Part shown: piece by piece, positions 1 to 64,000 of the stretch | Layout: each line of letters opens with the position of its first letter | Numbering within the stretch: the first letter of the stretch is position 1 | Assembly: GCA_036172245.1 (NCBI GenBank) | Contig: JAYWIR010000091.1 | Span: 1 to 64,000 of the forward strand | Direction of reading: 5' to 3' | DNA length: 64,000 nt | Source of the DNA: Raillietiella orientalis | Taxonomy: Eukaryota | Made by a program: the position numbers and the translations under genes | Notes under the pieces: generated by a model | Told to the model about the DNA's origin: nothing | What the model saw: only the letters and a program-made list of their open reading frames with translations | Databases searched by the model: none

Positions 1-2394
1 AACAACTTACGTCCCATCACAATAGTGAATGCGGATGCCAAATTGATAACTAAGGTTTGGACTGAGCGCTTGGGACGAGTTGCAAACGCCTTCATCAGCC
101 CGGAACAGACGTATGCTGTTCCGGGGCGAAGCATGAAGGCGAACCTGTTACACGCTTCCACCTGGCTAGAGCTCCAACACGAAAGGGGCTTGATGAGCAC
201 CGCGAATTCCGGTGAGTCCGTCAGTCATGCGACAGATGGTCGGATGAAGGAGGGAGCACTTGCGGTCGCTGTCGACTTGCGTAAAGCATTCGACAGCGTC
301 GACCAGAATCTCCTGCTGGAGCTTTTGGAACGCTTGGGCTTCCCGTCCTCATTATTGGCCTATCTGCGCTCTAGCTGACGCGATTCGCAAATCAATGTAA
401 CTTTCAGCGGACATACTGTTCACGGCGTGCCGGTGCGACGTGGGATCCGCCATGGAGACAGCCTGAGCCCCTTGCTCTTCAGTACCTACTTTGAGTTGGT
501 ACTGAGTGCGTACAGGGGAACTCTGGCACACCTGCCGCATGAATTCGCCGGAACGCCTGCGGTTTCAGAATATGCGGACGACCTCCTGCTACTGCTCCCT
601 ATGTCAGCCCCGGCTTCGGCGGTCCAGAATTGATTCGACCAGCTGAATCGAGGAACCGGACTTACGGTGAACTGGGCGAAGTCGTCCGTGATGCCAGTTG
701 GTGCGGCGTGGGCAGGGCAGCAGGACTGGGTCCGTTTGGGGTTATCCACGGTGAGGTACTTCAAGTACCTTGCTGTGCCGCTGGGAAACTACTTCCCTGC
801 GAAAGCGTGTTCCGGCTGCCTTCAAAAAGTAGAGACGGCTATCGGCCCGTTCCGAGGCGGCAGGTTTTTCTTCCTGAACGGGCCGCGGTTTGGATCTCCT
901 TCGCGGCTCCTCTCCTCCGTTCCCTGCTTTGTGTTTGCCTCCCCCACAGAGAGTATCAAAAAGCGGACAAAGGACCTCCTCCGCATAGCTCTTTGGGGAA
1001 GAAGAGGCCCTGAGTCCCTTTGAAGGACTTGTGCGCTCCGCGTCGGGACGGCGGTCTCTGCATCCTGACCCTGGAGCGCGTGGAAATCCAGCTGCAATGG
1101 CGGACCCACGCCATCGCAGCGCAGATGTGGAGCACCGCTTGGTGCATTCCGGCCCGCCTCCTGGCCAGGCGTGTGTCCCGCTGCGAAGGACTCGCGTCGT
1201 TTCTTCTGTGCCCTGGCCGAAAGATTCGAAGATGCGGTCTACTGCTCGGCCGCATGGCAACCCTGGCAAATGGGAACAACTGGATGGTTTGTGGCCCTGC
1301 CAACTCCTCCGTTTGGCTGGAAGAGACTGCTGGCACCTGGGCCAAGCAGGACCAGAGGTACGAAGACCGGATGAACTGCCTGCGATTCGGCTTTTACGCC
1401 CTCCGAACTCTCCGTGAAATTCTTGAATTTCCACCGAGTTGCACGTGGGCGGAAGGCACACCCCTTGTTACGGCGATGCGCTTCCTCCAAAGGGCGCTTC
1501 ACGAAAGCCGGAATCCAAGGTGGCAAGTCTGCTGCCGTATCGCAGGCAGAGAGAATATGATGAGCGGCTGGACCATGGGAGAGTTGACAGATGCAACGAC
1601 CCTTAATCTCCAGCCGCGTGGATTAAAAAGATGGGGCAAGCTGCTCGGCATCCGATTGGATGACCTGAAGTGGCCCTTGGTTCTACTTGGATCCAGGATT
1701 CTTCCCCTGAAGTGGCAAGAATCGGCGCTTCTGTGGCTGCATTGGGGTCTACCCTGCAACGCGCGCCGCTTCCACTGGACGCGAGGAAGAGTAAATCCTG
1801 CGTGTGCCAGGTGAGGGGAGCGAGAGTCGCTTCCCCACCTCTTAGTTGAATGCCCTTTCGTCCAGATTCTTTGGGATCGTCTTGAAACGGCCCTTCGGAT
1901 ACCGGATGGTAGCAATGTTGGATGTGTTTTCAGTCTTGTCTTCGTGCGGGACGCCCTTAGTGCAGCCGTAGCCCTGGCAGCACTTTGCTGCATTCGTGGT
2001 ATCGTGGCGGCCTGGAGTGATGCCGAAGATGAAGACTGCGTCGTGAGGGACGTCATCGAGTATGCTTCTCGCTTCCTGCAGAGAGCTACCTGATGGCCCA
2101 ATCTGGGAAAACTGAAAATGGAACTAGAAGGCATCCTGCAAAGGATGGGCGCTCCCAGCAGTTTTCTGTGATCCCTTCCCAGCCTTCCAAACTTTTTTTT
2201 GTTGTTTGCTTTTTTCTCTTTTATTTTATTTTTGTTTTCTCCCCAATCCCCCTTCACTGCCGAGGAGAGCAACAGCGGGCTGCGTCCCGGTGTCTCGGCA
2301 ATTCCAGTATATCGTGGCCGTCAGTGGGGCCTTGTACCACGTTCTGTAGTGACCGTCGAAATGTTTTTAATAAACGTCCCGACGTATCCAGGTG
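1..2394 (+). mobile_element. Non-LTR retrotransposon 3' half (RT to 3' end), degenerate; alpha/beta chimera
   Basis: Broken ORFs carry SPEQTYAVPGRS, VDLRKAFD, GIRHGDSLSP, YADD and C-terminal CAR*GERESLPHLLVEC; T-tract 3' UTR; AATAAA 2369-2374 then hairpin and GGTG 2391-2394. Confidence 0.93.
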
Positions 2395-5010
2395 GCATCG
2401 CCGAAACCTGGAGGAAGTTGATGGAGGGGAAACTGGGCACAGAACTCTCGGACTGAGCGTTTTATTTTGTCCCAGACAGCGAGAGTCTGCAATTCGCAAC
2501 CACGCAGTAATGCGCGCAGATGTTCGCGTGCTCCTGCGAGTTGCAACCAGTCCCCCGGCAGGCGCCACGCTTCGATAGGTGGACCTCTGTCGCGGGGATG
2601 GATGTTGATTACTAGCCGAGGGTGATCGGACAGCTCCGACGCAATTGCTCCTCGAGTCCCCACCCGCGTACACAAGTGGTTATCGAGGAACACGTGGTCG
2701 ATTCTGCTTCTCGCCCCGGCTTCATCGGCCAACAAGTTGCGTGTGTGCATAGCTGCACACAACTCGTTGACCTATTGTGCTCTTATGTCGGGCGCTTCCG
2801 ACAGCAGGCGGAAGTTAAAGTCTCCCGCTCTCAGATGCGCCCGTCGCACGCCTGCTTCGGCCAACCAGTCTCGCCGCAGGGCTTCGAAGAATGCAGTGCG
2901 TTCTGCGCGCCTGTGTCTGGTGCAGGGCGCGTACACGTTCGTGACTACGAGGTCGAACGATTTGGACCACTTGAGGACAAGTTGTCCGACTCGACCTTCC
3001 TCGTCGAACTGTGTTTTGCGCACCGCATTGGCGACGGCTGGCTTCAGCAGGAAGGCCAAACCGCAGGAGTGGTTTCCTCCACCACGCCAAAGTAGCCTCC
3101 CCTTGTGAGCCTCTCGATTTCCTGGACGTCCTCTGCTCTGAGGGCATGCACCTCTTGGAGAAGTGCCAGGTCGAAAGGTCACAGGGTGTCGGCCACGCTA
3201 CGCCTCTTGCTTTCGCTACGCAGCCCGTTGACATTCCAACAGGCTATACGCAGCTGCCGGTAAGAGGCGATTCCACGCATCATACAAATGATGGTGGTGG
3301 CGTGTGTATTGCCGCTTCCTGTTCGGAAGGCGGCTGGTCGTTGTCCATCTGCGGTGGTGGCGTTTCGGCAACGACCGGAAAGTCTGCAGCCAGACTGAGG
3401 TCGATAGGAAGGACCGAACGGATGCTGTCGATAGAGGGATTCCGCGACCTCACGGACATCGCCTCCTCGCTATCCGAGCGCATCTCCTCCTCCTCAGCCT
3501 GAGGGGGAGCGACGCGCATAGGGTTGCGCGACTTCCGGCCCGCCTTCCTCTTCGGAAGGGCGACGGTAGGAGGGTTTCCGGCTTCCGCCTCGGACCCGGA
3601 AGTTTCCGGTCCCTGTACTTCCTCCGGACGTCTGACGGCCTTCTTTGCAGCCTTGGGCGGCTGCATTAAGGTGGCCGCGAGTTCCTCCGCCGCCTTCGCG
3701 AAGTTTTTCTCGTCGCTGCTGCTCGCGTGTTTGTCGCAGTATTCCTGCGGCGGTTCCGCGGCGTTCGCGACGGTTGCGGGAGTCGCGTTCGCCGATCGAC
3801 GCTCGATCGACGGAACGTGCTTGATTGTAACGCGGCATTCCTTTATGGACTCGCGCGGCGAGATTTTTGGTTTGCCGACCGCGGGTTTTTTGGGAACGCT
3901 CGCGTTCTGATTTGTATTATTATTATTTTTTTTTGGAGTTTTTGTTTTTTTTTGTGTTTCCTTTGTTTTTTTTTTTACACGACTTTCCAGTTTTCCTCGT
4001 CAGTAGTTGGCTCAGAAGTCTCCTTTTGAGGCTCCTGCTCCTTGTGCACGAGTTCTTCTGAGGTCGGCTGTTGGTCGCTCGTTTTTTGGTTTTCTGCCTT
4101 CTTCCCCTCATTTGTCGAAGGGGCTGAAGGTGTTGTGGCGGCGTTTTTCGGGCACACAGCACTAGTGTGGCCCTTCGCGCCGCAGGTTGGGCATGCGGCA
4201 TCCGGGCATTTCTTTTTAAGATGCCCGAATGTGTTGCACAGCCCACAGTATTTTTCCTTCCCCACGTACCAGAGGTCGACGAGCTCGTCGTTGACCTCCA
4301 GCTTGTGGGGAAGTTCTTTGTTTTCGCGGAGAGTTACCCGTGCGTCCACTCGCCCAATGAATGCGCCTCGATAAGTAAAGGCGTTGGGCTTCGACCACAT
4401 CGCGTATATCCTAGCGAACTTGTTGATTTCAGTGCGGATGGCTTCATCGGTCATCCGCACCGTTGTACCAGTAATGTGGATCACCATAGAGTGATCCACC
4501 GTGTGTGGGAGGAGATTCCGCCCTTCGAACGAAACGGGCGTGCAGAGCAGTTTGTGTGTAAGCGCTGCATCTTTGCAGATCAGCTCTGCGAACTGCCCGC
4601 CGGTCCGAAGCGAGAAGCAAAGAATCTCCTTGTCAGAGATTCCCATCCTAAGGATGGCGTTTCCAAATTTCCGCGTTGTAAGCGGTGAATAAAGATTTCC
4701 TACCTTGTAAAGGAGGGCTGGGTTGTAGCCCTCCTTTATGTAGGCCTGCACTTCGGCGGCCACGTCCGGCGGAGCCGCCGCGGCCACCTTGTTCCACGCC
4801 CTCGCCGGAGTGGCGGGGGCTGATTTTGTGTTGGGGCATGACCCCACCTTCATAGGTTGGGTAGACGTGGGCCTCACGTCTCCCGTCGCAGGTACTGCGG
4901 CGTCTTTATTTATTTCTGCCTTCCAACGGCCGCACTTGCAATCCACACAACACCTAGTTTTGGCTCCGCTTGCGGGAGCTGACCAAAAACGCGTGCGGCA
5001 CCCGCGCAGG
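2395..5010 (-). mobile_element. Non-LTR element 5' part: 5' UTR, ORF1, ORF2 endonuclease ending at the GFG linker motif
   Basis: ORF 3975-4946 has CGLCNTFGHLKKKC and CPTCGAKGHTSAVC knuckles; TGATG overlap 3282-3278; EN motifs NVYAP, GDFN, RIDH, SDH. Confidence 0.92.
3975..4946 (-). pseudogene. ORF1 (gag-like nucleic acid binding protein, two CCHC knuckles), N-terminal part
   Basis: 323 aa ORF with GYNPALLYKVG, VDLWYVGK and 2x CX2CX4HX4C; continues after a frameshift to stop at 3280. Confidence 0.85.
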
Positions 5011-5029
5011 TTTGCCGCATTCCCATCAG

Positions 5030-7068
5030 GTGGCCTCCCTTTGGCATCTATCCCAACGCGTCTGTTAATATTTGTTTCAGCGGCCGGTACGTGTACGGCG
5101 TGCCCGTGCGCCGCGGCATCCGGCAGGGTGACAGCCTGAGCCCCTTGCTCTTCAGCATCTACTTCGAGTTGGTGCTAAGGGCATACAGGGTAACTCTGGC
5201 ATCCCTGCCGAGCTCGTGTGCCGGCACACCTGCCGTGTCGGCCTATGCAGACGATCTTCTGCTGCTGCTTCCCGAGTCCACCCCGACGAGTGCGGTAGAG
5301 GAATTCTTCCAGTTGGTGCGCCTTGGGACTGGCCTGGAGGTGAACAGGGCGAAGTCGTCTATGGTGTATGTTGGCGCGGCGTGGGATGGATGGTCGGGCT
5401 GGATCCGTTTGGGGATCCCCACGGGCAGGTGCTTCAACTACCTAGGCGTCTTGTTAAAGGACTTCTGCGCAGCAGAAGTCTGGTTTCACCGTCTCCAAAA
5501 GGCAGCGTTGGCGATCGGTCCGTTCCAAGAAAGCAAGTTCTACTTGCAGGAACGGGCCTCGGTGTGGAACACGTTTGCGGCTTCCCTTCTTCGCCCCCAA
5601 CTTTTTGTGTGCCCGGCCCCCCATTTTATCCGAAAAAGAGCAACGGTTTTCCTAAGGACAGACTTCTTGGGCAAAGGGAGGTCCCGTGTGAGGCTCAAAG
5701 ACTTGCGCGCTCCACGTAAGGACGCAGGACTTGGGGTACTTACGCTGGAGCGTATGGAATTACAACTCCGCTTTAGGACTCTCGCCCTCGCGGCAGAATT
5801 GTGGGACACTATCTGGTGAGTTCCAGCACGCCTCTTGGCCCAACGAGCCTGCGGATTCGATGGACTGTTGTCGTTTCTGCTGGCGCGCGATCGCAGAGAA
5901 GGACAAAGCGGCTTTCTCCTGCGTCGCATGTGCATTGTGGTACGGGAGAACGCCTGAATCTCCTGCCTTTCAGGGAACTATTCTGCAAGGCTGCACGAGA
6001 CAGTGTCCACCTGGGTAAAGATCTACGTTCCGGCGGGCACAAGAAACACTTGCCTAAAAAGGCACGCACGCTGGAAACCGCAGGAGATCGTGCAGTCCCA
6101 CGTTAAACTCATGTGGGCCCTGATAAACCCCCTTGCCCCAGTGCTGCCCTTCCTGATAAACGCCAGGGACAGTAGTAAGCTGGGGAAATGGACCGTGAAC
6201 TGCACCATTGGCGGCAGGACACAACCGATAAGGGCGTGGACATCTCGGCAGCTAGCGGACGCTGCGACGCCGAGTGTCCCGCTTAACGGTATTCGACGCT
6301 GGGGCGAGCTACTCGGACTATCTCCGGAGGAGATGATGTGGCCCTCAGCGTCCTGGATCAGTGGATCCCTCCCCCTTAAATTGCAGGAATTGGCGTTGCT
6401 TGTAATACATTGGGGCTCACCCTGTAAAGCACGCCTGTATCACTCAACCCGGGGAGCTGTGGATCCCCAGTGCGACCGGTGCGGGAAAAAAGAGAACTTC
6501 CCCCACCTTCTAATTGAGTGCAGTGCCATCCGCCCTTTATGGGATCGCCTTCCGGCGATCCTGGATTTGCGCGGATGTGGCCCTAAAGACGTTCTCAGGC
6601 GCCTCTTGTGTCGTGACTCCTTGTCCCCCCCCGCTTCTGTAGCAGTCCTCTGCTGCATTCAAGGGATCGTGACGGCTTCGAGCACCATCAGAGGCAGACG
6701 TCAGCCAACTGGCGACGCCTTTCGTTTCACTCGCCTATTCGCGTGAGCTGTTTGCAAGTGGCGCCACTTAAGCGCAGAGAGGACTCAGCTTGTCCGGATC
6801 CTGAATAGGATCTAGAGCACCTATCCCCGCGCACAGTGTTCCCTTCCCTGCCCTCCCACCCCCGAAAAATTTGTTCCCTCCCACATTTCAACTTTTTGTT
6901 TGTTTTTGTTTTTTCTTTCCCAGCCCTCGCTTATTGGAAGGACCTCGCCGGCATAGAGCCGGCAGCCAGCAAGCAGTTTTGGTGTGCTGAATCCACGGGT
7001 TCTCCACTCTATAATGTATTGCGCTTTTGCTTATTTTAAATAAAGGCCCCGGCATATCCGGGTAAAAA
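5030..7068 (+). mobile_element. 5'-truncated non-LTR element (epsilon), RT C-half to 3' end
   Basis: GIRQGDSLSP, YADD, CDRCGKKENFPHLLIEC; AATAAA 7039-7044, CCCGG-CATAT-CCGGG hairpin, TAAAAA end. Confidence 0.92.
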
Positions 7069-7780
7069 CTCACCCCGGAACCCACAGGTTCTGCACCTGG
7101 GGAGGAGCACACGATTACGTGCAGCACAGTTGAGGCCGGTGGCGACCGCGCCCTCCAGCCCGTGGTGCTGCTTACTGCCCGCTCGCCGGGTGAGGCGAGC
7201 ACCACGGCCTCGCTTTCCCAGCCGTGATGAGGGCAATCGCGTCTTCTCGTGTTGCCGTTACGTCTTGGAACGTCAACGGGCTCCAACACGAGGAGAAGAG
7301 GCGACTAGTCACTGACGCTCTGCGCGCCTTCGACTTGACGCTCCAGCAGGAGATTCACAGCATCTCGGAAGAGCAGGCTGCCAAAATCAAAGGGCGCGCG
7401 AGCGGAAGGGTACTTTATAGGTGCTGCGTTGCACGTATGTGCGGCGTCGCTTTCCTCGTGCGAGGAACTTTGGCGGAAGCGGTGCGTAGCGTTTGTTTCG
7501 AAGCGGAAGGCCCAGTGGGACAGCTTGTACTCAAGTGGTCCGACTCCATCGACCTTGTCGTAACCAACGTGTTCGCGCCGAGCTGTGCTCGACGATGGGC
7601 TGAAAGGATTGAGTTCTTCGGTACCCTTCAAAGCCAGTGGCTCACCCGATCTCACCCTACTGTGGCCCATCTCATTGCGGGGGACTTAAACGTCCACCTG
7701 CTTTCCGAGAATAGATCCCACAAAAGGGAAAAGTTGCTAGCGGTAGAGATGTGCGCGTCCGTGTACGCGTGCAACTGTTT
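7069..7780 (+). mobile_element. Fragment: ORF1 C-terminus plus ORF2 endonuclease N-part
   Basis: TGATG 7225-7229; SWNVNGL, QQE, NVFAP, GDLN. Confidence 0.88.
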
Positions 7781-9210
7781 CCGCCTCTGCGTCAGAGTTC
7801 GGAGTCTCCGACATATTGATCGAGGTTGGACGCCTTAAGTCCTTTTTCGCGGATCTAAGAAGACGCTGGAAGGACGCAGCGAGCTCCTCCGCCGCTCGCT
7901 CAAAGGCCACTTCGTCGAGCATGCGTTCGACAACGGACGCCACCGCCGGGTCGATAGCCTCCGGCATTAATTTGCCGGAGGGCTGAAAGTCGGCAGCGAC
8001 GAGTGCAATTTTTCCGCTTCGTTCGAACACAGGAATGCGCTTGATGACGACAGAGCAGCGTTTGATATTTTCGCGACGCTGCAAATTCTCGCTGCGTTTC
8101 GCGACATTTTTTTTGGCTTCCTTGAGGCTTTTCTGCCTCTTGGATTTTACTACCTGCCATCCAGGTTCCTGGCCGTTCTCCTCGACTTTGTCCGAGTTTT
8201 CCAAAATCTCGGAGCTGACCTTCACCAGGAGCACGATAGTTATTTTTTGAGAGGCGGTTCTCTTTCGGGCTGCCTTAACTCTCCTTTTTCTGGCCGCGCG
8301 CTTCTTCGCATTCCGTGCGGACGCGACGCGGACTTCATTTTGCGGGCACACTGGAAGAGTGTGCCCGGGTTCCTTGCATTGCTTGCACTGCAAGTGGAAG
8401 CACCTTTTTTTCAGGTGCCCTAAAGTGCTGCAATGCCCGCAGAAATGCGGCTTACCAACATACCAGATGTCAACGGGTTCGCCGTTGACATCCATCTTGT
8501 TTGGTAGGGAGCAACTCTCGCGGACCGTGATGCGCGCGGTAGCCATACCGCAATTCAGGAGATCGTACTCCCAAAACGGATTCGGCTCTTTCCACAACGC
8601 GTGGATAGTTCCAAATTTAACTAGTTGCTTTCGGACAGCCTCTTCGGTCATCCGTAAGGTGATTCCGAAATGGTAAATCACGATAGATCTATCCTCCGTG
8701 ATGGAGAAAAGCCGGCGGTTCCCTGAAGGAACAGGTGTACGCAGCAGACGCTGGGCAAGACTTGCTTCTTTGCAAATCACCTCAACGTACCGTCCATCAC
8801 TCCTGATGGTCATCGCCAAGAGCTCCTCCTGGGGTACTTTTAGGGAGTGCATTGCTTTCGAGAAAGCGCGTGCACTCTCAAATGAGTAAAGGTTGCCTAC
8901 CCTGTAGAGTAGCGGAAGATTGTACATCTCCTATAGGTAGGTTTTCAATTCAGCCGCAGGCGCTTGCGTTGGCGCCGCAGCCACGGAACGCCAGCTTCTC
9001 TCTAGCGAGGGAGTCGCTTCTGTGGGGGCGGTTGCCCTTGCATCCATTGATTCAAGAGGCGACATAGACGTCGGCCCCTTCTTAACATTGGTGATGGTCC
9101 CAGGCATTGCTGCCTAGCTATCATTGAATCCACTGCACACCAAGGAAAAAAAGAAAAAAAAGAAAACCACAAACGCTCAAGAGCGAAACAAAAACCCGTC
9201 CGCTCTCGCT
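7781..9210 (-). mobile_element. Non-LTR element 5' part: 5' UTR and ORF1
   Basis: 5' motif GAGCGGACGGGTTTTT on minus near 9190-9206; ORF 7737-8927 with CGHCSTLGHLKKRC and CKQCKEPGHTLPVC. Confidence 0.88.
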
Positions 9211-11761
9211 CGTGGGCTAAGACGATCTGAAAAGATCGGTTTGCGAGTTCTGCAGCCGGTTCCCCTTGCGCATGCTTCCTTGTGGCTTCGGCGAGGGTGT
9301 GGCCAACAGCAGAGCGTTTCTGCAGACGCGCCAATTCTCTTGATGCCCGGACGTCCGATACCTTGCGGAGTACAAGGCCAAGGCCGAGCTCCAAGTCTGG
9401 CAGTCAAAAGCGGCTTGTCTGCCCGACGACCAGGGCCTGGAGTGCTTGGGCGCGGCCGAAGTTCGCCGCCTCCTAAAGCGCTATTACTCTTTGTTGCACG
9501 CTAGGGAGCCGACGGAACGCAGTCTCTCGGAGCTGCTTCCGCCGGTGGATTCCCCGGCGGTCGACGAGGAGGAACGCGCCACTCTTGACTTGCCCTTCAC
9601 GGCGGAAGAAGTGTCCTCCGCCATAGCGGGCCTCAAGAAGCGCAAGGCGCAGGTGAGGATGGTCTGCCTGCGGAGTTCTTCCAGTGCTTCGCGGCGGAAC
9701 TCATCCCCCTGGTGCTCAGGCTTTCTGCGCTGATGCGAGAGACGGGCAATGTCCCGGCCTCGTTTCGCTCAGCAAGGGTGCGTCTGTTGCCGAAAGGCGG
9801 AGACATGCGCCATTTAAGCAACTGGCGTCCCATCACCTAGGTGAATGCGGACGTCAAGTTGTTCTCCAGGCTGTGGGTCGCTCGCCTGGGCAGGATCGCT
9901 GGATCCGTGGTAAGTCCGGAGCAGTCTTACGCTGTTCCCGGGCGGTCCATGGAGGCGAACCTGTTCTTCGCGCGCACGTGGCTCGAGCTGCAACGCTGCG
10001 TGGCGCACGACAGCCAGGCAACCGCGTCTGCGGCTGCCGAGTCTAGGCGTCGCTGCATTCGGCCTGGGGAAGCGCCGGGTGCCTTGGCGGTCGCGGTCGA
10101 TCTCCGCAGAGCGTTCGATTGCGTGAATCAGGATCTTCTGCTGGAGCTCCTGGAACGCCTCGGTCTCCCGGTGCACCTCGTGGCGTATTTGCGCGCTTGC
10201 TGGCGCCACTCGCTCATTTCCATCTCTTTTAGCGGCTGCCACGTGTACGGCGTGCCGGTGCGGCGGGGCATCAGGCAGGGCGACAGCTTAAGCCCGTTGC
10301 TCTTCAGCATCTTCTTTGAGTTGGTGCTGAGGGCGTACAGGCTGACGCTGGCCAACCTGCCGAGCTCTTGTCCAGGAACGCCGTCCGTGGCGGCCTATGC
10401 TGACGACCTGCTTCTCCTCTTACCCATGACCACCCCGGCGTTAAGTCTCGAGGATTTCTTCGAGCTGATTCGCCGGGGAGCGTGCATGTGCGTAAACCGA
10501 AGCAAGAGCGTGGTCGTGCCTATTGTTCCGGCGTGGGAGGGGCAGTCCGAGTGGATCCGCCTTGGGATCCCGATCGCTTCGTCCACTCAATATCTGGGCG
10601 TTCCGCTGGGTAACATCAACCCAGTGGAAGTGTGGTCGGACTGCCCTCGGAAGGCTACGTGCGCTCTAGGCCCGTTTCAGCATGGCAGGTTCCTTCTGTC
10701 GGAGCGATCCGCGATTTGCAACACCTTCGTACCCCCCGTCTTGCGCCCCTTGTTATTTCTTTGCCCGCCCCTCTGCTCGGTCAAGCTTCAGGCGGACAGC
10801 CTGTTGAGGAACCCTCTGTGGGGACTTGCGAGGTCCAGGATCCGCATAAAAGACTTGGCTGCTCCGCGTCGGGATGCCGGATTAGGGATCCTGACGCTGG
10901 AGAGAATCGAGCTGCAGGTGCAGTTTCGGATGTTGGCCCTGTGCGCCAACTGTTGGTCCACTCCGTTGTGCGCTCCAGCGCGCCTGCTCCTGCGGCGCTG
11001 CACCGGCAGCGATGGACTGCTCTCACTGCGGCCGCATACGAAGCGCGTCACGAGATGCTTCGGTTTCCCCTTGAAACCGCTCTACCGTCTCCTGGAAGCC
11101 CAGGAATGGATGTCCTGCCGCATAACGAACTTTCAAGCCTGGCGGCAGGAACCGTTGCATGGCTGGGCAAAGCACCAAGATGTTTCCCTCCTGGAACTTC
11201 GTTGCGCTCACCTATCCCCGTATTGCACGTTGGACGAGGTGTGCAACAGCCGGGAGAAGTGGACCCGCCTGGCCGTCACCCCCTTCGAAGACGCACTGTC
11301 AGCCCTCAGGGCAAGAGATGACAGTTGCGAACCGGCGAGATGGGAGGTCGCCGGCACCATTGCAGGAGCAACCCGACCTATTGGCGGCTGGAGGACTTGC
11401 GAGCTGGCAGACGCCGCCACGCCTCGCCTCATCTCGAAGGGACTTCTTCGGTGGAGCGAACACTTGAGTGTGCCCCCCGGAGAACTTGTGGTCCCTCCCT
11501 CCTGTTTGAACACTTTGGTGTACCCCCTTTCGTGGAAGCAGAACGTCATGATGCTGGTGCATTGGGGCTTTCACTGCAACCAGCGGACGAACCGTATTTC
11601 TGGGGGAGTTGTCTCCCCAAACTTTAAGCGGTGCGGGGATGTGGAAACGCTCCCGCACCTGCTCCTGGAATGCAGTGCCCTTCTAGGACTCTGGCGGAGG
11701 CTGGCCTCAGCTCTCCTGCACCGAGGGGACACCTCGAGGGATTTGATGCGCCCGGGTGATA
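9211..11761 (+). mobile_element. ORF2 linker-RT-CCHC (gamma-like), joined directly to the terminal CCGGGTGATA motif
   Basis: 642 aa ORF 9841-11769 with all RT motifs (VDLRRAFD, QGDSLSP, YADD); terminal motif at 11751-11761 with no 3' UTR. Confidence 0.9.
9841..11750 (+). pseudogene. Reverse transcriptase plus C-terminal domain of ORF2; longest uninterrupted RT frame in the window
   Basis: Open for 642 codons; in-frame stop immediately upstream (9838-9840) and truncated C-terminus. Confidence 0.88.
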
Positions 11762-13210
11762 CTGGATAGATGAGGACGGCACCGCCGGGGCCGGTTGTAT
11801 TGGCGATGCGGCGACTGCAACACCTGCGGTGTTGTGTTCTTTTTGAAGCCAGCCGTCGACGCCTCCGTGAGGAACGTACGCTTTGATGACAACGGTCGTG
11901 TTGGACAGATGATTCTATGCTGGTCCGATACGATAGATATGATCGTTACAAACGTCTATGCTCCGGGCGCTAGCAAAGGGTACGCCAAAAGAACTGAGTT
12001 CTTTCAATAGCTATCGAGTTGTGCTCCGCCTTACGGGCGCGCAACTTGATGGAGGGACACCCGGAAATGCAGGACAGCATCGACCACGTTTTCCTCGACC
12101 ACGACCTGTGTACTCGAGTTGGTAAACGAGGAAGACTCTTGTCGACGCTGTCCGACCACTTCCGTCTGATGTTCGATGTCTGTCCACGCGATGAGGGACC
12201 CCTATCCCGGGTGTGGCGTCTACAGGGGGATTTGCGAGGCTCTAAGGTGCGGCGGATCATCTCCGCCAATTCCTGAAAGGCGTCAGCCTCCGGAATCTCG
12301 AGGATTGGGACATCTTCAAGCGTTAGGTCGGCAAGTTCTGTGAGGTGTTTCCCCTGGGGCGCCTTCCCTCCTGGTTCAGGGAAGGAACTCGCAACGGAAG
12401 GGCGTATTTATACGTTCGTCGTTATGCAAGGATACCCAACGTTCGTCGCCTGGCCGAGTACCAAGCCGAGGCTGAGCGCCAAGCTTGGCAGTCCGGGCCG
12501 CCTTCTCTGCTGGACGACCAGGACCGTTAACACTCGGCCCCGCCAGCAATTTGACAGATGCTGAGGGAATTTTATTACTCACTGTACGTTAGGGAGCGTC
12601 GCGAGCGGGACGTATCCCGACTGTTGCTCCCGGACGGAGCCCCGGCCTTAGGAAATAAAGAGATGGAAAGCCTGGACGAGCCTTTTACGACCGATGGAAT
12701 CTTCACCGCGATTAGAGGGCTCAAGAGGCGGAAGGCACCAGGGTAGGACGGCCTGCCCGCAGAGTTTTTTCAAAGCTTCGCGGCAGAGTTGACCCCTCTG
12801 GTGCAGAGATTGACACAGCTAATCCGGGAAGAAGGCGATGTTCCTGCCTCGTTCCGGTAAGCAAGGATGAGGCTCCTCCCCAAGGAAGGAGACCTCCGTA
12901 ATCTAACCAACTGGCGTATGATCACCGTTGTGAACACGGACGTCAAGTTGGTCGCGAAACTGTGAGCTGCGCGGCTCGGACAGGTAGCGGAATCCGTAAT
13001 TAGCCCGAAGAAGACTTACGCTCTTCCCGGGCGAAGTATGTGGGCCAACCTCTTCTTCGCGAGCACATGGTTCCATGTGCAGAGTTGTTAAGAAATAAAA
13101 GACGAAACGATTGGCAGCCCCGATTTGGGGGCGTCAGCCGGGAAGGGACAGGACTCCCACGGGGGGAAGGGTGCCCTAGCAATCGCAGTTGACCTTCATA
13201 AAGCGTTCGA
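11762..13210 (+). mobile_element. Delta-like host, left half: EN fragments, linker, RT up to HKAFD
   Basis: NVYAP, SIDH, SDH, LLPKEGD; ends GACCTTCATAAAGCGTTCGA at 13210; homologous to 44580-45410 (-). Confidence 0.88.
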
Positions 13211-13900
13211 TTTTCACCCAGATTTCGCCGGGGCGTTTATTGTAAAATAAACTTTTACAAAGACGTGCGGTGGCTGGACCATTGCTCCAGCCACGCACGA
13301 AGAAACACAGAACCTGCCGGATCTCCGGATCGCAGACCGGTATGGTCCACCACGGCAGCAGGGGTAAGGGGGAAAAACAAAAAACGAAACAAAAAAGAAA
13401 AAAAAAGTTGGGAGGGTAAGGGAAGGGATCACAGTTGCTGGTGGGGCCGTTGCATCCTTTGCAGGATGCCGGCAAGCTCCTTCTGTATTCCTGGATCTAG
13501 GTGGGGCCATCGGGACGCCCTCCTCAGGAACTGGGAGGCTGGCTGGATGGCACCCTGGTCGCGTTGTCCTCCCGTAGCCTTGCTCCAAGCGGTGACGATC
13601 CCACGTAGGCAGCAAAAAGCGCTAACAAAGCCGCTGGCCGAAGGGCGTCGGCAACGAAGAGGGCTTCCAGTGCGTCCCTGGGGTTGCCGCAGGGGATTCC
13701 GATGGCCGCGGCAAAGCGAAAACAAAGGGGCCGAAGGGCAACACAATCCACTAGCAGGTGAGGGAGAGAATCCCGTTCCCCACACCTGGCGCAATTGGGG
13801 TCCACCGCTCCCCAGGTCCAGTGGTGACGGCGGGCGTTGCAGGAAAGTCCCCAGTGCTGCAACAGGAGAGCCGACTCCTGCCATTTTAAGGGAAAAGCGG
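13211..13900 (-). mobile_element. Alpha copy 1, 3' end
   Basis: WQESALLLQHWG...CARCGERDSLPHLLVDC; ends AATAAACGCCCCGGCGAAATCTGGGTGAAAA; closely similar to 56840-57529. Confidence 0.9.
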
Positions 13901-13904
13901 AAGT

Positions 13905-14677
13905 GAATTGGCAGACGCTGCCACACCTCGCATTCCTGCAAATGGGGTTTCTCCGGTGGAGTGAGCTCTTCGGGGTGCCCACCGATGAACTTGTGGTCCC
14001 TTCTGCGTGTTTGGACGCGACTCTCTTCCCCCTTTGGTGGAAGCAGGACGCTTTTCTGCTGGTGCATTGGGGTTTGTACTGCAACCAGCGGGCGCACCTG
14101 ATTTCCGGGGGAGTTGCGTCCCCGAACTGTGCCAAATGCAAAGCGGTGGAATCGCTTTCGCATTTGCTGTTTGAGTGCGGTGCCCTCCAGGAGCTGTGGC
14201 AGCGGCTGTCTTCAGCGCTCCTGCACCCTGGACACACCGCACTGGATTGGATGCGCCGCTTCTACACGCGTGGCGGACTTTCTCTTGGAGCGGTCGTCGC
14301 AATCATCTGCTGCGTCCGCGCCATTGTGAGGGCCCGCCACGTATTGCAGATGCGAGCAGTCCCAACATCGGTCCCCGACACCGCAGCCTGCAACCTGCAA
14401 ATGGCTGCCGGCTGGCCACATCTTGGAGCAGAATTGAGGATGGAGATCGGCGGCATTCACCGCCGGTTCTGAGAATAGGAACGGTTACACGGTATACCCC
14501 TGTCCCCGCCCCCCCTCCCAGTTTATTTATTTATTGTCCCACCCCCTCCCGTTTCGAACTCTCAGTGTGTCCGGACTGCGTTCCGGGGAATCTACTCCCC
14601 ATTTTCTGTTCCCCTTGCCTGGGAACACAGTTCTCAGTTGATTATTTAATAAACGTCCCGGCGCAACCGGGTAGTAA
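13905..14677 (+). mobile_element. Gamma-like 3' fragment replacing the interior of alpha copy 1
   Basis: HWGLYCN...CAKCKAVESLSHLLFEC, stop 14472; AATAAA 14648-14653 and CCCGG-CGCAA-CCGGG. Confidence 0.87.
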
Positions 14678-15873
14678 ACGACAACGCTGCATTCTTTAAT
14701 TTGCTCGCTTGCCTGCTGTTTTTTCTGGCGGTAAGCGAGCTTTTTCTCCATCCTCCTCTCCTTCTTTGATTTTTTGGCCGTAGCCACCTTCCACCCAGGC
14801 TCCTGGCTTGTTCCCTCGACTTCTTCGGCATTGTTCGCCGGGGTCTCGGGTGCGGCCTGGACCTTGGCCGCGGGTGGCACAGCCTTCGCGGCAGCTTTGG
14901 CCGCCAGCCTTTTCTGCAGAAGCCGGGCGCTTTTTTAAGGTTTCTCTTGGAAACCACCCGCACTGCTGCTTTTGGGCACACCTCCCTCGTGTGGCCCATT
15001 GTGCCGCATACTTGGCACTGCACATTGGGACACCTCTTTTTGAGGTGGCCCGACGTATTGCAGAAGCCACAGTATTTCGGCTTCCCCACATACCAGAGGT
15101 CGACGGTTTCGCCTTCGACCACCAGTTTGTGGGGAAGAGTGCAGCCCTCCCGAACGGTCACGCGCGCAGCAGTGAGGCCGTGTTGCAGCATCGTGTAGTC
15201 CTCGAAAGGACTTACTTTCGTCCACTGCGCGTGGACCGTTCCGAACTGTTCCAAAGAGGCGCGAACCTGTTCTTTGCGCATTCGCGCGGTGACGCCTAAC
15301 AGGTGGACCACCATGCTGCGGTCCGCCGTAGTGGGGAGGAGCCTGCGCATCCCCATCACAACGGGGGTTTTAAGCAGTCGTTGGGCCAGCTCTGCATGTT
15401 TGGAGATGACCTCAAAGTACTGACCCCCGCTGCGGATGGTCATAGCGCTGAGCTCCTCTTCTTTCACATCGAGAGCGCGCATGCCCTTCGAGAAGGCGCG
15501 CGCGCTTTTTAAAGAATATGAATTGCCTACCTTGTAGAACAATGAGGGGTTGTACCCCTCCTCTACATAGGCCGACAATTCCGCCGCGGCTGCAGGCGAT
15601 GGCGCCGACACAACGGCGCTCCATGCCCGCGGTGCAGCGGGGACCGATTCTGTGGGGGCGGATGCCCCCACCTCCATCGCCTCTGGGGGCGACGTTGCCG
15701 CCGCCGCCTGGCTCTCCATCGCCTCTGGGGGCGGCGTTGCCGCTGCCCCCTGGCCATCCCTGGTGGTCGCGCTAGGCATCGCTGCCTGATCGACCACCGA
15801 ACCACACGACGCTTGCACTGGGGGAGACTTCCTGGCACGAGGAGCACCGAGAAAACACGTCCGCCCTAGAGCG
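14678..15873 (-). mobile_element. Alpha copy 1, 5' end and ORF1 N-part
   Basis: Starts CGCTCTAGGGCGGACGTGTTTT; RAWSAVVSAPSPAAAAELSAYVEEGYNP identical to ORF 51986-53119; two CCHC knuckles. Confidence 0.92.
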
Positions 15874-17969
15874 CACAAGGCGTTCGACTGCGTGAACCAG
15901 GAGCTCTTCCTAAGGCTTCTGCATCGCATGGGCTTCCCTCCTACCTTAACGACGTTTCTGCGCTCCTGCTGGCGCGCCGCGATAACAAATATCTGTTTCA
16001 GAGGACAGAACGTGTACGACGTGCCGGTGCGCGGTGGGATTCGGCAGGGCGATAGCTTCAGTCCCCTGCTCTTTAGCATCTACTTCGAGTTATGCTGAGA
16101 GCATGCAGGATGACTTTGGCTGCCTTGCGAAGCTCGTGCCCCGGCACGCCTGCCGTGTCCGCATATGCCGACAATCTACTGCTCCTGCTCCCAATGTCCG
16201 TCCCGGCAACGGCAGTCGAACATTTCTTCGACCTGCTAAGCCGTGGGACAGGGCTACGGGTCAACAGGGCAAAATCGTTGATATAGGCATTTGGAGCGAC
16301 ATGGGTAAGACCGTTTAACTGGATCCGCCTGGGGATGCCGACGGGCACAGATCTGAAGTACCTTGGTGTTTCGCTAAGGGACTTCTGCCCGTCAGAAGCA
16401 TGGTCTTCGGAAAGTGGACTTGGCGATCCGCCCGTTTCTTGATAGCAAGTTCCACTTGCCGGATCTAGCTGCGGTATGGAACGCTTTTGCTGTCCATCCT
16501 CCGCCTAATACTCTTTGTTTGCCCCGTTCCCATGAATATGAAAAAAAGGACAGAAGACCTCCTGCGCATCGCCCTTTGGGGCAAGAGAGGCGTTGAGACC
16601 CTTTGATGGACTTGTGCGCTCCGCGTCGTGATGGTGGTCTTGGCATCCTGACGCTGGAGCGCATGAAAATTTAGCTGCGATGGCGAGTGTTCGCCATCGC
16701 AGCAAAGTTGTGGAGCTCCCCGTGGTGTGTTCCTGCTTGCCTCCTTGCCAGACATGCATCCGGAACGGGGGGACTCGCATCTCTTCTTTTATGTCGTGGA
16801 AGGAAGGCAAGAAGATGCAGCCTTCTCCTCGGACGTGCAGCCACTCTGGCGAGGGAGAATGCGTTTATGATATGCAGCCCCGTCAACTCCAGCTTATGGC
16901 TCCAGAAACAGTTTGCACGTGGGAGGTAGTGAATCAGAGGAGCCACGAGAGGTGGAATAGCCTGCGGCGGGGCAGATACTCCCGCTGCACTCTACGCGAA
17001 ATCGTGGAGTGTCCAGCCAGAAGAGCGTGGGCAGAGACGACCTGTCTGGCTACGGTGCTACCCTTCTCACGTAGGGCCCTCGTCAGCAGCCGGACGCCGA
17101 GGTGGCAAGTCTCTTGCCGTATGGAAGGCAGCGAACAATTGTTGAGCGGTTGGACAATTGGACAGCTGGCGGACGCCACAATCCAGAGCGTCCTTCCCAG
17201 AGGACTTCAAGAATGGGGCGAGCTGTTCGGCATCACGACTGATGACCTGAAGTGGCCCTCAGTGATAACTGGAACAAGCATCCTTCCCCTAGAATGGCAG
17301 GAGTCGGCGCTGATGCTGTTGCACTGTGGACTCCCCTGCAATGCCCGCCGCAACCATTAGACACGGGGAATTGTGAAACTATACTCTGCCGGATGTGGGG
17401 AGCGGAAAACCCTCCCACACCTTTTAGTTGATTGTGCTGCCCTTCGGCCCCTGTGAGAACGCTTTAAGTCCTTAGGTATCCTGGGAGGTAGCCTTCCCAG
17501 AGATGTTTTTCGGCTCGTCTTCTTGCGGGACGCCCTGCAGCCAGTTGCTGTAACAGCAGCTCTCTGCTGCGCACGTGGTATTGTGGCAGCTTGGAGTGGA
17601 TCCGACGAAGCAGAGGATTTCGGCGGAAGGGATGCCATTAAGTTTGCAGCTCGCTTTCTGAGAATAACATCCCGATGGCCCCAACTGGGAAATCACTACC
17701 AGGACCTCGTCGGCATGCTGCAAAGGATGGAAGCTCCATGCCACGGGCTGTGATCCCATCCCGGTCCTTCAATTGAGCAGTGTTTGTACTGTTTGTTTTC
17801 TTTTTATTGTTTCTTTTTTTTTACCCCCAGCCCCATCCGTTGACGTGGAATGTCAAGTCGGTCTAGCACCGACCACCCGACATCTCCAGAGAACTATTGG
17901 CCGCATCGGGGCCTTGTACCGCAAAGACTGTTAGTTTTTTAATAAACACCTCGGCTTTCCGGCTGAAAA
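15874..17969 (+). mobile_element. Delta host, right half: RT from HKAFD to 3' end
   Basis: Starts CACAAGGCGTTCGACTGC; homologous to 42481-44590 (-); AATAAA 17941-17946, ends GGCTGAAAA. Confidence 0.91.
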
Positions 17970-18985
17970 CGTTCAAACGAACACCACGTACCGCTTCCGC
18001 CATTCTTTCTCTTACGAGGAACGCGATGCCGCACGTGTGTGGGTGGCCGCACCGCCAAAGTAGCGTTCCGTTTGCACGGTCCTCGATTTCTGCTGCGTGC
18101 TCGTCGGAGAATACGTGACTTTCCTGCAGAAGCATGAGGTCGAAGGATCGCAGGGCGTTTGCTACTAAGCGCCTATTCTCGTCGTTCTGCAGTCCGTTCA
18201 CGTTCCAACACGTAACAGACAGGCGACGAGAAGACGCGATTCCCTGCATTAATGCTGGGAATTTGGCGGCATTTTTGCGCTATTTTTGGCGAGCGGACGG
18301 TATGCAGCACTGCTGGCTGGAGATCACGGTCGCCACAATCCTCCCTGGTGCTGCACGAATTCGAGTGCTCGTGTCCGTGTAACGTCGCTTGACGCTTCGG
18401 GGTGAGCTCTTGTTGCATCACGAACTGCGCTGCGCGTCTCAGGGCCTTAGCCCGTCGCGCTACGGGTTCCGCTCGGGTGATCCGATGTGCGTCGGTGATC
18501 TCAGACTCCGTTTGGGAGTCGGATTGAAGCGCAAGTGCTTATGGCTCACCTGCTCTGTCGATTTGGAGGTGCTCGCGGATGGGACCGCGCACACTTCCTT
18601 TTTCGCGATCACCGGAACATCGTCCCTGGCGATCTCAACTTTCGCGCCATTCGCGTCCGCGGCGGTAGCCTTTGTAACCGCAGAGCGAACCTTCGCGCGA
18701 GTCTTCTTCATCGCGTGACTGTTCTTTGCCTTGGAGAGGCTCTTGGAATTAGATTGCGGAGAATTTTGGGGAGATTTTATTTTTCTCCGTTTCACCGCAA
18801 CCATCCACCTACCGTCCGTTTGTTTGGAGCACTCCTGGACTTTCGTGAGGGAGGCCTCCTGGCATTCCTCCCCAACCGCTTGGGGCGCAGCTTTTGCTGC
18901 ACCCTTAAAAAGCGGCGAAGGAGCAGCCTCCTCGGCAGTCGGGAGATGGCCTTGCGGCTGCCTCGCTGAAGCAGTATCGCTGGAC
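17970..18985 (-). mobile_element. Gamma-like element: ORF1 C-part and EN N-terminus
   Basis: TAATG overlap 18251-18247; CWNVNGL, LQESH; low-complexity ORF1 tail (KKTRAKV) resembling ORF 47958-49793. Confidence 0.8.
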
Positions 18986-19126
18986 AGCCTTGCACACGGG
19001 CATTATCGCCGCCACTGAAGGAAAGGGAGGCGCGATTATTGCTAGTTGCAGTTATACCCATTACCCCGCCAAGGCAGTGTAAAACGACTGCCAAGGCAAT
19101 TTTTATTTGAGTGCCTTAGGAGGGTA
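18986..19126 (+). ncRNA. U4: U4 spliceosomal snRNA-like sequence, full length (probably a retro-copied head rather than a locus with its own promoter)
   Basis: Collinear with canonical U4: 5' AGCCTTGCAC, GGCATTATCG, GAGGCGCGATTATTGCTAGTTG, CCCATTACCCCGCC, GGCAGT/ACTGCC stem, Sm-like site AATTTTTA 19098-19105, terminal TGCCTT/AGGGTA stem; ~141 nt. Confidence 0.88.
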
Positions 19127-22100
19127 GGTCTCTAAATGTTTTGTGTGACCGCAGCTTAGAATTTAAAAACGCCGCGGCAACACAAGGAGAGAAGTCTTGC
19201 ATCCGCAAGCGAAGGCCATGGGAAGCAATCAGCCCATCGTCGGGATGCACGGGACGAGGATGGACCGGAGGCTGACGTCCCTCATGGAAATGGGGGTATC
19301 GTACGGCATTGGAGATGTGGCAGCGACGCCAAGGAGCGCGTCCGCTGCGGCGGCGGCAACGTCAATGGTTGCACCCGTGAAGGCGGTGTCCCAGGAGGGA
19401 CCCGCGGGTGCCCAAGCGGTGCAGAACGTGAAGGATGCGATGCCAGCAGGACAACCTTTTTCGTACGCGGCGGTTGCGGCGGGCCAAGCCAGCGCACAGC
19501 TTAATAGCAAAAACTCAGAAAACCTGAGAGCGGGAACATCACTAGATGTAAGGAGCCGATTATTCGGATCAGCCTGACATTCAAACCAATTCTATTAAAA
19601 ACCGGACTGATCCGGTTTAACAACGTTAGGGAAGTTTTCCTGGCCTTTTTCAAGGCCAACGTGGACTTTGATCGCCTTCAGGCGATCATACCGAGTACAT
19701 CGGGGTTCACAATATACACAGATTGTGAACCCCTGAGAGAAGCCCTAATTGAAAAGGGCATCAACCTCCAAGGGAGGATGGTGCGTGGTATTGGAGAAAT
19801 GCCGTACACAACCATATTTCTTAGTGGAATAGCATTCACCACTGACCAGGAGGAGATATGGGACTTCCTCTCTAAGTACGGAGAAGTTTTGGAAGTAAAA
19901 TTCCAGAACATCTCCGGAAACATCTTTTCGGGCGAAGTTATCGCCAGAGTCAAACTAAACGAAAATACACAGATCCCTGGGATTGTGTATATCGACGAAG
20001 CCTCGCAAGGGGTGTTCGTTTGATACAAGCAGCAACCGGTATTTTGCACCGGGTGCATAAACTTTGGGCACCGACTGGGCTCGTGCCCTAGGTCTCGCTG
20101 CTTTCGCTGTGGAAGGCAGGGCCAGCAGGTGCGCAATTGCTACATGCCAGAGGTGTGTTCCTTTTGCAAGCAGCCTGGACATGCGAGGTGGTGTTCTCCG
20201 GAGTTTGCCAACTACCGGACTTTGCGTGGCCAAACTCCCGTGCGGGAAAAGGTCATGGCGGAGGTTAAAAAGAGACCTTAAAAAATAATGAAGAAGAGGA
20301 AGGCGAATAAGGCCGCTCCGATTTCAGCAGACGGCTTTGTAGAAATAGGGAAGAAGGAAAAGAGGAAGATGCTCCTTAAGGAGCAGGAAACACCTCTTAC
20401 CCCTAAAGAAGAAGCGGTAGAAGGCGATAAAACAGAAATTGCGGAGGAAGGCGAGGTGGCGAAAACGCCAGAACCCATCCCAGTCACGCATGAAGCCCTG
20501 CAGATCGCCCAAGAAGTGATGAAACTGGCAGAAGTTATGGAGGCGCAGAGCGGACCAAGGCAGGAGCAACTCCTGCAAAAGATCTGCAATGCGCAAGGAA
20601 CGGTCAACCAGGTGGCGGAGAATGTCGAACGCGAGAAGCTAGAAAAAAGGCTTCTCGACGTAAAGCCAAACTTCTGTGCCAAGGTTGCGTTAGAGGTCTT
20701 ACCTCGAAAGCTAGCCGCTCGATCCGAGCACTCCATCAAGGATGACGACCACAACGACTTCACCGGCACGGAGAGCGATGCCGGGAGTGAAAAGTCCGCT
20801 TCTGCGTCTGAAAAACGGCAACGGTCTACCCGACAAAAGAAGCTCAGAAAAGCAATAAAGTGAACCCCTTAATGACCTCGTCGCTGGTCACAGCCAGGAG
20901 GCTCAACATCGTCTCCTGGAACGTTAATGGATTGATGGACCAGTGGAAAAGAAAAAAAATAATGCGTTGGATCGCACATGAAGACATCGGCTGTTTGCAA
21001 GAGACCCACAAGCTGGGTCAGCAGATCATCGTTGAAATGGAACGACGCCTAAACATGCAATTGTTCGTCAGCAAAGGACAGAGGAACACTAAAGGGGTGG
21101 CGGTGCTGGTGAACAACGACCTGGCCCATACAATCCTAGAAGTCTTCTGTCCCATGCCGGGACGAATCTTCGGTGTTCGACTAGCGTGTTCCGCAACTGT
21201 TCACCTATTTTTGATGAGCGTGTACGGAACACACGCGCAGAAACATCGGTGCGCGGAAGCGCTGCATGCAGCACTCCGGCAGAAGGTCGCACCCAAGGAC
21301 GTCGTGATCGTCGCCGGCGATCTGAACATTGTGAACAAGATTATTTTCACCTGGGACGCCAGAGGAAGAAAGGCGTTTCAGCGGTTGTCCGACGAGTTCG
21401 GACTTCTGTGGTGAACAGCTATCCACAATCCGATAGACCACGTCCTACATAGCACAGAGCTTGAGAACCGCATCGAGGGTTTTCGCGACACGCCCAGCTC
21501 ACTGTCCGATCACCCGCTGGTGCGGTTCTCCTTGAGAACGGAAGATCCTTGGCGGAAGCAGAACACAAGGGAGGCCCTCATCTGCATGCCCGCCTTGTTC
21601 GAGACGCTTCCCGGTCATTTAGAACTTATCGAGGCGATTCTGAGGACCAGCACCATCCAAAGAGTCGCCGACTGGGACAGCCTGAAACATCGAGTCCATC
21701 TGTTCTGCAACATGCAGTACGGGGACAACAACTAAGGCAGGAAGCGTACCGGGAGCCGAACACTGAAGAACACTTCCTCTCAAAGTACTGGGAAGAGTAC
21801 GAGAGATGCTACGTCTTCACAAACATCAAAGGGGAAATCGGCGTGCTGGAGAAGAAGAATCTAGCAACAGACATCTTCTGCATACAGTACGACGGCCACA
21901 GCCGGCACACGTCGGAGGAAATCATGGAAGACTTCCAGAGGCATTACACGGGACACTTGTAGCACCAACATTTGTGCCCGGCGACAAAAAATGCTTTTAT
22001 GGGCTACTTGGAGAAAAGAATCGATGAACGCCCGCGGAAAATTTTGGAAGAGGTTTTCTCCGAAGAAGAGGTGAAGGCTGCGTTTTGGGAACTACGCAAG

Positions 22101-24487
22101 GACGTTGCTGCAGACCCTGATAGTGTTCCCATCTCTCACTACCAGCAGTACATGCACGCCTACCTGAGCCTGTTTCACCAGCTGACCCTTTGCATCCGGC
22201 AAGAAGGCAGATTGCCAGTGTCATTTTACGAGAGCAGGATGAGATTGCTGCCCAAGGGCGGAGACTTAACTAAGGTTTCCCAATGGAGGCCAATCTCAAT
22301 CCTCAACTCGGACGCCAAGTGGTTGGCAAAGATCTGGACCAACCGCTTAGCCAAGGTCATGCCGAAGCTAATCACTCCAGTCCAGACATGTGCGGTGCCA
22401 GGACGTCACATGTCGAACAATGTCAAGTGTGCGCAGGCCACCGTGGGACTCAGCCCATACATCGGCGAGAACCTGGTGCTGGTCTTCACAGGCATGGAGA
22501 AGGCCTTCGATACCATCGACCATAAGATGCTGCTGAAGATTCTGGGGAAACTGGGTCTCCCGGAGCAGTTCAGCAACTTCGTGAGGATGTTACTTAGCCA
22601 TCAACACTTTCACATCAAGATCAACGGTGTGGAAACAGCGGCTATCAGGATGGAACGAAGAGTTCGCCAGGGCGACAAGATAAGTCCGATGCTGTTTGTT
22701 ATCTACATGGAAACTCTCACATCATTCATCGAAAGGAGGGGTCGTATACAAGGAATCAAGATGGACGACCAGAAGCTTACTCATCTTGCCTACGCGGATG
22801 ATCTCCTCTCCTTTATCAGGGAGGAACGAGATCAGTATGCGTTCCTGGATGTATTGGAGATGATGGAAAAAGGACTTGGGCTAAAAATCAATGCCCAGAA
22901 AAGTCAAGTTTTGCCCGTCGGAATCCTGGATCTCTCCCCACTAACAAAATAAGGATTCCGAACGGTCGATAACGCCAAGTACCTTGGAGTCCAAATCGGC
23001 GACGACTGCGCGTGGAAGCTGCTATGGACCGAAATCCTCGGAAAGGCAGCAGCAGAAGCAACGAAGTACACGCAAGCGGATTTCAATATGAAGCGGAGGG
23101 CTAACCTGTGGAATGGAGTAATCCTTCCGAAGATCCTCTTCGGGGCGGCCTTCGGCAGAACGTACAGAAAAATCAGCAAAGAAGTGAAAAAGTTGCTACG
23201 AAAAGTACTATGGGGTACTTACAGAACATGAGTAAGACTCGAACCCTTGTGTCGTCCCAAAGAGGAAGTTGAGACCGGAATGATGTCGCTTGCCTATTCC
23301 GTGGATATCATGGATACGCGACAAATCCTGGAGATCGCCGCTCATTGGGATGACTGGCCGTATGCGGCGCACAGGGCCTATTCGTTGTTACTGAACAACT
23401 CGAAGGGCCCAATGACTGCACTGCTAGGCCGAGTAGAAAATTGGAACACGATCGATCCCACCTGGAAGAGGAAACAGCAGTTGGTACAAAAACACCAACT
23501 GGAGATTGTCCCACGAAGCAGGGAACTCTGGCAGGAGAAATCCATCCTGGTGATCCCTAGAATGATTGAAGTGCCTGCTGACACAAGAAGCTGGATCCGC
23601 CAGCGGCCCAGAGTTACACTGAAGAAAATACAGGAATGGAGAAGAGGAGGAAACCTTCATCATTCTCGTATACTCCGGTATATCGAGATGGTGCTGAGAA
23701 AATTCACTCACAGGACTCGCGAGGTGTGGAAAAACCACAACAACTTCGCGTGGTCCAGGGTGGATAGGAAAAAACTTCGCAGGATAATTAAGGAGGAGAA
23801 CCAGGACGTCAGTGCCCTCCAAGAAGCAGCCAATCGCTACGGGAGCGATCACATCAACCTGCTGTCGATTGGCACAACATTATGGAGGAGTGACCTTCCG
23901 CCGAACGCTCAGGACGACCTCCTGATGTTCTATCAGAGAGGAATACTGAGTGGTTCCAGGATCTACCACATCACGGGAAACGTGGATGACGGCAAATGCG
24001 AGGCGTGTGGCTAGTGGGAAACTAGCTACAGATCCTAACCTGTCCCACAATCCAACGGGACTGGGAGAACGTGGAAAGGGTTATAGCACTTCCCGACCTC
24101 ACCACCACGGAAGTCCTAGCGCGAATGTTTCAGGGGAACGCCAATGTACCCCTGTACAACCCGATGGCTAGGATAACCATTGCCTTGTTCATCAAAGCCA
24201 TCCTGATCCGATGGTGGAAGATGGAGAAAACCCGAACGGCACCACATCACATAGGTATCCTCAGAGGACTCGACCAGAAGGAAATTGGAATAAGGAAAAT
24301 ACGGGAAAGTGGAAGCTTGGACGTACAAGCACATCCTTCGCAGGATAGTAAGTACTGCCCAAGCCGAAACCCATACGTAGTCCTCAAAAGTGCAGAACCA
24401 ATGTGGACTCCAAGGAGTGACTCCCCAAGTGATAGTGGAATAAACTTTAAACTGCGGAACAAAACTTTCAGTTGCGTGAATGAATAA
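19127..24487 (+). mobile_element. Divergent near full-length L1/Tx1-like element, degenerate
   Basis: ORF1 with RRM-like segment and three CCHC knuckles (20046-20195); ORF2 SWNVNG, LQET, GDLN, WRPISILNSD, EKAFD, RQGDKISP, YADD, CEACG; lacks the shared 5' motif and 3' hairpin. Confidence 0.9.
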
Positions 24488-24489
24488 TT

Positions 24490-25853
24490 TACCCCACCCC
24501 TTGTGTTATTTGTGGAAAACTGCCTTGTTGGGGAGGATGCAGCTGGTTGCACCGTGTTTTCAAGCAACGCACCGTTGCTTTCTCCGGCGGGTATCGCCGG
24601 ACTTCCAGCAGCCTTCGTAAGGTTTCCTGATGAAGCCTCCGAAATGGAAGAGGGCTCAAGGAGACGGTAACCACGCAATCTTCATTCGCGTGTCCTCCTT
24701 TCGCGTTGTCGTACGGAGCGACTGGTTTTACTGATCCCAGTTCGCGAGTTGTATTTCCGCAATCAGCTACTGGGACAGTAACGGTACGTGCGGAGCCCTC
24801 TCTTTCTTTTTTAAAAGGCTTCCCTTCCGCGCGATTGCCCTTTTGGGGCTTTGATGCTGAGGGAGCCAACTTTGAGACCGCGCTCGTTCCTTTTTTATCT
24901 TCGGCTTTTCGCGAGCCTCGCTGTTTTTTTTTTAAGAATGCTGTATTCTCCTCTGTGCACTCTTTGGCACGCCTGATTCTAGCAGCCTCCTTTTTTTTCT
25001 TTATGTCCGGGCACTTGCTTATTTCGTGCCCAGACTCCTTACAGTAGCGGCACTTCTGGGAAGAACATTCTTTATTCCGATGCCCGTCTTTGCCGCATTG
25101 CTCGCACGCGCGAGTTTTGCCAACGAACCACAGGAGAACGACCGTGCCGTTGACCTGTAGCGTGGCAGGCAGCGTGCGGCGGTTCGGAAAGGTTACCCTA
25201 ACCGCAGCAAATCCTGTATGGACGGAAGTAATTTCTTGTAGGAACTCTCCTTTCTCCACACCGCATGAACGGTGACGAATTTCGCCAACGCGTCCGTCAG
25301 TTGTTTGTTGTTGATCTCCGGCTCTACGACCGAGAGAACAGCGACAAAAGACTCGTCCATCGCGGAAGGAAAAACTTTCTTTCCGCGGATGGACGAAGGA
25401 TTGCAGAGGAGCCTTTGCACAAGTGCAGCCTGCTTGCATCGCACCTTCACATGGCCTAATGCTGGAACAGGCATGAGTGCTATGAGGTCCTCTCGCACTC
25501 CCACACGGAAAAGTTCGTCCGTGAACTCCTCCCCAGTCTTACCTACCTTACTTACGTTATAGCAGAGAGCAGGCTTGTAGACCTGGGCTACATGCGCTCG
25601 CAACTCCGCCCCGTCGAGGAGGCATCCTTGTACGGCTGCAGATGCAGCCACGTCCGCAAAGCTCCTGGCCGGTGGTGCGGGGCTCGCGCACGTTGTCGCC
25701 ATCGTTCCAGCTGCGGGAAGTTCCTGAGCCACAGGCTCGAGTTCTTGTACGTTGCGTTGTTCACTGTTTATCCTTAAGAATGTACAGTGGGATGCACAAA
25801 CACAACCAAACAGCGGAACCACGGAGCAACACGAAATCACGTCCGTCTCTCGT
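24490..25853 (-). mobile_element. Gamma copy, 5' end and ORF1 N-part
   Basis: 5' motif ACGGACGTGATTTC near 25833-25846; ARSFADVAA, CEQCGKDGHRNKEC, CRYCKESGHEISKC. Confidence 0.9.
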
Positions 25854-26187
25854 GAAAGCGAACGTTGAAATCGCCTGTAACCAGATGGGGATTCAGCACG
25901 CCTTCTTCGGTCAGCCACTAGAGACGGAGGGCAAGGTAAAAGTCTTTTCTCGCTCTCCTATTCGTCAGGTCTGCGCCGCTTGGGGCGCACATGTTCATCA
26001 CGATCAGGTCGATCGAGTCGGACCACCTGAGAGTCATCTGGACGACACGACCGTGATCGTCGAGCCGCACGCCCCGCGCCGCGGCTTAGACGGCTGGCCG
26101 AAGCAGGAAGACAAAATAGCAACTGTTTTCTTTCCCACACCTATTCCATAGCCGCCCCTCAGACATTCGTTCGATTTCTCGCGCCCT
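25854..26187 (-). mobile_element. Endonuclease fragment ending at GDFNVR (host of gamma)
   Basis: Minus strand reads ...WSDSIDLIVMNMCAP...HLVTGDFNVR; GDFN codons 25875-25864. Confidence 0.85.
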
Positions 26188-26505
26188 TACAGTGCAGACG
26201 TGTTTCCGCGTCTATCCGCGCAACGATCGAGCAACTTTGTTTCAGCGTTCTTGCTCGCACTTGTGTGTTCCTATGGAATCTGCCGTGTAGCATAGTGCAA
26301 CATGGCCAGTACACAGGATAGTGTGGAGGAGCAAGCCACTGGATGCACTTCAGCGGCACTTGAAGTGTCCGCATCCTCCGTAATGGTTTCCTCGCCCCCA
26401 ATGAGGAGTTACACCGCCGTTACCTCCCAAAGACCAGGACCCTGCGATGCGGAGTTGCATGCATATGTGTCATCAGGATGCATGCCTGCACTCCATTATA
26501 AGATC
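26188..26505 (+). mobile_element. 5' end and ORF1 start of another copy
   Basis: AGTGCAGACGTGTTTCC 26191-26207; RSYTAV...AELHAYVSSGCMPALHYK. Confidence 0.75.
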
Positions 26506-27410
26506 GACGGTCTCGCTGCCGACTTCGAGTTTGTGGGGAAGCCAACCGTTTTCGTGGACGGTCACACGTGCTGCAGCCACGCCACTGAACATTCTTCCGT
26601 AACTTTGGAAGACGTTCGGCTTGATCCAGACCGTGCTTACCATGCCAGGTTTACTTAATTGCTCCCTCACGCCTGTTTTTGACATTCCGAGGGTTGCTCC
26701 TGTGAGTTGCGCTGCTTCAGAGCGATCCTCGTTTTACCGGGAAGTCCTTTCTGCCTTCCAGCATGAGAGGGGTATTCAGCAGGCGTTGAGCCAGACTTAC
26801 ATGTCTGCAAGTTAGCTCGACCTGCTGGCCTTATCTGAGCACTAAAAGACCTTCTAGGTTCTCCTCTTCAACATGTAGCCGCTTTAATTCCCTCTCTAAA
26901 TTGCGGCCGTTATTTCGAACGAGCAGATTTCATAACTTGTAAATCAAGAACTGTTTGTATCCTTGTTCCAGGTATGTGCCCTGTTCTGCTAAGGCTGCAG
27001 GAGATGGCGCTGCAGCCACGGCGCTTCAGGACTTCGTGGATGGAGCAGACGGTAGCAGGGACGCAGTTGTCCCCTTTTTCCAAGGGGCGGTTGCAACCTT
27101 TTCCAGGAGGGCGTTTGCCAACTTTTTCAAGGAAGCAGTGGCCCCCTGTTTCAAGGGGGCTGTTTCCACAACTTCCGAGGAGGCGGTTGCTTCTTTTTCC
27201 AAGAGAGCGCTCGCCCTCTCCTATTTAGGGGCGGTTGCCCTTACTTGCGTTGGTTGGGGTGAGGAACAAGCCTCACCCTTTCCAATCTCCATCGCGGTGT
27301 CCGCTGGCATTCCTGCCATGACACAACGGCGTTGCACCACTCACAAACACACCAAAAAAAGCTTCGCAAACTTATGCGGCAGGAACGCAGACAAAACACG
27401 TTTTCACGCC
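26506..27410 (-). mobile_element. 5' end and decayed ORF1 N-part
   Basis: ARVTVHENGWLPHKLEVGSETVDL; 5' motif variant GTGAAAACGTGTTTT near 27393-27406. Confidence 0.78.
27060..27242. repeat. Degenerate 24-bp tandem repeat, about 7-8 units, in ORF1 N-terminus
   Basis: Recurring GGRGCNGTTGC...TTTTCCAAG pattern with 8-codon period. Confidence 0.7.
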
Positions 27411-30126
27411 TCCCGTACGCGAGAGCGACTCCTAAGAGAAACGCCTCGCTCCTACTGCTCCCAGACGGAGCCCCGGCCATAAGGGAGGAAGAGAAGGAAG
27501 AACTGGACGTGCCTTTCACGACTGATGAAATCTTCTATGCGATAAAAGGGCTCAACAGGCGGAGAGCCCCAGGGGAATATTGCTTGCCAGCGGAGTTTTT
27601 TCAATGATTCGCTGAAGAGATGACACGCCAGGTGCATAGGTTGACACAGCTGATCCGGAAAGATTGCGATGTTCTTTCTTAGTTCCGGGAGGCTAGGATG
27701 AGGCTTCTTCCTAAGGGTGGAGACCTCCTTAAGTTGAACAACTGTCGTCCGATCACAGTCGCGATCACGGAAGTCAAGTTGCTCGAAGTGCTGTGGGCTG
27801 CGCGGCTCGGGCAGAAAGCCGAATCTGTAATTAGCCTGGAGCAGTCATACGGTGTTCCCAGGCGAAATGTTGTGGCTAACTTGTGTTACGCCAACACATG
27901 GTTCAATGTGCAACGAGAATTAAATGAGCGTAAGGGATCTTTCCGCAACCTCAATTTCAGGGTGACCGCTGGTCAGAGTGGGGACAGCTGGGCGAGCTAG
28001 GGTGCCTTAGCGATCGCAGTCGATCTGCACAAAATGTTCGATTGCGCAGACCAGGAACAACTTTTGGAGCTCCTGGATCACATGGGCTTCCCGAACACCT
28101 CAACTGCCTACCTGCGCGCCTGCTGGCGCAATGCGATCATCAATTTCTTTTTTCAGAGGACAGCACATGTTCGACGTGACTGTAAGACGCGGCATCCGGC
28201 AGAGTGACAGCCTGAGTCTCCTACTCCTTAGCACCTATTACGAGCTGCTGTTGAGAGCATACAGGGCGACATTGGCTGCCCTGCCAAGCTCGCGTCCAGG
28301 TAGGCCAGCCGTGTCGGCGTTTGCTGACGATCTTTTGATCCTGCTGCCTATGTCCGCACGGCATCGTCAGTCGAGGATTTCTTTGACTTGCTGATCCGTA
28401 GGACAGGATTACGGGTGAACAGCACGAAGTCGTCGCTGGTTCCGGTTTGTGAAACGTGGGCCTGACGACCTCAGTGGATCCGCCTGGAAATCCTGGAGGG
28501 TGTATATCTGAAGTGCATTGGCGTTCCGCTGGGGGACTTCTGCCTGTCAGAAGCCTTGTCAGGTGGTCCACAAAAAGTGGAGTCAACGATCGGCATGCTC
28601 CTGGAAAACAAGCTTCACTTGCTGGAACGGACCGCGATATGGAACGCGTTCGCGGCCACCCTCCTTCGCCCCCAGTTTTTGGTTTGCCCTGTACCCCGTG
28701 AATTGAAAAAAGAAGAAACCTCCTACGCATCGCCCTGTGGGGCGGCGGGACGCTTTGTGTGCCTTCAAAGAATTTGTGCGCTCTACGTCAGGACGGAGGT
28801 CTTAGCGTCCTGAAGATACAGAGAATGGAAACAAACCTGTGGTGGCGTACTCTAGCCATCGCTGCAAAAATGTGTAGCACCCCTTGGTGCGTTCTAGTTT
28901 GCTTTCTCCCCAGACGTGTGTCCGGGACTAAAGGACTCGCGTCTTGTATTCTGTGCCTGGGCCGGAAAATAAGAAGATGCGGACTTCATCTGGGACTCAT
29001 GGCTCCCCTGGCAAAGGAGAGCGGTTGGATGGCCTGCAGCCCCTCCAACCCCAGCGCATGGCTGGAAGAAACAGCTATAACTTGGGCAAAGTTTAACGAA
29101 ATCAGTGAAGAATCCTGCAACTGCCTGCGTCCCGGCATTCACACCCGCCGCACGCTGCGGAACATGAACGTGTGCCCCGCCAGAAGCACTTGGGTGCTGA
29201 CTTCCCCACTGGACACGGCACAGCCTTTCTTACGAAGGGAGCTTCAAAACAGACGGAAGCCGACGTGGCAAGCCTCGAGCCAGATAGCGGGCAAAGAGAA
29301 GGATCTGAGTGGATGGACCATGAAGGAACTGGCTGACGCCGCGACCCCAAAAGTTCACCCGCATGGAATAAGAAGATGGGGCGAGCTGCTTGGCATCCCG
29401 GCGGATGACCTAGAGTGGCCCCCGTTATTTAGAGACGCATCCACCCTGCCCCTCAAGTGGCAGGAAACGGCGCTGTTGTTGTTGCACTGGGGTCTTCCCT
29501 GCAACGCGCGCCGCCACCACTGGACGTGGAAGAATGTTGAACAGAACTGTGCAGTGTGCGGGGAGAAGGAATCCCTCCCCCATCTGTTAGTGGACTGCGC
29601 TGCCCTCCGACCCTTGTGGTGAAGTTTTGCTACGACCCCCCGGAAGCCAGTCGGCAGTACCCCCATACACGTCTTGAGACTACTCTTCGTGCGATCCGCC
29701 GTGCTACCAGCCTCAACACTTGCAGCGCTTGGCTGCCTCCGAGGTATTGTTGCCGCGTGGAGCGTAGCCAACTGAGGAAGTAGCGACCGGGACCCCATCG
29801 TACACGCGGGTCGCTACCTGCGAATCGTGATCGGCTGGTCCCATCTGAGAGCTATTAAGACGGACATTGAGGGCATCCTGTCGAGGATGGTATCTTCCTC
29901 CAGCAGGCTGTGATCCCTTCCAAGCCCTCCAAATAATTTCTTTTTGTGTATTTCATTTATTTTTATTTTTCTTTTTACACCCTGTCCCCCTCCACTGCCG
30001 AGGAGAGTGTATTCGGTCTGCGAACCTGCTTTCTGGCAGATCCCATGAACTATTGGCTGTTGCGGGTCCTAGCATCGTAGATGTAAAGTGTTTATTAATG
30101 AACGCCTTGGCGTAGCTTGGTGAGAA
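27411..30126 (+). mobile_element. ORF2 linker-RT-CCHC to 3' end, degenerate
   Basis: LLPKGGD, VDLHKMFD, FADD, CAVCGEKESLPHLLVDC; ends AATGAACGCCTTGGCGTAGCTTGGTGAGAA. Confidence 0.9.
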
Positions 30127-30450
30127 CTTCCCAGCGGCCATAAGAAGCGGCGTGAGTTACCGGAAAGACCCATTGCAATAACGTAAGAGCTGACTCTTGC
30201 CAGCTTAGGGGATGAATCCTGGATCATGTGAATATCGGGGACCACTTCAGGTTATTCCCTCGGGTGCTGAAGAGTTCGCCTCATCTCTTTAATCCTCCCG
30301 GCGGGACACTCAGGGTCGTAGCGTGGAAGTTTTCCTTGAGTTTGCAGATTTGTTTTTCGGATCCTCTTCGTGCGGCACGCCTGGAAGTGAGCCGTAGCGG
30401 TAGCAGCGTTTTCATGTTTCCGCAGTACTATCGCCGCCTGGAGAATATGT
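30127..30450 (-). mobile_element. Old ORF2 C-terminal fragment
   Basis: Minus strand reads ATTLSVPPGGLKR*GELF...LKW...PLSWQESAL. Confidence 0.72.
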
Positions 30451-30454
30451 GACG

Positions 30455-30813
30455 AAGAAGGTGATGACTACTACAGGAACGTGATCGGATATGCAGTTCG
30501 CTTCATGTGGATAGCAACACGATCGCCCCAACTATAAACGAATATGATAAAGTTCCTCGAAGACATCCTGCAGTAAATGCACATTGCATCAAGCGGGTAG
30601 AGATCCCTTACCGAGCCTCCAAATATTTTCTTTATTTAATTTTGCTTTATTTTTTTTTTTGTTTTTTCCTCTTTCCACGTCCGCTGCTGTGGAAAGTAGA
30701 GTCGGTCTGCCCACCAACAAGCAAGCAGGGCCGTTGTTGTGTTAGCCGTAGAGGGGCCCTTTTACCGAATCGGTTGTTTTCTTTATAATAAATGGCCCTC
30801 TGTGACCGGGTGG
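30455..30813 (+). mobile_element. Old 3'-terminal fragment
   Basis: GATCCCTT, T-tract, CGGTCTGC motif, AATAAA 30787-30792, CCGGGTGG. Confidence 0.72.
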
Positions 30814-33768
30814 CAACATGGAAAAGGAAGTTCCGCACCTCCCCTTTCACCCTCTTCCGGACAACGAATGGTATTCTGCACGCTTTCTGAGAGTTTTGCC
30901 GTTAATTGGGTGTCCTACGTGAGAAATCGGCCAGATCGGCGGCTTGCGGTTCGGAGAAGAGGCGTGCCTTCAGCAGCATGACCTGATGGGACTTCGCGCA
31001 ATACGTGAGCCAACAACCGCCTATCATCATAAACCTGCAGCCTGTTGATGTTTCAGCTGATCATGGGGACGCAACGAGAAGATAAGAGCCCACTCATTAA
31101 TGTTGCGGAAATGGCGGTGCCTTCCCTGCCCTGTCCGGCGCGGCATCACCCTGGAGCGCGGCATGTTCGGGAGCGCAACCATGCTGGCTCTCCTCCACGC
31201 CGCGCTTGGCCCTCTCTCAGAAGTCAAAGAACATTGTCTTGGACTTCGTGGAGTATCGGAAACCGTTCGCGGAATCAGGCTTACTCCTGGAAACTTTGGT
31301 TTTCCGAGTAGCCTAGGGTTTCCAAGAAACTTGGGGACCCATTGAGCAACCATCGGACTCCACCTCGGAGTATAAATATCGTGTGCACGATAAATGTTTT
31401 TTCTATCTGCACTTTTACTGGGCAGCTTGAATCTGCTCCAGCATTCAGCGAAGGTGCCGCCATCGATGATCCCCTTCTCAAAGTTTCCGCGTTATCAACT
31501 TCCCTTTCGCGGCCCGCAGAAGCGACAGGGCACGCAAACGCAGTGGAAACTTTTTCTTGCAAATCCCTTGACGCACGGGGATGCCTCGTCACACCTCCCA
31601 CTTTTCTAGTTGGGTAAATGGAAAGCATCTCTTGGCTTTCTGTGTTTCTTCTCCCCCTCCGACAAGAGTAGAGACGGTTTCGTCGTCTTCTAAGTTGCCT
31701 CGGCTCGATGCAACGGCCTTTCGACGTCTACGCGTTGGGCTATCCTAGTGAGGTGCTTTCTCGCTACCTCTGGATTTTTCGCCTTCTTATCGCGAGGTAC
31801 GGACAAATTCGAAGGATTCTGGAGAGGCGAGCGAGACTTTGCAGTCTTTCCGGCGTATCGACTCCCTGCGGACGGATTGTCTACACATTTTCCACTTAAA
31901 GGAAGTTATACGTGAGGTACAAAAAAGAAGGATATCCATATGGTGCGTATGGTTTGACTGGAAATGGATATTTCTATGATAAAACTGTTGACTGGAAGGA
32001 ATAATTTGTGCACATAAGTTCTTGCAAGCGGGATTCAAAATTCATTTGAAGGTTGAATGGGAGCAGTTTTGATTATTGTTGATAAAGATGCTCTGAATAA
32101 CAGTGCAGCTTAAGTGCAGAAGGAACACTTTCAGGATCGAATGCAAAGAAGCTAGAAATTATAATGATGATCTTAAATGTAAACAATCGATGGTACTAGT
32201 GACGGATAATGCTTATTAATCTTATAGTAAAAAAAACTCTATAAGAGAGATGGATAAATGCGATAAAATAATTGTTAGTGGATTGTTCGCCATTATGACA
32301 ACCACTGACCTAATTAATCATTGAAGTAGATCTTAATAAAGTGAAACTTTAGTTTCAATGTTTGACATTATAATAACATCCTCAAACAAAGCAGTCAACT
32401 ATTTATCACGAAATGCACACAACAACTTGTTTTCTTTGAGAACGAATAATATGAAAATCTAACAACTAAAGGTTAAATTCTGGAAAATCAGAGAATGAAA
32501 ACCATTTTAAAATTCTCTAAAGACAGGAAATCTAGCATCTATATTTTTGGAACATATCAGTTTTTTGTGTGATGCGGAATCCAGAATGTAAATGAGGATA
32601 GGAAAAGTCCATTTAATTGTGCTTTTATTACTTGGTCGACACATGAGGTCCTATGAAGAAAGGATATCTGTGCAATAAGTTTTTTATTTAAAATAATTCA
32701 AATTTCCACGAAAAATAAACAGCAAAATGGAAAGGAACTTTTCTTCTCGAATTGAAGAATAATAACGCTTTTAGTTAGTTAAGCTCTTCAACTTTACAGT
32801 GACGATCGTTCCAGACCTCCATGTGCATTTTAGTTTGCCAGGTACAGGGTTCACATTCCGGCCTTGACGTAGCCTAAAAGAATCCCCACGCATTTGTACG
32901 GAATCAAAAACAATCCATTAGAATCCGGCATAGCATTCAAAGAATAGAACATCTTGCTTCCGCAAATTATATTCCTTCCAGATGATGTGAGAAAGTAGCA
33001 GCAAAGAGAAGGTTGAAGTCAATAATTGCAAACTGAAGCTCTCCGATAATTTTTTGAAACCCGTGCGAATTCAGACGAAGATTTTAAATGCCCCAGCTGC
33101 ACAAACATCAAAAAGATATAGTATGTATATAATTATCAACAGAAAGCAGAAGCAATTTCTAGTAAATGATTTCGCAGAAGACATGCACAGTAGTAGAAGT
33201 CTGAAGCAAATATGTATTCGATTCAAATTCGGCAAAAAGCAAATCGTTTTAAAATGGAAACAAGAATGCACAAAAATACATACGTGGCAACACTCTGAGA
33301 ATAAGTTACAGTACAAGAACGGTCTGGTCCTTCAAGGAAGAAATTAATCTGCTCAGAAGCACGAGGCCCCTCCACCTAAAATCAAACAATATTCGCGGCT
33401 CACATAGAATTTGCTCACCTCAATGTCCAAACTGCAACTACCCCCAGGTGTAGGACGTTTGCGATTACTCAGCCATACATCACAATTAGTTCCAGTGTTG
33501 TCAAAAAAAAGAAGGCACGCCCCTGTCTGATGCGTAAAGTACAGCTGATCTTCGATGATTCTATCCTCATTCAAAGTGACGTTCTTACACAAGGAGAAAC
33601 ACTGGCTACCTCTACTACAGAACAGGACCACAATGGAAACCTACAAAAAACAAGCTCTCAGTGAAACATACGAAAATAAAAACGAAAAGCAGTTTGCGCA
33701 GACACGAGCAAGCAGCTTGCGCAACGTGAATCAAGGGCATTCTCGAGCAATGCAACACTTGATATCAC

Positions 33769-36700
33769 GGCGAGAAAAGGACGCAACATACTGAAGAGCA
33801 CTTCAACGAGGCACACGAATCCACGAAGAATCACGTGACTTTTTCGTTGAGCGCATTGCGTACAATTGGAAACATCCAATGGGCGTTCCATTGGGAAGCA
33901 CATCGAACATAAGATAGACGAGAACATTCGGCGAATGACGACGGAATTACCAAACAAGAACGAACAAAAATAACCCAAAAGATCACAATTTAAAGGGAAA
34001 CAACAGAGGCAAGCAATGTGACATGGAATGCATGAAAAGTTGGAAACGGAGGAAGAAACCATTATATTTCAAGCATGCAGACTCAGAACCCGTATGCAAT
34101 TGCGTTCGATGGATGGACCCATGCGAAGCGCGCACGTCACTTTCGGAGGGTCGCAGCTCTCGTTTACCGGATTCGCGACTCTGCATCCAAATTTGTTCAT
34201 GTCATCTCCAGAAGCCATCAATAACCTGCAATGATGACTTCCGTGAAAGGGCACATGGTCCAAAAAACAACACTGAGGACCAACGCGGATTCCGAAAGTT
34301 TAAGTGGACTATGTCTGTACTTTGGAAAAGACGTAACAGCAGCACAAACGCAATGTAAAGTTCCAGCCTCGCAAAGCAGCAATCACTTCTTCAGGGCGTA
34401 CTGCGGAGCCCAAGTCTATCGTGAAACTCGGCACGAATATGAAAAATTCAGTTCTGCGACGCGATGAACGCAAGTTGATACGAAGCTTCGATTCGACGGT
34501 AGCATCCACGGTGAAAAAACACGTGCGACCCAAGAGGAACCAGACCACATACTTCCGCAGTTAATATAGGGACGAACTGAGGGCAAAAGAAGCGTCCCGT
34601 TCCTCTCAGTGGGGCAATGAAAGTCGACTGCGTGACGCCAGATACAAGAAGCCTCACGCAAGAGGAGGAAGCGCGGTCCGACCAAATATACAATGGCTGT
34701 CTCTAATAATGCTCCTTACGATGGTGAACAAGATGCGCCACAGCATGCTGCCACCTTGTAGAACTTCACACAGGACGAGTGGTTTCTTGAGCGCTGCATT
34801 CAAGAGAGGCGCGAAACTTCTCCAGCGTTTATACCAACTTACGCGCATTGCCAGCCAATAGCAGCCATGGTCAACACTTGTAACCACATTACTCAAGTGT
34901 GTTGAAAACTCATAGTTCTGGAAACCTCCTCATCGCATTTTCGGTGATGCAATACTAAAGCATTCACAGCTGAAGGAACGTTAGCTGAAAATCAGATGAG
35001 CGGAGGCACCACGAATCAACGCTACAAAGATGCGTTTACGATTATCAGCAAAACATCGTGTGTAGGAAAGGATCACTGCAGCCTTCCGATCCGCGCGGCA
35101 AAACGGCAAAGAACCTAATGCAACCAACGCAGAATTCATCCAAGAAGTGCTGTTCCAACAGTAGCTACTTAGAAGAAATACCTGAAAATCAAATGATGCA
35201 AAGCGAATGATCTCCGTATCCTAGAAAAAAGCACCTAGCAGCTAGATATCAAAAACTAAATGTCCACAGGAACAATGGAATATGAAACGCCGACAAAATG
35301 CAAAGCAAAATCGCTGCCGTTTTTTGGCTCCTTCGATCTGTGTTGCTCTAATGTTGCTCGTCAGCTGAGCACTGCACGAGATAGGCTTTTTCTGAACGAA
35401 GACATCCAAGAAGACTGTCGCAACGCTCCCAACACGTATGTCGCAATCGAGTCCTGTTCCCCGTTCTGAATTCCCGTCTCAAGCCAGATTTGTTGCGACA
35501 ATGCAAAATCTATACCAATAATAATAAAACGCTGCACCTCTGCGGCGGAGTATGTTATCCAACACAAGTATAGGGAATTTCTCCAGCAAGTAGGGAAGCC
35601 ATGTAGAGAGTGAGAGAGTTCGGAACTTACAGGTAGGCCGTCAACTTCCGAGCTGGTTTTGCGAGAATTACTTGATGACGCTTTTTGTGCTGCGTTCGCG
35701 GTTCAAATGCACAAGCTGAGATGTGCACGCATCAAAGAATGTGACGAAGTCTTCCATGAAGTCAGTGACATGAGAGATTCAACCTCAAGCACGAGTTGCA
35801 TCGCTTGGCAGTTCAGAAACAAGATACGCCAAGCTTCCTCCATGTATCAGTTCTCAGTACATTTGTTGTCAACTGCACTCTCCATTCTGATGTTTTTTTT
35901 CAAAGCGGGCACCATACCGTTGGCAAGAGGGCAGAAGTTCTCTTACAAACTACCAATTCTAGCTTAAAAGTGAACGACAGTACCGGATGCTCCCTTGGAG
36001 ATTCTCCGAAAGAACACCACGTGTTGCGTCCCGCGATCACTGCACATTCGCTTTTCAAAGAACAAAAAGGAACTAGAGAAAAACCAAGAAACCTGCATTT
36101 GTAACGAAAATGTGATCGGGATCAAAACAAACAGGAGAGATTTGGCAGACAAAAACAATAGAATTAAGTGCGTCGTTCGAGAACGCACAACAGAGAGGTA
36201 AAAGTTCCCGAACACGGCAATGATGGCGAACCCCGACAGCTGGGAGGGCATTTCTTATGTCCTAACTCGACGGTGCGAGATGCTGATTCTGCATTCACTA
36301 GACCCCGCACGGAAGCAAAGACCTCAAAATCGAATTTTGGTCCACCTGACTGGATCCGTGTGCTAACTTTTCCTGCGTATCGTTTCCTAGTTTCCATGGA
36401 GCATAACTCCTCTTGGAGGATCACTGTGTGAGGAACATGGCAAACATGCCTCCAAACGACAGCTGGCGATCTCAGAAGGCTTGAACTTCCTAGAAGCGAG
36501 TAGTGCGGCAAAGAGTCAGTACATATGTAGTACGCATTTCTCGTGCTTGTAACCGAAAGGAATCAAGATTTCGAATCCGCGTTGCAGGGTGCTGGAATGA
36601 GCATCCTCAGGCAAAACACGATGCAGCGTCATCACCTGTTTCGGAAGTTAGCCCAAGCTGCGAAGTTTCCGATCACCTATACTCTTGGCCCGGCACGAAT

Positions 36701-37518
36701 GAGCTGGAGTTTCTTCTAATCTACTGCGACCAAAAAATGCCCCGACTTGCACATGAGAACCGACAGATGGTTGCCGCGGTGGTGATCGGAACTTAAAGAA
36801 AGAAAAAGTGCTCCGTAAACATTCTCATTGTCAGCTCATGCTCATTTCTTATTCCAGGAAGCATCAAGGGAACAAAGAAGACGTCATCGTCTGGAATGAA
36901 TTTAACATCTTTCGCGAAAACGATCGTGAGTAACAGCGTAGACAAAAACTTGACGACAATTGCAGGCAGATCTGCTGCAGTATGGATAGGCGCACAAATC
37001 TGTTGCTTGTTTGCAACCAGTATGAGCTGTTTGACGCTTGGAGTCCCATTGCTGTACCTGGAGAGGTATTTGCAAGACCGATTTAGGATGAAAACTCGTT
37101 GGCTGCAGTGGAAATACACGCGCATACTTTGGATAGCATCGGATGCTTCCCGTTAAGCGTCACGACTCGGCCCCGTGATCCCGCATTGGACCAAACCATG
37201 CAACACACGCTCCAATCAGTGTTGCAGAAAGACCAGGATTCCAGAAAGAGCCGGACTGGATGAAGGGCTGCTGCTGCTGCGGACGTTCTGAGAGTTTCGT
37301 TGTGCCACAAATTTTTTTGGCTTCGCCGAATTTTCTGCAATCGCATTGTGCCTTGCGTGCGGGAATAGTGCGCGCTGCACAACTGCTGTGAGAGAGCTAC
37401 GATCGTCAGCCGCTTCGCGACTCCTCCTTTTCACTTGTATGAGTGAGGCGCCTCATTCGAAACTCAGATAATGTTACACCCAGGAAGACTAGACTCGGTG
37501 GCGGCGCCTAGAGGCGCC
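33769..37518 (+). repeat. Left arm of ~3.7 kb inverted repeat
   Basis: Collinear reverse complement of 38779-42479; paired ORF translations (e.g. 36503+ vs 39451-, 33658- vs 41994+). Confidence 0.95.
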
Positions 37519-38778
37519 AAGGATGGGGCAGTGTGGGTGTGAAGAATCCGTCGCCTTCCGTTACGTTTGGGAGGGGTCTCTGTAATTTCTGCGCTGCTTT
37601 CCACTTCCTCCTCTGTTCTGCCGTGGAAATGTTCAAATCCTGTGGGCGTTCATGCTTTGCTGCCCTTTCCTCTGCAACAGGAAAAGCCTTTTTCTTCCTT
37701 ATCCCACGGGGAACTTTTTTTTTCCCAATGTAGCAGCATGGATGCTATTTCTACTTGCCCTAATTACAATCCAGTCACGTGTAATGCCTGCAAGTCTTGT
37801 GAGTTTTTAGAAGAGATAGCCACAAGGTATATCAGGGCAATGAACATCATTACCATTGGATGCTATCGCGCTTCTTTGCGCTTACGGTAATCATTAGGAG
37901 TAGCAGCTCGTTGCAATGAGCAGGAATTCTTTTGCTTGTATGATCGGCGTTAACGTATTTGACTATGATTTGTATCGCTTGCGGTTCTGTTAACGTGCCT
38001 CCTTTGCATCAGGAGTCCCACGCTGAAATCTACAGAGATGAATTCTTTTTTTTACTCACCTGTTATTGAAAAGGGCAACTGGTTCTCGGCATAAAATCCT
38101 TCATAAACTCCCTGAAGAATTCTCTCTCTGGAATTACGTAAGGCGCAGGTGTCATCTACAAAAATTTAAAACACATCTGTTTATATGTTTTACGAAACAT
38201 GTTTCCGCAAATGTAATTCAGTAGATTTTGATCCGTATTGGATCAGTATAATTTTTTGAGCACCTAACTAGGCTTTACTAGTCAACTCCTCCGAACTTTC
38301 ATATAAGAAAAAATACTGACTTGAAAGCGTTACCTAGCATACACTTATCCATCTCCTTTAAAGGAGCATTTTTCACAAACTCCTCATCAACGGGTTGGTC
38401 GACTTGTTCTCAAGCGAGGTTCTCTCTTTCTATACAGCCAGTCTATGAAACGGAAGAAATTGTGTTTTTTCTGATGTGTTTTAAGCACGTTCTCATTAAG
38501 AATTGAAGAACACGTCTTCAAATATTCACACAGTAACTCAACCATAAGAAATTCTCCGGAAGAATCTGCGAATTGAAAACTAACAGCATTCTGAACTCCT
38601 TTGTTCATACCGATGCTCCCAAAACAGTCTACGGCGTACCCTTCGATTTCTAGTTTGTGCTCTTCTTATTCGAGTAGCAAGACGGATGCGTCGTGCCAGG
38701 TGTACGGTCTATCGTTCGGAGTGCTCACGTTTGGGATATTTTCAAGCCACAAACACGGAAAAAGAAGGGAACGGCTTC

Positions 38779-41700
38779 CTAGGTGTCCGCTAAGGCGCCG
38801 CGCTCATGCGATTAAAAAGGCGGATTCGCAAAGCGGCTGACGATCGTGGCTCACTCACAGCATTTGTGCACCGCGTACTCTTCCCGCAGACAACACTCTC
38901 TGCGATTGCAGAAAAGTCGGCGAAGTAAAAAAAATTCATAACACAACGAAACACTCAGAACGTCCGCAGCAGCAGCAGCCCTTCTTCCAGTACGGCTCGA
39001 TCTGGAATCCTGGTCTATCTGCAACACTGATGGAAGCGTGTGTTGCATGACATGGTCCAATGCGGGATCATGGTGCCGAGCCGTGTCGCTAGACGGAAAG
39101 CACCCGAGGTTATCCAAAGTTTGCACGCGCATTTCCACTGCAGCCAACGAGGTTTCATGTTAAATCGGTCGTGCAAATATCTTTTCCAGGCACAAAGGTG
39201 GGATTCCAAGCGTCAGACAGTTGACATTGGTAGCAAAGAACCAACAGATTTATGCGCGTATTAAAACTGCAGCAGATCTGCCTCCAATTGTCGTCAAGTT
39301 TTTGTCTACGCTGTTACTCACAATCGTTTTCGCGAAAGAAGTTAAATTTATTCTAGGCAATGACGTCTTCTTTGTTCCCTCGATGCTTCCTGGAACAAGG
39401 AATGAGCATGAGCTCAGAATGAGAATGTACACGGAGCACTTTTTTTTTCTTTATGTTCCGATCACCACCGCTGCAAGCATCTGTGAGTGCTCATGTGCAA
39501 GTCGGTTCATTTTTTGGTCGCAGTAGATTAGGAGAAACTCCAGCCCATCCGTGCCGGGCCCACCGTATAGGTTAGCGGATACTTTGCAGCTTGGGCTAAC
39601 TTCCGAAACAGGTGATGACGCTGCATAGTGGTTTGCCTGAGGATGCTCATTCCAGCACCCAGCAACGCGGATTCGAAACCTAGATTTTTTTCGTTTACAA
39701 GCACGAGAAATTCGTACTTCATATGTACTGTCTCTTTGCCGCACTACTCGCTTGTAGGAATTTCAAGCCTTCTGACATCGCCAGCTGTCTTTTGGAGGCA
39801 TGTTTGCCATGTTCCACATACAGTGATCTTCCAAAAGGAGTTGGACTCTAGAGAAACTAGGGAACGATGCTGAGGAAAGGTAAGCACTCGGATTCAATCA
39901 GCTGGACAAAAATTCGATTTTGAGCTCTTTGCTTCCGTGCGGGGTTCAGTGAATGCAGAATCAGCATCTCGCACCGTCTAGTTAGGACATAGAAAGTGCC
40001 CTCCCAGCTGCCGAAGATCGCCAACATTGCCGTGTTCGGGAACTTTTTCCTCTCTGTTGTGCGTTCTCGAACGACGCACTTAATTCTATTGTTTTTATCT
40101 GCCAAATCTCTCCTATTTGTTTTGATCTCGATCACATTCTCTTTATAGATGCATTTTTCTTCGTTTTTCTCCAGTTCCGATTTGTTCTTTTAAAAGCGAA
40201 TGTGCTGTGATCGCGGGACGCAGCACGTGGTGTTCTTTCGGAGAATCTCAAAGGGAGCATCCGGTACTGTCGTTCGCTTTTAAGCTAGAATTGGCAGTAT
40301 GTAAGAGATCTTCTGCTACCTTGCTAACGGTATGGTGCCCGCTTTGAAAAAAAACATCAGAATGGAGAGTGCAGTTGACAACAAATGTACTGAGAACTGA
40401 TACATGAAGGAAGCCTGGCGTATCCTCTTTCACAACTGTCAGGCGATGCAACTCGTGCTTGCGGTTAAATCTCTCATGTCACTGACTTCATGGAAGACTT
40501 CGTCACATTCAGTGAACCCTTCACTTTTCAGCTTGTGCATTTGAACGGCGATCGCAGCACAAGAAGCGTGATCAAGTAATTCTCGCAAAGCCAGCTCGGA
40601 AGTTGACGGCCTACCTGTAAGTTTCGAACTCTCACTCTCTCTACAAGGCTTCCCTACTTGCTGGAGAAATTCTGCATACTTGTGTTGGATAACAGACGCT
40701 GCAGCAGAGGGACAGGCGTTTTATAATTGTTGGTATAGATTTTGCGTTCTCGCAACAAATCTGGTTGGAGAAGGGAATTCAGAATGGGGAACAGCACTCG
40801 ATTGCGACTTACATGCTGGAAGCGTTGCAACAGTGTTCTTCTTTGTGTTCGTTCTAGGAAAGCATCACTCGTGCAGCACTCTGCTTACAAGTAACATAAG
40901 AGAAACGTGGCCTAGAGGAGCATAAAACCGGCTGCAATTTCCCATTGCTTTTTCTAGGCCTTTCAGTTCGCCTTGTTCCTGTGGACATTTAGTTTTCGAT
41001 ATCAAGCTGCGAGGTCCTTTTTTCTACGATACGGAGTTCGTTCGCTTTGCATCATTTGATTATCAGGTATTTATTCCAAGTAGCTACTGTTAAAACAGCA
41101 GATCTTAAAAGAATTCTCCGCTGGCCTTGTTAGTTTCTTTGCCGTTTTGCCGCGCGAATCGGCAGACTGCATTCATCCGCTCCTTCACACGCAGGTTTGC
41201 TGATAATCGTAAACGCATCTTGGTAGCGTTGATTCGTGGCGATTTCGCACGTCTGATTTGCAACTAACGTTCCTGCAGCTGTGACTCGTTCAATATTGCA
41301 TCACAGATACTGAGACAAAGGGCTTTCCAGAACAATGAGTGTCCGACACACTTGCCTAATGTCGTTCCAAGTTGTGAACATGGCTGCTATTGGTTGGCAA
41401 TGTGCGTAATTCGGGAAAAACGCTGGGGAAGTTTCGCGCCTCTCTTGAATGCAGCGCTCAAAAATCCACTCGTCCTGCTTAAAGTTCTAGAAGGCAGTAG
41501 GATGCTGTGGTGCATCTTGTTCACCATCGTAAACAGCATTATTAGAGAGAGCCATTGTATATTTGGTCGGACCGCGTTTCCTTTTCTTACGTTCGGCTTC
41601 TTGCATCCGGCGTCACGCAGTAAGCTTTCATCGCTCAACTGAGAGGAACGGAACGTTTCTTTAGCCCTCTGTTCGTTTGCATGCCAACTGCTTAAGGATG

Positions 41701-42480
41701 TGTTCTGGTTCCTGATGGGTCGCGCGCGTTCCTTCTCCGTGGATGCTACCGTCGAAACCAAACGTGGTCTCCACTTCCGTTCATCGCGTCGCAGAAAAGA
41801 ATCTTCCCAATTTGTACCGAGGTTGTCGATAGACTTGGGCTCCGTGGTACTCTCTAAAGAAGTGATTCCTTCTTTGCGAGTCTGATACTTCACATTGAGT
41901 TTGTGCTGCTGTTACGACTTGTGCAATGTTCATTTATCTTCACTTACCCGTTGAGGAAACTGCGTTGGTTCTCATTGTCCTTTTTCTGACCATGTGCGCT
42001 TTTACGGAAGCCATTCTTGCCGGTCACTGATGGCTTCTGGGGATGACTTGAATAAATTTGAATTCATACTCGCGGATGCGCTGAACGGGAGCTGCGACCT
42101 TCCGAAAGTCAAGTGCGCGCTTGGCATGCGTCCATCCATCGAACGCACTTGCGTACGGATTCCGAGTCTGCATACTTGCAAAATAGTGATTTTTTCTTCC
42201 CTTTGCAGCTATTCCTGCATCCTATGTCACATTGCTTACCTCTGTTGTTTCCCTTTAAATTGTCATCTTTCGGGTTATTTTTGTTCGTTCTTGTTTGGTA
42301 ATTCCGTCGTCATTCCCCGAATGTTCTCGTCTATCTTATGTCCGATGTGCTTCCCAATGGAACGCCCATTGGATGTTTCCAATTGTACGCAATGCACTCA
42401 ACGAAAAAGTCACGTGATTCTTCGTGGATTCGTGTGCCTCGTTGAAGTGCTCTTCAGTATGTTGCGTCCTTCTCTCGCCA
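38779..42480 (-). repeat. Right arm of ~3.7 kb inverted repeat, cut at its outer end by a delta 3' end
   Basis: See left arm; homology stops at the TTTTCACCC junction at 42481. Confidence 0.95.
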
Positions 42481-45414
42481 TTTTCACCCAGAATGCCAGG
42501 GCGTTTATTAAAATACTAACAGTCTTTGTAGTACAAGGCCTTGCTGCGGCCAGTAGTTCTCTGGTGATGTCGGGTAGTCGGTGCTTAGACCAACTTGACA
42601 CTTCACGGCAACGGATAGGTTGAAAAAATGAAAAACAAAAATAAAAGGAAAACATACAGTAAAAACACTGGTCAATTAGAGGGCCGGGATGAAATCACTG
42701 CCCGTTCCGTGGAGCTTCCATTCTTTCCAGGATGCCGACGAGGTCCTTGTACTGATTTCCCAGTAAAGGCCTTAGGGATGCTGTTCGCAGAAAGCGAGCT
42801 GCAAACTCAATGGCATCCCTTTCGCTGACATCCTCTGCTTCTTCGGATTCACTTCAAGCTGCCACAATACCGCGAACGCAGAAGAGAGCTGCTATTACAG
42901 CGGCTGGCTGCAGGGCGTACCGCACAAAGAGGAGCCGAGAAACGTCTCTGGGAAGGCCACCTTCCAGGATCCCTAAGCAGGAACCGAAACGTTCCCACAG
43001 GGGCCAGAGAGCAGCAGAGACAACTAAAAGGTGCGTGAGGATTTTACGCTGCCCACACCGGGCTCAGTTTGGTTTCACAGTTTCCCCAGTCCAATGGTGA
43101 CGGCGGGCATTGGTTGGGAGTCATCAGTGCAACAGCATCAGCGCCGACTCCTGCCGTTTTAGGGAAAGGATGCTTGTTCCTGTTATCGCTGGGGGCCACT
43201 TCAGGTCATTAGTCGTGATGCCGAGCAGCTCGCCCCTTCCTTGAAGTCCTTTGGGAAGGACGCTCAGGGTTATGGTGTCCGCCAGATGAACCATTGTCCA
43301 ACCGCTCAATAATTGTTCGCTGCCTTCCATAAGGTAAGAGACTTGCCACCTCGGCTTCCGGCTGCTGACAAGGGCCCTACGTAGGAAGGGCAGCACCGTA
43401 GCCAGGCAGGTCGTGTCTGCCTACGTTCTTCTGGCTGGACACTCCAGGATCTCGCTTAAAGTGCAGCGGGAGTATTTGCTTCGCCGTAGGCTATTCCACC
43501 TCTCGTGGCACTTCTGATTCACTATCGTCCGCGTGCCAACTGTTTCTGGAGCCATAAGCTGGAGTTGACGGGGCAGCATATCATCAACGCATTCTCCCTC
43601 GCCAGAGTGGCTGCACGTCTGTGGAGAAGGCCGCATCTTCTTGTCTTCCTTACACGACATAAAAGAAGAGATGCGAGTACTCCCGTTCCGGATGCACGTC
43701 TGGCAAGGAGGCGGGCAGGAACACACCACGGGGTGCTCCACAACTTTGCTGCGATAGCGAACACTCGTTATCGCAGCTAAATTTTTATGCGCTCCAGCGT
43801 CAGGATGCCAAGACCATTATCACGACGGGGAGCGCACAAGTCCATCAAAGGGTCTCGGCGCCTCCCCTCGCCACAAAGGGAGATGCGCAGGAGTTTCTTT
43901 GTCCTTTTTTTCATATTCATGGGGACGGGGAAAACAAAAAGTATTGGGCGAAGGATGGGGGCCGTAAAATCGCTCCATACTGCGGCCCGTTCCGGCAAGT
44001 GGAACTGCCCCTACAGGAACGGGCGGATCGCCAAGTCCACTTGCTGAAGACGACCTGACCATGTTTCTGACGGGCAGAAGTCCCCTAGCGGAACGCCAGG
44101 GTACTGCAGATGTGTGCCCGTCGGGATCCCCAGGCGGATCCAGTTAAACGGTCCTACCCACGTTGCTCCAACTGCCATTATCAACGATTTTGCCCTGTTG
44201 ACCCGTAGCCCTGTCCCACGGCTTAGCAGGTCGAAGAAATGTTCGACTGTCGTTGCCGAGGAGGACAATGAAAGCAGGAGCCCTAGATCGTCGGCATTTG
44301 CGGACACGGCAGGCGTGCCGGAACTTGAGGCTGGCAAGGCAGCCAAAGTAATCCTGCGTGCTCTCAGCACCAATACGAAGCGAGTGCTAAAGAGCAGGGG
44401 AGTGAGGCTTTTGCCCTGCCGAATCCCGCAGCGCACCGGCACGCCGTACACGTTCTGTCCTCTGAAACAGAGGTTTGTTATCGCGGCGCGCCAGCAAGAG
44501 CGCAGGAGCGCCGTTAAAGTAGGAGAAAAGCCCATTCGATGCAGAAGCTCTAGGAGGAGCTTCTCGTCCACGCAGTCGAACGATTTATGAAGGTCAACTG
44601 CGATCGCTAGAGCACCCTTGCCCTTCCGGCTGTCTCCATTCTGACCAGCGGTCACCCTTAAATAGGGGTTTTCGAGAGTTTCCTTGCGTTCTTTCATTTC
44701 TTCTTGTACATGGAACCATCTGCTGGCGAAGAACAGGTTAGCTTTTATACTTCGCCCGGGAACAGCGTAAGTCTGCTCCGGGCTAATTACGGATTCAACT
44801 ACCTGTCCGAGCCGCGCAGCTTACAGTTTCGCGACCAACTTGACGTCCGTGTTCACAACTGTGATCGGACGCCAGTTGGTTAGAATACGGAGGTCTCCTC
44901 CTTTAGGGAGAAGCCTCATCCTAGCTGACCGGAACGAGGCAGGAACATCGCCTTCTTCCCGGATCAGCTGTATCAATCTGTGCACCAAAGGAATCAACTC
45001 TGCCGCGAAGCTTTAAAAAAACTCCGCGGGCAGGCCTCCCTCCCTTGGGGCCTTCCGCCTCTTGAGCCCTTTAATCGCGGTTAGGATTTCACCGGTTGTA
45101 AAAGCTTCGTCGAGGCTTTTCATCTCTTCCTCCCCTAAGGCCGGGGATCCCTCCGGGAGCAACAGTCGCGATACGTCCCTCTCAGGAGGCTCCCTGGCGT
45201 ACAGTGAGGAATAAAATTTTCTCAGCATATGTCGAATTGCTGACGGGGCCGAGTGTTCACGGTCCTGGTCGTCCAGCAGGGTAAGCGGCCCGGACTGCCA
45301 AGCTTGCTGCTCAGTCCCAGCTCGATACTCGGCCAGGCGACGGACGTTGAGGGTCCTTGCATAACGACGGGCGTATAAATACGCATTTAGGTTGCGAGTT
45401 CCTTCCCCAAACCC
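42481..45414 (-). mobile_element. Delta copy 2: ORF2 from GFG linker motif to 3' end
   Basis: Begins GFGEGTRN; VDLHKSFD, GIRQG, NADD; ends AATAAACGCCCTGGCATTCTGGGTGAAAA. Confidence 0.92.
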
Positions 45415-45420
45415 TCTTCA

Positions 45421-47902
45421 TCGTGAGCGAACGTGTTTTTCCGTCGCTCCGCCTGCGTGGCAAGGCGAGCGTTTTTACTTGAGCATTTTGTGCTTTCACA
45501 TCGTTGGTGTCCGATGGTTACGATGCCAGAGGGCATTGCGATGAAAGTAGGCGTAAGGGAGGCTTGTTCGTCCCCACAGCCCACTGAATCAGGGGCATCC
45601 GCCCAGGATTCGTCCCAAGCGCTACAGACAAGGACTTGGAGTACCATGCTGGCAGCGCCCAGCGCCGAAGCCTTGGCAGAGCAGAAGGCCTATCGGGCAG
45701 CAGGGTAAAAACCCCCGCTGGTATACAAGGAAGGTCCATTGTTTGATGGGCGGACTGCATGCGCCTTTACGAAGGCGCGGCGAAACGCGAACATCAGAGA
45801 GCAAGATCTGCACGGCCTCTCCGTCCTCAGCGGGGGTCAGCGGGTCGAGATGGTACGCAAAGATATCACCTTGGCCGAACGCCTGATCGTCGATCCGCTG
45901 ATCGTTGATGGTGAGAAGATCTTGCCGGTGACGATGGATCGCTCCGTAGTGGTCCATCTCACCGGGACCACCAGCCGAGTGACGCAGTCAGCGGTTGGTG
46001 ATCAGTTATGCAGGCACGCTGAAGTGCACGCGTTGTGGCCGACGCCTACGATTTTTAAAAGCTAGAATAGCCTTTTCGGGGGCCAAGCCGCGGCGTGAGT
46101 CACGGTAAAAGAGGGCGGTGCGCTTACCTACAAGCTGGAGGTCTGCCAAGAAGCGATAGACGTCTGGTAAGTAAGGAAATCCCAATTTTGTGGCTACTGC
46201 AATGCAGTAGGGCATCTTAGGAAAAGGTGCCCGAACATTGTGTGCCACTTATGCGGGGTGTAAAGGCACGTTCGACGCGTGTGCCCCAAGCGCCTTACCT
46301 TGGTGCCCACTGCTGCCAAAAAAGCACAGGGAAAACGTGCGAAACTGGTCGAAAGACCAACGCAGGGAAACAGCCGTTCCCAGCCGCCAGCCCCAGCTCC
46401 TCATGCAAAGGCGGGGGGAGAAAATACTCCCGAAGACGCGAGAGTGAAGAAGGGTTAGCAGTTGGTTAAGGCCAAGAGAGAAAACAAGAAAATTCTGGCA
46501 GAAGAAAAGTCGGAGAAGAAAACTGCCGGCAAAAAGAAAAAAGCTGCGCCGCTTTCTAAAGAACTCCGGGAATGCTCGGTGGCATTGGTACGCTTAGCCG
46601 TTCCTGCCGAGGCCGCCTACGGCATTGCTCAACAGATAGCTGCTGAGGTCGCAACCGGTAATCGCGTGGACGAACCCATTCTACGTTTAGAGGGTGAGAC
46701 GCGAAACTCGCGGGCCGACAGCGAGGACGCCGCGCTCAGTAAGGTCGCAGAGGAGCCCGCGGCAACGTTCGCCGTCAGCAAGGACGCCGCGCTCGGTAAG
46801 GTCGCGGAGGAGGGCGCGGCAACGTTTGCCGCCAGCGAGGACGCCGCGCTCGATCAGGTCGCGGAAAAGCCCGCGGCAAGGCTCACCGATTGCGAGGACG
46901 TCGCCTTCGAAAAAGCGGTGGAGGAGCTCGCAGCAACGCTTGGCGAGCGCGAAACCCCGTTGCACAAGGGCGTCCGCAGGCCGGCACCGAAGAAAGTGCC
47001 TCCCAAAAGTGAGTCCGACCGGGAGGCCGGATATTCATCCTCCTCCGCGGAGGTACCTCCTCGAAAGGCAGGACGCTAGTCCCAGAAGCCCAAAAGGTGC
47101 CTTCCCGTTTCAAGCGAGGAGCAAACAGAGGAAGATCACGGCAGCGTGGCGGCCCCGGAGGGGGATCCTCCATGCGCGGACGCTGGCGCACAGGCGACGC
47201 CTATGGAGGAGGGTGAGCAGCGTAACGAAGCCAACCCTGCATGCGCCGAACCCAAGAAACCCGCCCCTATTGAGGAGGGCGATCAGGTAGGCGCGATCAC
47301 ACCTTCGGGAGACACGCCTGAGGCGCCGACACCAATGGAGAAGGAGGATCAGGTTCTCGACGCACGACCCGTTTCCCTCCTAGCCTCCCGCCCCAAGAGT
47401 TGGCGGACACCGCAATGCCACTTTCCCAGGATTCACACCTGGGCTCGCCTGTCGCCGTCGGAACCGCGCGGTCAGTTGGAATGTCAACGGGCTGCGCGAC
47501 GACGGCAGCAAACGAGATACAGCCGACACGCTGCGTGAGCTCGAACTGGCTCTGCAGCAGGAGATCAACGTGATCTTCGCGGTGGACGTCCACGAGATCG
47601 AATCGATCGCGTGGGGTCTGTTATACTAGCAAAGCGGCGCCCGCAACATCCGTATGGTCACGCTTTTTGTGAAGTCAGCCGTCGACGCTGCCTTGAAGGG
47701 CGTGCGTTTTGATGACGACGGTCAGGTCAACCAGCTGATTCTCAAATGGTCCGACTCAATCGACTTAAACGTCAGACACGTGTATGCCCCCAGCGGTAAG
47801 CAGAGGTACCGCGACCGTACTAGGTTGCTGCAGACGCTGAAGCGCGACTGGCTGGCGGACACGAACGTGCGAATGGCTCACCTGATGACGGGAGATTTCA
47901 AT
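45421..47902 (+). mobile_element. Beta, left part: 5' UTR, ORF1, EN up to GDFN
   Basis: GAGCGAACGTGTTTT 45425-45439; decayed ORF1 knuckles; WNVNG 47477; ends GGAGATTTCAAT 47891-47902. Confidence 0.88.
46720..46940 (+). repeat. 57-bp (19 aa) tandem repeat x4 in ORF1
   Basis: AGCRAGGACGCCGCG at 46720, 46777, 46834; SEDAALxKVAEEPAATF units. Confidence 0.88.
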
Positions 47903-49764
47903 CGAGTGCGGACGTGTTTTCCTTCGCTCTCGCCTCCGTGCTTTCATCCGCTTCATCTTGGCGTCGTACATTTTGACGACGATGTCGACCCAACTTGGAG
48001 CTACTGAAGGAGGAACAGCATCCGGATCTGCAATCGCGGAACCTACGGCCGCCTCCACTTCGTCTTTCTCGCCAATGGAGAGGAGTTTTGCTGACGTTGC
48101 TGCCACAGCAGCCGTCAAAGGGAAACCACTCGACGAGTCGGAGTTGCGGGCATACGTAGCCCAAGGCTATAGACCTGCTCTCCGATATGAGGTGAGTGGT
48201 TTTCTTTCTGCGCGCGACGGGAATCAGTTCAATGATGAACTAACCCGTTTTGGCGTGCGGGAGGAGGACCTTCTCGTTATTATGCCCGTAAAAGACATGG
48301 GCAATTTCAAGGTGCGTTGCAAAGACGCTGCACTTGTGCAACGCTTGCTGCGCAACCCGTTGTCGATCCGTGGCCACAAGGTCTTCCCAGCCGCCATGGA
48401 CGACTCATTTGTGGCGGAGATTTTCGACATCGAGTCAAAAATCTCCGATATTGATATTCGGAACGCGTTGGAGAAATTCGCGACGGTCCATGCGCAGTGG
48501 AGGGTGCGTAGCAACCTCAAGGACTTCCCGTCCATACACAGCGGAGTCGCTGGAGTCCGGCTTACAATGCCAGACCGCCGTCTGCTGCCTACCAAACTAC
48601 AGGTAAAAGACACGGTCGTTCACCTGTTGTTCGTGGGCAAAGTAAGAACGTGCGAGCAATGCGGGAAGGAGGGGCATTGTTTGGATAAATGCCCCTCTGG
48701 AAAATGCCGTTATTGCAAACTATCCGGGCACCAATTGAAAAATTGCCCGGATCGTTTGCGAAAAAAGGCAGCCGCGGAGCTTCATCTTAAGAAACAAAGC
48801 GCGGATAATAAAAAAAAATCTGCGAAAAACCTGGAGACCCCACGGCAGAAATTCGGTAAAAACGCGAGGCGGAATGTCGCTCCAAAGCAGCAGGAAACCT
48901 CGCACGCGAAGCCCTGCGCACCCCCTCTCGCAGCAGGGGAGCCGCAAAAGAAAGGGTGCGGGGAATCCGGGGCAATGGTAAGTCCCCCTGGGCGCAATAG
49001 CTGTCCTTCCCAAGCACGCCCGGATCTTTCGGATTTCGAGCAACCGGCGGGGACGTCAATGGACAACGGCGGTAAGGACACCTCCAGTACCGTCAGATCC
49101 ATTCCTTCACCTCCTGCACTGGCTGAGAAGCCCAAATCGGGTAAGAAGGGTTGTGCCGTGTTAACTTCGAAAGTCGGCAAAAAAAAATCCGCGTCGCGAT
49201 CCAACATTGCGGAAGCGGAGAAAACTCTCACGCCGTCGCAGTCGGAGAGCAAGCTCTCGACTGGCGGGGATGCCATGCCAACGAAGGGATTGAAAGCCCT
49301 TCCGAAGGCAGCGTCCATGACGAGCGTGTCGAAGCCATCCAAAGTGCTCCCGTCCAAAGACGCGGATGGCTTCAAAGATGGCAATGGAGCACAATCTTTA
49401 TTTATGGCGCCACGCGAAGTGAGGAACCGTAATGAAGTAAAGAAGACTTCAGCAAAGGTCCCTCGTGCAACTGCGCGTGAGCACGCTGAAAACGCGCGCG
49501 CCGGGAAAGCAGCCGTCACCAAAAGCGATGCTCTGGAGACTGAAAAAGACAACAGGACAGCTGTCAATCCAGCAGAACCTGTCACTACTTCGCGGGAGGC
49601 CGAAACCCGATCTAACATGCGCCGGTCGGACTCCGAAATGGATGCCGTCCCGATCACCGAGACGAGGACAACTCGTTCAATAGCGTGTGCTCCCCGATCA
49701 AAAGTAGGCAGCCAGGCAACGCCCGCCGCTAAGCAGCGCGAAGTCTCCACGAAACCCAACGGGG
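47903..49764 (+). mobile_element. Gamma, 5' end and almost complete ORF1
   Basis: CGAGTGCGGACGTGTTTT start; open 611-codon frame with ERSFADVAA, CEQCGKEGHCLDKC, CRYCKLSGHQLKNC. Confidence 0.92.
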
Positions 49765-51915
49765 TTTTTCACACGGGTAAGCCTGGGCTTTGATTACTAA
49801 AATTTTAACATTACAAAATTTTGTAATCAAGTCTATGTTCTTAAAATTTTTCGCTTTACGACGTCAGAAGTTCAGTGCAGAAGTTCAGTAGCACTTGTCC
49901 TTACCGACCCGGAGGCCGATAAGGTCCTTCACTGGCGCCGAGACGGGAAAAATAAAAGAAAACAAAAACAAAAAAAGAAAAACGTCTTGAGGGCAAAGTT
50001 TTTTGGGGAGGGGGAGGGAGGGGGGGATTATGGTGCGCCGTGAGCCGGCCTTTGCATCCGGTTTCGGATGCGAACAAGTGCTGGCAAATGATTTTGAAGT
50101 CGGCGCCAACGGCACGCTTTCTCCAAGGAGATCGCAGCCCAGTGGATGGCATTCCGGCTGGTCCTACCTCTCCTAGACGCGGTTCACTTCTCCAGGATAC
50201 CGCGTATGCAGCAGAGCACTGCTACGCTCCCGGGGGCTGGCAAGTTGTCTCGCGTCAGAAGGCGTGTGAATAAATTTTTCGTGTCACCCTCCGGAATGTT
50301 GAGGATCGACGAGAGTCTGTCCACATTTCGTGGAGGGCAACACACTCCAGAACCAAGTGGGAGAAGGTCTCCCTTTCCCCGCATTCTGCACAACTAGCAT
50401 CCACATTCCCCGATTTCCAGCGTGACAGGCGTGCTCTGCTTAAAAGTCCCCAGTGGAGCAGACGCAACGCCGTCTCCTGCCACTGCAGGGGAAGGGTGCC
50501 GTTGTCGCATGACGCTGGGGGCCACTTCACCTCCTCCGGAGGTATACCGAGCAGCGCGCCTTAGCGTAAAAGTCCGTTCTGCGGGACACTCGGAGTACTA
50601 GCGTTCGCTAGTTCCCACGGCGTCCACGCCTTCAGTGATTTTTTCCTGCCTCCGATGAGGCAGGACACTTCCCATGAGGCCTGTTGGTGGCTGTGTCGAA
50701 CTTCCCTGAGGGAGGCAGCACTGGGGCAAGGGGGGTGAAGGAAGCCCACAGAAGTTTCCGTGGGTTGGAAGCGATCTCCTGGAGTGGCTGACCAGCGTGC
50801 ATTCCTCTGCGGAGGCAGGAGAAGTCCTCATCGCTGGTGCCATTGATCTTCGCCCATGCGGATACGGACGCCTGAAGCCAGGTTGTCCAGTCCGCTGGGA
50901 TGCAGGAGATCCAAGGGTTGTCTCTCATCAGAGCAACCAAATCCCGCAGCTGATAACCACAATGGTTCAGGCTGCGTTTGTTGGCTACCAGGATTGAAGT
51001 CAATCCGAAGCACCTGGTTGCCCTGTGAGCAAGGAGTCTTGCTGGTGCACACCAGGGTGCTGTCCAAAACTTTGCCACAAGGGCAAGTTTTCTGAATTGG
51101 AGCTGCCGCTCCATGCGCTCCAACGTCAGGAGACCAAGTCCACCGTCCCTGCGTGGAGCGCACAAGTCTTTGAGCCGGACGCGAGGCCTCCGGTAGCCCC
51201 TGAGGGCTTTGTGTATAAGGACCCTAGTCCGTGTCCTAATTTGATACAAGGTAGGGCACACAAAAAGTAGGGGGCGAAGGAGGGGTTCCGCGAGAGCGTT
51301 CCATACCGTGGCCCGTTCCTGCAAGCGAAACTTGCCGTTCCGGAACGGGCCGATCGCCACGTCCACCTTTTGTAGACGGTCGGACCAGGCTTCTGCAGAG
51401 AAGAAGTGCCACAACGTAACGCGAAGGAACTTGATGTGCCTGCCCTTGGGGATCCCCAAGCGGATCCAGTCCGACCGTCCGGCCCTCTTCGAGTCGGTGA
51501 AAAGCAACGACGACTTCGTCCTGTTCACCTGGAGGCCTGTCCCACGGTATAGCAACTCGAAGAAATCCTCGAGCGCCGATGCCGGGGAGGACCTGGGAAG
51601 CAGGAGCAGAAGATCGTCGGCATAGGTCGACACGGAAGGCGTGCCGGGACACAAGCTCGGCAAGGTTGCCAAAGTCTCCCTGTATGCTCTCAGCACCAAC
51701 TCAAAGTAGATGCAGAAGAGCAGGGGGCTGAGGCTGTCACCTTGCCGGATGCCACGACGAACCGGCACGCGGAACACGTGCCGGCCGCTGAAATTAATAT
51801 TTATGAACGCGTAGCTCTGGCAGGAGCGCAGGTAGGCCAGGAAGACGGCCGGAAATGCCAAGGGTTCCAGGAGCTCCAGAAGGAGCTCCTGGTCGACGCA
51901 GTCGAAAACTTTACG
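49765..51915 (-). mobile_element. Epsilon copy 2: RT from KAFD-site to 3' end
   Basis: Begins RKVFDCVDQELL; 409 aa ORF with QGDSLSP, YADD; ends AATCAAAGCCCAGGCTTACCCGTGTGAAAAA. Confidence 0.9.
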
Positions 51916-51919
51916 TCGG

Positions 51920-51937
51920 CTAGAGCGGACGTGTTTC
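51920..51937 (+). promoter_or_regulatory. Conserved 5'-terminal motif (candidate internal promoter or initiator), representative copy
   Basis: GAGCGGACGTGTTT variants at element starts near 4983-5000(-), 9190(-), 15852(-), 25833(-), 26191, 27393(-), 45425, 47904. Confidence 0.6.
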
Positions 51938-53728
51938 CTCGGTGCTCCTCGTGCCGGGAAGCGTCCCTAGGTGTAGGCTTCGAGTGTGGTGGTGGTCGAT
52001 CAGGCAGCAATGCCTGACACGACCACCAGTGCGTGTCAGGGGGCGGTGGCAACGTCGCCTCCTGAAGAAATGTTGTGCCAGGTGGCGGCGGCAACGTCGC
52101 CTATAGAGAATGTGGAGTGCCAGGAGGCGGCGGCAACGTCGCCTTCAGTGGCGAAGGAGGAGGAAGCGTTCGCCCTCACAAAACCGGTCCCCGTTGCAGC
52201 GCGTGCTTGGAGCGCCGTCGTGTCGGCGCCATCGCCTGCAGCCGCGGCGGAATTATCTGCCTATGTGGAAGAGGGGTATAACCCATCACTATTCTACAAG
52301 GTAGGCAATTTGTATTCTGCTGAGATTGCTTGCGCCTTTTCGAAGGGGATGCGCGCTCTCGATGTTAAAGAGAAGGAGCTCTGCGCTATGACCGTTCCTA
52401 GCGGAGGGCAGTACGTAGAGGTGATCTGCAAACATGCAGATCTGGCACAACGTCTGCTTGAAACCCCCGTAATAATGAAGACACTAAGGTTCCTTCCCGT
52501 TACGGCGGACCACAGTATGGTGTTCCACCTTCTAGGAGTTACCGCGCGGATGCAGAAAGAACAGTTACGCGCCGCGTTGGGAAAAGAAGGCACGGTCCAT
52601 GCAGTATGGACCAAGACTAGTCCTTTCGAGGACTATACCACAGTTCAGTGCGGCCTCACGGCTGCCCGTGTAACCGTTTGGGAGAACTGTACCCTTCCCC
52701 ACAAACTGGTGGTCGGCGGAGAAAGCGTCGACCTCTGGTACGTGAGGAAGCCGAAATACTGTGGCTTCTGCAACACATCGCGACACCTCAAAAGGAGGTG
52801 CCCCAACGTACAGTGCCTGGTATGCGGGACAATGGGTCACACGAAGGAAGTGTGTCCACAATCCGCTGTGCGCGTGGTTACCGCGAGGAACCTAAGAAAA
52901 CGCGCGCGGCTGCTACGGAAACAACTGGCGGCGAAGGCTGCCGCTCAAGATGTGCCACCCACTCTCGTGGTCCAGGTCTCAGCCGACACCCCGGCAACGA
53001 ATGCCGAAAAGATCGACAAAAGCGGTCAGGAGTCGAAATGGCAAGAGGTCACAGCGAAAAAGAAAAAAAAGTCGAAGAATGAACGACGAATTGAAAAAAA
53101 AGTTCGCCTACCAAAATAAAAAACAGCAGGTTAGCGAGAATTTAAAAGAATGCAGCGTCGTAGTGGAACTTGTCCCCGCCGAACGCCGCAAGGTAGAAAT
53201 CGCTGCTACCTACGAGCAACCCACTGTTGAAAATGTCAACAGCGTGGGGAGCGAACCCACGGAAGCGTCCGTCATCGAGGCCGTGATCGATGACGCCGCC
53301 TTCTAGCGTGCGGCGGAGGATCTGGCTGCATAGTTGCAGCCAGACCCCTCGAAGGCTGGCAAAAAGGCAGTGAGGCGTCCGGCCTCAACCGAGGAGTCGG
53401 TAACTTCCGACCCCGAAGCGAAGACCGGAAACCAAGTTTCTATTTTGGCGGCACCCCGCTGGAAGGCTCGAAGGAAGGACAGGAAACCGGGGAAAGCCCC
53501 TCTCCAGGTCGAAGGCGTGGAGATGACTTCCCACTGCGAGGGTGCCATTAGCGTGGGAGAATCCCGGGAATCGTCACCCGAGAGACCACCACGCACAGAC
53601 ACGGAGGAGATGGAGGGGGCTGAAGCCGGAAAGGTACTCAAGGCGCCTGAGGAGACTGGAACCCTAATGGTCAAATCACCCGCCTCCGAAGAGGCAGGTT
53701 CCCCCACACCGTCGTCTTCCCGGCAGTA

Positions 53729-55333
53729 ATGCCGGCAATCTCCTCCCACCGTCGTCTGCGCATCGCCGTTTGGAACGTGAACGGCATGACAGACGCCGGA
53801 AGGAGGCGAGACATGGCCGCCATCCTAGGATCGTTCGACCTTGCGCTGCTACTGGAGATCCATGTGATCTCTTCAGAACCAGCGCAGGAGATCAAACGCA
53901 TCTCAGGAGGGCAGCTGTTGTATGGGTGTGGAAGATCGAGAAGTTGTGGTGTCGCCTACCTGCTTCGGCCCGCCATCGAGGCGGCTGCCCGTGGACTTCA
54001 GTTCGACGATCACGGTCGTGTCGGCCAGCTGACTCTCAGCTGGACCGACTTGATCGACCTGATCGTTACAAACGTTTACGTCCCGAGCGGAGCGGACCTG
54101 ACGAACAGGAGGGCCAGGAAAGAATTTTTCCTTGCCCTCCATTGCAACTGGTTGACCGAGGCAGGCGTGCGGAATGCCCATGTGGTTGCAGGCGATTTTA
54201 ACGTTCGTATGAACCCGGATGGGCCTAATCACGAGCGTGACCTGGTCAACGAGGTGTGCGCGGCGGTGCACACTTGTAATTTGTTAGCCAGTGTACCAGG
54301 GATGGACGACAACATCGATCACGTGTTCCTTGACGAGCACCTGTGCACTCGTGTGGGCGGGCGCTGCAAGTTGCCGTGCGAGTTGTCCGACCATCGACCA
54401 ATCGTGATTGAAATCCATCCGCGCAACAGGGGCCCCCCCTCGTCAGCGTGGCGTTTGCCAGAAGACTGGCTGAAGCTCCCGGACGCGACGGAACATCTCC
54501 GCACGTTCATACGGAGCTTTAAGATGCAGGCACTTCAGGATTGGGACTGCTTTAAACGGTCGGTCCAGGAGTTCTGCGACCAGTTCCCTCTGCACCCCCT
54601 AGCTGTGGGATTTGGGGACGAAGTACGTAACAAACGAGCCTATCTGCAGGCTCGCCGTTACGCCAGGACCCTTGACATCCGCAGGCTAACAGGATACAAA
54701 GCGGGAGCCAAGAGGCAAGCCTGGCAGTCAGGATCGGCCTGCTTGCTGGACGATCAGGGCCAGGAGCATACGGCACCCGTTCAGATCCGCGGTCTGCTGC
54801 GGAGTTTTTACTCCTCCCTGTACGCAAGAACTCCTCCCGAGCGGGATTTCTTACGAATCCTGCTTCCGGAAGGCGCTTCTGCGATCGGGGAAGAAAAGAA
54901 AAAGTCCCTCGACGAGTGTTTCACGATGGGGGAGATCATCTCGGCCATCGGAAGGCTCAAGAGGCGAAAGGCTCCAGAAGAGGACGGCCTGTCCGCGGAG
55001 TTTTATCAAACTTCCGCGGATGAGCTAACCCCCCTGGTACATCAACTCACCTTACTGATACGCAAGACAGGTGACTTTCCCGCCTCGTTTCGTTCGGCAA
55101 AGATGCGGCTTCTCTCTTTGGGAGGAGATCTGAGGAGCATGAACAACTGGCGTTTCATCACAATAGTGAATGCGGATGCCAAGTTGATAGCTAAGGTTTG
55201 GGCTGAGCGCTTGAAACGGGTTGCAAACGCCTACATCAGCCCGGAACAGACGTATGCTGTTCCGGGGCGAAGCATGAAGGCGAACCTGTTCCACGCTTCC
55301 ACCTGGCTAGAGCTCCAACACGAAAGGGCTTGA
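53729..55333 (+). pseudogene. ORF2 N-terminal half: APE endonuclease, linker, RT start
   Basis: 534 aa: VWNVNG, LLE, NVYVP, GDFN, IDH, SDH, then NADAKL, SPEQTYAVPGRS; frameshift at ~55328. Confidence 0.9.
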
Positions 55334-57529
55334 TGCGCACCGGGAATTCCGGTGAGTCCGTCAGTCATGCGACGGATGGTCGGATGGGAGAGGGAGCACT
55401 TGCGTTCGCTGTCGACTTGGGTAAAGCATTCGACAGCGTCGACCAGAATCTCCTGCTGGAGCTTTTGGAACGCTTAGGCTTCTCGGCCTCATTATTGGCC
55501 TATCTGCGCTCTAGCTGGCGCGATGCACAAATCAATGTTACTTTCAGCGGGCATACTATTCACGGTGTGCCGGTGCTACGTGGGATCCGGCAAGAAGACA
55601 GCCTGAGCCCCTTGCTGTTCAGTACCTACTTTGAGTTGGTACTGAAAGCGTACAGGTAAACTCTGGCGCACCTGCCGCATGAATGCGCCGGAACGCCTGC
55701 AATTTCAGCATATGCAGACGACCTCCTGCTACTGCTCCCTATTTCCACTCCAACTTCGGCGGTTTAGAAGTTCTTCGACCTGCTGAATCAAGGAACCGGA
55801 CTTACGGTGAACTGGGCGAAGTCGTCCGTGATGCCAGTTGGTGCGGCGTGGGCAGGGAAGCAAGACTGTCTCCGTTTGGGGATGCCCACGGTGACGTACT
55901 TCAAGTACCTTGGTGTGCGTTGGGGGACTACTCCCCTGCGGAAGCGTTGTCCGGTTGCCTTCAAAAAGTAGAGACGGCTATCGGCCCGTTCCGAGGCGGC
56001 TCGTTTTTCCTGCCTGAACGGGCCGCGGTTTGGAAGATGTTCGCTGCTCCTCTCCTCCGTTGTCTGCTTTTTGTTTGCCCCCCAACAGAGAGGATCAAAA
56101 AGCGGACGAAGGACCTTCTCCGTATCGCGCCTTCGGGCAACGGGAGGGCCCGTGTCCGCTTGAAGGACTTGTGCGCTCCGCGTCGGAACGGTGGTCTCGG
56201 CCTCCTGACATTGGAGCGGCTGGAGCTGTAGCTCCAGTTCCGGATTTTAACACTTGTGCCGGAGTTGTGGTGCACCTGTTGGTGCGTCCCTGCACGTCTC
56301 CACCTTCAGCAAGCCACCGGCAATACGGGACTTACGTTGTTTCTGGCACTCCATCGAAGCCGCATCAACCGAATTGGGCTTGATCTACGGAGGTTGGCTG
56401 CGCTGGCAAGCAAAAATCAAGGATGGATCACCTGTCTCCACGCAAACGGTAGTGCCTGGTTGCAGGAAACCGTTCGCACGTGGGGACAGTTGGGCATGCA
56501 ACCCTCCCATCAGGAACGAAGGATCCTGTTTGGGTGTTACAGAAGTTGCACGCTCAGAGAGATCCTGAAGGATCCTAAGAAGAGAGCGTGGTCAGCAAGA
56601 ACCCCCCTCGCTGCTGCGCTGGACTCCCTAGTGGAACATCAGGACAGCGATGTTGCGGCGAAGTGGGAGGTTACAATAAAAATCTCCGGGAATGAGAAGA
56701 AGCAGAGAGAGTGGAAGATGGGCCAGCTAACTGATGCTGCGACCCCGAGTACGCCTTCTAATGGACTTCTATGCTGGAGAGCTCTGCTGGATGTTCCGAT
56801 TGAACATCTGAAGTGGCCCCCGATTCTTATGAACACTTCCTTCCTCCCCTTAAAATAGCAAGAGTCGGCATTCCTGTTGCAGCACTGGGGACTCCCCTGC
56901 AACGCCCGTCGACACCACTGGACCTTTGGAGCGTTGGATCCCAATTGTGTGAGGTGCGGGGAACGGGTTTTCCTCCCCCACCTCCTAGTGGATTGTGTTG
57001 CCCTTCGACCCCTTTGGTTCGGCTTTGCCGCGGCCATCGGTGTCCCTTGCAGCAACCCCAGGGACGCACTAAAAGCCTTTTTCGTTGTCGACACCCTCCG
57101 GCCAGCATCCTCGATAGAAGCCTTGTTCTGCCTTCGTGGCTTCGTCGCCGCCTGGAGCACGGTGACGGGAGGACCTAGCGATCAGGAAGCCATTTAGTGC
57201 GCCTCCGAATTCCTGAGGAGGGCGTCGCGATCATTCCACCTGGATGTTCACAACAAACAAGAGGTTGCCAGCATCCTGAGAGGGATGATGCGGCCCCAGC
57301 AGCATCAGTGATCCCTTCCCGTTCCCTCCCACCCTTTGTTTTCTTTTCTTTAGTTTTTTTGTTTTTGCCCTTTCCCCTGCTGCCTTGGTTGACAGTACCG
57401 GTCAATAAACCGGTGAATTGGCAGGCGCCGTGGTTCTTAGCTTCTGGCTGGAGGATTGCCACAGCCATAAATAATTTGTTTACAAAGTTTATTTTCTTAA
57501 TAAACGACCCGGAGAAATCTGGGTGAAAA

Positions 57530-57749
57530 TCGAACGCCTTGTGGAGATCGACCGCGACCGCCAAGGCACCTGGCGTACCCTCCTGCCGTCGGAGGCTGTT
57601 CTTCTTGCCTGCGGCAGTGAGTTTCTCAGCAGCCTGGCTTCGCTGCGCCACAACTTCCTGAAGCTGCATCCATGTACGCGCGAATAGGATGTTCGCCTCC
57701 ATGGATCGTCCCGGAACCGCGTTGGTTTGTTCCGGGCTCACCACAGATT
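57530..57749 (-). mobile_element. RT fragment ending at HKAFD (right flank of alpha copy 2)
   Basis: SPEQTNAVPGRSMEAN...ALAVAVDLHKAFD. Confidence 0.9.
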
Positions 57750-59815
57750 CCGCGTGTACGGTATTCCCGTGTTTTGGGGCATCCGACAGGGCGACAGCTT
57801 AAGCCCGTTGCTTTTCAGCATCTTCTCTAAGCTGGTGCTAAGAGCATACAGGCTGACGCTGACTCACTTGCGAAGCTTCTGCCCGGGAACGCCTGACGTG
57901 GCCGCCTACGCTGATGACCTGCTTCTTCTGTTCCCCATGTCCAACCCGTCGTCCAGTGTCGAGGATTTTTTCGACCTGATTCGTCGGGGAGCGGGCGTGA
58001 GCGTGAACAGAGAGAAGAGTGTGGTCGTTCCTGTGAGTACGTCGTTGGAGGGGCAGTCCGACTGGATGCGCCTGGGGATCCCCACGGGCGGGTACTTTAA
58101 GTACCTTGGCGTTCCGTTGAGCGCTTTCGGAGCAGCCGGAACGTGAGCGGACTGTCTTCAGAAAGCAGAGTTGGCCATCAGCCCGTTCTTTAACGGCAAG
58201 TTTACCTTGCAGGAACGGGCGACTATTTGGAACACCTTTGTGGCCCCCCTCCTCCGTCCCCTGTTTTTTGTTTTGGACCCCCCCTTTGCAGCGAAACAGC
58301 GGGCTAAACGCCTTCTCAGGAACGCACTCTGGGGTCCGGCGAGATCCAGGATCCACCTTGAAAATTTGTTAGTTCCGCTTCGGGATGCTGGTTTGGGTAT
58401 CCTGACAATGGAGCGAATCGGACTGCAGGTGCAGTTCCGACTGCTGGCACTGTGTGCCCAGCTATGGACGTCCCCCCTGTGTGTTCCAGCCCGCATTTTC
58501 CTGCGGAGATGCGCAGGCAGCGAAAGATTTCTCTCGCTTTTGCCGGGCACTCAATACAGGAAGCGGGGTTTGGGGTTTCCATTGCGGCATTTGACCGCTC
58601 TTCTGGAAGCACACTCGTGGATCTCCTGCCGCCCAATGGACTTTGAAGCTTGGCGGCAGGAGTCTATTGAATCCTGGATGACGTTCAAAGGAATGCGCTC
58701 TGAAGTTCTTCGCCCCCTGCGCCAATTCTTTCCGCGATCCTTGGAAGAAGTACTGCAGGACGAGGTGAAGTTTTCTACCGTGGCTGCCACGCCGGTTTCC
58801 GCAGCGCTGTCTGCCCTCAGGGCAAGAAACGACAGTTACCAACTGGCGAGGTGGGAGGTTTCCTGCACGATAGCGGGAAAACCAAAATCCTTGGCGCCTG
58901 GAAGACGAGTGAGTTGGCGGACGCCGCCACTCCTCGTGTTATTGCAAAGGGACTCCTCCGGTGGGCAGAAGAACTTGCTGTCACCCCCGTAGAACTTGTA
59001 GTCCCACCACAGTGTATTGACTGTTCGCTGCTCTTCCTTGTTTGTAAACAAGCCGTGCTGCTTTTCGTTCACTGGGGTTTTCAGTGCAACGAGCGTTGGC
59101 ATCGTGACTCCGGGGGACTTGCGTCTGGGAACTGCGCTCGGTGCGGATCGACGGAGTCGATTCCGTACCTACTTCTGAACTGCGGTGTCCTACAAGGACT
59201 GTGGCGTAGGCTCGCAACAGCACTAATGCATCCCGTGGACACCGCAAGAGACTTGCTGCGACGATTCTTCACGCCGAGAGGGCTGTCACTAAGCGCAAGG
59301 ATTGCAACCATCGGTTGCATACGCGCGATAGTTTCCGTCCGCCAGGCGTTGGTAATCAACGGACAGCACAAAGAGGTAATCAGCAAAGCATCCTTTTACA
59401 TGAGAGCATCCGCTAGATGGCCTTATTTGACAGAGGAGACAAAAAGGAATCTCGCCGCAATACACCGCCGGTCTACACACGCTCAGCCGCGGCCAACCCG
59501 GTGATCATTGCCCTACCCTCCATACACTAATTTTGTATTTTCTTTTTACCAGCGTCCCCATAGGCTCCGGAACATTTCAGGTGCTCATCGTATAAATCCC
59601 CGTGAGTACGGAGCCTATCCAAAATACCGTTACCCTTCCCTCCAGTTTTTGATTTTTGTTTGTTTCTCCTCATTCCTCCCACGCTGCGAACGGTTTGTTT
59701 ACCAGGCCTGCGTGCCGGTAATTTTTCTATGTTTTCTGTCCTTCTGTTGGTTGGGGACTTTGTCCCTGACCAGTTTATTATTATTAATAAACGCTCCGGC
59801 GTGACCTGGTGATAA
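57750..59815 (+). mobile_element. Gamma 3' part: RT C-half to 3' end
   Basis: QGDSLSP, YADD, HWGFQCN, CARCG; AATAAA 59786-59791, CCGGCGTGACCTGGTGATAA. Confidence 0.92.
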
Positions 59816-62800
59816 ATTTCAATCTCTGCCTGCTAACGGGTGAGCCGGCAACACATGAGAGTGTGATGAACGAGTTGTGCTCCGCCATGCCTGCTCGCAA
59901 CTTGTTCGCGGGAGAGGAGGAAATGGTCCACAGCATCGATCACGTCTTCCTCAACGCTGACCTGTGCTCACGGGCCGGCAAACGGGGCAAGATTGCGTAG
60001 ACGCTGTCGGACCATTACCGGATAATTTTCGAGATGCGGCCGCACGACAAGGGAGCGTCATCAAGGGCGTGGCGTCTGTCGGGGGACTGGATGCGACTCT
60101 CAGGTGCGAAGGAACATCTTTGCAAATTTCTTAGAGGCGTCACGCTCAAGAGTTTGCAGGACTGGGTCCATATTAAGGAATCAGTACGGGAGTTCTGCGA
60201 GAAGTTCCCCCTGGACCGCGTCTTCCTAGGATTTGGAGAAGGGTCTCGCAATCATCGGTCCTATTTACAGACCCGTCGGTACGAGAGAACCCCTAATGTC
60301 CGTCGCCTGGAGGAACAGAGCGCTGGGGCCTAACGCCAAGACCGGCAATCCGGGTCGGCCAGCTTCCTGGATGACCAGGGCAGGGAACGGTCTTCCCCGG
60401 CGGCGGTACGGCATTTCGTGCGGGGATATTATTCCTCCCCTTACTCCAGGGCGCCCCCGGAGCGAGACGTTTCTCGGCATTTGCTTCCGGATGGTGCCCT
60501 CGTAAAAGTAGAGGAGGAAATGTCAAGCCTCGACGAGCCTTTTTCCACCGGCGAAAGTCTCGCCGGTGTCAAATAGCTCAAAAGTCGTTAAGCTCCAGGG
60601 AAGGACGGCCTGCTCTCGGAGTTCCTTCAGAGCTTTGTGGAAGAGCTGGCACCCAGGCTGTTTAAGTTGACAAGGCTTATCCGAGACGAAGACAATGTTC
60701 CCGCCTCGTTTTGGTCAGCCAGAGTGACGCTCCTTCCAAAAGAAGGAGACCTGAGAAAACTCACCAGTTGGCGTCCGAACACAATTGTGAATGCGCACGC
60801 CAAGCTGATCGCCAGGCTGTGGGCTATGCGTTGGGGACAGGTAGCCAATACCATAATTATCCCGGAGCAGACTTACCCTGTTCTTTGGCGAAGTATGGAG
60901 GTCAACGTTTTCTTCGCGGTCACATGGTTGCATGTGCAGAGGTCTCATAATGAAGGACATGGGAAAATCGACAATTCCACTTTGGGGCCGCCAGTCGGGC
61001 AGGGAAGCAACTTTCTGGCTGGGAAAGGATTCCTAGCGATCGCGGTCGATCTGCATAAAGCGTTTGACTGCTTGGACCAGGATCTCCTCTTGGAGATCCT
61101 GGGGCGCATGGGCTTCCCACCCTCTCTGACAACTTATTTGCGCTCCTGCTAGCGCAGTGCGATGATAACCGTTGTTTTCAGAAGTCAGCAGGTGTATGGC
61201 GTGCCGGTGCGGAGGGGCATAAGGCAGGGTGACAGCCTCAGTCCCCTGCACTTTAACACCTACTTTGATTTGGTGCTGAGAGAGTATAGGGTGCCAACGG
61301 AGCCTTGCCTTTTGTTTTCCCCACCCCCGTAGAATGCAAAAAGAGGACTGAGGACCATCTGCCCTCTGGGGCAGCGGGAAGCCCCGTGTGCCTCTGAAGG
61401 ATTTATGCGCTCCGCGCCGGAATGGCGGTGTTAGCCTCCTGACGTTGCAGCGCTTGGAGATTCAGCTGCGATGGCGCACCCTCGCTATCGCAGCGAAGAC
61501 TTGGTCCACCCCTTTGAGCGTTCCGGCTCGCCTTCTCGCCAGCCGTGTGTCCCGGTGCGAAGAGCTCGCGTGTTTTCTTCTGTGCCTTGCCCGGAAGATC
61601 CGAAGATGCGGCCTACAGCTCCACCGCATTGCATCCTATGCGAAGGAGAACAGCTGGATGGTTTGCAGCCCCGCCAACTGCTCTGCATGACTGGAAAAGA
61701 ATATCGGCACCTAAGCTGTCGTAAACCAGATGAGCCACGAATCGTGGTATCGTCTCCGATGCATCCCCTACGCCCGTTGCAAGCAGCGGAATCTCCTGGA
61801 TAGCCCCGATAGAAGCATGTGGGCGGAGACGACCTGCCCAGCTACGGCGATGCCCTTTCTGAGGAGGGCGCTTAACAGCAGCTGAAAGCTGGGGAATCCC
61901 GCTGCGGAATCTCCTGGAGAGTCCAGCAAGATGCACGTGGGCAAAGACGACCTGTCTAGCTACGGCGCTGCCCTTCCTGAAGAGGGCACTTCACAGCAGC
62001 CGGACGCCAAGGTGGCAAGTCTCCTGCTGCATCGAGGGACGCGAAAAGTTGATCAGCGGCTGGACAACAATAGAACTGGCAGACGCCACGACCCCGAGCG
62101 TCCAGCCGCGAGGACTAAGAAGATGGGGCGAGCTGCTGGCCATCCCTATGGATGTGCTGAAGTGGCCCCCGCTTCTTCAGGAATCCAGGATCCTGCCTCT
62201 TAAGTGGAAAGAGTCGGCGTTGCTGTTGTTGCATTGGGGTTTACCCTGCAACGCACGCCGCTCTCACTGGACAAGAGGAGTTGTGGATCCTGCGTGTGTC
62301 AGGTGCGGAGAGCGGGAATCGCTCTCCCACCTTATTATGGACTGTGCTGCCCTTCGTCCCCTTTGGAAACGGTTTGGGACGATCCTCGGTCTCCCAACGG
62401 GCAGTTCCCCTAGAGACGTTCTTCGGCCCCTCTTCGTGAAAGACGCCCTGCAGCCAGCCGCAGCCCTTGCAGCCTTGTGCTGCGTCCGAGGCATCGTGGC
62501 GGCATGGAGCGACACCAACAAGGAAGGAGTGGTTCAACACGCGAGGGATGTCATCCCATATTCCCAATGCTTCTTGCGAAGAGCTGCCGGATGGCCCCAA
62601 CTGGGGAATATGAGGACTCACCTCGAGGGCTTCGTTCGACGGATGGGCCCTCTCCACAGCGAACAGTGATCCCTTCCCTGCCCTCCAACTTCTTTTTGTT
62701 TGTTTCTTTTTATTTTACTTTTTGTCTTATCCCCATCCCCCTTCGCTGTCGGGGAGTGCCACGCCGGGCTGCGTCCCGGTGTCCCGACAGGTCCTGTGTT

Positions 62801-62874
62801 TACGGCCGTGGTGGGGCCTAGTACCACGCATGTAAAGTTGATTAATAAACGCCCCGGGCGTACCCGGGTGATAA
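59816..62874 (+). mobile_element. Beta, right part: EN from (D)FN to 3' end, with internal deletion near 61290
   Basis: Starts ATTTCAAT; SIDH, GFGEG, DLHKAFD, QGDSLSP, CVRCGERESLSHLIMDC; AATAAA 62844-62849, CCCGGG-CGTA-CCCGGGTGATAA. Confidence 0.9.
62844..62874 (+). terminator. Conserved 3'-terminal AATAAA plus hairpin, representative copy
   Basis: Same layout at about 13 element ends in the window. Confidence 0.7.
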
Positions 62875-63297
62875 CGCCGAATTCAAGGGGCAGGCGATCC
62901 AGGGGCAACTGCTCACAGAACTCGCGGACGGATTCCTTAAAAAGATCTCAGTCCTGGAGATTCCGGAGCGTGACGCCTTTCAGGTATTCGCGAAGGTGTT
63001 CCTTCGCACCTGAGAGTCGCGTCCAGTCCCCCGGCAGACGCCAATCCCTGGATGGCGGTAATTAGTCGCGAGGCCGCTTCTCGAAAATTAGCCGGGAATA
63101 GTCCAACAACGTCGACACAACCCTCCCCCGTTTGCCGACGCGTGAACACAGGTCAGCGTCCAGGAAGACGTGGTCGATGCTGCGGACCATTCCTCTCTCA
63201 CCCGCGAACAAGTTGCGCGCACGCATCGTGGCGCACAACCCGTTCATCGCGTTCACATGTGTTTCCGGCTCACCTGTTAGCAGGCGGACATTGAAAT
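62875..63297 (-). mobile_element. EN/linker fragment bounded by the GDFN site and the GFG site
   Basis: FNVRLL...SIDH...PLDRLPLEFG; both ends coincide with recurrent insertion sites. Confidence 0.9.
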
Positions 63298-64000
63298 TTA
63301 TCACCCGGTCACGCCGGGGCGTTTATGAATAATAATAAACTGGTCAGGGACAATGTCCTTAACCAACAGAACGACAGAGAACATAGAAAAATTACCGGCA
63401 CGCAGGCCTGGTAAACAAACCGCTCGCAGCGCGGGAGGAATGAGGGGAAACAAACAAAAATCAAAAACTGGAGGGAAGGGTAACGGGTTTTTGGTTAGGC
63501 TCCGTACTCACGGGGATTTATACGATGAGCACCTAACATGTTCCGGAGCCAATGGGGATGCGGGTGTAAAAAGAAAATACAAATTTAGTTTATGGAGGGT
63601 AGGGCAATGATCACCGGGTTGTCCGCTGATGAGGGTGTGTCAACCGGTGGTGTATTGCGGCGAGATTCCTCTTTGTCTCCTCTGTCAAATGAGGCCATCT
63701 AGCGGATGCTCCCATGTAGAAGGATGCTTTGCTGATTACCTCTTGGTGCTGTCCGTTGATTACCAACGCCTGGCGGACGGAAACTATCGCGCGTATGCAA
63801 CCGATGGTTGCAATCCTTGCGCTTAGTGAAAGCCCGCTCGGCGTGAAGAATCGTCGCAGAAAGTCTCTTGCGGTGTCCACGGGATGCAATAGTGCTGTTG
63901 CCAGCCTACGCCACAGTCCTTGTAGGACACCGCAGTCCAGAAGTAGGTGCGGAATCGACTCCGTCGATCCGCACCGAACGCAGTTCTCAGACGCAAGTCC
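63298..64000 (-). mobile_element. Gamma 3' end, runs off the window
   Basis: Highly similar to 59115-59815; ends ATAAACGCCCCGGCGTGACCGGGTGATAA. Confidence 0.92.

Follow-up and report, generated by a model that had tools for sequence, protein, structure and literature searches.

A LINE lineage found twice in antisense at the same three conserved codons suggests that LINEs home in on each other's indispensable coding motifs

The window, that is, the whole 64-kb stretch of DNA analysed here, is filled by a nest made of one divergent family of L1-like LINEs (Table 1). ORF1 of these elements carries weak CCHC knuckles, and ORF2 comprises an AP-endonuclease (EN) domain, a linker, and a reverse transcriptase (RT). 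In a domain search, the 560-aa ORF at 53651-55330 matched PF03372 (E 1.3e-9) and PF00078, and the ORF at 9841-11769 matched PF00078 (E 1.3e-14); this order, an AP-type endonuclease followed by RT within ORF2, is that of AP-endonuclease non-LTR retrotransposons. PF13966 (C-terminal cysteine-rich zf-RVT type) scored 21.2 bits at 61863-62669, under the cutoff of 27.5 bits. The window contains six full-length 5' ends against 13 3' ends, indicating frequent 5' truncation, and target-site duplications, as expected of LINEs, are present at three complete insertions (10-11 bp at two alpha insertions, 8 bp at element X). The motif GAGCGAACGTG at 45425 is common to the six full-length 5' ends. Twelve 3' ends were taken from the window for alignment and tree building, and all 12 share the terminal motif AATAAACGCCCCGGCG..CCGGGTG followed by about 4 A-rich nt. 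The tails after GGTG read AAAA, ATAA, GTAA, GCAA, or GCAT and lie ~20 nt past AATAAA, while a poly(A) or simple-repeat tail is absent at all 3' ends of the window. In a search for a 3' terminal stem-loop, RNAalifold returned zero consensus pairs on 11 slices of the 3' ends, some of them mis-cut.

Table 1. Elements, hosts, and sites of the LINE nest, in window coordinates
Feature	Position	Strand	Description	Basis
Beta insert 1	1..2398	+	RT to 3' UTR; 5' side cut by the window edge	tblastn map, alignment, tree
Beta insert 1, end	GGTG 2391-2394, tail GCAT 2395-2398	+		sequence
Host 1	2399..5050	-	LINE copy; cut after ..GGT TTC GGC G	
Intact GFG site (GGC TTC GGC)	9284..9292	+	same TTCGGCG heptamer as both struck hosts; uninterrupted	
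Alpha insertion 1	13211..15876	-	antisense at RT KAFD codons of + host (11795-13210, 15877-17970)	
Host 3	42484..45414	-	from GFG (GGGTTTGGGG at 45414-45405) through RT to 3' end; left flank of beta insert 2	
Beta insert 2 (Y), 5' part	45415..47902	+	full-length 5' end	
Delta element X	47903..59815	+	sense, at GDFN codons of Y; full-length 5' end at 47903	
Alpha insertion 2	51913..57529	+	full-length, antisense at KAFD codons of minus-strand host	
Beta insert 2 (Y), 3' part	59816..62874	+	EN from FN, RT, 3' UTR, GGTG 62867-62870, tail ATAA 62871-62874	
Host 2	62875..63297	-	EN-linker piece, DFN to ..GAA TTC GGC G ((E)FG); right flank of beta insert 2	
X'	63298..64000	-	delta-type 3' end (GGTG+ATAA), sense, joined to host 2 at DFN	

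The family has few recognisable relatives in the collections searched. Protein searches with pieces of ORF2 returned distant relatives only (at best 22% identity across 90% of the query, or 35% across 29%), and the best matches with a name, L1-like proteins of plants, reach 23-28% identity. The junction ORF of host 1 had no match in the protein search, and the linker (A181-340) had one weak match among 1.84 billion representatives. Among metagenome contigs, a single-protein query found six loci, none of them a member of this family, in which up to 80 residues around KAFD align at 29-56% identity, and a pattern scan of a genome contig collection for the family 3' end gave 0 matches. Neither a close relative nor an external copy of the family was found in these protein and contig collections.

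At two places, the 3' end of an element of the beta lineage is joined to a LINE copy lying in the opposite orientation. The junctions read GGTG+GCAT+CGCCGAAACC at 2391-2408 and GGTG+ATAA+CGCCGAATTC at 62867-62884, exactly as reported in an earlier sequence-only reading, and its claim of one register, antisense, in two different hosts also holds: each host is cut one base after the FPLxxLPxGFG motif of the EN-RT linker. On the minus strand, the flanks end in ...FPLHQLPPGFGD and ...LPLDRLPLEFGV, beyond which the likeness to the reference ORF2 is lost. Both junctions thus share GGTG + 4 nt + CGCCGAA (from 2391 and 62867), and the 4-nt tails differ, being GCAT in insert 1 and ATAA in insert 2. Among the 12 aligned 3' ends, the two beta inserts are sister tips (support 0.895, 69% identity). 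That both carry the same type of 3' UTR is right in so far as the 3' UTRs are homologous and the inserts are sisters; however, the terminal motif is common to 12/12 aligned 3' ends, and we therefore regard beta as a lineage inside one family, with no separate 3' UTR type of its own. In host 1, ORF1 lies within 3978-5174, and EN and linker of ORF2 run from 3304 down to 2399.

A third junction is seen where a minus-strand copy starts exactly at GFGEGTRN (45414) and a full-length LINE 5' end runs rightwards from 45415. These positions had been read correctly, but the third host deduced from them had to be given up, since 45414 and 62875 flank one and the same insert. The 5' end at 45415 and the 3' end at 62874 belong to a single element, Y, which was split at its GDFN codons by a later nested LINE; accordingly, the three junctions record two events. 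Y retains a remnant of ORF1 (45709-46062), EN up to GDFN (47420-47902), and an intact GFG of its own (60229-60237). The full-length 5' end, a host starting at GFG, and an overlap of 10 nt between the flanks together indicate that this second beta insert is complete. Host 3 is most likely the other half of host 2, the 10-nt overlap being like a target-site duplication; its length resembles the duplications of the sister lineage alpha, but only 6/10 positions match (GGGTTTGGGG versus GAATTCGGCG). A further point against it is that the two flanks have different closest relatives: the copy at 11795-17969 shows 84-86% identity to host 3 but 68% to host 2, and host 2 shares 81% identity with the Y insert itself. 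To reconcile this with a single host, one has to invoke gene conversion at a later time or a host that was recombinant.

Two other lineages of the nest also landed in conserved codons. Element X ends in GGTG+ATAA at 59808-59815 and is flanked by the 8-bp duplication ATTTCAAT (47895-47902 and 59816-59823); X was in turn split by a LINE on the minus strand that spans about 49766-57753 and contains alpha insertion 2. X' is 94% identical to X over 59115-59815. The GDFN site has thus received, in sense, one complete insertion with an 8-bp duplication, and a second junction lies at the same place. The two alpha inserts are sister tips with a support of 1.0 in the 3' end tree, and both are complete and antisense with duplications of 10-11 bp: AAAGCGTTCGA / AAGGCGTTCGA for alpha insertion 1, for which a related empty site lies near 44590, and AAGGCGTTCGA / AAAGTTTTCGA for alpha insertion 2, which has ORF1 at 51977-53116, ORF2 from 53651, and an intact GFG at 54608-54616.

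The two GFG events might go back to one ancestral composite of beta in its host that was copied as DNA, by segmental duplication or gene conversion, and then diverged, so that the register was inherited. On the one hand, 1430-2768 is colinear with 61922-63244 straight across the junction at 68.7%, and homogenisation at the DNA level is clear in the window, where the identity between the inverted arms 59115-60236 and 62877-64000 reaches 94% over one section and about 80% over the other. On the other hand, dead duplicates would drift neutrally, yet the differences fall mostly at third codon positions (42/43/78 at the three positions over 138 codons of the hosts). The pN/pS ratio is 0.51 between the hosts (bootstrap 0.38-0.64) and 0.44 between the inserts (bootstrap 0.37-0.51, over 488 codons). 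Moreover, hosts 1 and 2 are identical at 261/424 nt (61.6%), which matches the identity among unrelated lineages (56-62%), and the tails GCAT and ATAA differ. Because the hosts are as distant as this and both hosts and inserts diverged under purifying selection, we consider the two events to be independent, and descent from one duplicated composite to be improbable.

A rearrangement between inverted LINE copies, by fold-back or inverted duplication, twin priming, or microhomology joining and without a normal insertion, might also have produced the junctions. In its favour, event 2 sits in an a-b-c-b'-a' inverted structure, and 2395-2398 can be read as host codons (GAT GC). However, a complete element 3' end with a tail is present at both junctions, insert 2 starts with a full-length 5' end, and the 10-nt flank overlap resembles the duplications of the sister lineage alpha. 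In addition, no microhomology was seen between the 3' tail and the target when the junction sequences were read. In twin priming of L1, the 5' part of the same RNA is inverted within one insertion, which likewise joins LINE sequence in opposite orientations; both segments then come from one RNA and do not overlap. Here, in contrast, the antisense partner belongs to another lineage (62% identity; host 1 and insert 1 also differ in lineage) and the junction involves a complete 3' end. Host 1 is 60% identical to the linker of insert 2, which contains its own GFG region. From this evidence, we regard a rearrangement as very improbable.

Coincidence of two random insertions was evaluated with a chance model in which 10 LINE-hosted 3' junctions fall at random on a 5.6-kb element in two orientations. 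The probability of at least one coincident pair is 0.012 and that of at least two is 6e-5, the latter rising to 0.0055 if one tenth of the element can be hit. That there are only two events at GFG favours coincidence, but the window contains at least two coincident pairs (GFG and KAFD), each a sister pair in the tree, and we assign next to no weight to pure chance.

The most probable of the alternatives is a hot spot shared by the whole family: all lineages would preferentially enter LINE DNA within the nest, nicks would fall more often at a few local sequences or structures, around TTCG in the GFG and KAFD codons, and the match between lineage and site would be an accident of small numbers. 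The KAFD target (GCGTTCGA^) does share TTCG with the target at GFG (TTCGGCG^), 7/13 3' junctions lie in antisense LINE copies at five places and 3/13 in sense copies at two places, and each site has received two events only. With two insertions seen only at their 5' ends added, nine antisense cases face three in sense, a trend that is not significant (binomial estimate ~0.15). Against a shared hot spot, the sense strand carries TTCG as often as its complement (112 versus 119) and most occurrences were not struck. Moreover, each of the recurrent sites, GFG and KAFD, was used by one pair of sister tips and by no other lineage of the window. We therefore judge a family-wide hot spot to be unlikely.

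Some observations speak against specific insertion at a lineage's own site. In the window, 4/6 copies of the GFG site are intact, one of them with TTCGGCG, and the remaining lineages did not reuse a site: the targets of the pair c4/c10 differ from each other, and c3, c12, c2, and c5 each entered a target of their own. The heptamer as the whole target was rejected: it occurs 13 times in the window, 2/13 occurrences were struck, and an intact GFG site carries it. One sequencing run, X1, contains 8% of the words sampled from the window, and its contigs were placed on the window at 80% likeness or more. A joint of 60238 to 62876 on opposite strands (depth 16.3) was considered as a further GFG junction and rejected, as the contig does not reach over the insert tail, which follows from the depth at 62872 (15.4 in 4 contigs); an uninterrupted copy that combines a linker like that of host 2 with an RT like that of Y is more likely. 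Another contig of X1, of depth 2.14, joins 62865 to 45431 via 35 letters and would mean two beta elements head to tail ~11 nt apart; it was too weak and was set aside.

Taken together, we favour target-primed insertion that is specific to the lineage and to the sequence and that hits conserved codons in other LINEs, with a probability of roughly 0.55, for two events per site in one 64-kb window. The proposal of a second site-specific family at GFG agrees with this in that register and orientation recur and the inserts form a clade of their own, but it overstated two events, comprising 2/2 beta 3' ends in one window. Judging from these two ends at one site and one matching 5' junction, beta is a candidate sequence-specific LINE. 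The beta lineage would use target-primed reverse transcription to integrate into other LINE copies at one set position. At the junction, the host sense strand, one base past the GFG codons of the EN-RT linker (5'-GGN TTC GGC G^), joins the complement of the element 3' end, ..CCGGGTG with a 4-nt A-rich tail, so that the insert is antisense to its host. In the single complete beta insertion, host sequence continues from a point 10 nt further upstream (GGGTTTGGGG), as a 10-nt staggered break would leave it. The putative GFG target of the beta endonuclease is 5'-GGNTTCGGCG^, and the site would be chosen by the AP-type endonuclease of the lineage, by the 3' end of its RNA, or by both, by analogy with known sequence-specific AP-endonuclease LINEs. 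More speculatively, the bases beside the 3' junction, which are CGCCGAA at the two beta insertions and TCGAACGC at the two alpha insertions, may travel in the element RNA and be copied in; this would account for the canonical sequence of the 3'-side copy of the duplication, in contrast to that of the 5'-side copy.

Sister lineages would use other invariant codons, KAFD of RT in antisense and GDFN of the endonuclease in sense. Any change in such a motif would be expected to disable the host, and LINE copies are both numerous and expendable; the motifs would accordingly offer a durable and harmless landing place, and their repeated use would make LINE-in-LINE nests grow. Tentatively, and with more reserve than for insertion at GFG, we suggest that sister lineages have partitioned the invariant codons of their own family as homing sites (GDFN in the endonuclease, GFG in the linker, KAFD in RT). 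Such a partition would be LINE-on-LINE hyperparasitism at sequences that the victim cannot alter without dying. If true, a set of related lineages, each aimed at a different coding motif that its relatives cannot do without, would represent a new kind of safe-haven strategy and a clear example of transposable elements in conflict with one another. The growth of Zepp-type LINE-only nests would gain a sequence-level mechanism, and several AP-type endonucleases that diverged in nature and have distinct short targets would become available for understanding how this fold acquires specificity.

Known targets of sequence-specific LINEs are rRNA, snRNA, and tRNA genes, microsatellites, telomeres, and one DNA transposon, and Tx1L reportedly targets the DNA transposon Tx1D. 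Like the LINEs of the window, Tx1L and its kin combine an AP-type endonuclease with RT and use a fixed sequence in one orientation within multicopy, dispensable targets. In contrast to them, the target in the window is a conserved coding motif of LINEs of the same family, entered in antisense, and sister lineages appear to divide the motifs. According to the available text of PMC4640811, the Tx1 and R1 clades are AP-endonuclease groups with target specificity, and transposons are among the known targets. Celine, a centromere-targeting LINE of poplar, also lands in other retrotransposons, and in the portion of PMC11288735 available it is mostly inside them, with about 7% of copies self-nested; it differs from the LINEs of the window in its regional targeting, with a unique duplication per copy and no shared target sequence. 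A further likeness, by description, is with Zepp of Coccomyxa and Chlorella and ZeppL of Chlamydomonas, L1-type LINEs that form LINE-only clusters by nested insertion into existing copies, with a GC content above the rest of the genome (PMC3446292, PMC8226300, as far as their available text goes). The available descriptions (PMC3446292, PMC8226300, PMC9940879, and a CENH3 preprint) name neither a fixed codon-level target nor an antisense rule. ZeppL clusters are described in the accessible part of PMC8226300 as tandem arrays mostly of 3' ends, whereas the nest in the window has mixed orientations, six full-length 5' ends, and insertions in coding regions.

We found that the two 3' ends of beta, a LINE lineage lying antisense in other copies, both adjoin their hosts at the GFG codons of the linker between endonuclease (EN) and reverse transcriptase (RT). 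The GGTG junctions occur exactly where the sequence-only reading had placed them, and the minus strand there reads ...SVREFCAQFPLHQLPPGFGD (junction 1) and ...SVREFCEQLPLDRLPLEFGV (junction 2), with the ORF2 homology of both flanks ending one base past the GFG codons. That reading had also noted a 5' end beside a host resuming at GFGEGTRN; indeed, a minus-strand copy starts exactly at GFGEGTRN at 45414, and a full-length 5' end runs rightward from 45415. It had counted this copy as a third host, which we do not retain. One beta insertion, Y, is bounded by the junctions 45414/45415 and 62874/62875, because the halves of Y rejoin across a nested element that has ATTTCAAT at both sides. From its left end, Y carries an ORF1 remnant and an endonuclease up to ..MTGDFN at 47902, where a different element with a full-length 5' end takes over; after this element ends in GGTG+ATAA, Y resumes at ATTTCAAT (FN...) and has its own intact GFG. 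Both flanks of Y are minus-strand LINE pieces, one beginning at GFG and the other stopping one base after it, and they overlap by 10 nt. Most simply, the supposed third host is the other half of the second, and the GFG events are therefore two. In the ORF1/spacer region of Y, a 57-bp unit is repeated four to five times in tandem (46657-46941).

The bulk of the window consists of nested, diverged copies of a single LINE family, which we assign to no clade. Its stop-to-stop ORFs encode an AP-type endonuclease and a reverse transcriptase, and a second conserved ORF family upstream of ORF2, with weak CCHC knuckles, was taken as ORF1. All copies were located by tblastn with two intact ORF pieces, A (53651-55330, 560 aa, GFG at A320-322) and B (9841-11766, 642 aa, overlapping the end of A). 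Twelve 3' ends have in common the terminal sequence AATAAACGCCCCGGCG..CCGGGTG and then about four A-rich bases, and a thirteenth, more diverged LINE 3' end lies near 49766. Full-length 5' ends are present in six copies, all with GAGCGGACGTGTTT. Apart from this family, a complete U4 snRNA-like sequence (18986-19124), which marks the window as eukaryotic, has a distant, different LINE directly downstream (19160-24460; ORF1 with a weak RRM, EN 20812-21411, RT 21963-22952), which may be an snRNA-associated element. A low-GC block (31000-42500, 37-48%), adjoined by a LINE 3' end at 42484, contains 3.7-kb inverted arms (33769-37453 and 38793-42479, 86% identical), and a Pfam search of its ORFs gave no match.

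To weigh chance, random positions along 5.6 kb, in either orientation, were drawn for ten LINE-hosted 3' junctions, and a coincidence was taken as within 1 nt. The simulated probability was 0.012 for at least one coincident pair and 6e-5 for at least two, the latter becoming 0.0055 if the hittable portion is a tenth of the element. The tree of 12 aligned 3' regions pairs the GFG inserts as sisters (support 0.895), and likewise the inserts at the RT KAFD codons (support 1.0). The proposal of site-specific insertion at GFG is partly supported, by two independent, lineage-linked events and parallels at two other motifs in place of three hosts, and we put the probability that beta truly prefers this site at roughly 0.55, each site being represented by two events within this single window. 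In the tblastn map, with the distant family at 20.8-23.3 kb set aside, six copies span GFG and two are interrupted there; the corresponding counts are eight and two for KAFD, and six and two for the endonuclease codons GDFN (also leaving out the copy at 11795, which has a gap there). Against a preference of beta for GFG, an intact GFG site at 9284 has the same heptamer as the interrupted hosts, TTCGGCG, of which 2 of 13 occurrences in the window are hit. Also against it, the targets of other lineages in the window are unrelated: EN at A119, the ORF2 C-terminus and the ORF1 end (all antisense), a sense position upstream of ORF2, and non-LINE DNA. Two further full-length 5' ends adjoin antisense LINE hosts, one (9205-9230) 24 codons short of GFG, at about A296, and the other (26180-26200) at about A73-78 of the endonuclease; neither has a matching 3' junction in the window.

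The two GFG junctions could also descend from one beta-in-host composite duplicated as DNA, considering that 1430-2768 and 61922-63244 align colinearly across the junction (68.7%). However, the hosts are 61.6% identical (261/424), as distant as unrelated lineages are there (56-62%), and the differences between them number 42/43/78 at the three codon positions. Their pN/pS is 0.51 (bootstrap 0.38-0.64, 138 codons), that of the inserts is 0.44 (0.37-0.51, 488 codons), and the JC dN/dS values are 0.31 and 0.30, respectively. Because interrupted copies cannot be under selection, most of this divergence is older than the insertions, and the two GFG events are independent.

The flanks of the second event differ in affinity, which weakens the site-specific reading. 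The left one shares 84-86% identity with the copy at 11795-17969, whereas the right one shares 68% with this copy and 81% with Y. Identity of the right flank to Y is 85% close to DFN and drops to 73% close to GFG, with differences even by codon position (23/28/31). We read this mismatch as probable later homogenisation between inverted repeats; alternatively, the host of this event may be recombinant or different. Searches of protein and contig collections for external copies did not enlarge the sample, and a sequencing run with related contigs gave no countable further GFG junction.

Parallels were found in two other lineages. Alpha, a sister lineage, has two complete antisense insertions at KAFD with 10-11 bp duplications; compared with the first, a related copy near 44590 has the site uninterrupted, and the pN/pS between the ORF1s of the two inserts is 0.33. 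Delta has one complete sense insertion at GDFN (X, inside Y) and a second, inverted 3' junction, where X' meets the right flank of Y. X and X' are 94% identical and the adjoining host parts about 80%, the shift lying no more than about 35 nt from the junction; the inverted repeat comprises 59115-60236 and 62877-64000. Accordingly, the X' junction is compatible with either another independent insertion into this site or a tract of gene conversion that stops close to the junction. X itself passes from the end of a 634-aa ORF1-like frame to RT position B134 (49766; 57751-57754), across a nested minus-strand LINE, and is without about 2 kb (EN and early RT). This gap may be older than the nested insertion, because a related contig in run X1 links the same two points of X through about 80 nt.

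Positions of inserts, flanks and junctions in the window
Feature	Position	Strand	Duplication or junction sequence
Beta junction 1	2391-2408		GGTG+GCAT+CGCCGAAACC
Beta junction 2	62867-62884		GGTG+ATAA+CGCCGAATTC
Beta insert Y	45415-62874	+	GGGTTTGGGG / GAATTCGGCG
Left flank of Y	42484-45414	-	
Right flank of Y	62875-63297	-	
Intact GFG of Y	60229-60237		
Alpha insertion 1	13211-15876	-	AAAGCGTTCGA / AAGGCGTTCGA
Alpha insertion 2 (full length)	51913-57529	+	AAGGCGTTCGA / AAAGTTTTCGA
Alpha junctions	13200-13219, 15877-15887, 51902-51915, 57521-57540		
Delta insert X	47903-59815	+	ATTTCAAT (47895-47902 / 59816-59823)
3' end of X	59808-59815		GGTG+ATAA
Delta X'	63298-64000	-	
Delta junctions	47895-47903, 59808-59823, 63290-63305		

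At these antisense inserts, the host sense strand runs without a break into the complement of the element 3' end, and at the opposite end of the insert the host picks up again 10-11 nt upstream. This polarity is what reverse transcription primed at a nick in the host sense strand would give. The nick would be placed by the AP-type endonuclease of the lineage, by analogy with target-specific lineages of the Tx1 and R1 clades (PMC4640811), and candidate target sequences are GGNTTCGGCG and AAGGCGTTCGAC. The duplication copies differ at 4/10 positions in the second beta event and at 3/11 in the second alpha event, and in both the copy beside the 3' end is the one common to the other event of the lineage (TTCGGCG and GCGTTCGA, respectively). 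Judging from four junctions, the 3'-side duplication bases may be copied from an RNA 3' extension rather than from the host.

In our literature search, we met no description of LINE lineages that home to conserved coding motifs in related LINEs, although one may exist. Sequence-specific LINEs with an AP-type endonuclease are established, and transposons are among their targets, according to the portions consulted of PMC4640811. Zepp and ZeppL target copies that already exist and so form nested clusters (PMC3446292, PMC8226300), but their descriptions, in the sections consulted of these papers, PMC9940879 and the CENH3 preprint, give no codon-level site or antisense rule. Celine, as far as the consulted part of PMC11288735 describes it, differs in targeting centromeric chromatin, with unique duplications.

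Follow-up and report, generated by a model that had tools for sequence, protein, structure and literature searches.

The question raised by this locus is whether one family of LINE retrotransposons, here called alpha, inserts at a fixed nucleotide in the reverse transcriptase (RT) gene of its own relatives. The window analysed was a 64,000-nt stretch of Raillietiella orientalis DNA (GCA_036172245.1, contig JAYWIR010000091.1, forward strand, positions 1 to 64,000), and it contains a nested LINE region that is dense in repeats and in which rearrangements are evident. The alpha sample consisted of two copies, alpha1 and alpha2, both from this window; no further alpha termini were found in its 64,000 nt.

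Alpha elements and their junctions at RT motif A

Alpha2 (51920-57529, plus strand) was a full-length L1-like LINE of 5,610 bp with the 3' terminus ...AATAAACGACCCGGAGAAATCTGGGTGAAAA. Its ORF1 (51977-53116, 380 aa) was open, and its ORF2 was split into four pieces (53651-55330, 55207-55656, 55683-56228, and 56232-56855) by at least two frameshifts and one stop. Alpha1 (13211-15869, minus strand) was internally disrupted. Its 3' part (13211-13905, minus strand; alpha positions 4915-5610) was 78% identical to alpha2 and its 5' part (14678-15869, minus strand; alpha positions 1-1245, with the 5' UTR and ORF1) was 75.5% identical, the overall identity being about 76-78%. Alpha positions 1245-4915 were absent, and their place was taken by E12 (13906-14677, plus strand), a 5'-truncated E4-like LINE with the 3' end ...AATAAACGTCCCGGCGCAACCGGGTAGTAA.

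The ORF2 pieces of alpha2 matched Exo_endo_phos (1.3e-9, profile positions 2-225 of 225) and RVT_1; the endonuclease was visible for alpha2 only, and zf-RVT was found in sister elements slightly under the Pfam cut-off. Residues 364-541 of alpha ORF2 matched residues 392-571 of human L1 ORF2p (E = 2.7e-24), and the closest database proteins were plant-type L1 ORF2 (23-31% identity). Judged by its ORF2 layout and its similarity to L1 ORF2p, alpha belongs to the L1 superfamily (L1/Tx1 group); this affinity reaches the superfamily level only. A search of proteins of similar length with the endonuclease half of alpha gave zero hits. A metagenome scan with the alpha 3'-end pattern gave 0 matches, and one with the C-terminal protein gave 41 pattern matches, of which 0 were confirmed.

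On the plus strand, the 3' junction of alpha1 read ...CATAAAGCGTTCGA(13210)|(13211)TTTTCACCC and that of alpha2 read ...GGGTGAAAA(57529)|(57530)TCGAACGCCTTGTG. At both loci the host strand was interrupted within the codons for RT motif A (H-K-A-F-D), immediately 3' of TTCGA; both alpha copies lay antisense to the host at the same nucleotide, and the host RT frame continued in the flanks (AVDLHKAFD | KAFDCVNQ). At the other end, the start of alpha1 (reverse complement of CTAGGGCGGACGTG) ended at 15869 and was followed by AGCG (15870-15873) and the host 14-mer CACAAGGCGTTCGA (15874-15887), which together make up 15870-15887 (plus strand). The 5' junction of alpha2 (51902-51919, plus strand) consisted of the 14-mer TCGAAAACTTTACG (51902-51915) and TCGG (51916-51919), with CTAGAGCGGACGTG starting at 51920. 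In both copies, 18 nt separated the nick from the start of the element.

The 14-mers adjoining the 3' ends were CATAAAGCGTTCGA in host 1 (13197-13210, plus strand) and TCGAACGCCTTGTG, antisense of CACAAGGCGTTCGA, in host 2 (57530-57543, plus strand). The two 14-mers of host 1 matched at 12 of 14 positions (2 differences), and those of host 2 at 9 of 14 (5 differences), the 5'-side copy TCGAAAACTTTACG being antisense of CGTAAAGTTTTCGA, which encodes R-K-V-F-D. The first-pass annotation had described four junctions at one site. These proved real, as did their coordinates, the antisense position of alpha in the RT of related L1-like LINEs, and the joining of both 3' ends directly after TTCGA (13210/13211 and 57529/57530). 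It had also described the same 14-nt motif plus 4 nt at both 5' ends; the 4 extra nucleotides and the homology of the 14-mers stood, while their sameness did not (9 of 14 positions identical between the loci). As a repeat, the 14-mer was a near-match at host 1 and formed no clean target-site duplication at host 2. The host-2 14-mers cannot have arisen by simple duplication followed by decay, because they differ at 5 of 14 positions while the host frame next to them stays open over 444 codons (444 aa, 50635-51966).

Host 1, a member of the E10 family, consisted of an upstream part (11795-13210, plus strand; alpha coordinates about 1996-3503) and a downstream part (15874-17969, plus strand) that reached its own 3' end ...GGCTGAAAA at 17969, antisense within the endonuclease region of E6, another LINE. 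Host 2 extended downstream of motif A at 49765-51915 (minus strand; own 3' end ...GTGTGAAAAA at 49765) and upstream of it at 57530-57753 (minus strand; about 224 bp), where it abutted the 5'-truncated E15. An origin of these two flanks from different elements was not supported, since E4 was the nearest relative of both. The hosts shared 70% nucleotide identity over 900 nt of RT, in agreement with the earlier assignment to different families, and alpha was 67-70% identical to its two host families. Motif A read GCGTTCGA at both occupied sites and at 1 of 7 unoccupied ones (E4). The motif A sites of alpha2 and E1 were themselves unoccupied.

Two further fixed sites in ORF2

At the G-F-G codons, between the endonuclease and the RT, antisense insertions were found at three loci. 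The 3' end of E1 (1-2398, plus strand), ...GGTGGCAT (2398), joined CGCCGAAACC, antisense of host E2. E16 ('beta'; 59816-62874, plus strand), which begins at G-D-F-N codons, ended in ...GGGTGATAA (62874) and joined CGCCGAATTC, antisense of host E17 (62875-63297, minus strand), a host piece bounded by the G-D-F-N and G-F-G sites. The two 3' ends lay at the identical nucleotide. The inserts E1 and E16 were 74% identical (dN/dS 0.36) and the hosts E2 and E17 62% identical (dN/dS 0.33); E17 shared 80.6% identity with E16 over 423 nt, E16 thus lying antisense in a beta-family host. E11a (45422-47902, plus strand), a LINE with the full 5' end CGTGAGCGAACGTG..., started 17 nt from the G-F-G nick position of E10, antisense to it. 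E10 (42481-45421, minus strand), which comes from the same family as host 1, had an unoccupied motif A site, and its own 3' end (42481) joined TGGCGAGAGAAGG, a non-LINE sequence. For beta, 2 of 2 3' ends and one 5' end lay at G-F-G.

The RT of E1 was alpha-like (82-94% identity to alpha2 up to about position 1050), while its remainder was just 45-63% identical to alpha2 and nearest to E16. This recombinant, with an alpha-type RT yet at the beta site, hints that the RT does not encode the choice of site.

At the G-D-F-N codons of the endonuclease, sense insertions were found at four loci. E15 ('gamma'; 57754-59815, plus strand; 5'-truncated) joined these codons in E16 in the sense orientation, with its 3' end ...GGTGATAA (59815) next to ATTTCAATCTC. 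The 3' end ...GGGTGATAA (63298) of E18 (also gamma; 63298-64000, minus strand) joined ATTTCAATGTC of E17 at the identical nucleotide and in the same orientation. E18 and E15 were 94% identical over 700 nt, against just 80.6% for their hosts E16 and E17. E11b (47903-49764, plus strand) had the full 5' end CGAGTGCGGACGTG..., joined in the sense orientation to ...GGAGATTTCAAT of E11a, 8 nt past the nick position. In E19 (24492-25852, minus strand), the full 5' end CGAGAGACGGACGTG... abutted ...GGCGATTTCAACGTTCGC+TTTCA of E8, likewise in sense and 19 nt past the nick, a distance made up of a 14-nt target-like stretch and 5 extra nt; the sole relative of its 5' region in the window was E11b (68% over 604 nt). 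The gamma tally at G-D-F-N was 2 of 2 3' ends and two 5' ends.

Site sharing recurred at three sites in three families, by independent events with defined junction positions. A terminus was visible in 16 elements, and in nine of them it lay at motif A, G-F-G, or G-D-F-N. Among the four family pairs with two visible 3' junctions, three had a common site and one had different sites. This last pair was host 1 and E10, which were 82-87% identical and whose 3' ends joined unrelated flanks; site specificity is thus not universal among these LINE families. No nick motif common to the motif A, G-F-G, and G-D-F-N sites was found.

Alternative readings and proposed mechanism

Between alpha1 and alpha2, ORF1 was 78% identical, with differences at the three codon positions of 63/57/117 (p = 1e-6) and a dN/dS of 0.28, the two wrong reading frames giving 1.2-1.4. 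The dN/dS between the RTs of host 1 and host 2 was 0.37. Without alpha1 and one 14-mer, host 1 was colinear with the uninterrupted E10 on both sides, at 84-91% identity per 100-column window; four windows fell below this range, one immediately upstream of the junction (53%) and three within the 3' part (77-81%). Because inserts and hosts bore signatures of selection and host 1 is colinear with uninterrupted E10, these comparisons support two separate insertions, by two alpha lineages, at one nucleotide and in one orientation in different host families. They contradict the possibility raised beforehand that the motif A junctions descend from a single duplicated event. One ancient alpha insertion, with the composite multiplied by segmental duplication or by trans retrotransposition as a non-autonomous unit and the copies then drifting, would fit the identical register at four junctions and the dense, rearranged nest. 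It is nevertheless very improbable: dead passengers should diverge neutrally, whereas alpha ORF1 (0.28) and the host RTs (0.37) had low dN/dS values against wrong-frame controls of at least 1; host 1 is far closer to the alpha-free E10 than to host 2 (70%); and the gamma inserts are more alike than their hosts. Hardly any credence is due to the view that LINE islands are insertion sinks whose coincidences arise from chance or a loose nick preference. A regional bias does exist, as 10 of the 12 visible 3' ends in the window lay inside other LINEs, and the host 1/E10 pair sits at unrelated sites. However, when nine LINE-in-LINE 3' junctions were placed randomly on 5,600 positions and 2 strands, the probability of two exact coincident pairs was about 5e-6 (about 5e-4 with just a tenth of the positions usable), a third coincident pair turned up after this calculation, and orientation was the same within each pair. 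Chance as a source of the site sharing is negligible.

Another reading, which we regard as unlikely, is that the endonuclease is not the selector and that alpha spread at the DNA level between homologous LINE copies, or that homology resolved the 5' side, through gene conversion, recombination in conserved flanks, or annealing of read-through-transcript flanks as proposed for R2/R1. The 5 differences between the host-2 14-mers would suit it, the 5'-side copy resembling a naturally occurring variant of motif A (CGTAAAGTTTTCGA; the E1 site reads CGTAAAGCATTCGA) more than a decayed copy, and the first 44 nt of host 2 past the junction had 6 differences from the alpha-type RT against 11 from E4, a result that was not significant. 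Several inserts (E15 and E12) were flanked by pieces that misfit a single host, and co-transcription of the target is reported, in a passage of PMC4494074, to strengthen target-specific integration of R2. Against it, the alpha lineages diverged under purifying selection and so replicated by retrotransposition, and both reached the site. The full-length 5' ends of six elements showed the same starting motif beside four different kinds of flank, which argues against a long carried leader; the extra nucleotides at these ends (4-7) varied between copies; and the 3' junction was nucleotide-exact in three families.

Several other candidates were rejected. The junctions lacked homology able to cause a false join and recurred in diverged copies, contrary to an assembly artefact. 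Twin priming did not agree with host and insert coming from different families or with host 2 having its own 3' end, nor did 3' or 5' transduction of the host flanks agree with host 1 being a bona fide E10-family member. Conserved 5' starts with variable extra nucleotides spoke against a carried 18-nt leader.

For alpha, the best reading is a target-primed insertion that is sequence-specific and aims at conserved ORF2 DNA of sister LINEs, and we consider it probable. The first-pass annotation had proposed such targeting of RT motif A DNA, and the two further fixed-site families strengthen the proposal. Alpha is an L1-like LINE that carries an endonuclease of the apurinic type, an RT and, towards its C terminus, a zinc-binding region; its target would be one defined DNA sequence, the RT motif A codons (..H-K-A-F-D..) of related LINE families. 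Its endonuclease would nick the host LINE coding strand after GCGTTCGA, and the freed 3' end would prime cDNA at a fixed point of the alpha RNA (...GGGTGAAAA, without variable poly-A), which would leave alpha antisense to the host. A second-strand cut about 14 nt away would give rise to the 14-nt repeat, and about 4 untemplated nucleotides would be added at the full-length alpha 5' end. Each insertion splits the host RT at the catalytic motif. At least two other families act likewise, at G-F-G (antisense) and at G-D-F-N (sense), and with alpha they build up the nested LINE island. A search of four elements for matches of at least 8 nt between 3' UTR and target, in the same sense or complementary, gave nothing recurrent, one 8-mer in alpha2 being the sole complementarity. 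As there was no such recurrent complementarity and no nick motif common to the three sites, we infer the recognition step entirely. The endonuclease as site chooser, the succession of the two strand cuts, and the source of the additional nucleotides are inferred too.

It is also rather likely that these elements form a guild of L1-like LINE families in mutual sequence-specific parasitism, each homing to a different block of conserved ORF2 codons (G-D-F-N, G-F-G, or motif A). Targets in catalytic motifs would be hard to mutate away, and the insertions would disable competitors, spare host genes, and build nested islands. If this is true, the conserved catalytic codons of other LINEs would be a new kind of safe harbour. 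Such a target would exist in many copies, would do the host no harm when hit, and would be kept under constraint because the victim needs a functional enzyme. The locus would then clearly exemplify competition or hyperparasitism among retrotransposons, and would offer a sequence-level mechanism for nested LINE islands such as those in some centromeres of algae and subtelomeres of fungi. With a different exact target for each of three related elements, it would make a natural system for mapping L1-type target specificity, whose determinants matter for efforts to construct programmable retrotransposon insertion tools.

Comparison with known target-specific LINEs

Site-specific LINEs are known that aim at genes for rRNA, tRNA, and snRNA, at microsatellites and telomeres, and at certain transposons of the DNA or LTR type. 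R1 and R2 in 28S rDNA and TRAS and SART in telomeric repeats are exact-site LINEs; the R2 endonuclease is restriction-like. The present families resemble them in using an exact nucleotide of a conserved multicopy sequence and in the precise 3' start of reverse transcription, but those LINEs occupy RNA genes of the host or simple repeats, whereas the targets here are genes of other retrotransposons. In Trypanosoma brucei, ingi/RIME insertions occur at one position of RHS genes, similarly a LINE at the same relative position of a multigene family; that target is a host gene family, in contrast to the sister-LINE RT gene here. Target classes of site-specific LINEs are catalogued in PMC5035012, and the endonuclease has been credited with most of the target choice (Takahashi and Fujiwara 2002, cited in PMC4494074).

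Zepp and ZeppL of green algae and Cnl1 of Cryptococcus are LINEs that insert into their own copies and form nested arrays (PMC8226300, PMC3446292, and PMC9942834). Like the present region, these are L1-type LINE islands built by insertion into LINE copies, with G+C above the surroundings. As described in the passages of these papers that deal with them, the arrays are tandem and consist mostly of 5'-truncated 3' ends, with no fixed nucleotide or coding motif named; in the present region, alpha and beta lie antisense in their hosts, there are several full-length copies, the sites are exact, and the 3' ends lack poly-A. Alpha is not a self-nesting tandem array of the Zepp/Cnl1 type, as it lies antisense in families 67-70% identical to it. 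No described case of a LINE targeting LINE coding sequence was found in the limited collection of literature searched, outside which the original Zepp papers (PMC1169995 and PMC169880) lie.

LINEs of the Tx1 group insert into transposons: Tx1L into Tx1D, Tx1-Mar into Mariner-N4_AMi, Tx1-9_AMi into Harbinger, and Tx1-8_Crp and Tx1-4_AMi into LTR retrotransposons (Kojima 2015, PMC4494074). The first-pass annotation knew of no described case; within the literature searched this holds for a LINE coding motif as the target, but not for the principle, as transposon-targeting LINEs are described in that paper. Within that literature the target class is new, whereas the principle of LINEs aiming at other transposons is not. 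The Tx1 clade is reported from animals. In PMC4494074, target specificity is accepted when more than 20% of the flanks genome-wide lie in the target. A fixed nucleotide and orientation shared by independent copies, as in site-specific LINEs, was found for alpha (2 of 2), beta, and gamma. The likeness to the Tx1 group as described in PMC4494074 lies in endonuclease-bearing LINEs at a fixed position in a multicopy transposon and in tandem or nested copies at the target. The duplications of that group are long and constant (16 bp reported for SINEU-3), against a repeat of 14 nt here whose copies matched imperfectly. The present case differs from the Tx1 group in that the target is coding DNA for conserved catalytic motifs of sister LINEs of the same superfamily, and in that at least three families, with three ORF2 sites, insert into one another.

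LINE composition and nesting

A Pfam scan of the 142 six-frame translations that reached at least 125 aa revealed Exo_endo_phos, RVT_1 and zf-RVT matches throughout the window, and a tblastn map made with the alpha2 reading frames resolved about 20 LINE pieces. The LINE parts had a G+C content of 50-60%, and the CpG observed/expected ratio of the window was 0.97. The full-length alpha2 was 5,610 bp, with an open ORF1 of 380 aa and an ORF2 interrupted by at least two frameshifts and one stop. Residues 392-571 of human L1 ORF2p matched residues 364-541 of alpha ORF2 (E = 2.7e-24), and the closest public proteins were plant-type L1 ORF2 (23-31% identity); by similarity, these matches place the elements of the window in the L1 superfamily. 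Junctions were catalogued by anchoring on the shared termini, a group-wide 3' terminus (AATAAAcg..CCgG....CyGGGTGAwAA) and a 5' start common to six full-length copies (C(G/T)(A/T)G.GCG(G/A)ACG(T/G)G).

Both alpha copies carried a 42-nt tandem repeat near the 5' end, around the ORF1 start (15672-15754, 2.0 units; 52033-52144, 2.7 units). Two 5'-truncated inserts were accompanied by the loss of hundreds to thousands of target bases. One, the E4-like E12 (13906-14677, plus strand), replaced positions 1245-4915 of alpha1, about 3.7 kb; the other, E15, adjoined the 5'-truncated host 2 at 57753/57754 and not the remainder of E16. At 5055-17969, E3, E4 and host 1 lay head to tail on the plus strand; the E3 3' end (7068) joined E4 in sense just upstream of the E4 endonuclease, and the final 400 nt (approximately) of E4 were missing at the start of host 1, which was 5'-truncated.

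A complete U4 snRNA match (18986-19124, plus strand; 63.9 bits, model positions 1-138 of 138) immediately preceded the 5' region and ORF1 of E7, a divergent LINE of lower GC (about 19150-24000; RVT_1 2e-29), and adjoined an endonuclease fragment of an opposite-strand LINE. The arrangement could represent an snRNA-associated LINE; alternatively, the match could be a U4 head or pseudogene. The stretch at about 30127-42480, flanked by the E9 3' end (30126) and the E10 3' end (42481), had lower GC (37-50%) and no LINE homology. Its long frames recurred in inverted order (33658-34068, minus, with 41955-42623, plus; 36797-37156 with 39164-39526), which suggests a large inverted repeat.

Alpha insertions at motif A of the reverse transcriptase

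Alpha2 occupied positions 51920 (CTAGAGCGGACGTG...) to 57529 (...AATAAACGACCCGGAGAAATCTGGGTGAAAA) of the plus strand, and alpha1 positions 15869 to 13211 of the minus strand. The four junctions reported in the first-pass annotation, two 3' and two 5' ends, were all present as described. Both copies ended in exactly GAAAA, with poly-A absent, and were directly followed by TCGAACGC, the antisense of ..GCGTTCGA, which forms the K-A-F-D codons (motif A of RT) of the flanking LINE on the opposite strand. The host reading frame resumed across the alpha flanks, with AVDLHKAFD on one side and KAFDCVNQ on the other. At the 5' ends, in element sense, 4 unrelated nt (TCGG in alpha2, CGCT in alpha1) were preceded by a 14-mer homologous to the 3'-side 14-mer, and the distance from the nick position to the element start was 18 nt in both copies. 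The 14-nt motif had been annotated as the same at the two 5' ends; it was homologous but not identical, with 9 of 14 positions shared between the loci. Within a locus, the 5'- and 3'-side 14-mers differed at 2 of 14 positions in host 1 and at 5 of 14 in host 2.

Alpha1 and alpha2 were 76-78% identical. Their ORF1 differences at codon positions 1/2/3 numbered 63/57/117 (p = 1e-6), and ORF1 dN/dS was 0.28, compared with 1.2-1.4 when either wrong frame was used; the copies thus diverged mainly as active lineages. The two hosts did belong to different families, as first annotated (70% identity across 900 nt of RT; dN/dS 0.37). E10, the uninterrupted family mate of host 1, was colinear with it once alpha1 and one 14-mer were removed, with 84-91% identity in the majority of 100-column windows to either side of the junction; the exceptions were three windows in the 3' part (77-81%) and a 100-nt window immediately before the junction (53%), a hypervariable RT patch. 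This hypervariable patch, about 100 nt long and immediately upstream of motif A (13066-13165; about columns 120-210 of alignment A1), was also present at the homologous position in other elements, and the 53% between host 1 and E10 was reached without gaps. A single ancient event, copied as dead DNA or trans-mobilised as a composite, would predict neutral and equal divergence and was rejected. The selection signatures in inserts and hosts and the colinearity of E10 contradicted a single duplicated event behind the K-A-F-D junctions, a possibility raised in the first-pass annotation.

The 14-mer mismatch in host 2 (5 of 14) is not explained by decay, since the adjoining host frame was open over 444 codons. 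Its 5'-side copy, CGTAAAGTTTTCGA (R-K-V-F-D), resembles a motif A variant of natural origin. The nearest relative of both flanks was E4, which gives no indication of two different hosts. Later gene conversion is one possible source of the mismatch; another is a homology-assisted 5' join with flank sequence carried on the RNA, by analogy with what has been discussed for R2.

The motif A position was present in nine LINE copies in the window, two of which held alpha. GCGTTCGA was found at both occupied sites and at one of the seven empty sites (E4). The alpha-type RT genes were of the GCATTCGACAG type at motif A, and those of alpha2 and E1 carried GCATTCGA there and were unoccupied. This pattern offers a hint of the recognition sequence, and perhaps also of self-avoidance by alpha; exact-test arithmetic gave about p = 0.08, a lead only.

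Sites of the beta and gamma families

The E1/E16-like family (beta) inserted antisense at the G-F-G site, between endonuclease and RT (host sense ..TTCGGCG^; target TTCGGCG|A). The 3' ends of E1 (2398, host E2) and E16 (62874, host E17) both joined CGCCGAA... at the homologous nucleotide of their hosts. The C-terminal coding parts of E1 and E16 were 74% identical (dN/dS 0.36), and the hosts were 62% identical (dN/dS 0.33). The full 5' end of E11a (45422) lay 17 nt from the G-F-G nick position in host E10, with matching geometry.

E1 (1-2398, plus strand) was recombinant: it was 82-94% identical to alpha2 through RT to about 1050 and only 45-63% thereafter, and its 3' half was nearest to E16, with host 1 just slightly more distant. 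It occupied the beta site and not the alpha site; an alpha-type RT at the beta site makes it improbable that RT sets the target. The E1 endonuclease falls outside the window. The full 5' end of a further LINE, E5 (9208, minus strand), was antisense to E4 and located some 95 nt upstream of the G-F-G site; this single occurrence may mark a fourth target position. The ORF1 region of E5 was distantly alpha-like (65% across 700 nt).

The E15/E18-like family (gamma) inserted in sense at the G-D-F-N site of the endonuclease (host sense GGnG^ATTTCAA; target G|ATTTCAA), where the 3' ends of E15 (59815, host E16) and E18 (63298, host E17) joined ATTTCAAT.... The inserts were 94% identical over 700 nt and the hosts 80.6% over 423 nt; E15 and E18 were thus separate events. 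Full 5' ends of sense inserts also lay 8 nt past this position in host E11a (E11b, 47903) and 19 nt past it in host E8 (E19, 25852). E11b and E19 were each other's sole 5'-region relatives (68% across 604 nt; one of 28 pairwise comparisons in the window).

Altogether, a terminus was visible in 16 elements, 9 of which were at one of the three sites. Two 3' junctions were visible in four family pairs, three of which shared a site; the exception was host 1 with E10, 82-87% identical with unrelated flanks. The chance of two exact coincident pairs was P ~5e-6 for nine junctions distributed randomly over 5,600 positions on either strand, a value computed before the third pair was found. The alpha observation is real, and its reading as targeted insertion is supported and extended to other families, within one window and two alpha copies.

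Proposed insertion mechanism and known systems

Alpha insertion is read as site-specific target-primed reverse transcription. The alpha endonuclease would nick the host coding strand after GCGTTCGA (candidate target oligonucleotide, GCGTTCGAC), cDNA would be primed at the fixed RNA 3' end, the second strand would be cut about 14 nt away, and a few untemplated nt would be joined on at the 5' end of the insert. Other sites paralleled the 14+4 pattern of alpha: E19 with 14+5 and E11a with about 10+7. The analogous elements R1, TRAS and SART (Takahashi and Fujiwara 2002, cited in PMC4494074) lead us to infer that the endonuclease may be the site selector. No recurrent 3' UTR-target complementarity of at least 8 nt was found beyond a lone 8-mer match in alpha2, nor did the three nick sites show a shared motif.

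A literature search of limited coverage returned no account of LINEs that target the coding motifs of sister LINEs. Nested arrays are formed by Zepp/ZeppL and Cnl1, whose insertions go into copies of the element itself; unlike the insertions found here, these are described as tandem arrays made up of truncated 3' ends, and the relevant passages name no defined nucleotide (PMC8226300, PMC3446292, PMC9942834). Transposons are listed among LINE targets in review text (PMC5035012), and PMC4494074 describes Tx1 families with fixed target positions in Mariner, Harbinger and LTR retrotransposons.

Follow-up and report, generated by a model that had tools for sequence, protein, structure and literature searches.

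How does a spliceosomal snRNA come to stand at the very head of a retrotransposon? In the window (the whole 64,000-base stretch of DNA analyzed here), a U4 snRNA sequence runs directly into the leader of a LINE, and the arrangement raises the question of whether the two parts arrived together or separately and, if together, how two RNAs came to be joined. The features of the locus are collected in Table 1.

A complete U4 copy without a promoter

A first-pass annotation of this DNA had proposed that U4 similarity starts at the expected +1 and continues through the Sm site and 3′ stem straight into the leader of the LINE, and had suggested a cmscan search as a check. That search returned a plus-strand match to the Rfam U4 family RF00015 (63.9 bits, E = 6.6e-12 for the 64,000-base window; gathering cut-off of the family, 46 bits) and agreed with the proposal throughout: the match spans model positions 1 to 138 of 138 without truncation, position 1 falls on 18986, and the 5′ stem-loop, central stem-loop, Sm-type site and 3′ stem follow in order up to the leader. 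U4 was the sole Rfam match in the window at gathering thresholds. At E ≤ 1, three matches were returned, namely U4 and two unrelated sub-threshold ones, with no second piece of U4 anywhere in the window. The 3′ end of the U4 copy was placed between 19124, where the Rfam model ends, and ~19132, where an alternative 3′ stem would close (−5.8 kcal/mol, z = −0.11, no better than shuffles). Depending on the end chosen, 85 to 93 nt separate U4 from the ORF1 start codon (ATG at 19218). The Rfam alignment flagged non-standard pairs at five marked positions, and several mismatches fall at consensus-conserved sites, e.g., after stem I and at the last base of the Sm site. These differences may reflect decay, lineage-specific change or both.

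Judged from context, no external snRNA-type promoter lies upstream of U4 +1. The bases up to 18985 are a flanking repeat (see below) and coding and linker sequence of a minus-strand LINE that continues past the insertion; since host LINE coding sequence simply resumes there, the U4 copy has no promoter. The first-pass annotation had seen antisense ORF1 DNA directly against U4, leaving no room for a promoter; the minus-strand LINE and the missing promoter both held, but the abutting DNA is more precisely the ORF1 tail and inter-ORF linker. An informal look by eye for an snRNA 3′-box downstream of U4, using general consensus forms that may not be those of this organism, gave no convincing match. 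The U4 copy is a promoterless pseudogene, presumably functionless and decayed along with the LINE.

Table 1. Positions of the U4/LINE unit, its flanking repeat and the interrupted host LINE within the 64,000-base window
Feature	Position	Strand	Basis or remark
Host LINE, continuation	17975..18985	-	ORF1 end, linker, endonuclease start 17989-18252
Left copy of 12-nt target-site duplication (TSD)	18974..18985	+	GTATCGCTGGAC; stops exactly at U4 +1
Full-length U4 snRNA retro-copy (pseudogene)	18986..19124	+	RF00015; 3′ stem may reach ~19132
Sm-type site	19098-19105	+	AAUUUUUA, within U4
Leader, presumed LINE 5′ UTR	19125..19217	+	Between U4 and ORF1 ATG; without the 5′ motif of other LINE families
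ORF1, broken	19218..20281	+	Reading-frame analysis
Lys/Glu-rich open frame in the ORF1-ORF2 gap	20282..20860	+	No family match
ORF2, broken	20872..24487	+	Pfam and reading frames
3′ UTR without poly(A)	24488..24590	+	~100 nt; two tandem GC-rich hairpins end the unit
Hairpin 1	24562-24580	+	8 bp
Hairpin 2	24583-24601	+	5′ arm 24583-24589; loop and 3′ arm = right repeat copy
Right copy of 12-nt duplication	24591..24602	+	GTATCGCCGGAC; past LINE 3′ UTR
Host LINE, 5′ part	24603..25845	-	5′ motif 25833-25845, then ORF1 with two CCHC knuckles

A degraded LINE of the L1 superfamily

The body downstream of U4 had been described in the first-pass annotation as a near full-length L1/Tx1-like element, and its ORF1, APE endonuclease and reverse transcriptase (RT) agree with that description, all in a degraded state. 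ORF1 changes frame once, between 19508 and 19574, and is interrupted by an in-frame stop at 20021-20023; it retains a weak RRM-like stretch at 19814-19903 (RRM_1, E = 0.002, 18.4 bits, under the 20.7 cut-off) and, read by eye from the translation, three Cys knuckles at ~20045-20194, the middle one degenerate. Within ORF2, an endonuclease (Pfam Exo_endo_phos, PF03372, APE; 20872-21414, E = 1.1e-12) is followed by the RT (RVT_1, PF00078; 21999-22952, E = 2.3e-29) and a C-terminal Cys motif near 23990-24060. The frame is broken by in-frame stops at 21412, 21960, 22950 and 23229 and by frameshifts near 21465-21732 and 24012-24026, and distant ORF2 relatives align in one frame across the stops (21771-23351). 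Among solved structures, the RT was nearest to human LINE-1 ORF2p (8sxt_A, E = 6.6e-37; R2, 2.8e-23), and the endonuclease matched APE1 (3e-5) and L1 EN (9e-5). Judged from these sequence comparisons, the LINE is assigned to the L1 superfamily (APE-type), a placement at superfamily level, with L1 proper, Tx1 or another clade as candidates. The hallmarks of L1 proper, a poly(A) tail and an A/T-rich cleavage site, are absent, and the target reads GCA^GTATCG. The LINE part is at or near full length and was therefore coding-competent at the time of insertion.

The 3′ end of the unit folds at −21.9 kcal/mol (z = −4.3), with none of 200 shuffles as stable. Hairpin 2 is a perfect 7-bp terminal hairpin of which the right repeat copy supplies half; a 7-bp hairpin straddling a junction in this way was found at 474 of 63,600 random positions. 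The other LINEs of the window likewise lack poly(A) and end in hairpins. With this 3′ end in place, the extent first given for the element (18986 to 24487) keeps its start, but 24487 is the ORF2 stop, and the unit runs on via a ~100-nt 3′ UTR to 24590/24602.

Relatives of the U4-linked LINE

A 5′ motif, CGGACGTGWTTTC, has 12 occurrences in the window when up to two mismatches are allowed, against 3.34 expected and with none of 100 shuffles reaching 12. Where other LINE families of the window carry it, it lies roughly 70 to 170 nt ahead of the ORF1 ATG. No occurrence at ≤2 mismatches was found within 18986-19300, as the first-pass annotation had noticed. Nor did any of the seven other recognized LINE 5′ ends in the window carry an snRNA head. 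That annotation had further held that other full-length copies without U4 would reduce the arrangement to a single chimera; the full-length, U4-less LINEs of the window belong to different families (24 to 43% amino-acid identity to the U4-linked LINE) and so do not provide the comparison it intended. The lower-GC region at 30 to 43 kb contains only three open frames of at least 150 aa.

No second copy of the U4-linked LINE was detected in the window, where blastn of 18986-24700 matched only itself. A search of 5.8 billion protein clusters with a piece of the RT recovered no close relative (best identity, 36%): among near-length proteins there were 35 matches from 1844 candidates, the top one at 29% and the highest at 36% with partial coverage, and among longer proteins 130 matches from 4538 candidates, the best at 36%. 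Forty-one pattern matches in metagenome contigs gave six confirmed loci at 23 to 35% identity, none with an Rfam family at gathering score; one of these (L006) reached 83% identity over residues 175-192 only (18 residues). Prokaryotic genome contigs gave 33 pattern matches, of which 0 were confirmed, and no sequencing run, RNA included, came up for 18700-24800. The 18-residue stretch aside, the U4-linked LINE is only 24 to 36% identical to anything found.

Probable insertion as one unit into an older LINE

Two observations that go beyond the first-pass annotation bear on whether U4 and the LINE arrived together: a 12-nt direct repeat around the joint unit, and the collinearity of the LINE that it interrupts. 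The two copies of the repeat are identical at 11 of 12 positions, with the lone difference a C/T at a CpG, and the repeat is the sole word of at least 7 nt that the 60 nt ahead of 18986 have in common with the interval 24440-24900. A match of at least 11/12 occurred at 27 of 8272 random anchors (0.3%), a moderate significance. The 12 nt ahead of U4 do not reappear between U4 and the LINE. On either side of the unit lie the two halves of a host LINE on the minus strand, with a zinc-knuckle part at 24492-25439 (zf-CCHC, E = 0.011, under the cut-off). In separate alignments of the two halves against a homologous copy at 48048-49674, position 24602 projected to ~49155 and position 18985 to ~49163. 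The halves are thus ~8 nt apart on the homologous copy and collinear across the insertion, so only the U4+LINE unit separates them. The repeat brackets U4 and the LINE jointly and neither of them alone, which argues against separate insertions and against a U4 gene in situ. Most likely, U4 and the LINE were inserted as one unit extending from 18986 to 24590/24602. The window as a whole is densely packed with the remains of nested LINE insertions.

A template jump as the best explanation

We consider the unit to be best explained as a dead chimeric U4/LINE retrocopy made in a single event, by a template jump during LINE reverse transcription (probability of roughly 0.55). The identity, orientation and completeness of U4, the domains of the LINE, the flanking repeat, the host collinearity and the decay are directly observed; that the two RNAs were joined by a jump is inferred. 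A "stringent" LINE of the L1 superfamily, without poly(A) and with a structured 3′ end, would have started target-primed reverse transcription on its own RNA from a nick in the ORF1-ORF2 linker of the older LINE, and would have copied that RNA to or near its own 5′ end. The RT may then have switched to a mature U4 snRNA, starting at its 3′ end and copying it up to the capped 5′ end, and joining of the cDNA to the upstream target would have produced the 12-nt TSD around the whole unit. The U4 part would in this way have arrived without its snRNA promoter, to decay later along with the LINE.

The short leader fits such a jump, as 85 to 93 nt leave little room for the 3′ flank of a U4 gene. In the account of Doucet et al. 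(2015; PMC4476161), LINEs with stringent RNA recognition (L2, RTE) are associated with snRNA copies only as template-switch chimeras, and template switching is treated there as a general property of LINEs (L1, L2 and RTE in Anolis; MINE in Magnaporthe). Counted against a template jump are the 3′ completeness of the present U4 by Rfam, set beside the findings of Doucet et al.; the doubling of the right repeat copy as half of a hairpin, a feature beyond what a plain TSD accounts for; the moderate significance of the repeat; the fact that the LINE family is known from one copy, with direct abutment of mature U4 on its first base only presumed; and the same outline that a read-through transcript would leave. 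Of the two interpretations offered in the first-pass annotation, a one-off template-switch or ligation chimera or a U4-headed family whose transcription reads through from a U4 gene, the former fits everything measured (U4 from +1, 12-nt TSD, host collinearity, seven other LINE 5′ ends free of snRNA), and its interpretation is to that extent supported.

Were the unit a one-off chimera, it would carry a phenomenon documented mainly in mammals over to a distant eukaryote and to a LINE that lacks poly(A) and ends in hairpins. Its U4 partner and its essentially full-length LINE part are both unusual. It would also support end-of-template jumping as a general property of LINE reverse transcriptases, and such products would be raw material for a possible origin of snRNA-headed retroposons.

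Alternatives to a template jump

A clearly less probable explanation, though the strongest of the alternatives, is 5′ transduction, in which a progenitor LINE lay directly 3′ of a real U4 gene, whether by chance or through a lineage targeting U4 genes, and a read-through co-transcript from the U4 promoter was retrotransposed. The outline would be the same, with U4 from +1 in sense orientation and one TSD around both parts. LINEs that target snRNA genes exist, such as Keno (Tx1 clade, APE) and Utopia for U2 (PMC4494074, PMC4640811), and the non-A/T-rich cleavage site and missing poly(A) are as with sequence-directed LINEs. However, the distance from U4 to the ATG would require a progenitor no more than a few bases from where U4 ends, and the window contains no second piece of U4 at E ≤ 1. 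Moreover, the snRNA-targeting LINEs described in PMC4640811 interrupt the gene, so that the remainder of the snRNA follows them on the 3′ side, where the present unit has the host LINE. A likeness between the target/TSD, GCAGTATCGC, and GCATTATCGC at U4 positions 15-24 would suit targeting but is weak: the best ungapped match in the 20 nt before 18986 is 9/10, a score equaled by 241 of 4978 random 20-mers, and the resemblance was dropped as evidence. The score of the 3′ junction against the U4 copy was likewise matched by 246 of 4978 random 20-mers.

A related but doubtful reading is a low-copy LINE lineage that resides immediately downstream of U4 genes, borrows their Pol II snRNA promoter and moves as a U4-LINE co-transcript, with its structured 3′ end pairing with the nicked target. 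Such pairing would account both for the 12-nt "TSD" doubling as half of the terminal hairpin and for the faint likeness of the target to U4 positions 15-26. Such a lineage, if real, would be the first transposon associated with U4 and would show a new route by which a LINE gains a promoter; with a U4-linked family, the few snRNA-associated transposons would gain a further snRNA target and a strategy of promoter borrowing.

It is similarly unlikely that the present copy is an ordinary member of a propagating family with a U4-derived consensus 5′ head, although snRNA-headed retroposon families exist (SINEU; PMC4494074) and a LINE part full-length or nearly so would have been coding-competent when inserted. 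Neither a second copy in the window (blastn) nor a close relative in the protein, metagenome and prokaryotic searches was recovered, but all these negatives are weak arguments, as the DNA of this organism covered was the window alone. U4 genes use external Pol II promoters, and a U4 head would therefore bring no promoter with it.

We give no greater weight to a joining of U4 and LINE RNAs before reverse transcription, even though PMC13174262 names ligation of RNAs as one of two proposed routes to U6/LINE-1 chimeras. At the DNA level, its product would be the same as that of template switching. The ligation route of U6 depends on a cyclic-phosphate 3′ end, a feature not known from Pol II snRNAs such as U4, and it also needs an uncapped 5′ end on the LINE RNA.

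Two independent events, either a U4 retropseudogene beside a LINE or a U4 gene in situ, are very improbable even in a window full of nested LINE insertions, because a single repeat encloses the two parts, no copy of the 12 nt ahead of U4 lies between U4 and the LINE, and a gene in situ would have no promoter in the resuming host LINE coding sequence.

Comparison with known snRNA-associated elements

The unit is most likely a U/LINE chimera, a known class of by-product of retrotransposition, of which U4 examples are rare. U6-L1 chimeras and snRNA-targeting Tx1 elements, cited as precedents in the first-pass annotation, are indeed described (PMC4476161 and PMC13174262 for the former; Keno, PMC4494074, for the latter). 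Doucet et al. (2015; PMC4476161) report U/LINE chimeras in mammals, lizards and a fungus, and give U4 chimeras as extremely rare in mammals. As in these "Group IV" snRNA pseudogenes (PMC4476161; Law and Burns 2026, PMC13174262), the present unit has an snRNA in sense at its 5′ end, complete from +1 and fused to a LINE, with one TSD around the bipartite whole and a dead, promoterless snRNA copy. In contrast to the U6/L1 chimeras described there, the partner is U4 and the LINE has neither poly(A) nor a TT/AAAA-type target, and unlike chimeras with a 3′ LINE fragment, it has a LINE part at or close to full length.

The U2-associated Keno (Tx1, APE) and Utopia (restriction-like endonuclease) share with the present unit a LINE joined to spliceosomal snRNA sequence and no dependence on poly(A) (PMC4494074, PMC4640811). 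As described in these sources, they occur in many copies that interrupt the U2 gene at one fixed position inside it, each with the remainder of that gene behind it, whereas the present LINE follows a complete U4, is flanked on its 3′ side by a TSD and host LINE, and is known from one copy. As of 2015, PMC4640811 counted only Keno and Utopia (U2), Dada-U1 (U1) and Dada-U6 (U6) among elements that target snRNA genes. SINEU, with heads derived from U1 and U2 (Kojima 2015, PMC4494074), resembles the unit in its snRNA-derived 5′ head and its supposed template-switch origin; however, it is portrayed as short, non-autonomous and multi-copy with a common head-body junction, while the body here is an autonomous LINE known from one copy. 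Finally, LINE-1 5′ transductions as presented by Law and Burns (2026; PMC13174262) also place foreign sequence 5′ of a full-length LINE within one TSD, but those described carry mRNA or lncRNA exons or unique flanks, whereas the sequence carried here is a whole snRNA that ends at its mature 3′ stem.

Structure of the U4-LINE unit

The unit that begins at 18986 (a U4 copy, a leader, a LINE with ORF1 and ORF2, and a 3′ UTR) is a dead U4/LINE chimeric retrocopy. U4 spliceosomal RNA was the sole Rfam match across the window at curated thresholds, and since the two further matches at E ≤ 1 were unrelated and sub-threshold, with no other snRNA among them, the 64 kb contain no snRNA-like sequence besides U4. 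As the first-pass annotation had proposed, U4 is present from +1, with model position 1 falling on an A, and the alignment spans the 5′ stem-loop, central stem-loop, Sm-type site and 3′ stem. Pairing can also be extended into a longer 3′ stem that closes at 19132, but its folding stability was no better than that of shuffled sequence; the U4 end is therefore placed at 19124 to ~19132, which leaves a leader of 85 to 93 nt before the ORF1 ATG.

In ORF1, the RRM-like stretch is weak (RRM_1: E = 0.002, 18.4 bits, under the 20.7 cut-off) and three Cys knuckles were read off the translation. ORF2 matched Pfam Exo_endo_phos (E = 1.1e-12) and RVT_1 (E = 2.3e-29); the solved structure nearest to its reverse transcriptase was human LINE-1 ORF2p (8sxt_A, E = 6.6e-37), with R2 proteins far behind (2.8e-23), and its endonuclease matched APE1 (3e-5) and the L1 endonuclease (9e-5). 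Classification as L1-superfamily, APE-type is supported, whether as L1 proper or Tx1. The copy is dead: ORF1 is broken by one frameshift and one in-frame stop, and ORF2 by in-frame stops at 21412, 21960, 22950 and 23229, three of them crossed by alignments of distant ORF2 relatives, and by at least two frameshifts.

Mapping of 18986-24700 against the window (blastn) returned the self-match alone, and protein pieces were 24 to 43% identical to 17 other LINE segments there; judged by sequence, this LINE is a separate family from the others in the window. Its best protein relatives, in searched data in which the host organism is not represented, showed 29 to 36% identity. Six distant related loci were found in metagenome contigs, with no Rfam family found on any of them, and none in prokaryotic genome contigs (the host organism again not being represented).

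Features of the U4-LINE unit, its host LINE and neighbouring LINEs
Feature	Position	Strand	Description
U4	18986-19124	+	RF00015, 63.9 bits (gathering 46), E 6.6e-12, model 1-138/138
Sm-type site of U4 copy	19098-19105	+	AAUUUUUA
ORF1	ATG at 19218	+	RRM-like stretch, Cys knuckles
ORF2	from 20872	+	APE-type endonuclease, reverse transcriptase
TSD left copy	18974-18985	+	GTATCGCTGGAC, ends exactly at U4 +1
TSD right copy	24591-24602	+	GTATCGCCGGAC, ~100 nt beyond ORF2 stop
Host LINE ORF1	25439 to 24492	-	two CCHC knuckles
Host LINE linker, then endonuclease	from 18985 downwards; endonuclease 18252-17989	-
LINE 3′ ends, AATAAAC-hairpin type	17930-17969, 30075-30112, 62840-62876	+
LINE 3′ end, AATAAAC-hairpin type	42481-42520	-
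5′ motif sites with shared downstream sequence	9190-9202, 15851-15863, 25833-25845	-	CGGACGTGWTTTC search
5′ motif sites with shared downstream sequence	26195-26207, 45428-45440, 47909-47921, 51926-51938	+	CGGACGTGWTTTC search

Boundaries of the insertion

Both flanks of the unit belong to one minus-strand LINE (the host LINE). When its halves were aligned separately to a homologous plus-strand copy (48048-49674), the anchors (right half, 24906 to 48851; left half, 18765 to 49383) projected 24602 to ~49155 and 18985 to ~49163, 8 nt apart, so that the host is continuous after removal of 18986-24590/24602. The two copies of the target-site duplication (TSD) are alike at 11 of 12 positions, the sole difference being C versus T within a CpG; when the left word was fixed at the U4 start and the same 460-nt space was searched, a match of at least 11/12 was found for 27 of 8272 random anchors. 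The ORF2 stop lies at 24487, where the unit was initially taken to end, and the repeat and host collinearity place the true 3′ end at 24590/24602; the TSD and this 3′ end are new here. The earlier remark that upstream of U4 there is no room for an snRNA promoter holds, the sequence before 18986 being the minus-strand host LINE continuing past the insertion. Because this “promoter” region is host LINE sequence, an in-situ U4 gene is excluded.

No poly(A) was found at the 3′ end of the unit or in the window's other main LINE families. The last 40 nt of the unit form two tandem perfect hairpins (24562-24580 and 24583-24601; -21.9 kcal/mol, z = -4.3; 0/200 shuffles as stable), and the other main families terminate in AATAAAC, a short GC-rich hairpin and TGA(A/T)AAC. 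Missing poly(A) together with hairpin ends suggests stringent 3′-end recognition by the reverse transcriptases, and the LINEs of Raillietiella orientalis appear to be stringent ones, recognised through structure. The second hairpin (a perfect 7 bp) straddles the unit boundary, its loop and 3′ arm being the right TSD copy; a perfect 7-bp hairpin in equivalent placement occurred at 474 of 63,600 random positions. Either this is coincidence, or the 12-mer forms part of the element's 3′ end and base-pairing with it selected or primed the target; the hairpin may mean that the element's 3′ end pairs with its target.

Other LINE families in the window

The window resembles a graveyard: it is strewn with LINE fragments nested in one another. 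A 5′ motif, CGGACGTGWTTTC, is common to the other LINE families (12 matches with at most 2 mismatches versus 3.34 expected; 0/100 shuffles reached 12), and extra shared sequence lay downstream at seven of the nine sites inspected (14093, 25223 and 26904 were left out), with the ORF1 ATG, where read, roughly 70 to 170 nt downstream. The motif may act as a conserved internal promoter or mark where transcripts begin. The families sharing it are only 65 to 88% alike in DNA, with a T/C-rich stretch after the motif. As the first-pass annotation had noticed, the U4-headed element lacks it (no match with ≤2 mismatches within 18986-19300).

The word GATTTCAA, which codes for the GDFN motif in the endonuclease of a different LINE, lies 10 to 30 nt before two LINE 5′ ends, those of the host LINE (25846-25880, minus strand) and of the copy at 47909 (47885-47908, plus strand); LINEs may nest preferentially at this site, or an old composite may have been duplicated.

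Origin of the chimera

The arrangement seen here, in which a full snRNA starting at +1 lies in sense 5′ of LINE sequence and a single TSD surrounds both, is what defines a U/LINE chimera. Such chimeras are known for U6 and, less often, for other small RNAs (PMC13174262, PMC4476161): 253 catalogued cases comprise U6 (70.9%), 5S (10.5%) and U3 (8.5%) among others (PMC13174262), and in Anolis U6 chimeras also involve L2 and RTE LINEs (Doucet et al., PMC4476161). The same source states that stringent LINEs yield snRNA copies only as chimeras and explains the Magnaporthe MINE element by template switching. Unusual here are the U4 partner, the essentially full-length LINE part and the occurrence in a poly(A)-less LINE of a non-mammalian eukaryote. 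Further U4 chimeras that include a full-length LINE may be tabulated by Law and Burns (PMC13174262, Table S2).

We favor a reverse transcriptase jump from LINE RNA to U4 RNA (probability roughly 0.55). Read-through of a U4-gene transcript into a LINE immediately downstream would produce the same picture, and is what one would expect of a lineage targeting U4 genes in the way that Keno and Utopia target U2 (PMC4494074, PMC4640811), but it is unlikely. Known snRNA-targeting LINEs interrupt the gene, whose remainder follows (PMC4640811), whereas here the 3′ flank is host LINE and the window contains no second U4 fragment; as for the 9/10 match between the target and U4 positions 15-24, 241 of 4978 random 20-mers did as well. 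In length the leader is comparable to the 5′ UTRs of neighbouring LINE families, and its shortness argues weakly against U4-gene 3′ flank between U4 and LINE.

It is doubtful that U4 heads a whole family. That this copy points to a LINE lineage linked to U4, a matter of much greater interest than one chimeric retrocopy, is likewise doubtful. None of the seven recognised LINE 5′ ends carries an snRNA, but the motif-bearing LINEs belong to other families and so do not test a U4 head as the norm in this one. Literature searches for U4-specific transposons turned up no description of one, and PMC4640811, from 2015, names no snRNA-gene-targeting transposons besides Keno and Utopia (U2), Dada-U1 and Dada-U6. 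RNA ligation ahead of reverse transcription is similarly improbable. Two separate insertions, rather than a single event, are very unlikely for a unit whose U4, leader, LINE and 3′ UTR one TSD encloses.

Other features of the window

A large inverted repeat (33769-37453/38793-42479; arms of ~3.7 kb, 86% identical) sits in a lower-GC block (37 to 48% GC versus ~55% elsewhere) with only three open frames of at least 150 aa. Inside a LINE-rich region, a tandem array (46657-46941) has a 57-nt period and four to five units of 62 to 84% identity.

Follow-up and report, generated by a model that had tools for sequence, protein, structure and literature searches.

The 64-kb stretch of DNA analysed here (the window) reads as a eukaryotic nest of L1-like LINEs whose endonuclease is of the apurinic type and whose 3' ends lack poly(A). 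One of the lineages in the nest, gamma, is very likely a site-specific non-LTR retrotransposon of the L1-like kind that integrates in sense at the GDFN codons of the endonuclease of other LINEs. At least three separate gamma insertions into hosts of different, already decaying families are supported, the target nucleotide and the orientation being shared by three independent events (47903/59815, 63298, and 25854). The evidence comes from this one window and from the contigs of one related public run. The run, the only public one found to share words with the window, holds 0.11 of them and derives from a relative with a different genome, since its contigs are mostly 85-95% alike; stretches without clear contig support in it were kept out of the evidence. 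The features are listed in Table 1.

Table 1. Gamma pieces, their hosts and neighbouring elements, in order of position in the window
Feature	Position	Strand	Basis
C2, gamma-clade relative; endonuclease with GDLN (7680-7691), then RT; interrupted at 7776-9220; 3' end shortened, not at GDFN	7070..11764	+	Pfam; sequence comparison
G4, 5'-truncated gamma-clade relative; end ...CCGGGTAGTAAA, not at GDFN	13902..14679	+	Lies in antisense of beta ORF1 tail
Event 3 continued behind nested LINE: ORF1 tail, inter-ORF spacer, endonuclease start; cut at 17975 by C3 3' end	17975..19062	-	Endonuclease start 70% to C2 endonuclease vs 39-57% to 5 others
Unrelated full-length LINE, antisense in G5'; boundaries approximate	19063..24489	+	Pfam endonuclease 20812-21414, RT 21963-22952; 3' end; possible TTACCCC duplication
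G5', second gamma copy (event 3), deeply diverged: 5' end and ORF1	24490..25854	-	55% aa to G5 ORF1 vs 26-28% between G5 and beta-type ORF1s
Host 3 endonuclease to GDFNVRF	25855..26199	-	tblastn aa 73-196
C5, aa 320 to 3' end, beyond host 1	42481..45415	-	tblastn aa 320-558 at 45414-44698; junction with host 1 5' end
Host 1 ('alpha' LINE) 5' part: 5' end with GCGAACGTG motif, ORF1 region with 57-bp repeats, endonuclease to GDFN	45416..47902	+	tblastn L6 ORF2 aa 22-184 at 47420-47902; GGAGATTTCAAT at 47891-47902
Target duplication, left copy ATTTCAAT, (D)FN codons of LINE endonuclease	47895..47902	+	Direct read
G5, gamma 5' piece: full 5' end (CGAGTGCGGACGTG...), ORF1 with two CCHC knuckles; cut at 49766	47903..49766	+	Translation; 5' motif common to other full-length 5' ends; boundary from minus-strand 3' end at 49767
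Delta, 3' part of foreign LINE (RT after KAFD to 3' end ...CCCGTGTGAAA), antisense in gamma ORF1	49767..51915	-	3' end motif; closest is copy 5056-7069 (79%), G3 only 64%
L6, full-length 'beta' LINE: ORF1 51977-53119, ORF2 from 53651; 3' end adjoins antisense of RT motif KAFD	51916..57529	+	Pfam Exo_endo_phos and RVT_1; junctions
P, inverted 225-nt RT piece (SPEQT...KAFD), gamma clade	57530..57754	-	68% to C2 vs 47-52% to 6 other copies compared
G3, 3' piece of gamma: RT (motif B onward), C-terminal domain, ~310-nt 3' UTR, terminal hairpin, GGTGATAA, no poly(A)	57755..59815	+	RVT_1 E = 1.1e-7; 79% to C2
Host 1 3' part: right ATTTCAAT copy (59816-59823), endonuclease C-terminal part, RT, 3' end ...CCCGGGTGATAA	59816..62874	+	tblastn aa 182-556
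Host 2 endonuclease, GDFN (aa 182) to aa 322; cut by gamma at one end, by host 1 at the other	62875..63297	-	tblastn
G3b, second gamma 3' end, runs off window	63298..64000	-	94.0% to G3

The 3' ends in the nest consist of a hairpin followed by GGTGA(A/T)AA, and a poly(A) tail was absent at all eleven LINE 3' ends examined in the window. Folded singly, the eleven ends form stems of 4-8 bp. RNAalifold gives a 4-bp consensus that differs from the single-fold hairpin, which it misses owing to loops of unequal length and an alignment that is not in register.

Direct reading of the sequence places all four gamma junctions where the sequence-only reading had put them. On the plus strand, GGTGATAA (59808-59815) is followed by ATTTCAAT (59816-59823), and on the minus strand GGTGATAA (63305-63298) is again followed by ATTTCAAT (63297-63290). 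The 15-mer GGTGATAAATTTCAA occurs exactly twice in the 64-kb window, without mismatches and at these two gamma 3' junctions; allowing up to three mismatches gave no further matches in the window (shuffle mean 1.41). At the 5' junction 47902/47903 (+), GGAGATTTCAAT is followed by CGAGTGCGGACGTG. At 25855/25854 (-), GGCGATTTCAACGTTCGCTTT is followed by CACGAGAGACGGACGTG, and 9 more host bases are read than at 47902/47903, in agreement with the offset of about 9 nt first suggested. As had also been claimed, gamma sits in sense at the endonuclease motif, the junctions falling in the GDFN codons of host ORF2. The left flank of the 47903-59815 insert reads to ...MTGDFN and the right flank, (D)FNLCLLTGEPATHE..., is colinear with an endonuclease that is intact, at 53651-55333 (GDFNVRMNPDGPNHE); the ATTTCAAT copies at 47895-47902 and 59816-59823 are each in frame with the host codons. 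Both G3-type 3' ends in the window adjoin ATTTCAAT in sense (2/2), as both 5' ends of the gamma ORF1 clade adjoin GDFN or GDFNVRF (2/2). The pattern GGNGAYTTYAAY has 4 matches against 0.25 expected. The 8-bp repeat noticed earlier is a genuine target duplication, but it does not prove that 47903-59815 is one insertion event, because every copy of a site-specific element carries such a duplication.

Occupied and empty sites differ in sequence. All three occupied sites read GATTTCAA (3/3), whereas none of the four empty endonuclease sites does (0/4), these having GATTTTAAC, GACTTTAAC, GACTTAAAC, and GATCTGAAC instead. A motif match at 18628 (GGCGATCTCAAC) was rejected as an endonuclease site, being a chance match outside any endonuclease. 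The difference between occupied and empty sites argues against the alternative that gamma prefers only the LINE cluster as a region (for example through chromatin, as proposed for centromeric elements) and that its recurrence at GDFN reflects chance or a weak local preference. Consistent with a regional preference, only two of the four gamma-clade 3' ends in the 64-kb window lie at GDFN when the count is made at the level of the clade: that of C2 (~11764) is inside an endonuclease, ~290 nt upstream of GDFN, and that of G4 (14679) is in the antisense of a beta ORF1 tail. A contig flank of the related run is also at another site; there, two contigs have a gamma 3' end, then AT, then unrelated flank (loose end at 63296; short, agreement 0.86). 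Furthermore, the Zepp-like literature, in the parts covered, names existing copies or centromeres as the target and no nucleotide. However, three events in one orientation at one nucleotide (to within 9 nt on the 5' side, which varies), in elements of ~5.5 kb, are very unlikely to arise by chance; rough arithmetic gives ~1 in 10,000 for two events at one base and strand. A purely regional preference is quite unlikely. The contigs of the related run also include one whose start lies 28 nt ahead of the G5 5' junction and one that spans the G3 3' junction by 19 nt. A metagenome scan with the junction pattern CCGG-N6-C-N-GGTGATAAATTTCAA returned a single match, in a bacterial contig without resemblance to the element.

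The insertions are also independent of one another, as the sequence-only reading had favoured. On either side of 59815, G3 and G3b are identical at 659 of 701 insert positions (94.0%) and their hosts, at the same junction pair, at 330 of 404 (81.7%; Fisher's test against the insert, p = 3.8e-10), so that the impression gained by eye, of gamma 3' ends more alike than their hosts, is now a computed difference. With CpG-context sites left out, the values are 561/593 (94.6%) and 257/305 (84.3%), respectively (p = 8e-7). A maximum-likelihood fit places the change in mismatch rate at 59824 (2-lnL interval 59783-59861; lnL gain of 21 over one rate). Mismatches in the host arms are distributed evenly over the codon positions (21/26/27), a spread that suggests neutral decay of old host copies, entered later by a younger element. 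The arms correspond to aa 182-322 in the endonucleases of two different LINEs, one nested in the other; their homology ends at the position of the 3' end of host 1. Host 1 (45416-47902 and 59816-62874) is full length, ~5.5 kb, and lies antisense inside host 2 (62875-63297 and 45415-42481), of which C5 is probably the remainder. Since the two arms come from different nested LINEs, an inverted duplication is not needed to explain them. At 25854 (-), the 9 extra host bases match the uninterrupted host reading (VRF); because these bases are kept, the third junction, which belongs to a copy with a diverged ORF1, is not the same by descent.

The unequal divergence speaks directly against the proposal that a single host-gamma junction was copied as an inverted segmental duplication, with later gene conversion of gamma making the insert look younger. 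The two 3' junctions do form an inverted pair (~1.1 kb, 89.5% identity), and common descent would yield identical junction bases. However, the step in identity is located at the element boundary, the inner edge of the 'repeat' between the two nested LINEs is the point where host 1 inserted into host 2, an offset of 9 nt separates the third junction from the others, and it would take a coincidence for conversion tracts to stop precisely at the junction in each arm; together these points make this history highly improbable. Equally improbable is retrotransposition of a host LINE already carrying gamma as a composite, with junctions shared by descent and no site preference of gamma: a host transcript could read through gamma, which lies in sense, and the G5/G5' pair is about equally diverged (insert 68% vs host 72% over 121 nt), but the equal divergence of insert and host that a composite predicts is rejected for the 3' pair, the 5' junctions, predicted to be identical, differ by 9 host bases, and hosts 1, 2, and 3 are from different families (host 3 is nearest L6 at 77%; host 1 is ~69% to C3).

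ORF1 of G5 has, in translation, two C-x2-C-x4-H-x4-C motifs. The gamma ORF1 protein has no Pfam match; it has 194 distant relatives at E <= 0.001, with zf-CCHC in seven of the ten checked, one of these also having RVT_1, and its N-terminal part has no match in the protein database in the 348-1110 aa range. G3 encodes a LINE-type reverse transcriptase (57757-58146, RVT_1 E = 1.1e-7, 32.2 bits vs a cut-off of 29.6). In the window, the endonuclease of gamma proper is represented by its first ~100 residues alone (17975-18290, -; 70% nucleotide identity to the C2 endonuclease), which do not cover the catalytic motif. C2 itself has both domains (RVT_1 E = 1.3e-14; Exo_endo_phos E = 2.7e-6, 27.7 bits vs a cut-off of 24.5), and its ORF matches one unnamed protein in the database at 55%, the others being at most 38% identical over short stretches. 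The sequence-only reading rested the linkage of the 5' and 3' pieces on the nesting. The linkage is still indirect and at clade level, and it now draws also on C2, to whose RT both P (68%) and G3 (79%) are most closely related, on the endonuclease start of the third copy, and on a contig of the relative that joins G5 to a P-like stretch in sense. Better supported in this way, the pieces would be the halves of one kind of element of ~5.9 kb.

The stretch 47903-59815, which holds both pieces, is rearranged. It begins with the sense 5' piece, continues with the minus-strand tail of a foreign LINE, a nested LINE of full length and the 225-nt inverted gamma RT piece, and closes with the sense 3' piece. 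Simple nesting (gamma, then a single minus-strand LINE, then L6) was rejected, as the flanks of L6 have different nearest relatives; the 14-bp duplication of L6, with 5 mismatches, was also counted against it. The 10-bp duplication of host 1 has 4 mismatches too, and the mismatch argument alone is weak. L6 ORF2 gave seven weak matches in the protein database, where longer proteins only were searched. In human L1, 5'-inverted insertions have the inverted piece directly before the sense 3' piece. The arrangement here is like that left by twin priming, in that the inverted RT piece (57530-57754) directly precedes the sense 3' piece, ~119 nt being missing where the two meet. Unlike in human L1, the inverted piece is not beside the target duplication, and the nested LINE and the foreign LINE tail lie in between, so that at least one further rearrangement is needed. 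The copy may represent two events brought together, so that its duplication gives no independent proof.

For integration, target-primed reverse transcription at one DNA sequence is proposed. The element would have two CCHC knuckles in its ORF1, an ORF2 coding for RT and an endonuclease of the apurinic type, and a 3' UTR ending in a short hairpin and GGTGATAA. The cutting enzyme is presumably gamma's own endonuclease, recognising the DNA sequence and nicking the bottom strand opposite GG(A/C)G^ATTTCAA. With the 3'-OH released in this way as primer, cDNA synthesis would start at the 3' end of the element, and because it starts there at a bottom-strand nick, the element would end up oriented like host ORF2. 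On the top strand the cut would lie 8 nt downstream for one of the events and, it appears, 17 nt downstream for another. The outcome would be a duplication of ATTTCAAT, or of the 6-bp TTCAAT should the terminal AT be part of the element.

Further support for site preference comes from two other families in the nest, which have recurrent sites of their own, both antisense: beta at the RT motif A KAFD, with a 14-bp duplication, and alpha at GFG, just behind the endonuclease. A wider reading, possible but tentative, is that the nest harbours a guild of sister LINE families, each with a nucleotide-precise target in conserved-motif codons of its rivals (endonuclease GDFN for gamma, KAFD for beta, GFG for alpha) and each destroying the rival ORF2. 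Rivals could escape by synonymous or near-synonymous changes (GATTTTAAC, GACTTTAAC), and the gamma clade would be immune to itself through GDLN (GACTTAAAC, C2). If true, the guild would be a case of hyperparasitism and an arms race among retrotransposons, and would give a sequence-level mechanism for Zepp-like, possibly centromeric, LINE clusters.

Throughout the window the nest has been built by insertion into existing copies, as in Zepp of Chlorella and Coccomyxa and ZeppL of Chlamydomonas, which, in the portions of the literature covered, are likewise L1-type LINEs forming clusters in this way, with many 5'-truncated copies. Nested Zepp-like clusters, one per chromosome, are regarded as candidate centromeres of green algae. 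The tails of Zepp and L1-1_CR are given as (A)n (PMC3747384, table 3), whereas elements of the present nest end in a hairpin and GGTGA(A/T)AA without poly(A). Coccomyxa Zepp ORF1 is reported to be without CCHC domains (PMC5203782), unlike gamma ORF1 with its two knuckles. A nucleotide-precise target in a catalytic motif was not found described in the passages of the Zepp literature covered. Protein database searches gave no named Zepp match, the best named matches being plant L1-type proteins (24-31% identity), while one unnamed protein reaches 55%; the comparison with Zepp made here is with its published descriptions. In that same coverage no sequence-level explanation was found for how Zepp-like elements find existing copies. 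Gamma targeting provides a concrete, testable mechanism for cluster growth, namely, elements aiming at each other.

Target-specific LINEs with an apurinic-type endonuclease are familiar from two groups. In the Tx1/L1 group, Tx1L inserts in the Tx1D transposon, and Keno, Mutsu, and others insert in small RNA genes; in the R1 group, R1 inserts in 28S rDNA and TRAS and SART in telomeric repeats. Members of both insert at one defined target and always in the same direction, with short duplications whose length varies somewhat, and poly(A) is lacking in some. Gamma shares the defined target, the fixed orientation, the short duplications and the absence of poly(A), and CCHC zinc knuckles in ORF1 are found in Tx1 and plant L1 types as well. 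The known targets of site-specific LINEs are rRNA genes, small RNA genes, telomeric repeats and one DNA transposon, Tx1L being a LINE specialised on another transposon. The target of gamma, in contrast to RNA genes, microsatellites and DNA transposons, is protein-coding DNA, the endonuclease catalytic motif of rival LINEs, and several sister families, each with its own site, share one nest. Site-specific LINEs and Zepp-like nested LINEs are already known; what appears to be new is a target in the codons of a LINE endonuclease. These codons are a target that rival elements cannot easily change, and in gamma one retrotransposon is seen to parasitise others and inactivate them. The families of the nest offer, in addition, a natural set of sequence-specific apurinic-type endonucleases with targets of ~12 bp.

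Almost the whole window is made up of LINE-like retrotransposons, in copies that have diverged and are interleaved with one another. A self-comparison gives 79 pairs of at least 150 nt at 64-90% identity, and many stop-to-stop frames have Pfam matches to Exo_endo_phos, RVT_1 and zf-RVT. The full-length elements, such as L6 of the beta family, whose ORF2 serves as the reference frame for amino acid numbers, and host 1 of the alpha family, have a common anatomy: the 5' end contains GCGGACGTG, ORF1 has two CCHC knuckles, and ORF2 has an apurinic-type endonuclease (EN), a reverse transcriptase (RT) and a zinc-binding tail. In all families in the window, the 3' UTR terminates in AATAAACG followed by a 4-8 bp hairpin and GGTGA(A/T)AA, without poly(A) (for example at 59786-59815, 57499-57529, and 62844-62874), and this common end looks like a putative element for "stringent" 3' recognition. 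The nearest named proteins in database searches are those of plant L1-type LINEs (24-31% identity); the best unnamed match is one metagenome protein (55%). The G+C content is 50-60% except between about 32 and 42 kb, where an AT-richer block (37-48%) holds a 3.7-kb inverted repeat (33769-37453 and 38793-42479, 86% identity, spacer of about 1.3 kb). One arm of the repeat stops exactly at the 3' end of the LINE copy C5 (42481), and Pfam gave no match on 12 frames in 31027-42623.

Coordinates of LINE copies, junctions and empty endonuclease sites in the window
Feature	Position	Strand	Remarks
L6, full-length LINE	51916-57529	+	about 5.5 kb
Host 1, full-length LINE	45416-47902 plus 59816-62874	+	about 5.5 kb
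Host 2 endonuclease	63298-62876	-	aa 182-322 of L6 frame
Host 2 continuation, probable	45414-42481	-	aa 320 onward; far side of host 1
Foreign LINE tail	49767-51915	-	3' end ...GTGTGAAA; 79% to copy at 5056-7069
Beta 3' junctions	57529/57530 and 13211/13210(-)
Beta 5' junctions	51915/51916 and 15881/15880(-)		after 14-bp duplication of KAFD-site sequence
Alpha 3' junctions	2398/2399 and 62874/62875
Alpha 5' junction	45415/45416		host 1
Empty EN site, L6			GATTTTAAC
Empty EN site	2814	-	GACTTTAAC
Empty EN site, C2			GACTTAAAC; encodes GDLN
Empty EN site, unrelated LINE	21316		GATCTGAAC

The location of the gamma LINE lineage at the GDFN codons of the endonuclease of other LINEs is confirmed, and the sequence-only reading of it is supported with corrections, on the basis of one 64-kb window and one public sequencing run of a relative. 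Direct reading of the sequence places all four gamma junctions where they had been proposed. In host 1, the left flank (before 47903) ends in ...MTGDFN, and the host picks up again on the right with ATTTCAAT, reading (D)FNLCLLTGEPATHE..., colinear with the intact L6 endonuclease; ATTTCAAT is therefore truly duplicated. The suspected 8-bp target duplication is thus real and in frame with the host endonuclease (it becomes a 6-bp TTCAAT if the AT after GGTGATAA is counted as element), but it is no proof that the 5' piece (G5) and the 3' piece (G3) are one family, since every copy of an element with a fixed target site would carry the duplication.

A third event is seen on the minus strand at 25854, where a gamma-type 5' end (CACGAGAGACGGACGTG) directly follows GDFNVRF of a third host. 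This junction retains 9 extra host bases, which match the uninterrupted host reading. The ORF1 of the third copy is 55% identical in protein to that of G5, whereas four ORF1s of other families are only 26-28% identical to the latter; thus, the association with GDFN is common to two deeply split sublineages. The third copy has its ORF1 interrupted by a nested antisense element at 19063-24489, a full-length LINE of another lineage and unique in the window, with its EN at 20812-21414, its RT at 21963-22952 (RVT_1, E = 2e-29, Pfam) and a 3' end made of a hairpin plus GAATGAATAA.

The linkage of the gamma 5' and 3' pieces had rested on the nesting. It now also draws on likeness to C2, a gamma-clade relative, and on a contig of the related run. 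Behind the nested LINE, the third copy resumes at 19062-17975 with the ORF1 tail and the start of the endonuclease, which is 70% identical to the C2 EN (7175-7500) vs 39-57% for five others. Of the relatives in the window, the C2 RT stands closest both to P, an inverted RT piece at 57530-57754 (68% vs 47-52% for the others), and to G3 (79% vs 60-67%). The contig, of 3755 nt, covers 47875-49766 at about 96%, its start lying 28 nt ahead of the 5' junction of G5. A contig of the same depth is reported as continuing at 57754, on the other strand, with 225 letters that are P in sense and end at the KAFD site. Of the 3755 letters, just 1895 + 225 match the window. Should the other 1.6 kb or so fall between these pieces, the gamma order would be G5, about 1.6 kb with the end of ORF1, the endonuclease and the start of the RT, then P, about 119 nt, and G3. 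The total would come to about 5.9 kb, near the 5.5-5.6 kb of full-length LINEs in the window.

The copy at 47903-59815 is rearranged, in the order G5 (+), foreign LINE tail (-), L6 (+), P (-), and G3 (+). The two sides of L6 are closest to different copies, and there are 5 mismatches in its 14-bp duplication. An economical, if speculative, account is that there were two beta copies, one in a foreign LINE nested in gamma ORF1 and the other in a 5'-inverted (twin-primed) gamma, at its KAFD site. If these two recombined, the observed order would result, and 47903-59815 would then represent two gamma events. The order could possibly also come from an inversion or an assembly error.

Independent insertion had been favored because by eye the two gamma 3' ends are more alike than their hosts. 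The comparison of 59115-60219 with 64000-62894, split into insert side and host side at the junctions (59815 and 63298), bears this out: the insert side is identical at 659/701 positions (94.0%) vs 330/404 (81.7%) on the host side (Fisher p = 3.8e-10), and when CpG-context sites are removed the values are 94.6% vs 84.3% (p = 8e-7). A change-point scan puts the break in mismatch rate at 59824 (2-lnL interval 59783-59861; lnL gain 21). The three codon positions have similar numbers of host mismatches (21/26/27), so that the younger element must have entered hosts that were already old copies in neutral decay. The alternative, one inverted duplication of insert and host together, is at odds with the unequal divergence, the break at the junction and also the host structure. 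Host 1 is a full-length element antisense within host 2; because it splits host 2, the host-side "inverted repeat" is just two endonuclease regions, and it ends at the host 1 3' end (62874/62875).

A further LINE copy, C3, is 84% identical to 44576-45413 (over 12373-13210), yet 71.5% to 62888-63242 (over 12015-12368), although by coordinates both should belong to the same host 2 element; this discrepancy may reflect gene conversion or a mosaic ancestry. Tandem repeats of 57 bp (4-5 units, 62-84% alike) at 46657-46941, in the host 1 ORF1 region, encode repeated P(M/I)E(E/K)(G/E)(E/D)Q-like units.

The beta and alpha families are found at sites of their own. Both beta 3' ends (L6 and a minus-strand copy at 13211-15880) read GGGTGAAAA followed across the junction by TCGAACGC, antisense of RT motif A (HKAFD), the inserts being 76-80% alike and the flanks 59-76%. 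Both alpha 3' ends (host 1 and a copy at 1-2398) adjoin CGCCGAA, the antisense of codons for ...EFG/GFG that come right after the endonuclease; here the inserts are 70-72% alike and the flanks 63%. Host 1 is flanked by a 10-bp duplication with 4 mismatches.

Seven EN sites in the window cover the motif and could be compared over 12 bases, GGNGAYTTYAAY. The occupied sites are spelled GATTTCAA in 3/3 cases (at 47891, at 25864 and, for its right half, at 63290-63297). The four empty sites are all spelled otherwise, as GATTTTAAC, GACTTTAAC, GACTTAAAC, and GATCTGAAC. The spellings, small in number at three occupied vs four empty, are consistent with recognition of DNA sequence. In C2, the endonuclease has GDLN (GGGGACTTAAAC, 7680-7691) vs GDFN (GGAGATTTCAAT) in the targeted hosts, a spelling that may protect the gamma clade from hitting itself. 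An eighth endonuclease, that of C3, has about 130 nt deleted over the GDFN codons (12004-12016; aa 160-201 of the L6 frame).

Three observations argue against strict specificity. The C2 3' end (about 11764, CCCGGGTGATA) lies upstream of GDFN by about 290 nt, within another endonuclease, with about 540 nt of the C2 3' region missing. G4, another gamma-clade relative (13902-14679), ends in the antisense of a beta ORF1 tail. In two contigs of the related run, the gamma 3' end is followed by AT and then by unrelated flank.

Target-specific LINEs of the apurinic type are well known, with known targets in RNA genes, in simple repeats and in a DNA transposon. Coccomyxa, Chlorella, and Chlamydomonas have nested clusters of Zepp or Zepp-like L1 elements, described as elements that "target existing copies". 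Zepp and Zepp-like elements have poly(A) tails (PMC3747384), whereas the window LINEs have a hairpin end without poly(A), and the Coccomyxa Zepp ORF1 is without CCHC (PMC5203782), unlike the window LINEs with their two knuckles. Because of these two differences, the window LINEs are not assigned to Zepp or Zepp-like elements. In full-text literature on Zepp and target-specific LINEs, a coverage outside which the original Zepp papers fall, no description was found of a LINE aimed at the catalytic-motif codon block of other LINEs.

Follow-up and report, generated by a model that had tools for sequence, protein, structure and literature searches.

The 64,000-nucleotide stretch of Raillietiella orientalis DNA analysed here (the window) is probably a cluster of related L1-type LINEs in which three or more lineages target fixed sequences within other LINEs for their integration, a reading to which we assign a probability of about 0.68. 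The junctions, the duplications, the recurrence of both and the independence of the insertions are direct observations, while integration at fixed sequences in other LINEs would proceed by target-primed reverse transcription, with the EN supplying the target specificity. The targets are conserved coding motifs, hence most families of the clade, including relatives of the insert, would be able to act as hosts, and the cluster would thereby grow through elements homing into one another.

The elements share one anatomy, namely an ORF1 with CCHC knuckles, an APE EN, an RT, a conserved 5' terminal motif, a 3' terminal palindrome and a tail of 3-5 A. The L1-type traits found are the APE EN upstream of the RT, the CCHC module of ORF1, target-site duplications and an A-rich 3' end without LTRs. 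Within alpha, matches to Exo_endo_phos (E 1.3e-9) and RVT_1 share one open frame (53651-55330), and other EN and RT matches are spread over the window; matches to zf-RVT, the C-terminal zinc-binding domain carried by plant-type L1, are weak (E 4e-5 to 5e-3, all under the Pfam cut-off of 27.5 bits). The ORF1 translations of gamma and alpha contain two CCHC knuckles each, and no Pfam family reached threshold in them. At least six full-length 5' ends and at least five RT clades are present in the window, the families sharing the cluster are 62-75% identical, and, of the site-specific inserts, alpha and beta alone have their EN in the window. Protein searches returned distant L1-like proteins only (the nearest named ones being plant L1-like proteins at 24-28% identity), plus a metagenome protein, P0011, at 55% identity, and a metagenome scan with the RT alignment yielded a single weak locus (L001, 29% identity over 73 residues). 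A consensus fold of twelve 3' ends gave a weak 4-pair hairpin rather than the CCCGG...CCGGG palindrome, the alignment being out of register.

Two LINE-rich blocks (1-31000 and 42481-64000) make up ~82% of the window, so that the finding of most junctions within LINEs carries no weight by itself. The second block consists of L1-like LINE pieces stacked symmetrically around the full-length 5.6-kb alpha. Mapping onto alpha located every block named in the original prediction, with boundaries correct to within a few bases, and bore out the symmetric order that it had described. The pieces are as follows, each led by its positions in the window; values called coordinates are on the scale of alpha (51916-57529).

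42481-45414, minus strand: delta2, a delta-family LINE from alpha coordinate ~2693 to the 3' end, with a canonical 3' end at 42481
45415/45421-47902, plus strand: beta 5' part, with the full-length 5' end motif, ORF1 and the EN as far as the GDFN codons
47903-49764, plus strand: gamma 5' part, complete at its 5' end, ORF1 open and containing two CCHC knuckles; it lies in sense within beta's EN, at GATTTCAAT
49765-~51913, minus strand: epsilon, the 3' part of an E3-clade LINE, with its 3' end at 49765 and reaching RT motif A
~51914/51916-57529, plus strand: alpha, a full-length element that has an open ORF1, EN and RT, its ORF2 being split into three frame segments; it lies antisense in its host's RT motif A
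57530-57757, minus strand: RT piece, coordinates ~3300-3530, stopping at the alpha target site, gamma-clade by likeness
57758-59816, plus strand: gamma 3' part, from coordinate ~3647 to the 3' end
59817-62874, plus strand: beta 3' part, from coordinate ~2290 to the 3' end, which lies at TTCGGC^ of an antisense copy
62875-63297, minus strand: 'host' piece, beta-family, coordinates ~2290-2700, flanked by a gamma-type site and a beta-type site
63298-64000, minus strand: another 3' end of the gamma family, placed in the host piece, again at the GDFN site

Thirteen canonical 3' ends were catalogued, twelve by a strict motif scan, which was used because scans with 4 mismatches were too noisy, and that of epsilon by direct reading. 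Six of the 13 form three pairs at identical bases and in the same orientation to the host LINE, where 0.04 coincident pairs would be expected (Poisson; P for at least three about 1e-5). The prediction that lineages of a LINE clade have fixed targets within related elements is upheld, three sites having each been hit more than once at the same base, in different families of host. The events number two or three per site, all from one 64-kb window, which counts against the preferred reading; one related sequencing run is the other source of evidence. The further cases, with the host of one of them, lie in the first block.

1-2397, plus strand: E1, second case at the beta-type site, its 3' end lying in the antisense element 2398-~4995 at TTCGGC^
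11787-17969, plus strand: delta1, host of the alpha-like element, in halves 11787-13210 and 15881-17969
13211-15880, minus strand: alpha-like element, second case at the alpha-type site, antisense in RT motif A of delta1, with its 3' part at 13211-13905 and its 5' part at 14679-15880
24492-26190, minus strand: gamma-like element, further case at the gamma-type site, its 5' end being full length (from 25858 downwards) and lying in sense within the alpha-like EN fragment 25859-26190

Both alpha-type 3' ends in the window (2/2) lie at the identical base, antisense within the codons of RT motif A (KAFD), and both insertions carry duplications of ~11 bp, with 10/11 and 8/11 bases alike. The alpha lineage would accordingly be one that nicks the sense strand of its host at ...GCGTTCGA^CTGCG (RT motif A, KAFD) and inserts antisense and at full length, leaving the ~11-bp duplication. 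The alpha-like element is itself split by a plus-strand 3' fragment at 13906-14678. Two of the eight copies that span the site in the window are occupied; delta2, which is 87% like delta1 with differences of neutral type, is uninterrupted there. The 5' junction of element el2398 lies ~60 bases off this site and is near only, as is that of el7777 with respect to the beta site (~80 bases off); both count against the preferred reading.

The two beta-type 3' ends (2/2 in the window) share their base as well, lying antisense at TTCGGC^GA between EN and RT, and two of six spanning copies in the window are occupied. The nick of the beta lineage would fall at ...TTCGGC^GA, within the EN-RT linker, and be followed by antisense insertion; the upstream end of delta2 likewise stops at the beta-type target site, and the beta 3' part has an internal RT deletion at about 61290-61306. 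E1, the second case, combines an alpha-like RT core with a beta-like 3' part; this mosaic switches sharply inside a colinear alignment, at a place distant from any junction, which indicates that copies recombine. That E1 clusters with alpha in the RT tree, yet occupies a beta-type site, counts against the preferred reading, its 3' half being beta-like.

At the third site, both gamma-type 3' ends (2/2 in the window) lie in sense at the same base of the EN codons GDFN, the duplication is 7-8 bp, and three of six spanning copies in the window are occupied. One of the two gamma-type 5' junctions is exact and the other, that of the gamma-like element, lies ~11 bases downstream, beyond the end of the GDFN codons. 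The gamma lineage would insert in sense at these codons (GATTTCAAT), making the 7-8-bp duplication. A sequencing run of a related genome (X1) was consulted as contigs covering 9% of sampled words, parts without coverage being uninformative. In one of its contigs the gamma 5' end is preceded by 28 bases, and in another the gamma 3' end is followed by 18, in both cases with the same flank as in the window; one gamma-type 3' end in X1 has a different flank, which counts against a fixed gamma site.

The recurrent junctions are independent insertions, not duplications. In five pairs compared across them (alpha/alpha-like element, E1/beta 3' part, el2398/host piece, gamma 5' part/gamma-like element and delta1/epsilon), third codon positions differ most (e.g. 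0.28/0.30/0.55 for the three positions), and in true same-family pairs the differences are even over codon positions. The two gamma 3' parts are 6% apart versus 18.4% for their hosts (Fisher 2e-10). Pairs that diverged under purifying selection, or unequally, point to separate insertion events. These observations bear directly on the view that the region is an ordinary LINE graveyard, in which random landings would have been multiplied by segmental duplication or by retrotransposed read-through chimeras. The region is indeed largely LINE, copies do recombine, as E1 demonstrates, and a 1.1-kb inverted repeat (59115-60219 versus 64000-62894, 89.5% identical) includes one recurrent junction. However, the insert and host parts of this repeat show the unequal divergence just given, the remaining repeated junctions unite different families with a third-codon-position bias, delta2 lacks the insert despite its closeness to delta1, and the Poisson chance is the one given above, so that we regard this account as highly improbable.

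How the second block came to its present order is a separate question. In the original prediction it is a five-level nest, built up as five simple insertions followed one another (delta < beta < gamma < epsilon < alpha), and part of a possibly cyclic network of mutually targeting families. The symmetric order and the base-accurate boundaries are what such a nest would give; moreover, beta 5' and beta 3' are equidistant from delta1 (68% and 69%), and the gamma copies (6% apart) are younger than the beta copies (18% apart), as it predicts. Nevertheless, a clean nest fails on the right flank of beta, on the RT piece and on the gap in gamma, and we consider it distinctly unlikely. The claim that beta sits in delta holds for the left piece, which is delta, but the right piece (62875-63297) belongs to the beta family and is not the missing half of delta2: it is 81.6% identical to beta 3', with differences evenly spread over codon positions, its identity to delta1 is 71.8% versus 85.1% for delta2 (Fisher 2e-7), and only 5/9 bases of the putative duplication are alike. 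The RT piece at 57530-57757, a candidate for the other half of epsilon, was rejected as such, being gamma-clade by likeness whereas epsilon is E3-clade; it is 95.6% identical to an X1 contig that is colinear with gamma 5', and its nearest relative in the window is el9230. Gamma 5' halts at about coordinate 1860 and gamma 3' restarts at 3647, so that ~1.8 kb of gamma is missing between the two parts. As to the cycle, its support amounts to a single example each way: the 3' flank of alpha is a gamma-clade RT, and the gamma-like element lies in an EN 77% identical to that of alpha. The delta copy described as ending at 17969 against an EN is real (delta1, with the EN fragment antisense), whereas its description as gamma-like has no counterpart for comparison, gamma's own EN being absent from the window; the nearest relative of the fragment there is the EN at 7069-7760, with 70% identity.

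The same discrepancies would arise if the block order in 42481-64000 were partly an artefact of assembly, with collapse or mis-joins in near-identical inserts and a true locus made of several two-level insertions. Beta and alpha each have flanks drawn from different families, every flank ending at the correct target site, as is expected of a join inside a shared insert, and the one sequencing run that turned up is from a related genome, with 9% of sampled words. On the other hand, true recombination between copies would look no different, the switch in E1 is sharp and falls within a colinear alignment, away from junctions, and neither N runs nor coverage data suggest a join; on balance an artefact of this kind appears unlikely. 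Twin priming as the source of beta 5' plus delta2, or of 57530-57757 plus gamma 3', fits partly in topology but was dropped, because the flanks end at the target sites that recur, and alpha and epsilon stand between the inverted piece and any target flank. A gene-conversion origin for the beta-like look of the host piece, with the inverted repeats (59115-60219/62894-64000) as partners, was likewise set aside, as a single tract misfits divergences of 6% and 18.4%. Under the preferred reading of fixed-site integration, the present order may have been reached from a nest that was later altered by recombination between copies or by chimeric insertion, or else it may reflect assembly joins.

Fixed sites were sought for the remaining lineages as well. 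None was found for delta among its two junctions in the window, nor for the epsilon/E3 clade among its two 3' junctions there (epsilon and its relative E3), the places being unrelated in both cases, and the 3' ends at 14678, 30127 and 30818 gave no common site in the window; these junctions count against the preferred reading. Delta2 and delta1 are 85-87% identical, with differences even across codon positions, and the 3' end of delta2 adjoins a non-LINE repeat.

Insertions of L1 with a 5' inversion or a large target deletion are known as products of twin priming or as chimeric L1. Two antisense, 5'-truncated inserts with a host loss of 1.8 and 3.7 kb resemble these, as does the short inverted RT piece adjoining gamma 3'. 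They differ from twin priming in that the inverted piece is on the wrong side for epsilon and, for gamma, alpha and epsilon would separate it from the target flank. Tx1 elements sit within another transposon. Zepp of Chlorella/Coccomyxa and ZeppL of green algae are, as described, likewise L1-type and form nested clusters via insertion into existing copies. According to these descriptions, each of their clusters holds one family, and their arrays consist mostly of 5'-truncated 3' ends, whereas here several families share a cluster, many inserts are full length, and each of three lineages has a coding-motif site of its own, precise to the base. As a rule, Zepp-type clusters number one to a chromosome and lie at the centromere. 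Elements of the R1 clade (R1, TRAS, SART) and the Tx1 clade use an APE-type endonuclease to enter one exact base of a multicopy target, which is seen as a safe site (PMC4640811, PMC1919474). This behaviour is matched here in that copies inserted independently lie at one and the same base of a repeated target. In such elements the bulk of a family's copies occupies its target; the window has 2-3 copies per lineage. The targets listed for those clades are rRNA, snRNA and tRNA genes, telomeric repeats and microsatellites, whereas here they are EN and RT codons of sister LINEs.

Site-specific LINEs with targets in rRNA genes, small RNA genes, telomeres and microsatellites are known, as are the nested LINE clusters of Zepp; no description of LINE lineages homing to coding motifs of sister LINEs was found in the open-access literature searched. 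If true, the homing of lineages to the catalytic codons of their sister LINEs would connect these two phenomena and provide a sequence-level mechanism for the growth of LINE-only clusters, which are candidate centromeres in some algae. A further step, which we advance tentatively and at somewhat less than even odds, is that a LINE radiation took place here in which sister lineages each evolved a different base-precise target in the most highly conserved EN/RT codons of relatives (GDFN, KAFD, EN-RT linker), becoming parasites of parasites, with targeting both ways between clades. Homing into sister LINEs would also offer a natural series of related APE endonucleases with different known targets of 10-20 bases for studying how specificity changes, and a way to test whether transposon resistance evolves at a transposon's own target sites. 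In this regard, the RT of alpha itself reads GCA TTC GAC AGC, versus GCG TTC GAC TGC in both occupied hosts, and these two changes beside the nick site may reflect self-protection of the alpha lineage.

Three lineages of LINEs in the window home site-specifically into their relatives, a reading that is well supported on an evidence base of one window and one related run. This part of the original prediction is supported, whereas its five-level nest and its possible cycle of mutually targeting families are not established. The window contains no N, and its LINE-rich parts have ~55% G+C. Over 1-31000 and 42481-64000, stop-to-stop frames on both strands match Pfam Exo_endo_phos (APE endonuclease, EN), RVT_1 (reverse transcriptase, RT) and, weakly, zf-RVT; EN and the start of RT share one 560-codon frame, and translation of two long frames gives ORF1 proteins with two CCHC knuckles, hence the elements are L1-type LINEs. 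Apart from one metagenome protein at 55% identity, public protein searches returned only remote L1-like matches, of which those with names are mostly plant proteins (24-28% identity). A LINE of another clade lies at 20812-24011 (EN E 1.5e-12; RVT_1 strong, E 2e-29) and is hardly alignable to alpha.

The full-length central element alpha (51916-57529) served as a coordinate ruler, on which all other fragments were placed by sensitive blastn. All families share the 3' end TTAATAAACG-CCCGG-(6-7 bases)-CCGGGTG-A-rich, with a tail of only 3-5 A (12 ends found by motif, and that of epsilon read directly), and full-length copies share the 5' terminal GCGGACGTGTTTT, found in six LINE copies at ≤2 mismatches, with two extra, doubtful matches. 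These conserved ends allow junctions to be placed at base level. The palindrome upstream of the tail (CCCGG, 6-7 bases, CCGGG; e.g., 57499-57529) may be a recognition hairpin for RT. A plus-strand piece at 26190-26500, with a motif resembling the 5' end (2 mismatches) at its start, is flanked by minus-strand fragments of EN (25859-26190) and ORF1 (26500-27037).

Three recurrent junction types, named after alpha, beta and gamma, are present in the window. At the alpha-type site, TCGAACGCCTTGTGGAG directly follows the 3' end of alpha and TCGAACGCTTTATGAAGG that of an alpha-like minus-strand element (13211-15880); each insert is full length and antisense to its host, namely epsilon and the piece starting at 57530 for the former, and delta1 (11787-17969, plus strand) for the latter. 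In host sense, both nicks read ...GCGTTCGA^CTGCG and fall within the RT motif A codons (V-D-L-x-K-A-F-D), and duplications of ~11 bp flank both inserts (8/11 and 10/11 bases alike). At the beta-type site, GCCGAA follows the 3' ends of both beta (62874) and E1 (1-2397, plus strand), with antisense inserts and a nick at ...TTCGGC^GA of the host sense, in the EN-RT linker (ruler ~2700). At the gamma-type site, gamma (3' end at 59816) and another gamma copy on the minus strand (3' end at 63298) are each followed by TTTCAAT, and the 5' end of gamma comes after GGAGATTTCAAT, the GDFN codons of the EN of beta, in sense orientation and with a duplication of 7-8 bp. The 5' end of a third and more diverged element, gamma-like and on the minus strand, is at 25858, in sense orientation and ~11 bases beyond the point where the GDFN codons of a different EN fragment end; this is consistent with an identical first nick and a longer duplication. 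In delta1, ~130 bases of EN are missing at 11969-12015, GDFN codons included, and this deletion begins directly after a TTTCAAT derived from other codons.

Occupancy of the three sites (occupied/copies covering the site)
Alpha-type site: 2/8
Gamma-type site: 3/6
Beta-type site: 2/6

Whether repeated junctions reflect separate arrivals can be read from differences per codon position, with codon phase taken from tblastn matches.

Differences at codon positions 1/2/3
delta1 and delta2 (42481-45414, minus strand): 0.136/0.114/0.137, even
two gamma 3' parts: 0.062/0.039/0.062, even
beta 3' part and host piece (62875-63297, minus strand, right of beta): 0.159/0.188/0.209, even
alpha and alpha-like element: 0.167/0.143/0.326, mostly third positions
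E1 and beta 3' part: 0.241/0.174/0.388, mostly third positions
el2398 (antisense element, 2398-~4995) and host piece: 0.283/0.297/0.551, mostly third positions
epsilon and delta1: 0.318/0.275/0.481, mostly third positions
gamma 5' part and gamma-like element: 0.271/0.176/0.486, mostly third positions

Even differences mark pairs of dead copies within one family, while the third-position bias at the repeated junctions, in inserts as well as hosts, shows that these elements diverged while still functional and were inserted separately. The alpha-type site is uninterrupted in delta2, a near relative of delta1. Among the 12 LINE-borne 3' junctions, 0.04 coincident pairs (≤3 bases apart, same strand) are expected, and the probability of at least three is ~1e-5. 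That a 1.1-kb inverted repeat pair arose as one duplicated block was ruled out, as its gamma parts differ by 6.0% vs 18.4% for its host parts (Fisher 2e-10).

As far as sequence can tell, the junctions fit target-primed reverse transcription, in which the first nick would fall at a fixed bond of the host LINE, the cDNA would begin at the A-rich end of the element without base pairing to the primer, and the second nick would lie 7-11 bases from the first. The likeliest source of specificity would be the APE endonuclease, as PMC1919474 has it for R1; PMC4640811 describes R1 and Tx1 as clades of target-specific APE LINEs. No target site is named in the passages on ZeppL of PMC9940879, of PMC11005252 or of the preprint 10.1101/2025.03.28.645958, and in the open-access literature searched, no description turned up of LINE lineages that target fixed positions within EN or RT codons of their fellow LINEs.

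In the window, alpha-type inserts sit in epsilon, a gamma-clade RT and delta, beta-type inserts in a beta-family copy, delta (5' flank only) and el2398, and gamma-type inserts in two beta-family copies and an EN 77% identical to that of alpha; epsilon is inserted into gamma, and the alpha-like element holds a fragment resembling el9230, a further LINE. Mutual and even same-family insertions are expected because the targets are conserved codons. The strict cycle of families is not established, the two-way link (alpha in a gamma-clade copy, gamma-like in an alpha-like copy) having one example per direction. Motif A of alpha and E1 themselves reads AAAGCATTCGACAGCGT, that of occupied hosts GCGTTCGACTGCGT, which hints at possible self-protection of alpha-type elements.

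In the stack at 42481-64000, the predicted blocks are all present in the order and on the strands proposed, with coordinates exact or a few bases off, and their symmetry around alpha is confirmed; a clean nest is not established, since the flank pairs of beta and alpha are of mixed family and gamma is gapped. The host piece is 81.6% identical to the beta 3' part, with even codon positions, and hence of the beta family (71.8% to delta1, with third-position bias, vs 85.1% between delta2 and delta1; Fisher 2e-7 and 3e-9). As the other flank is delta2, beta has the right site and flanks of different families; the putative duplication between them matches at 5/9 bases. A single related run was found (9% of the sampled words; contigs 90-96% alike); one of its contigs, 3755 bases long, carries 28 bases upstream of the gamma 5' end and the gamma 5' part (47875-49766), then 1627 bases absent from the window, including a 43-base match to delta2 (ruler ~3229-3271), and then the reverse complement of 57530-57754 (95.6%). 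The RT piece (57530-57757, minus strand) is therefore of the gamma family; its nearest match within the window is el9230, the sister of gamma in the RT tree (70% vs 59-62% for delta). Epsilon groups with its relative E3 in that tree, so the flanks of alpha are also of different families. The gamma 5' part ends at ~1860 on the ruler, and the 3' part restarts at 3647. The gamma ORF1 frame (47889-49790) is open over 634 codons, and the family is present in the related run at 94-96% identity, uninterrupted 5' half included; it may have been active recently.

The odd flank pairs could stem from recombination between two same-lineage inserts in different hosts, from chimeric insertion through template switching or from an assembly join, each of which is possible. 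Copies undergo recombination or conversion, as the mosaic E1 shows: its initial ~1 kb matches alpha at 87-93% identity, and the remainder is 55-66% identical to alpha and 71-81% to the beta 3' part in one colinear alignment, a product of recombination, conversion or a chimeric insertion. Two antisense 5'-truncated inserts, at 13906 and 57757/57758, accompany host deletions of 3.7 kb and 1.8 kb; truncation point and host restart are close on the ruler in both (~4810 vs 4919 and ~3300 vs 3647; n = 2).

Other junctions have no fixed site. One delta 3' end (17969) abuts an antisense EN fragment and the other (42481) the terminus of a non-LINE repeat, unlike flanks with no common site; the epsilon 3' end lies antisense at the end of gamma ORF1, and that of E3 in sense orientation ~190 bases upstream of the EN domain of another element. 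The 3' ends at 14678, 30127 and 30818 have single flanks, all different. The 5' junctions of el7777, another LINE of the window, and of el2398 fall only near the beta-type (~80 bases off) and alpha-type (~60 bases off) sites, respectively, a weak proximity. The middle of the window, which is richer in A+T, contains a 3.7-kb inverted repeat (33769-37453/38793-42479, 86% identical), whose frames of at least 118 codons have zero Pfam hits and whose likeness stops exactly where the delta2 3' end begins.
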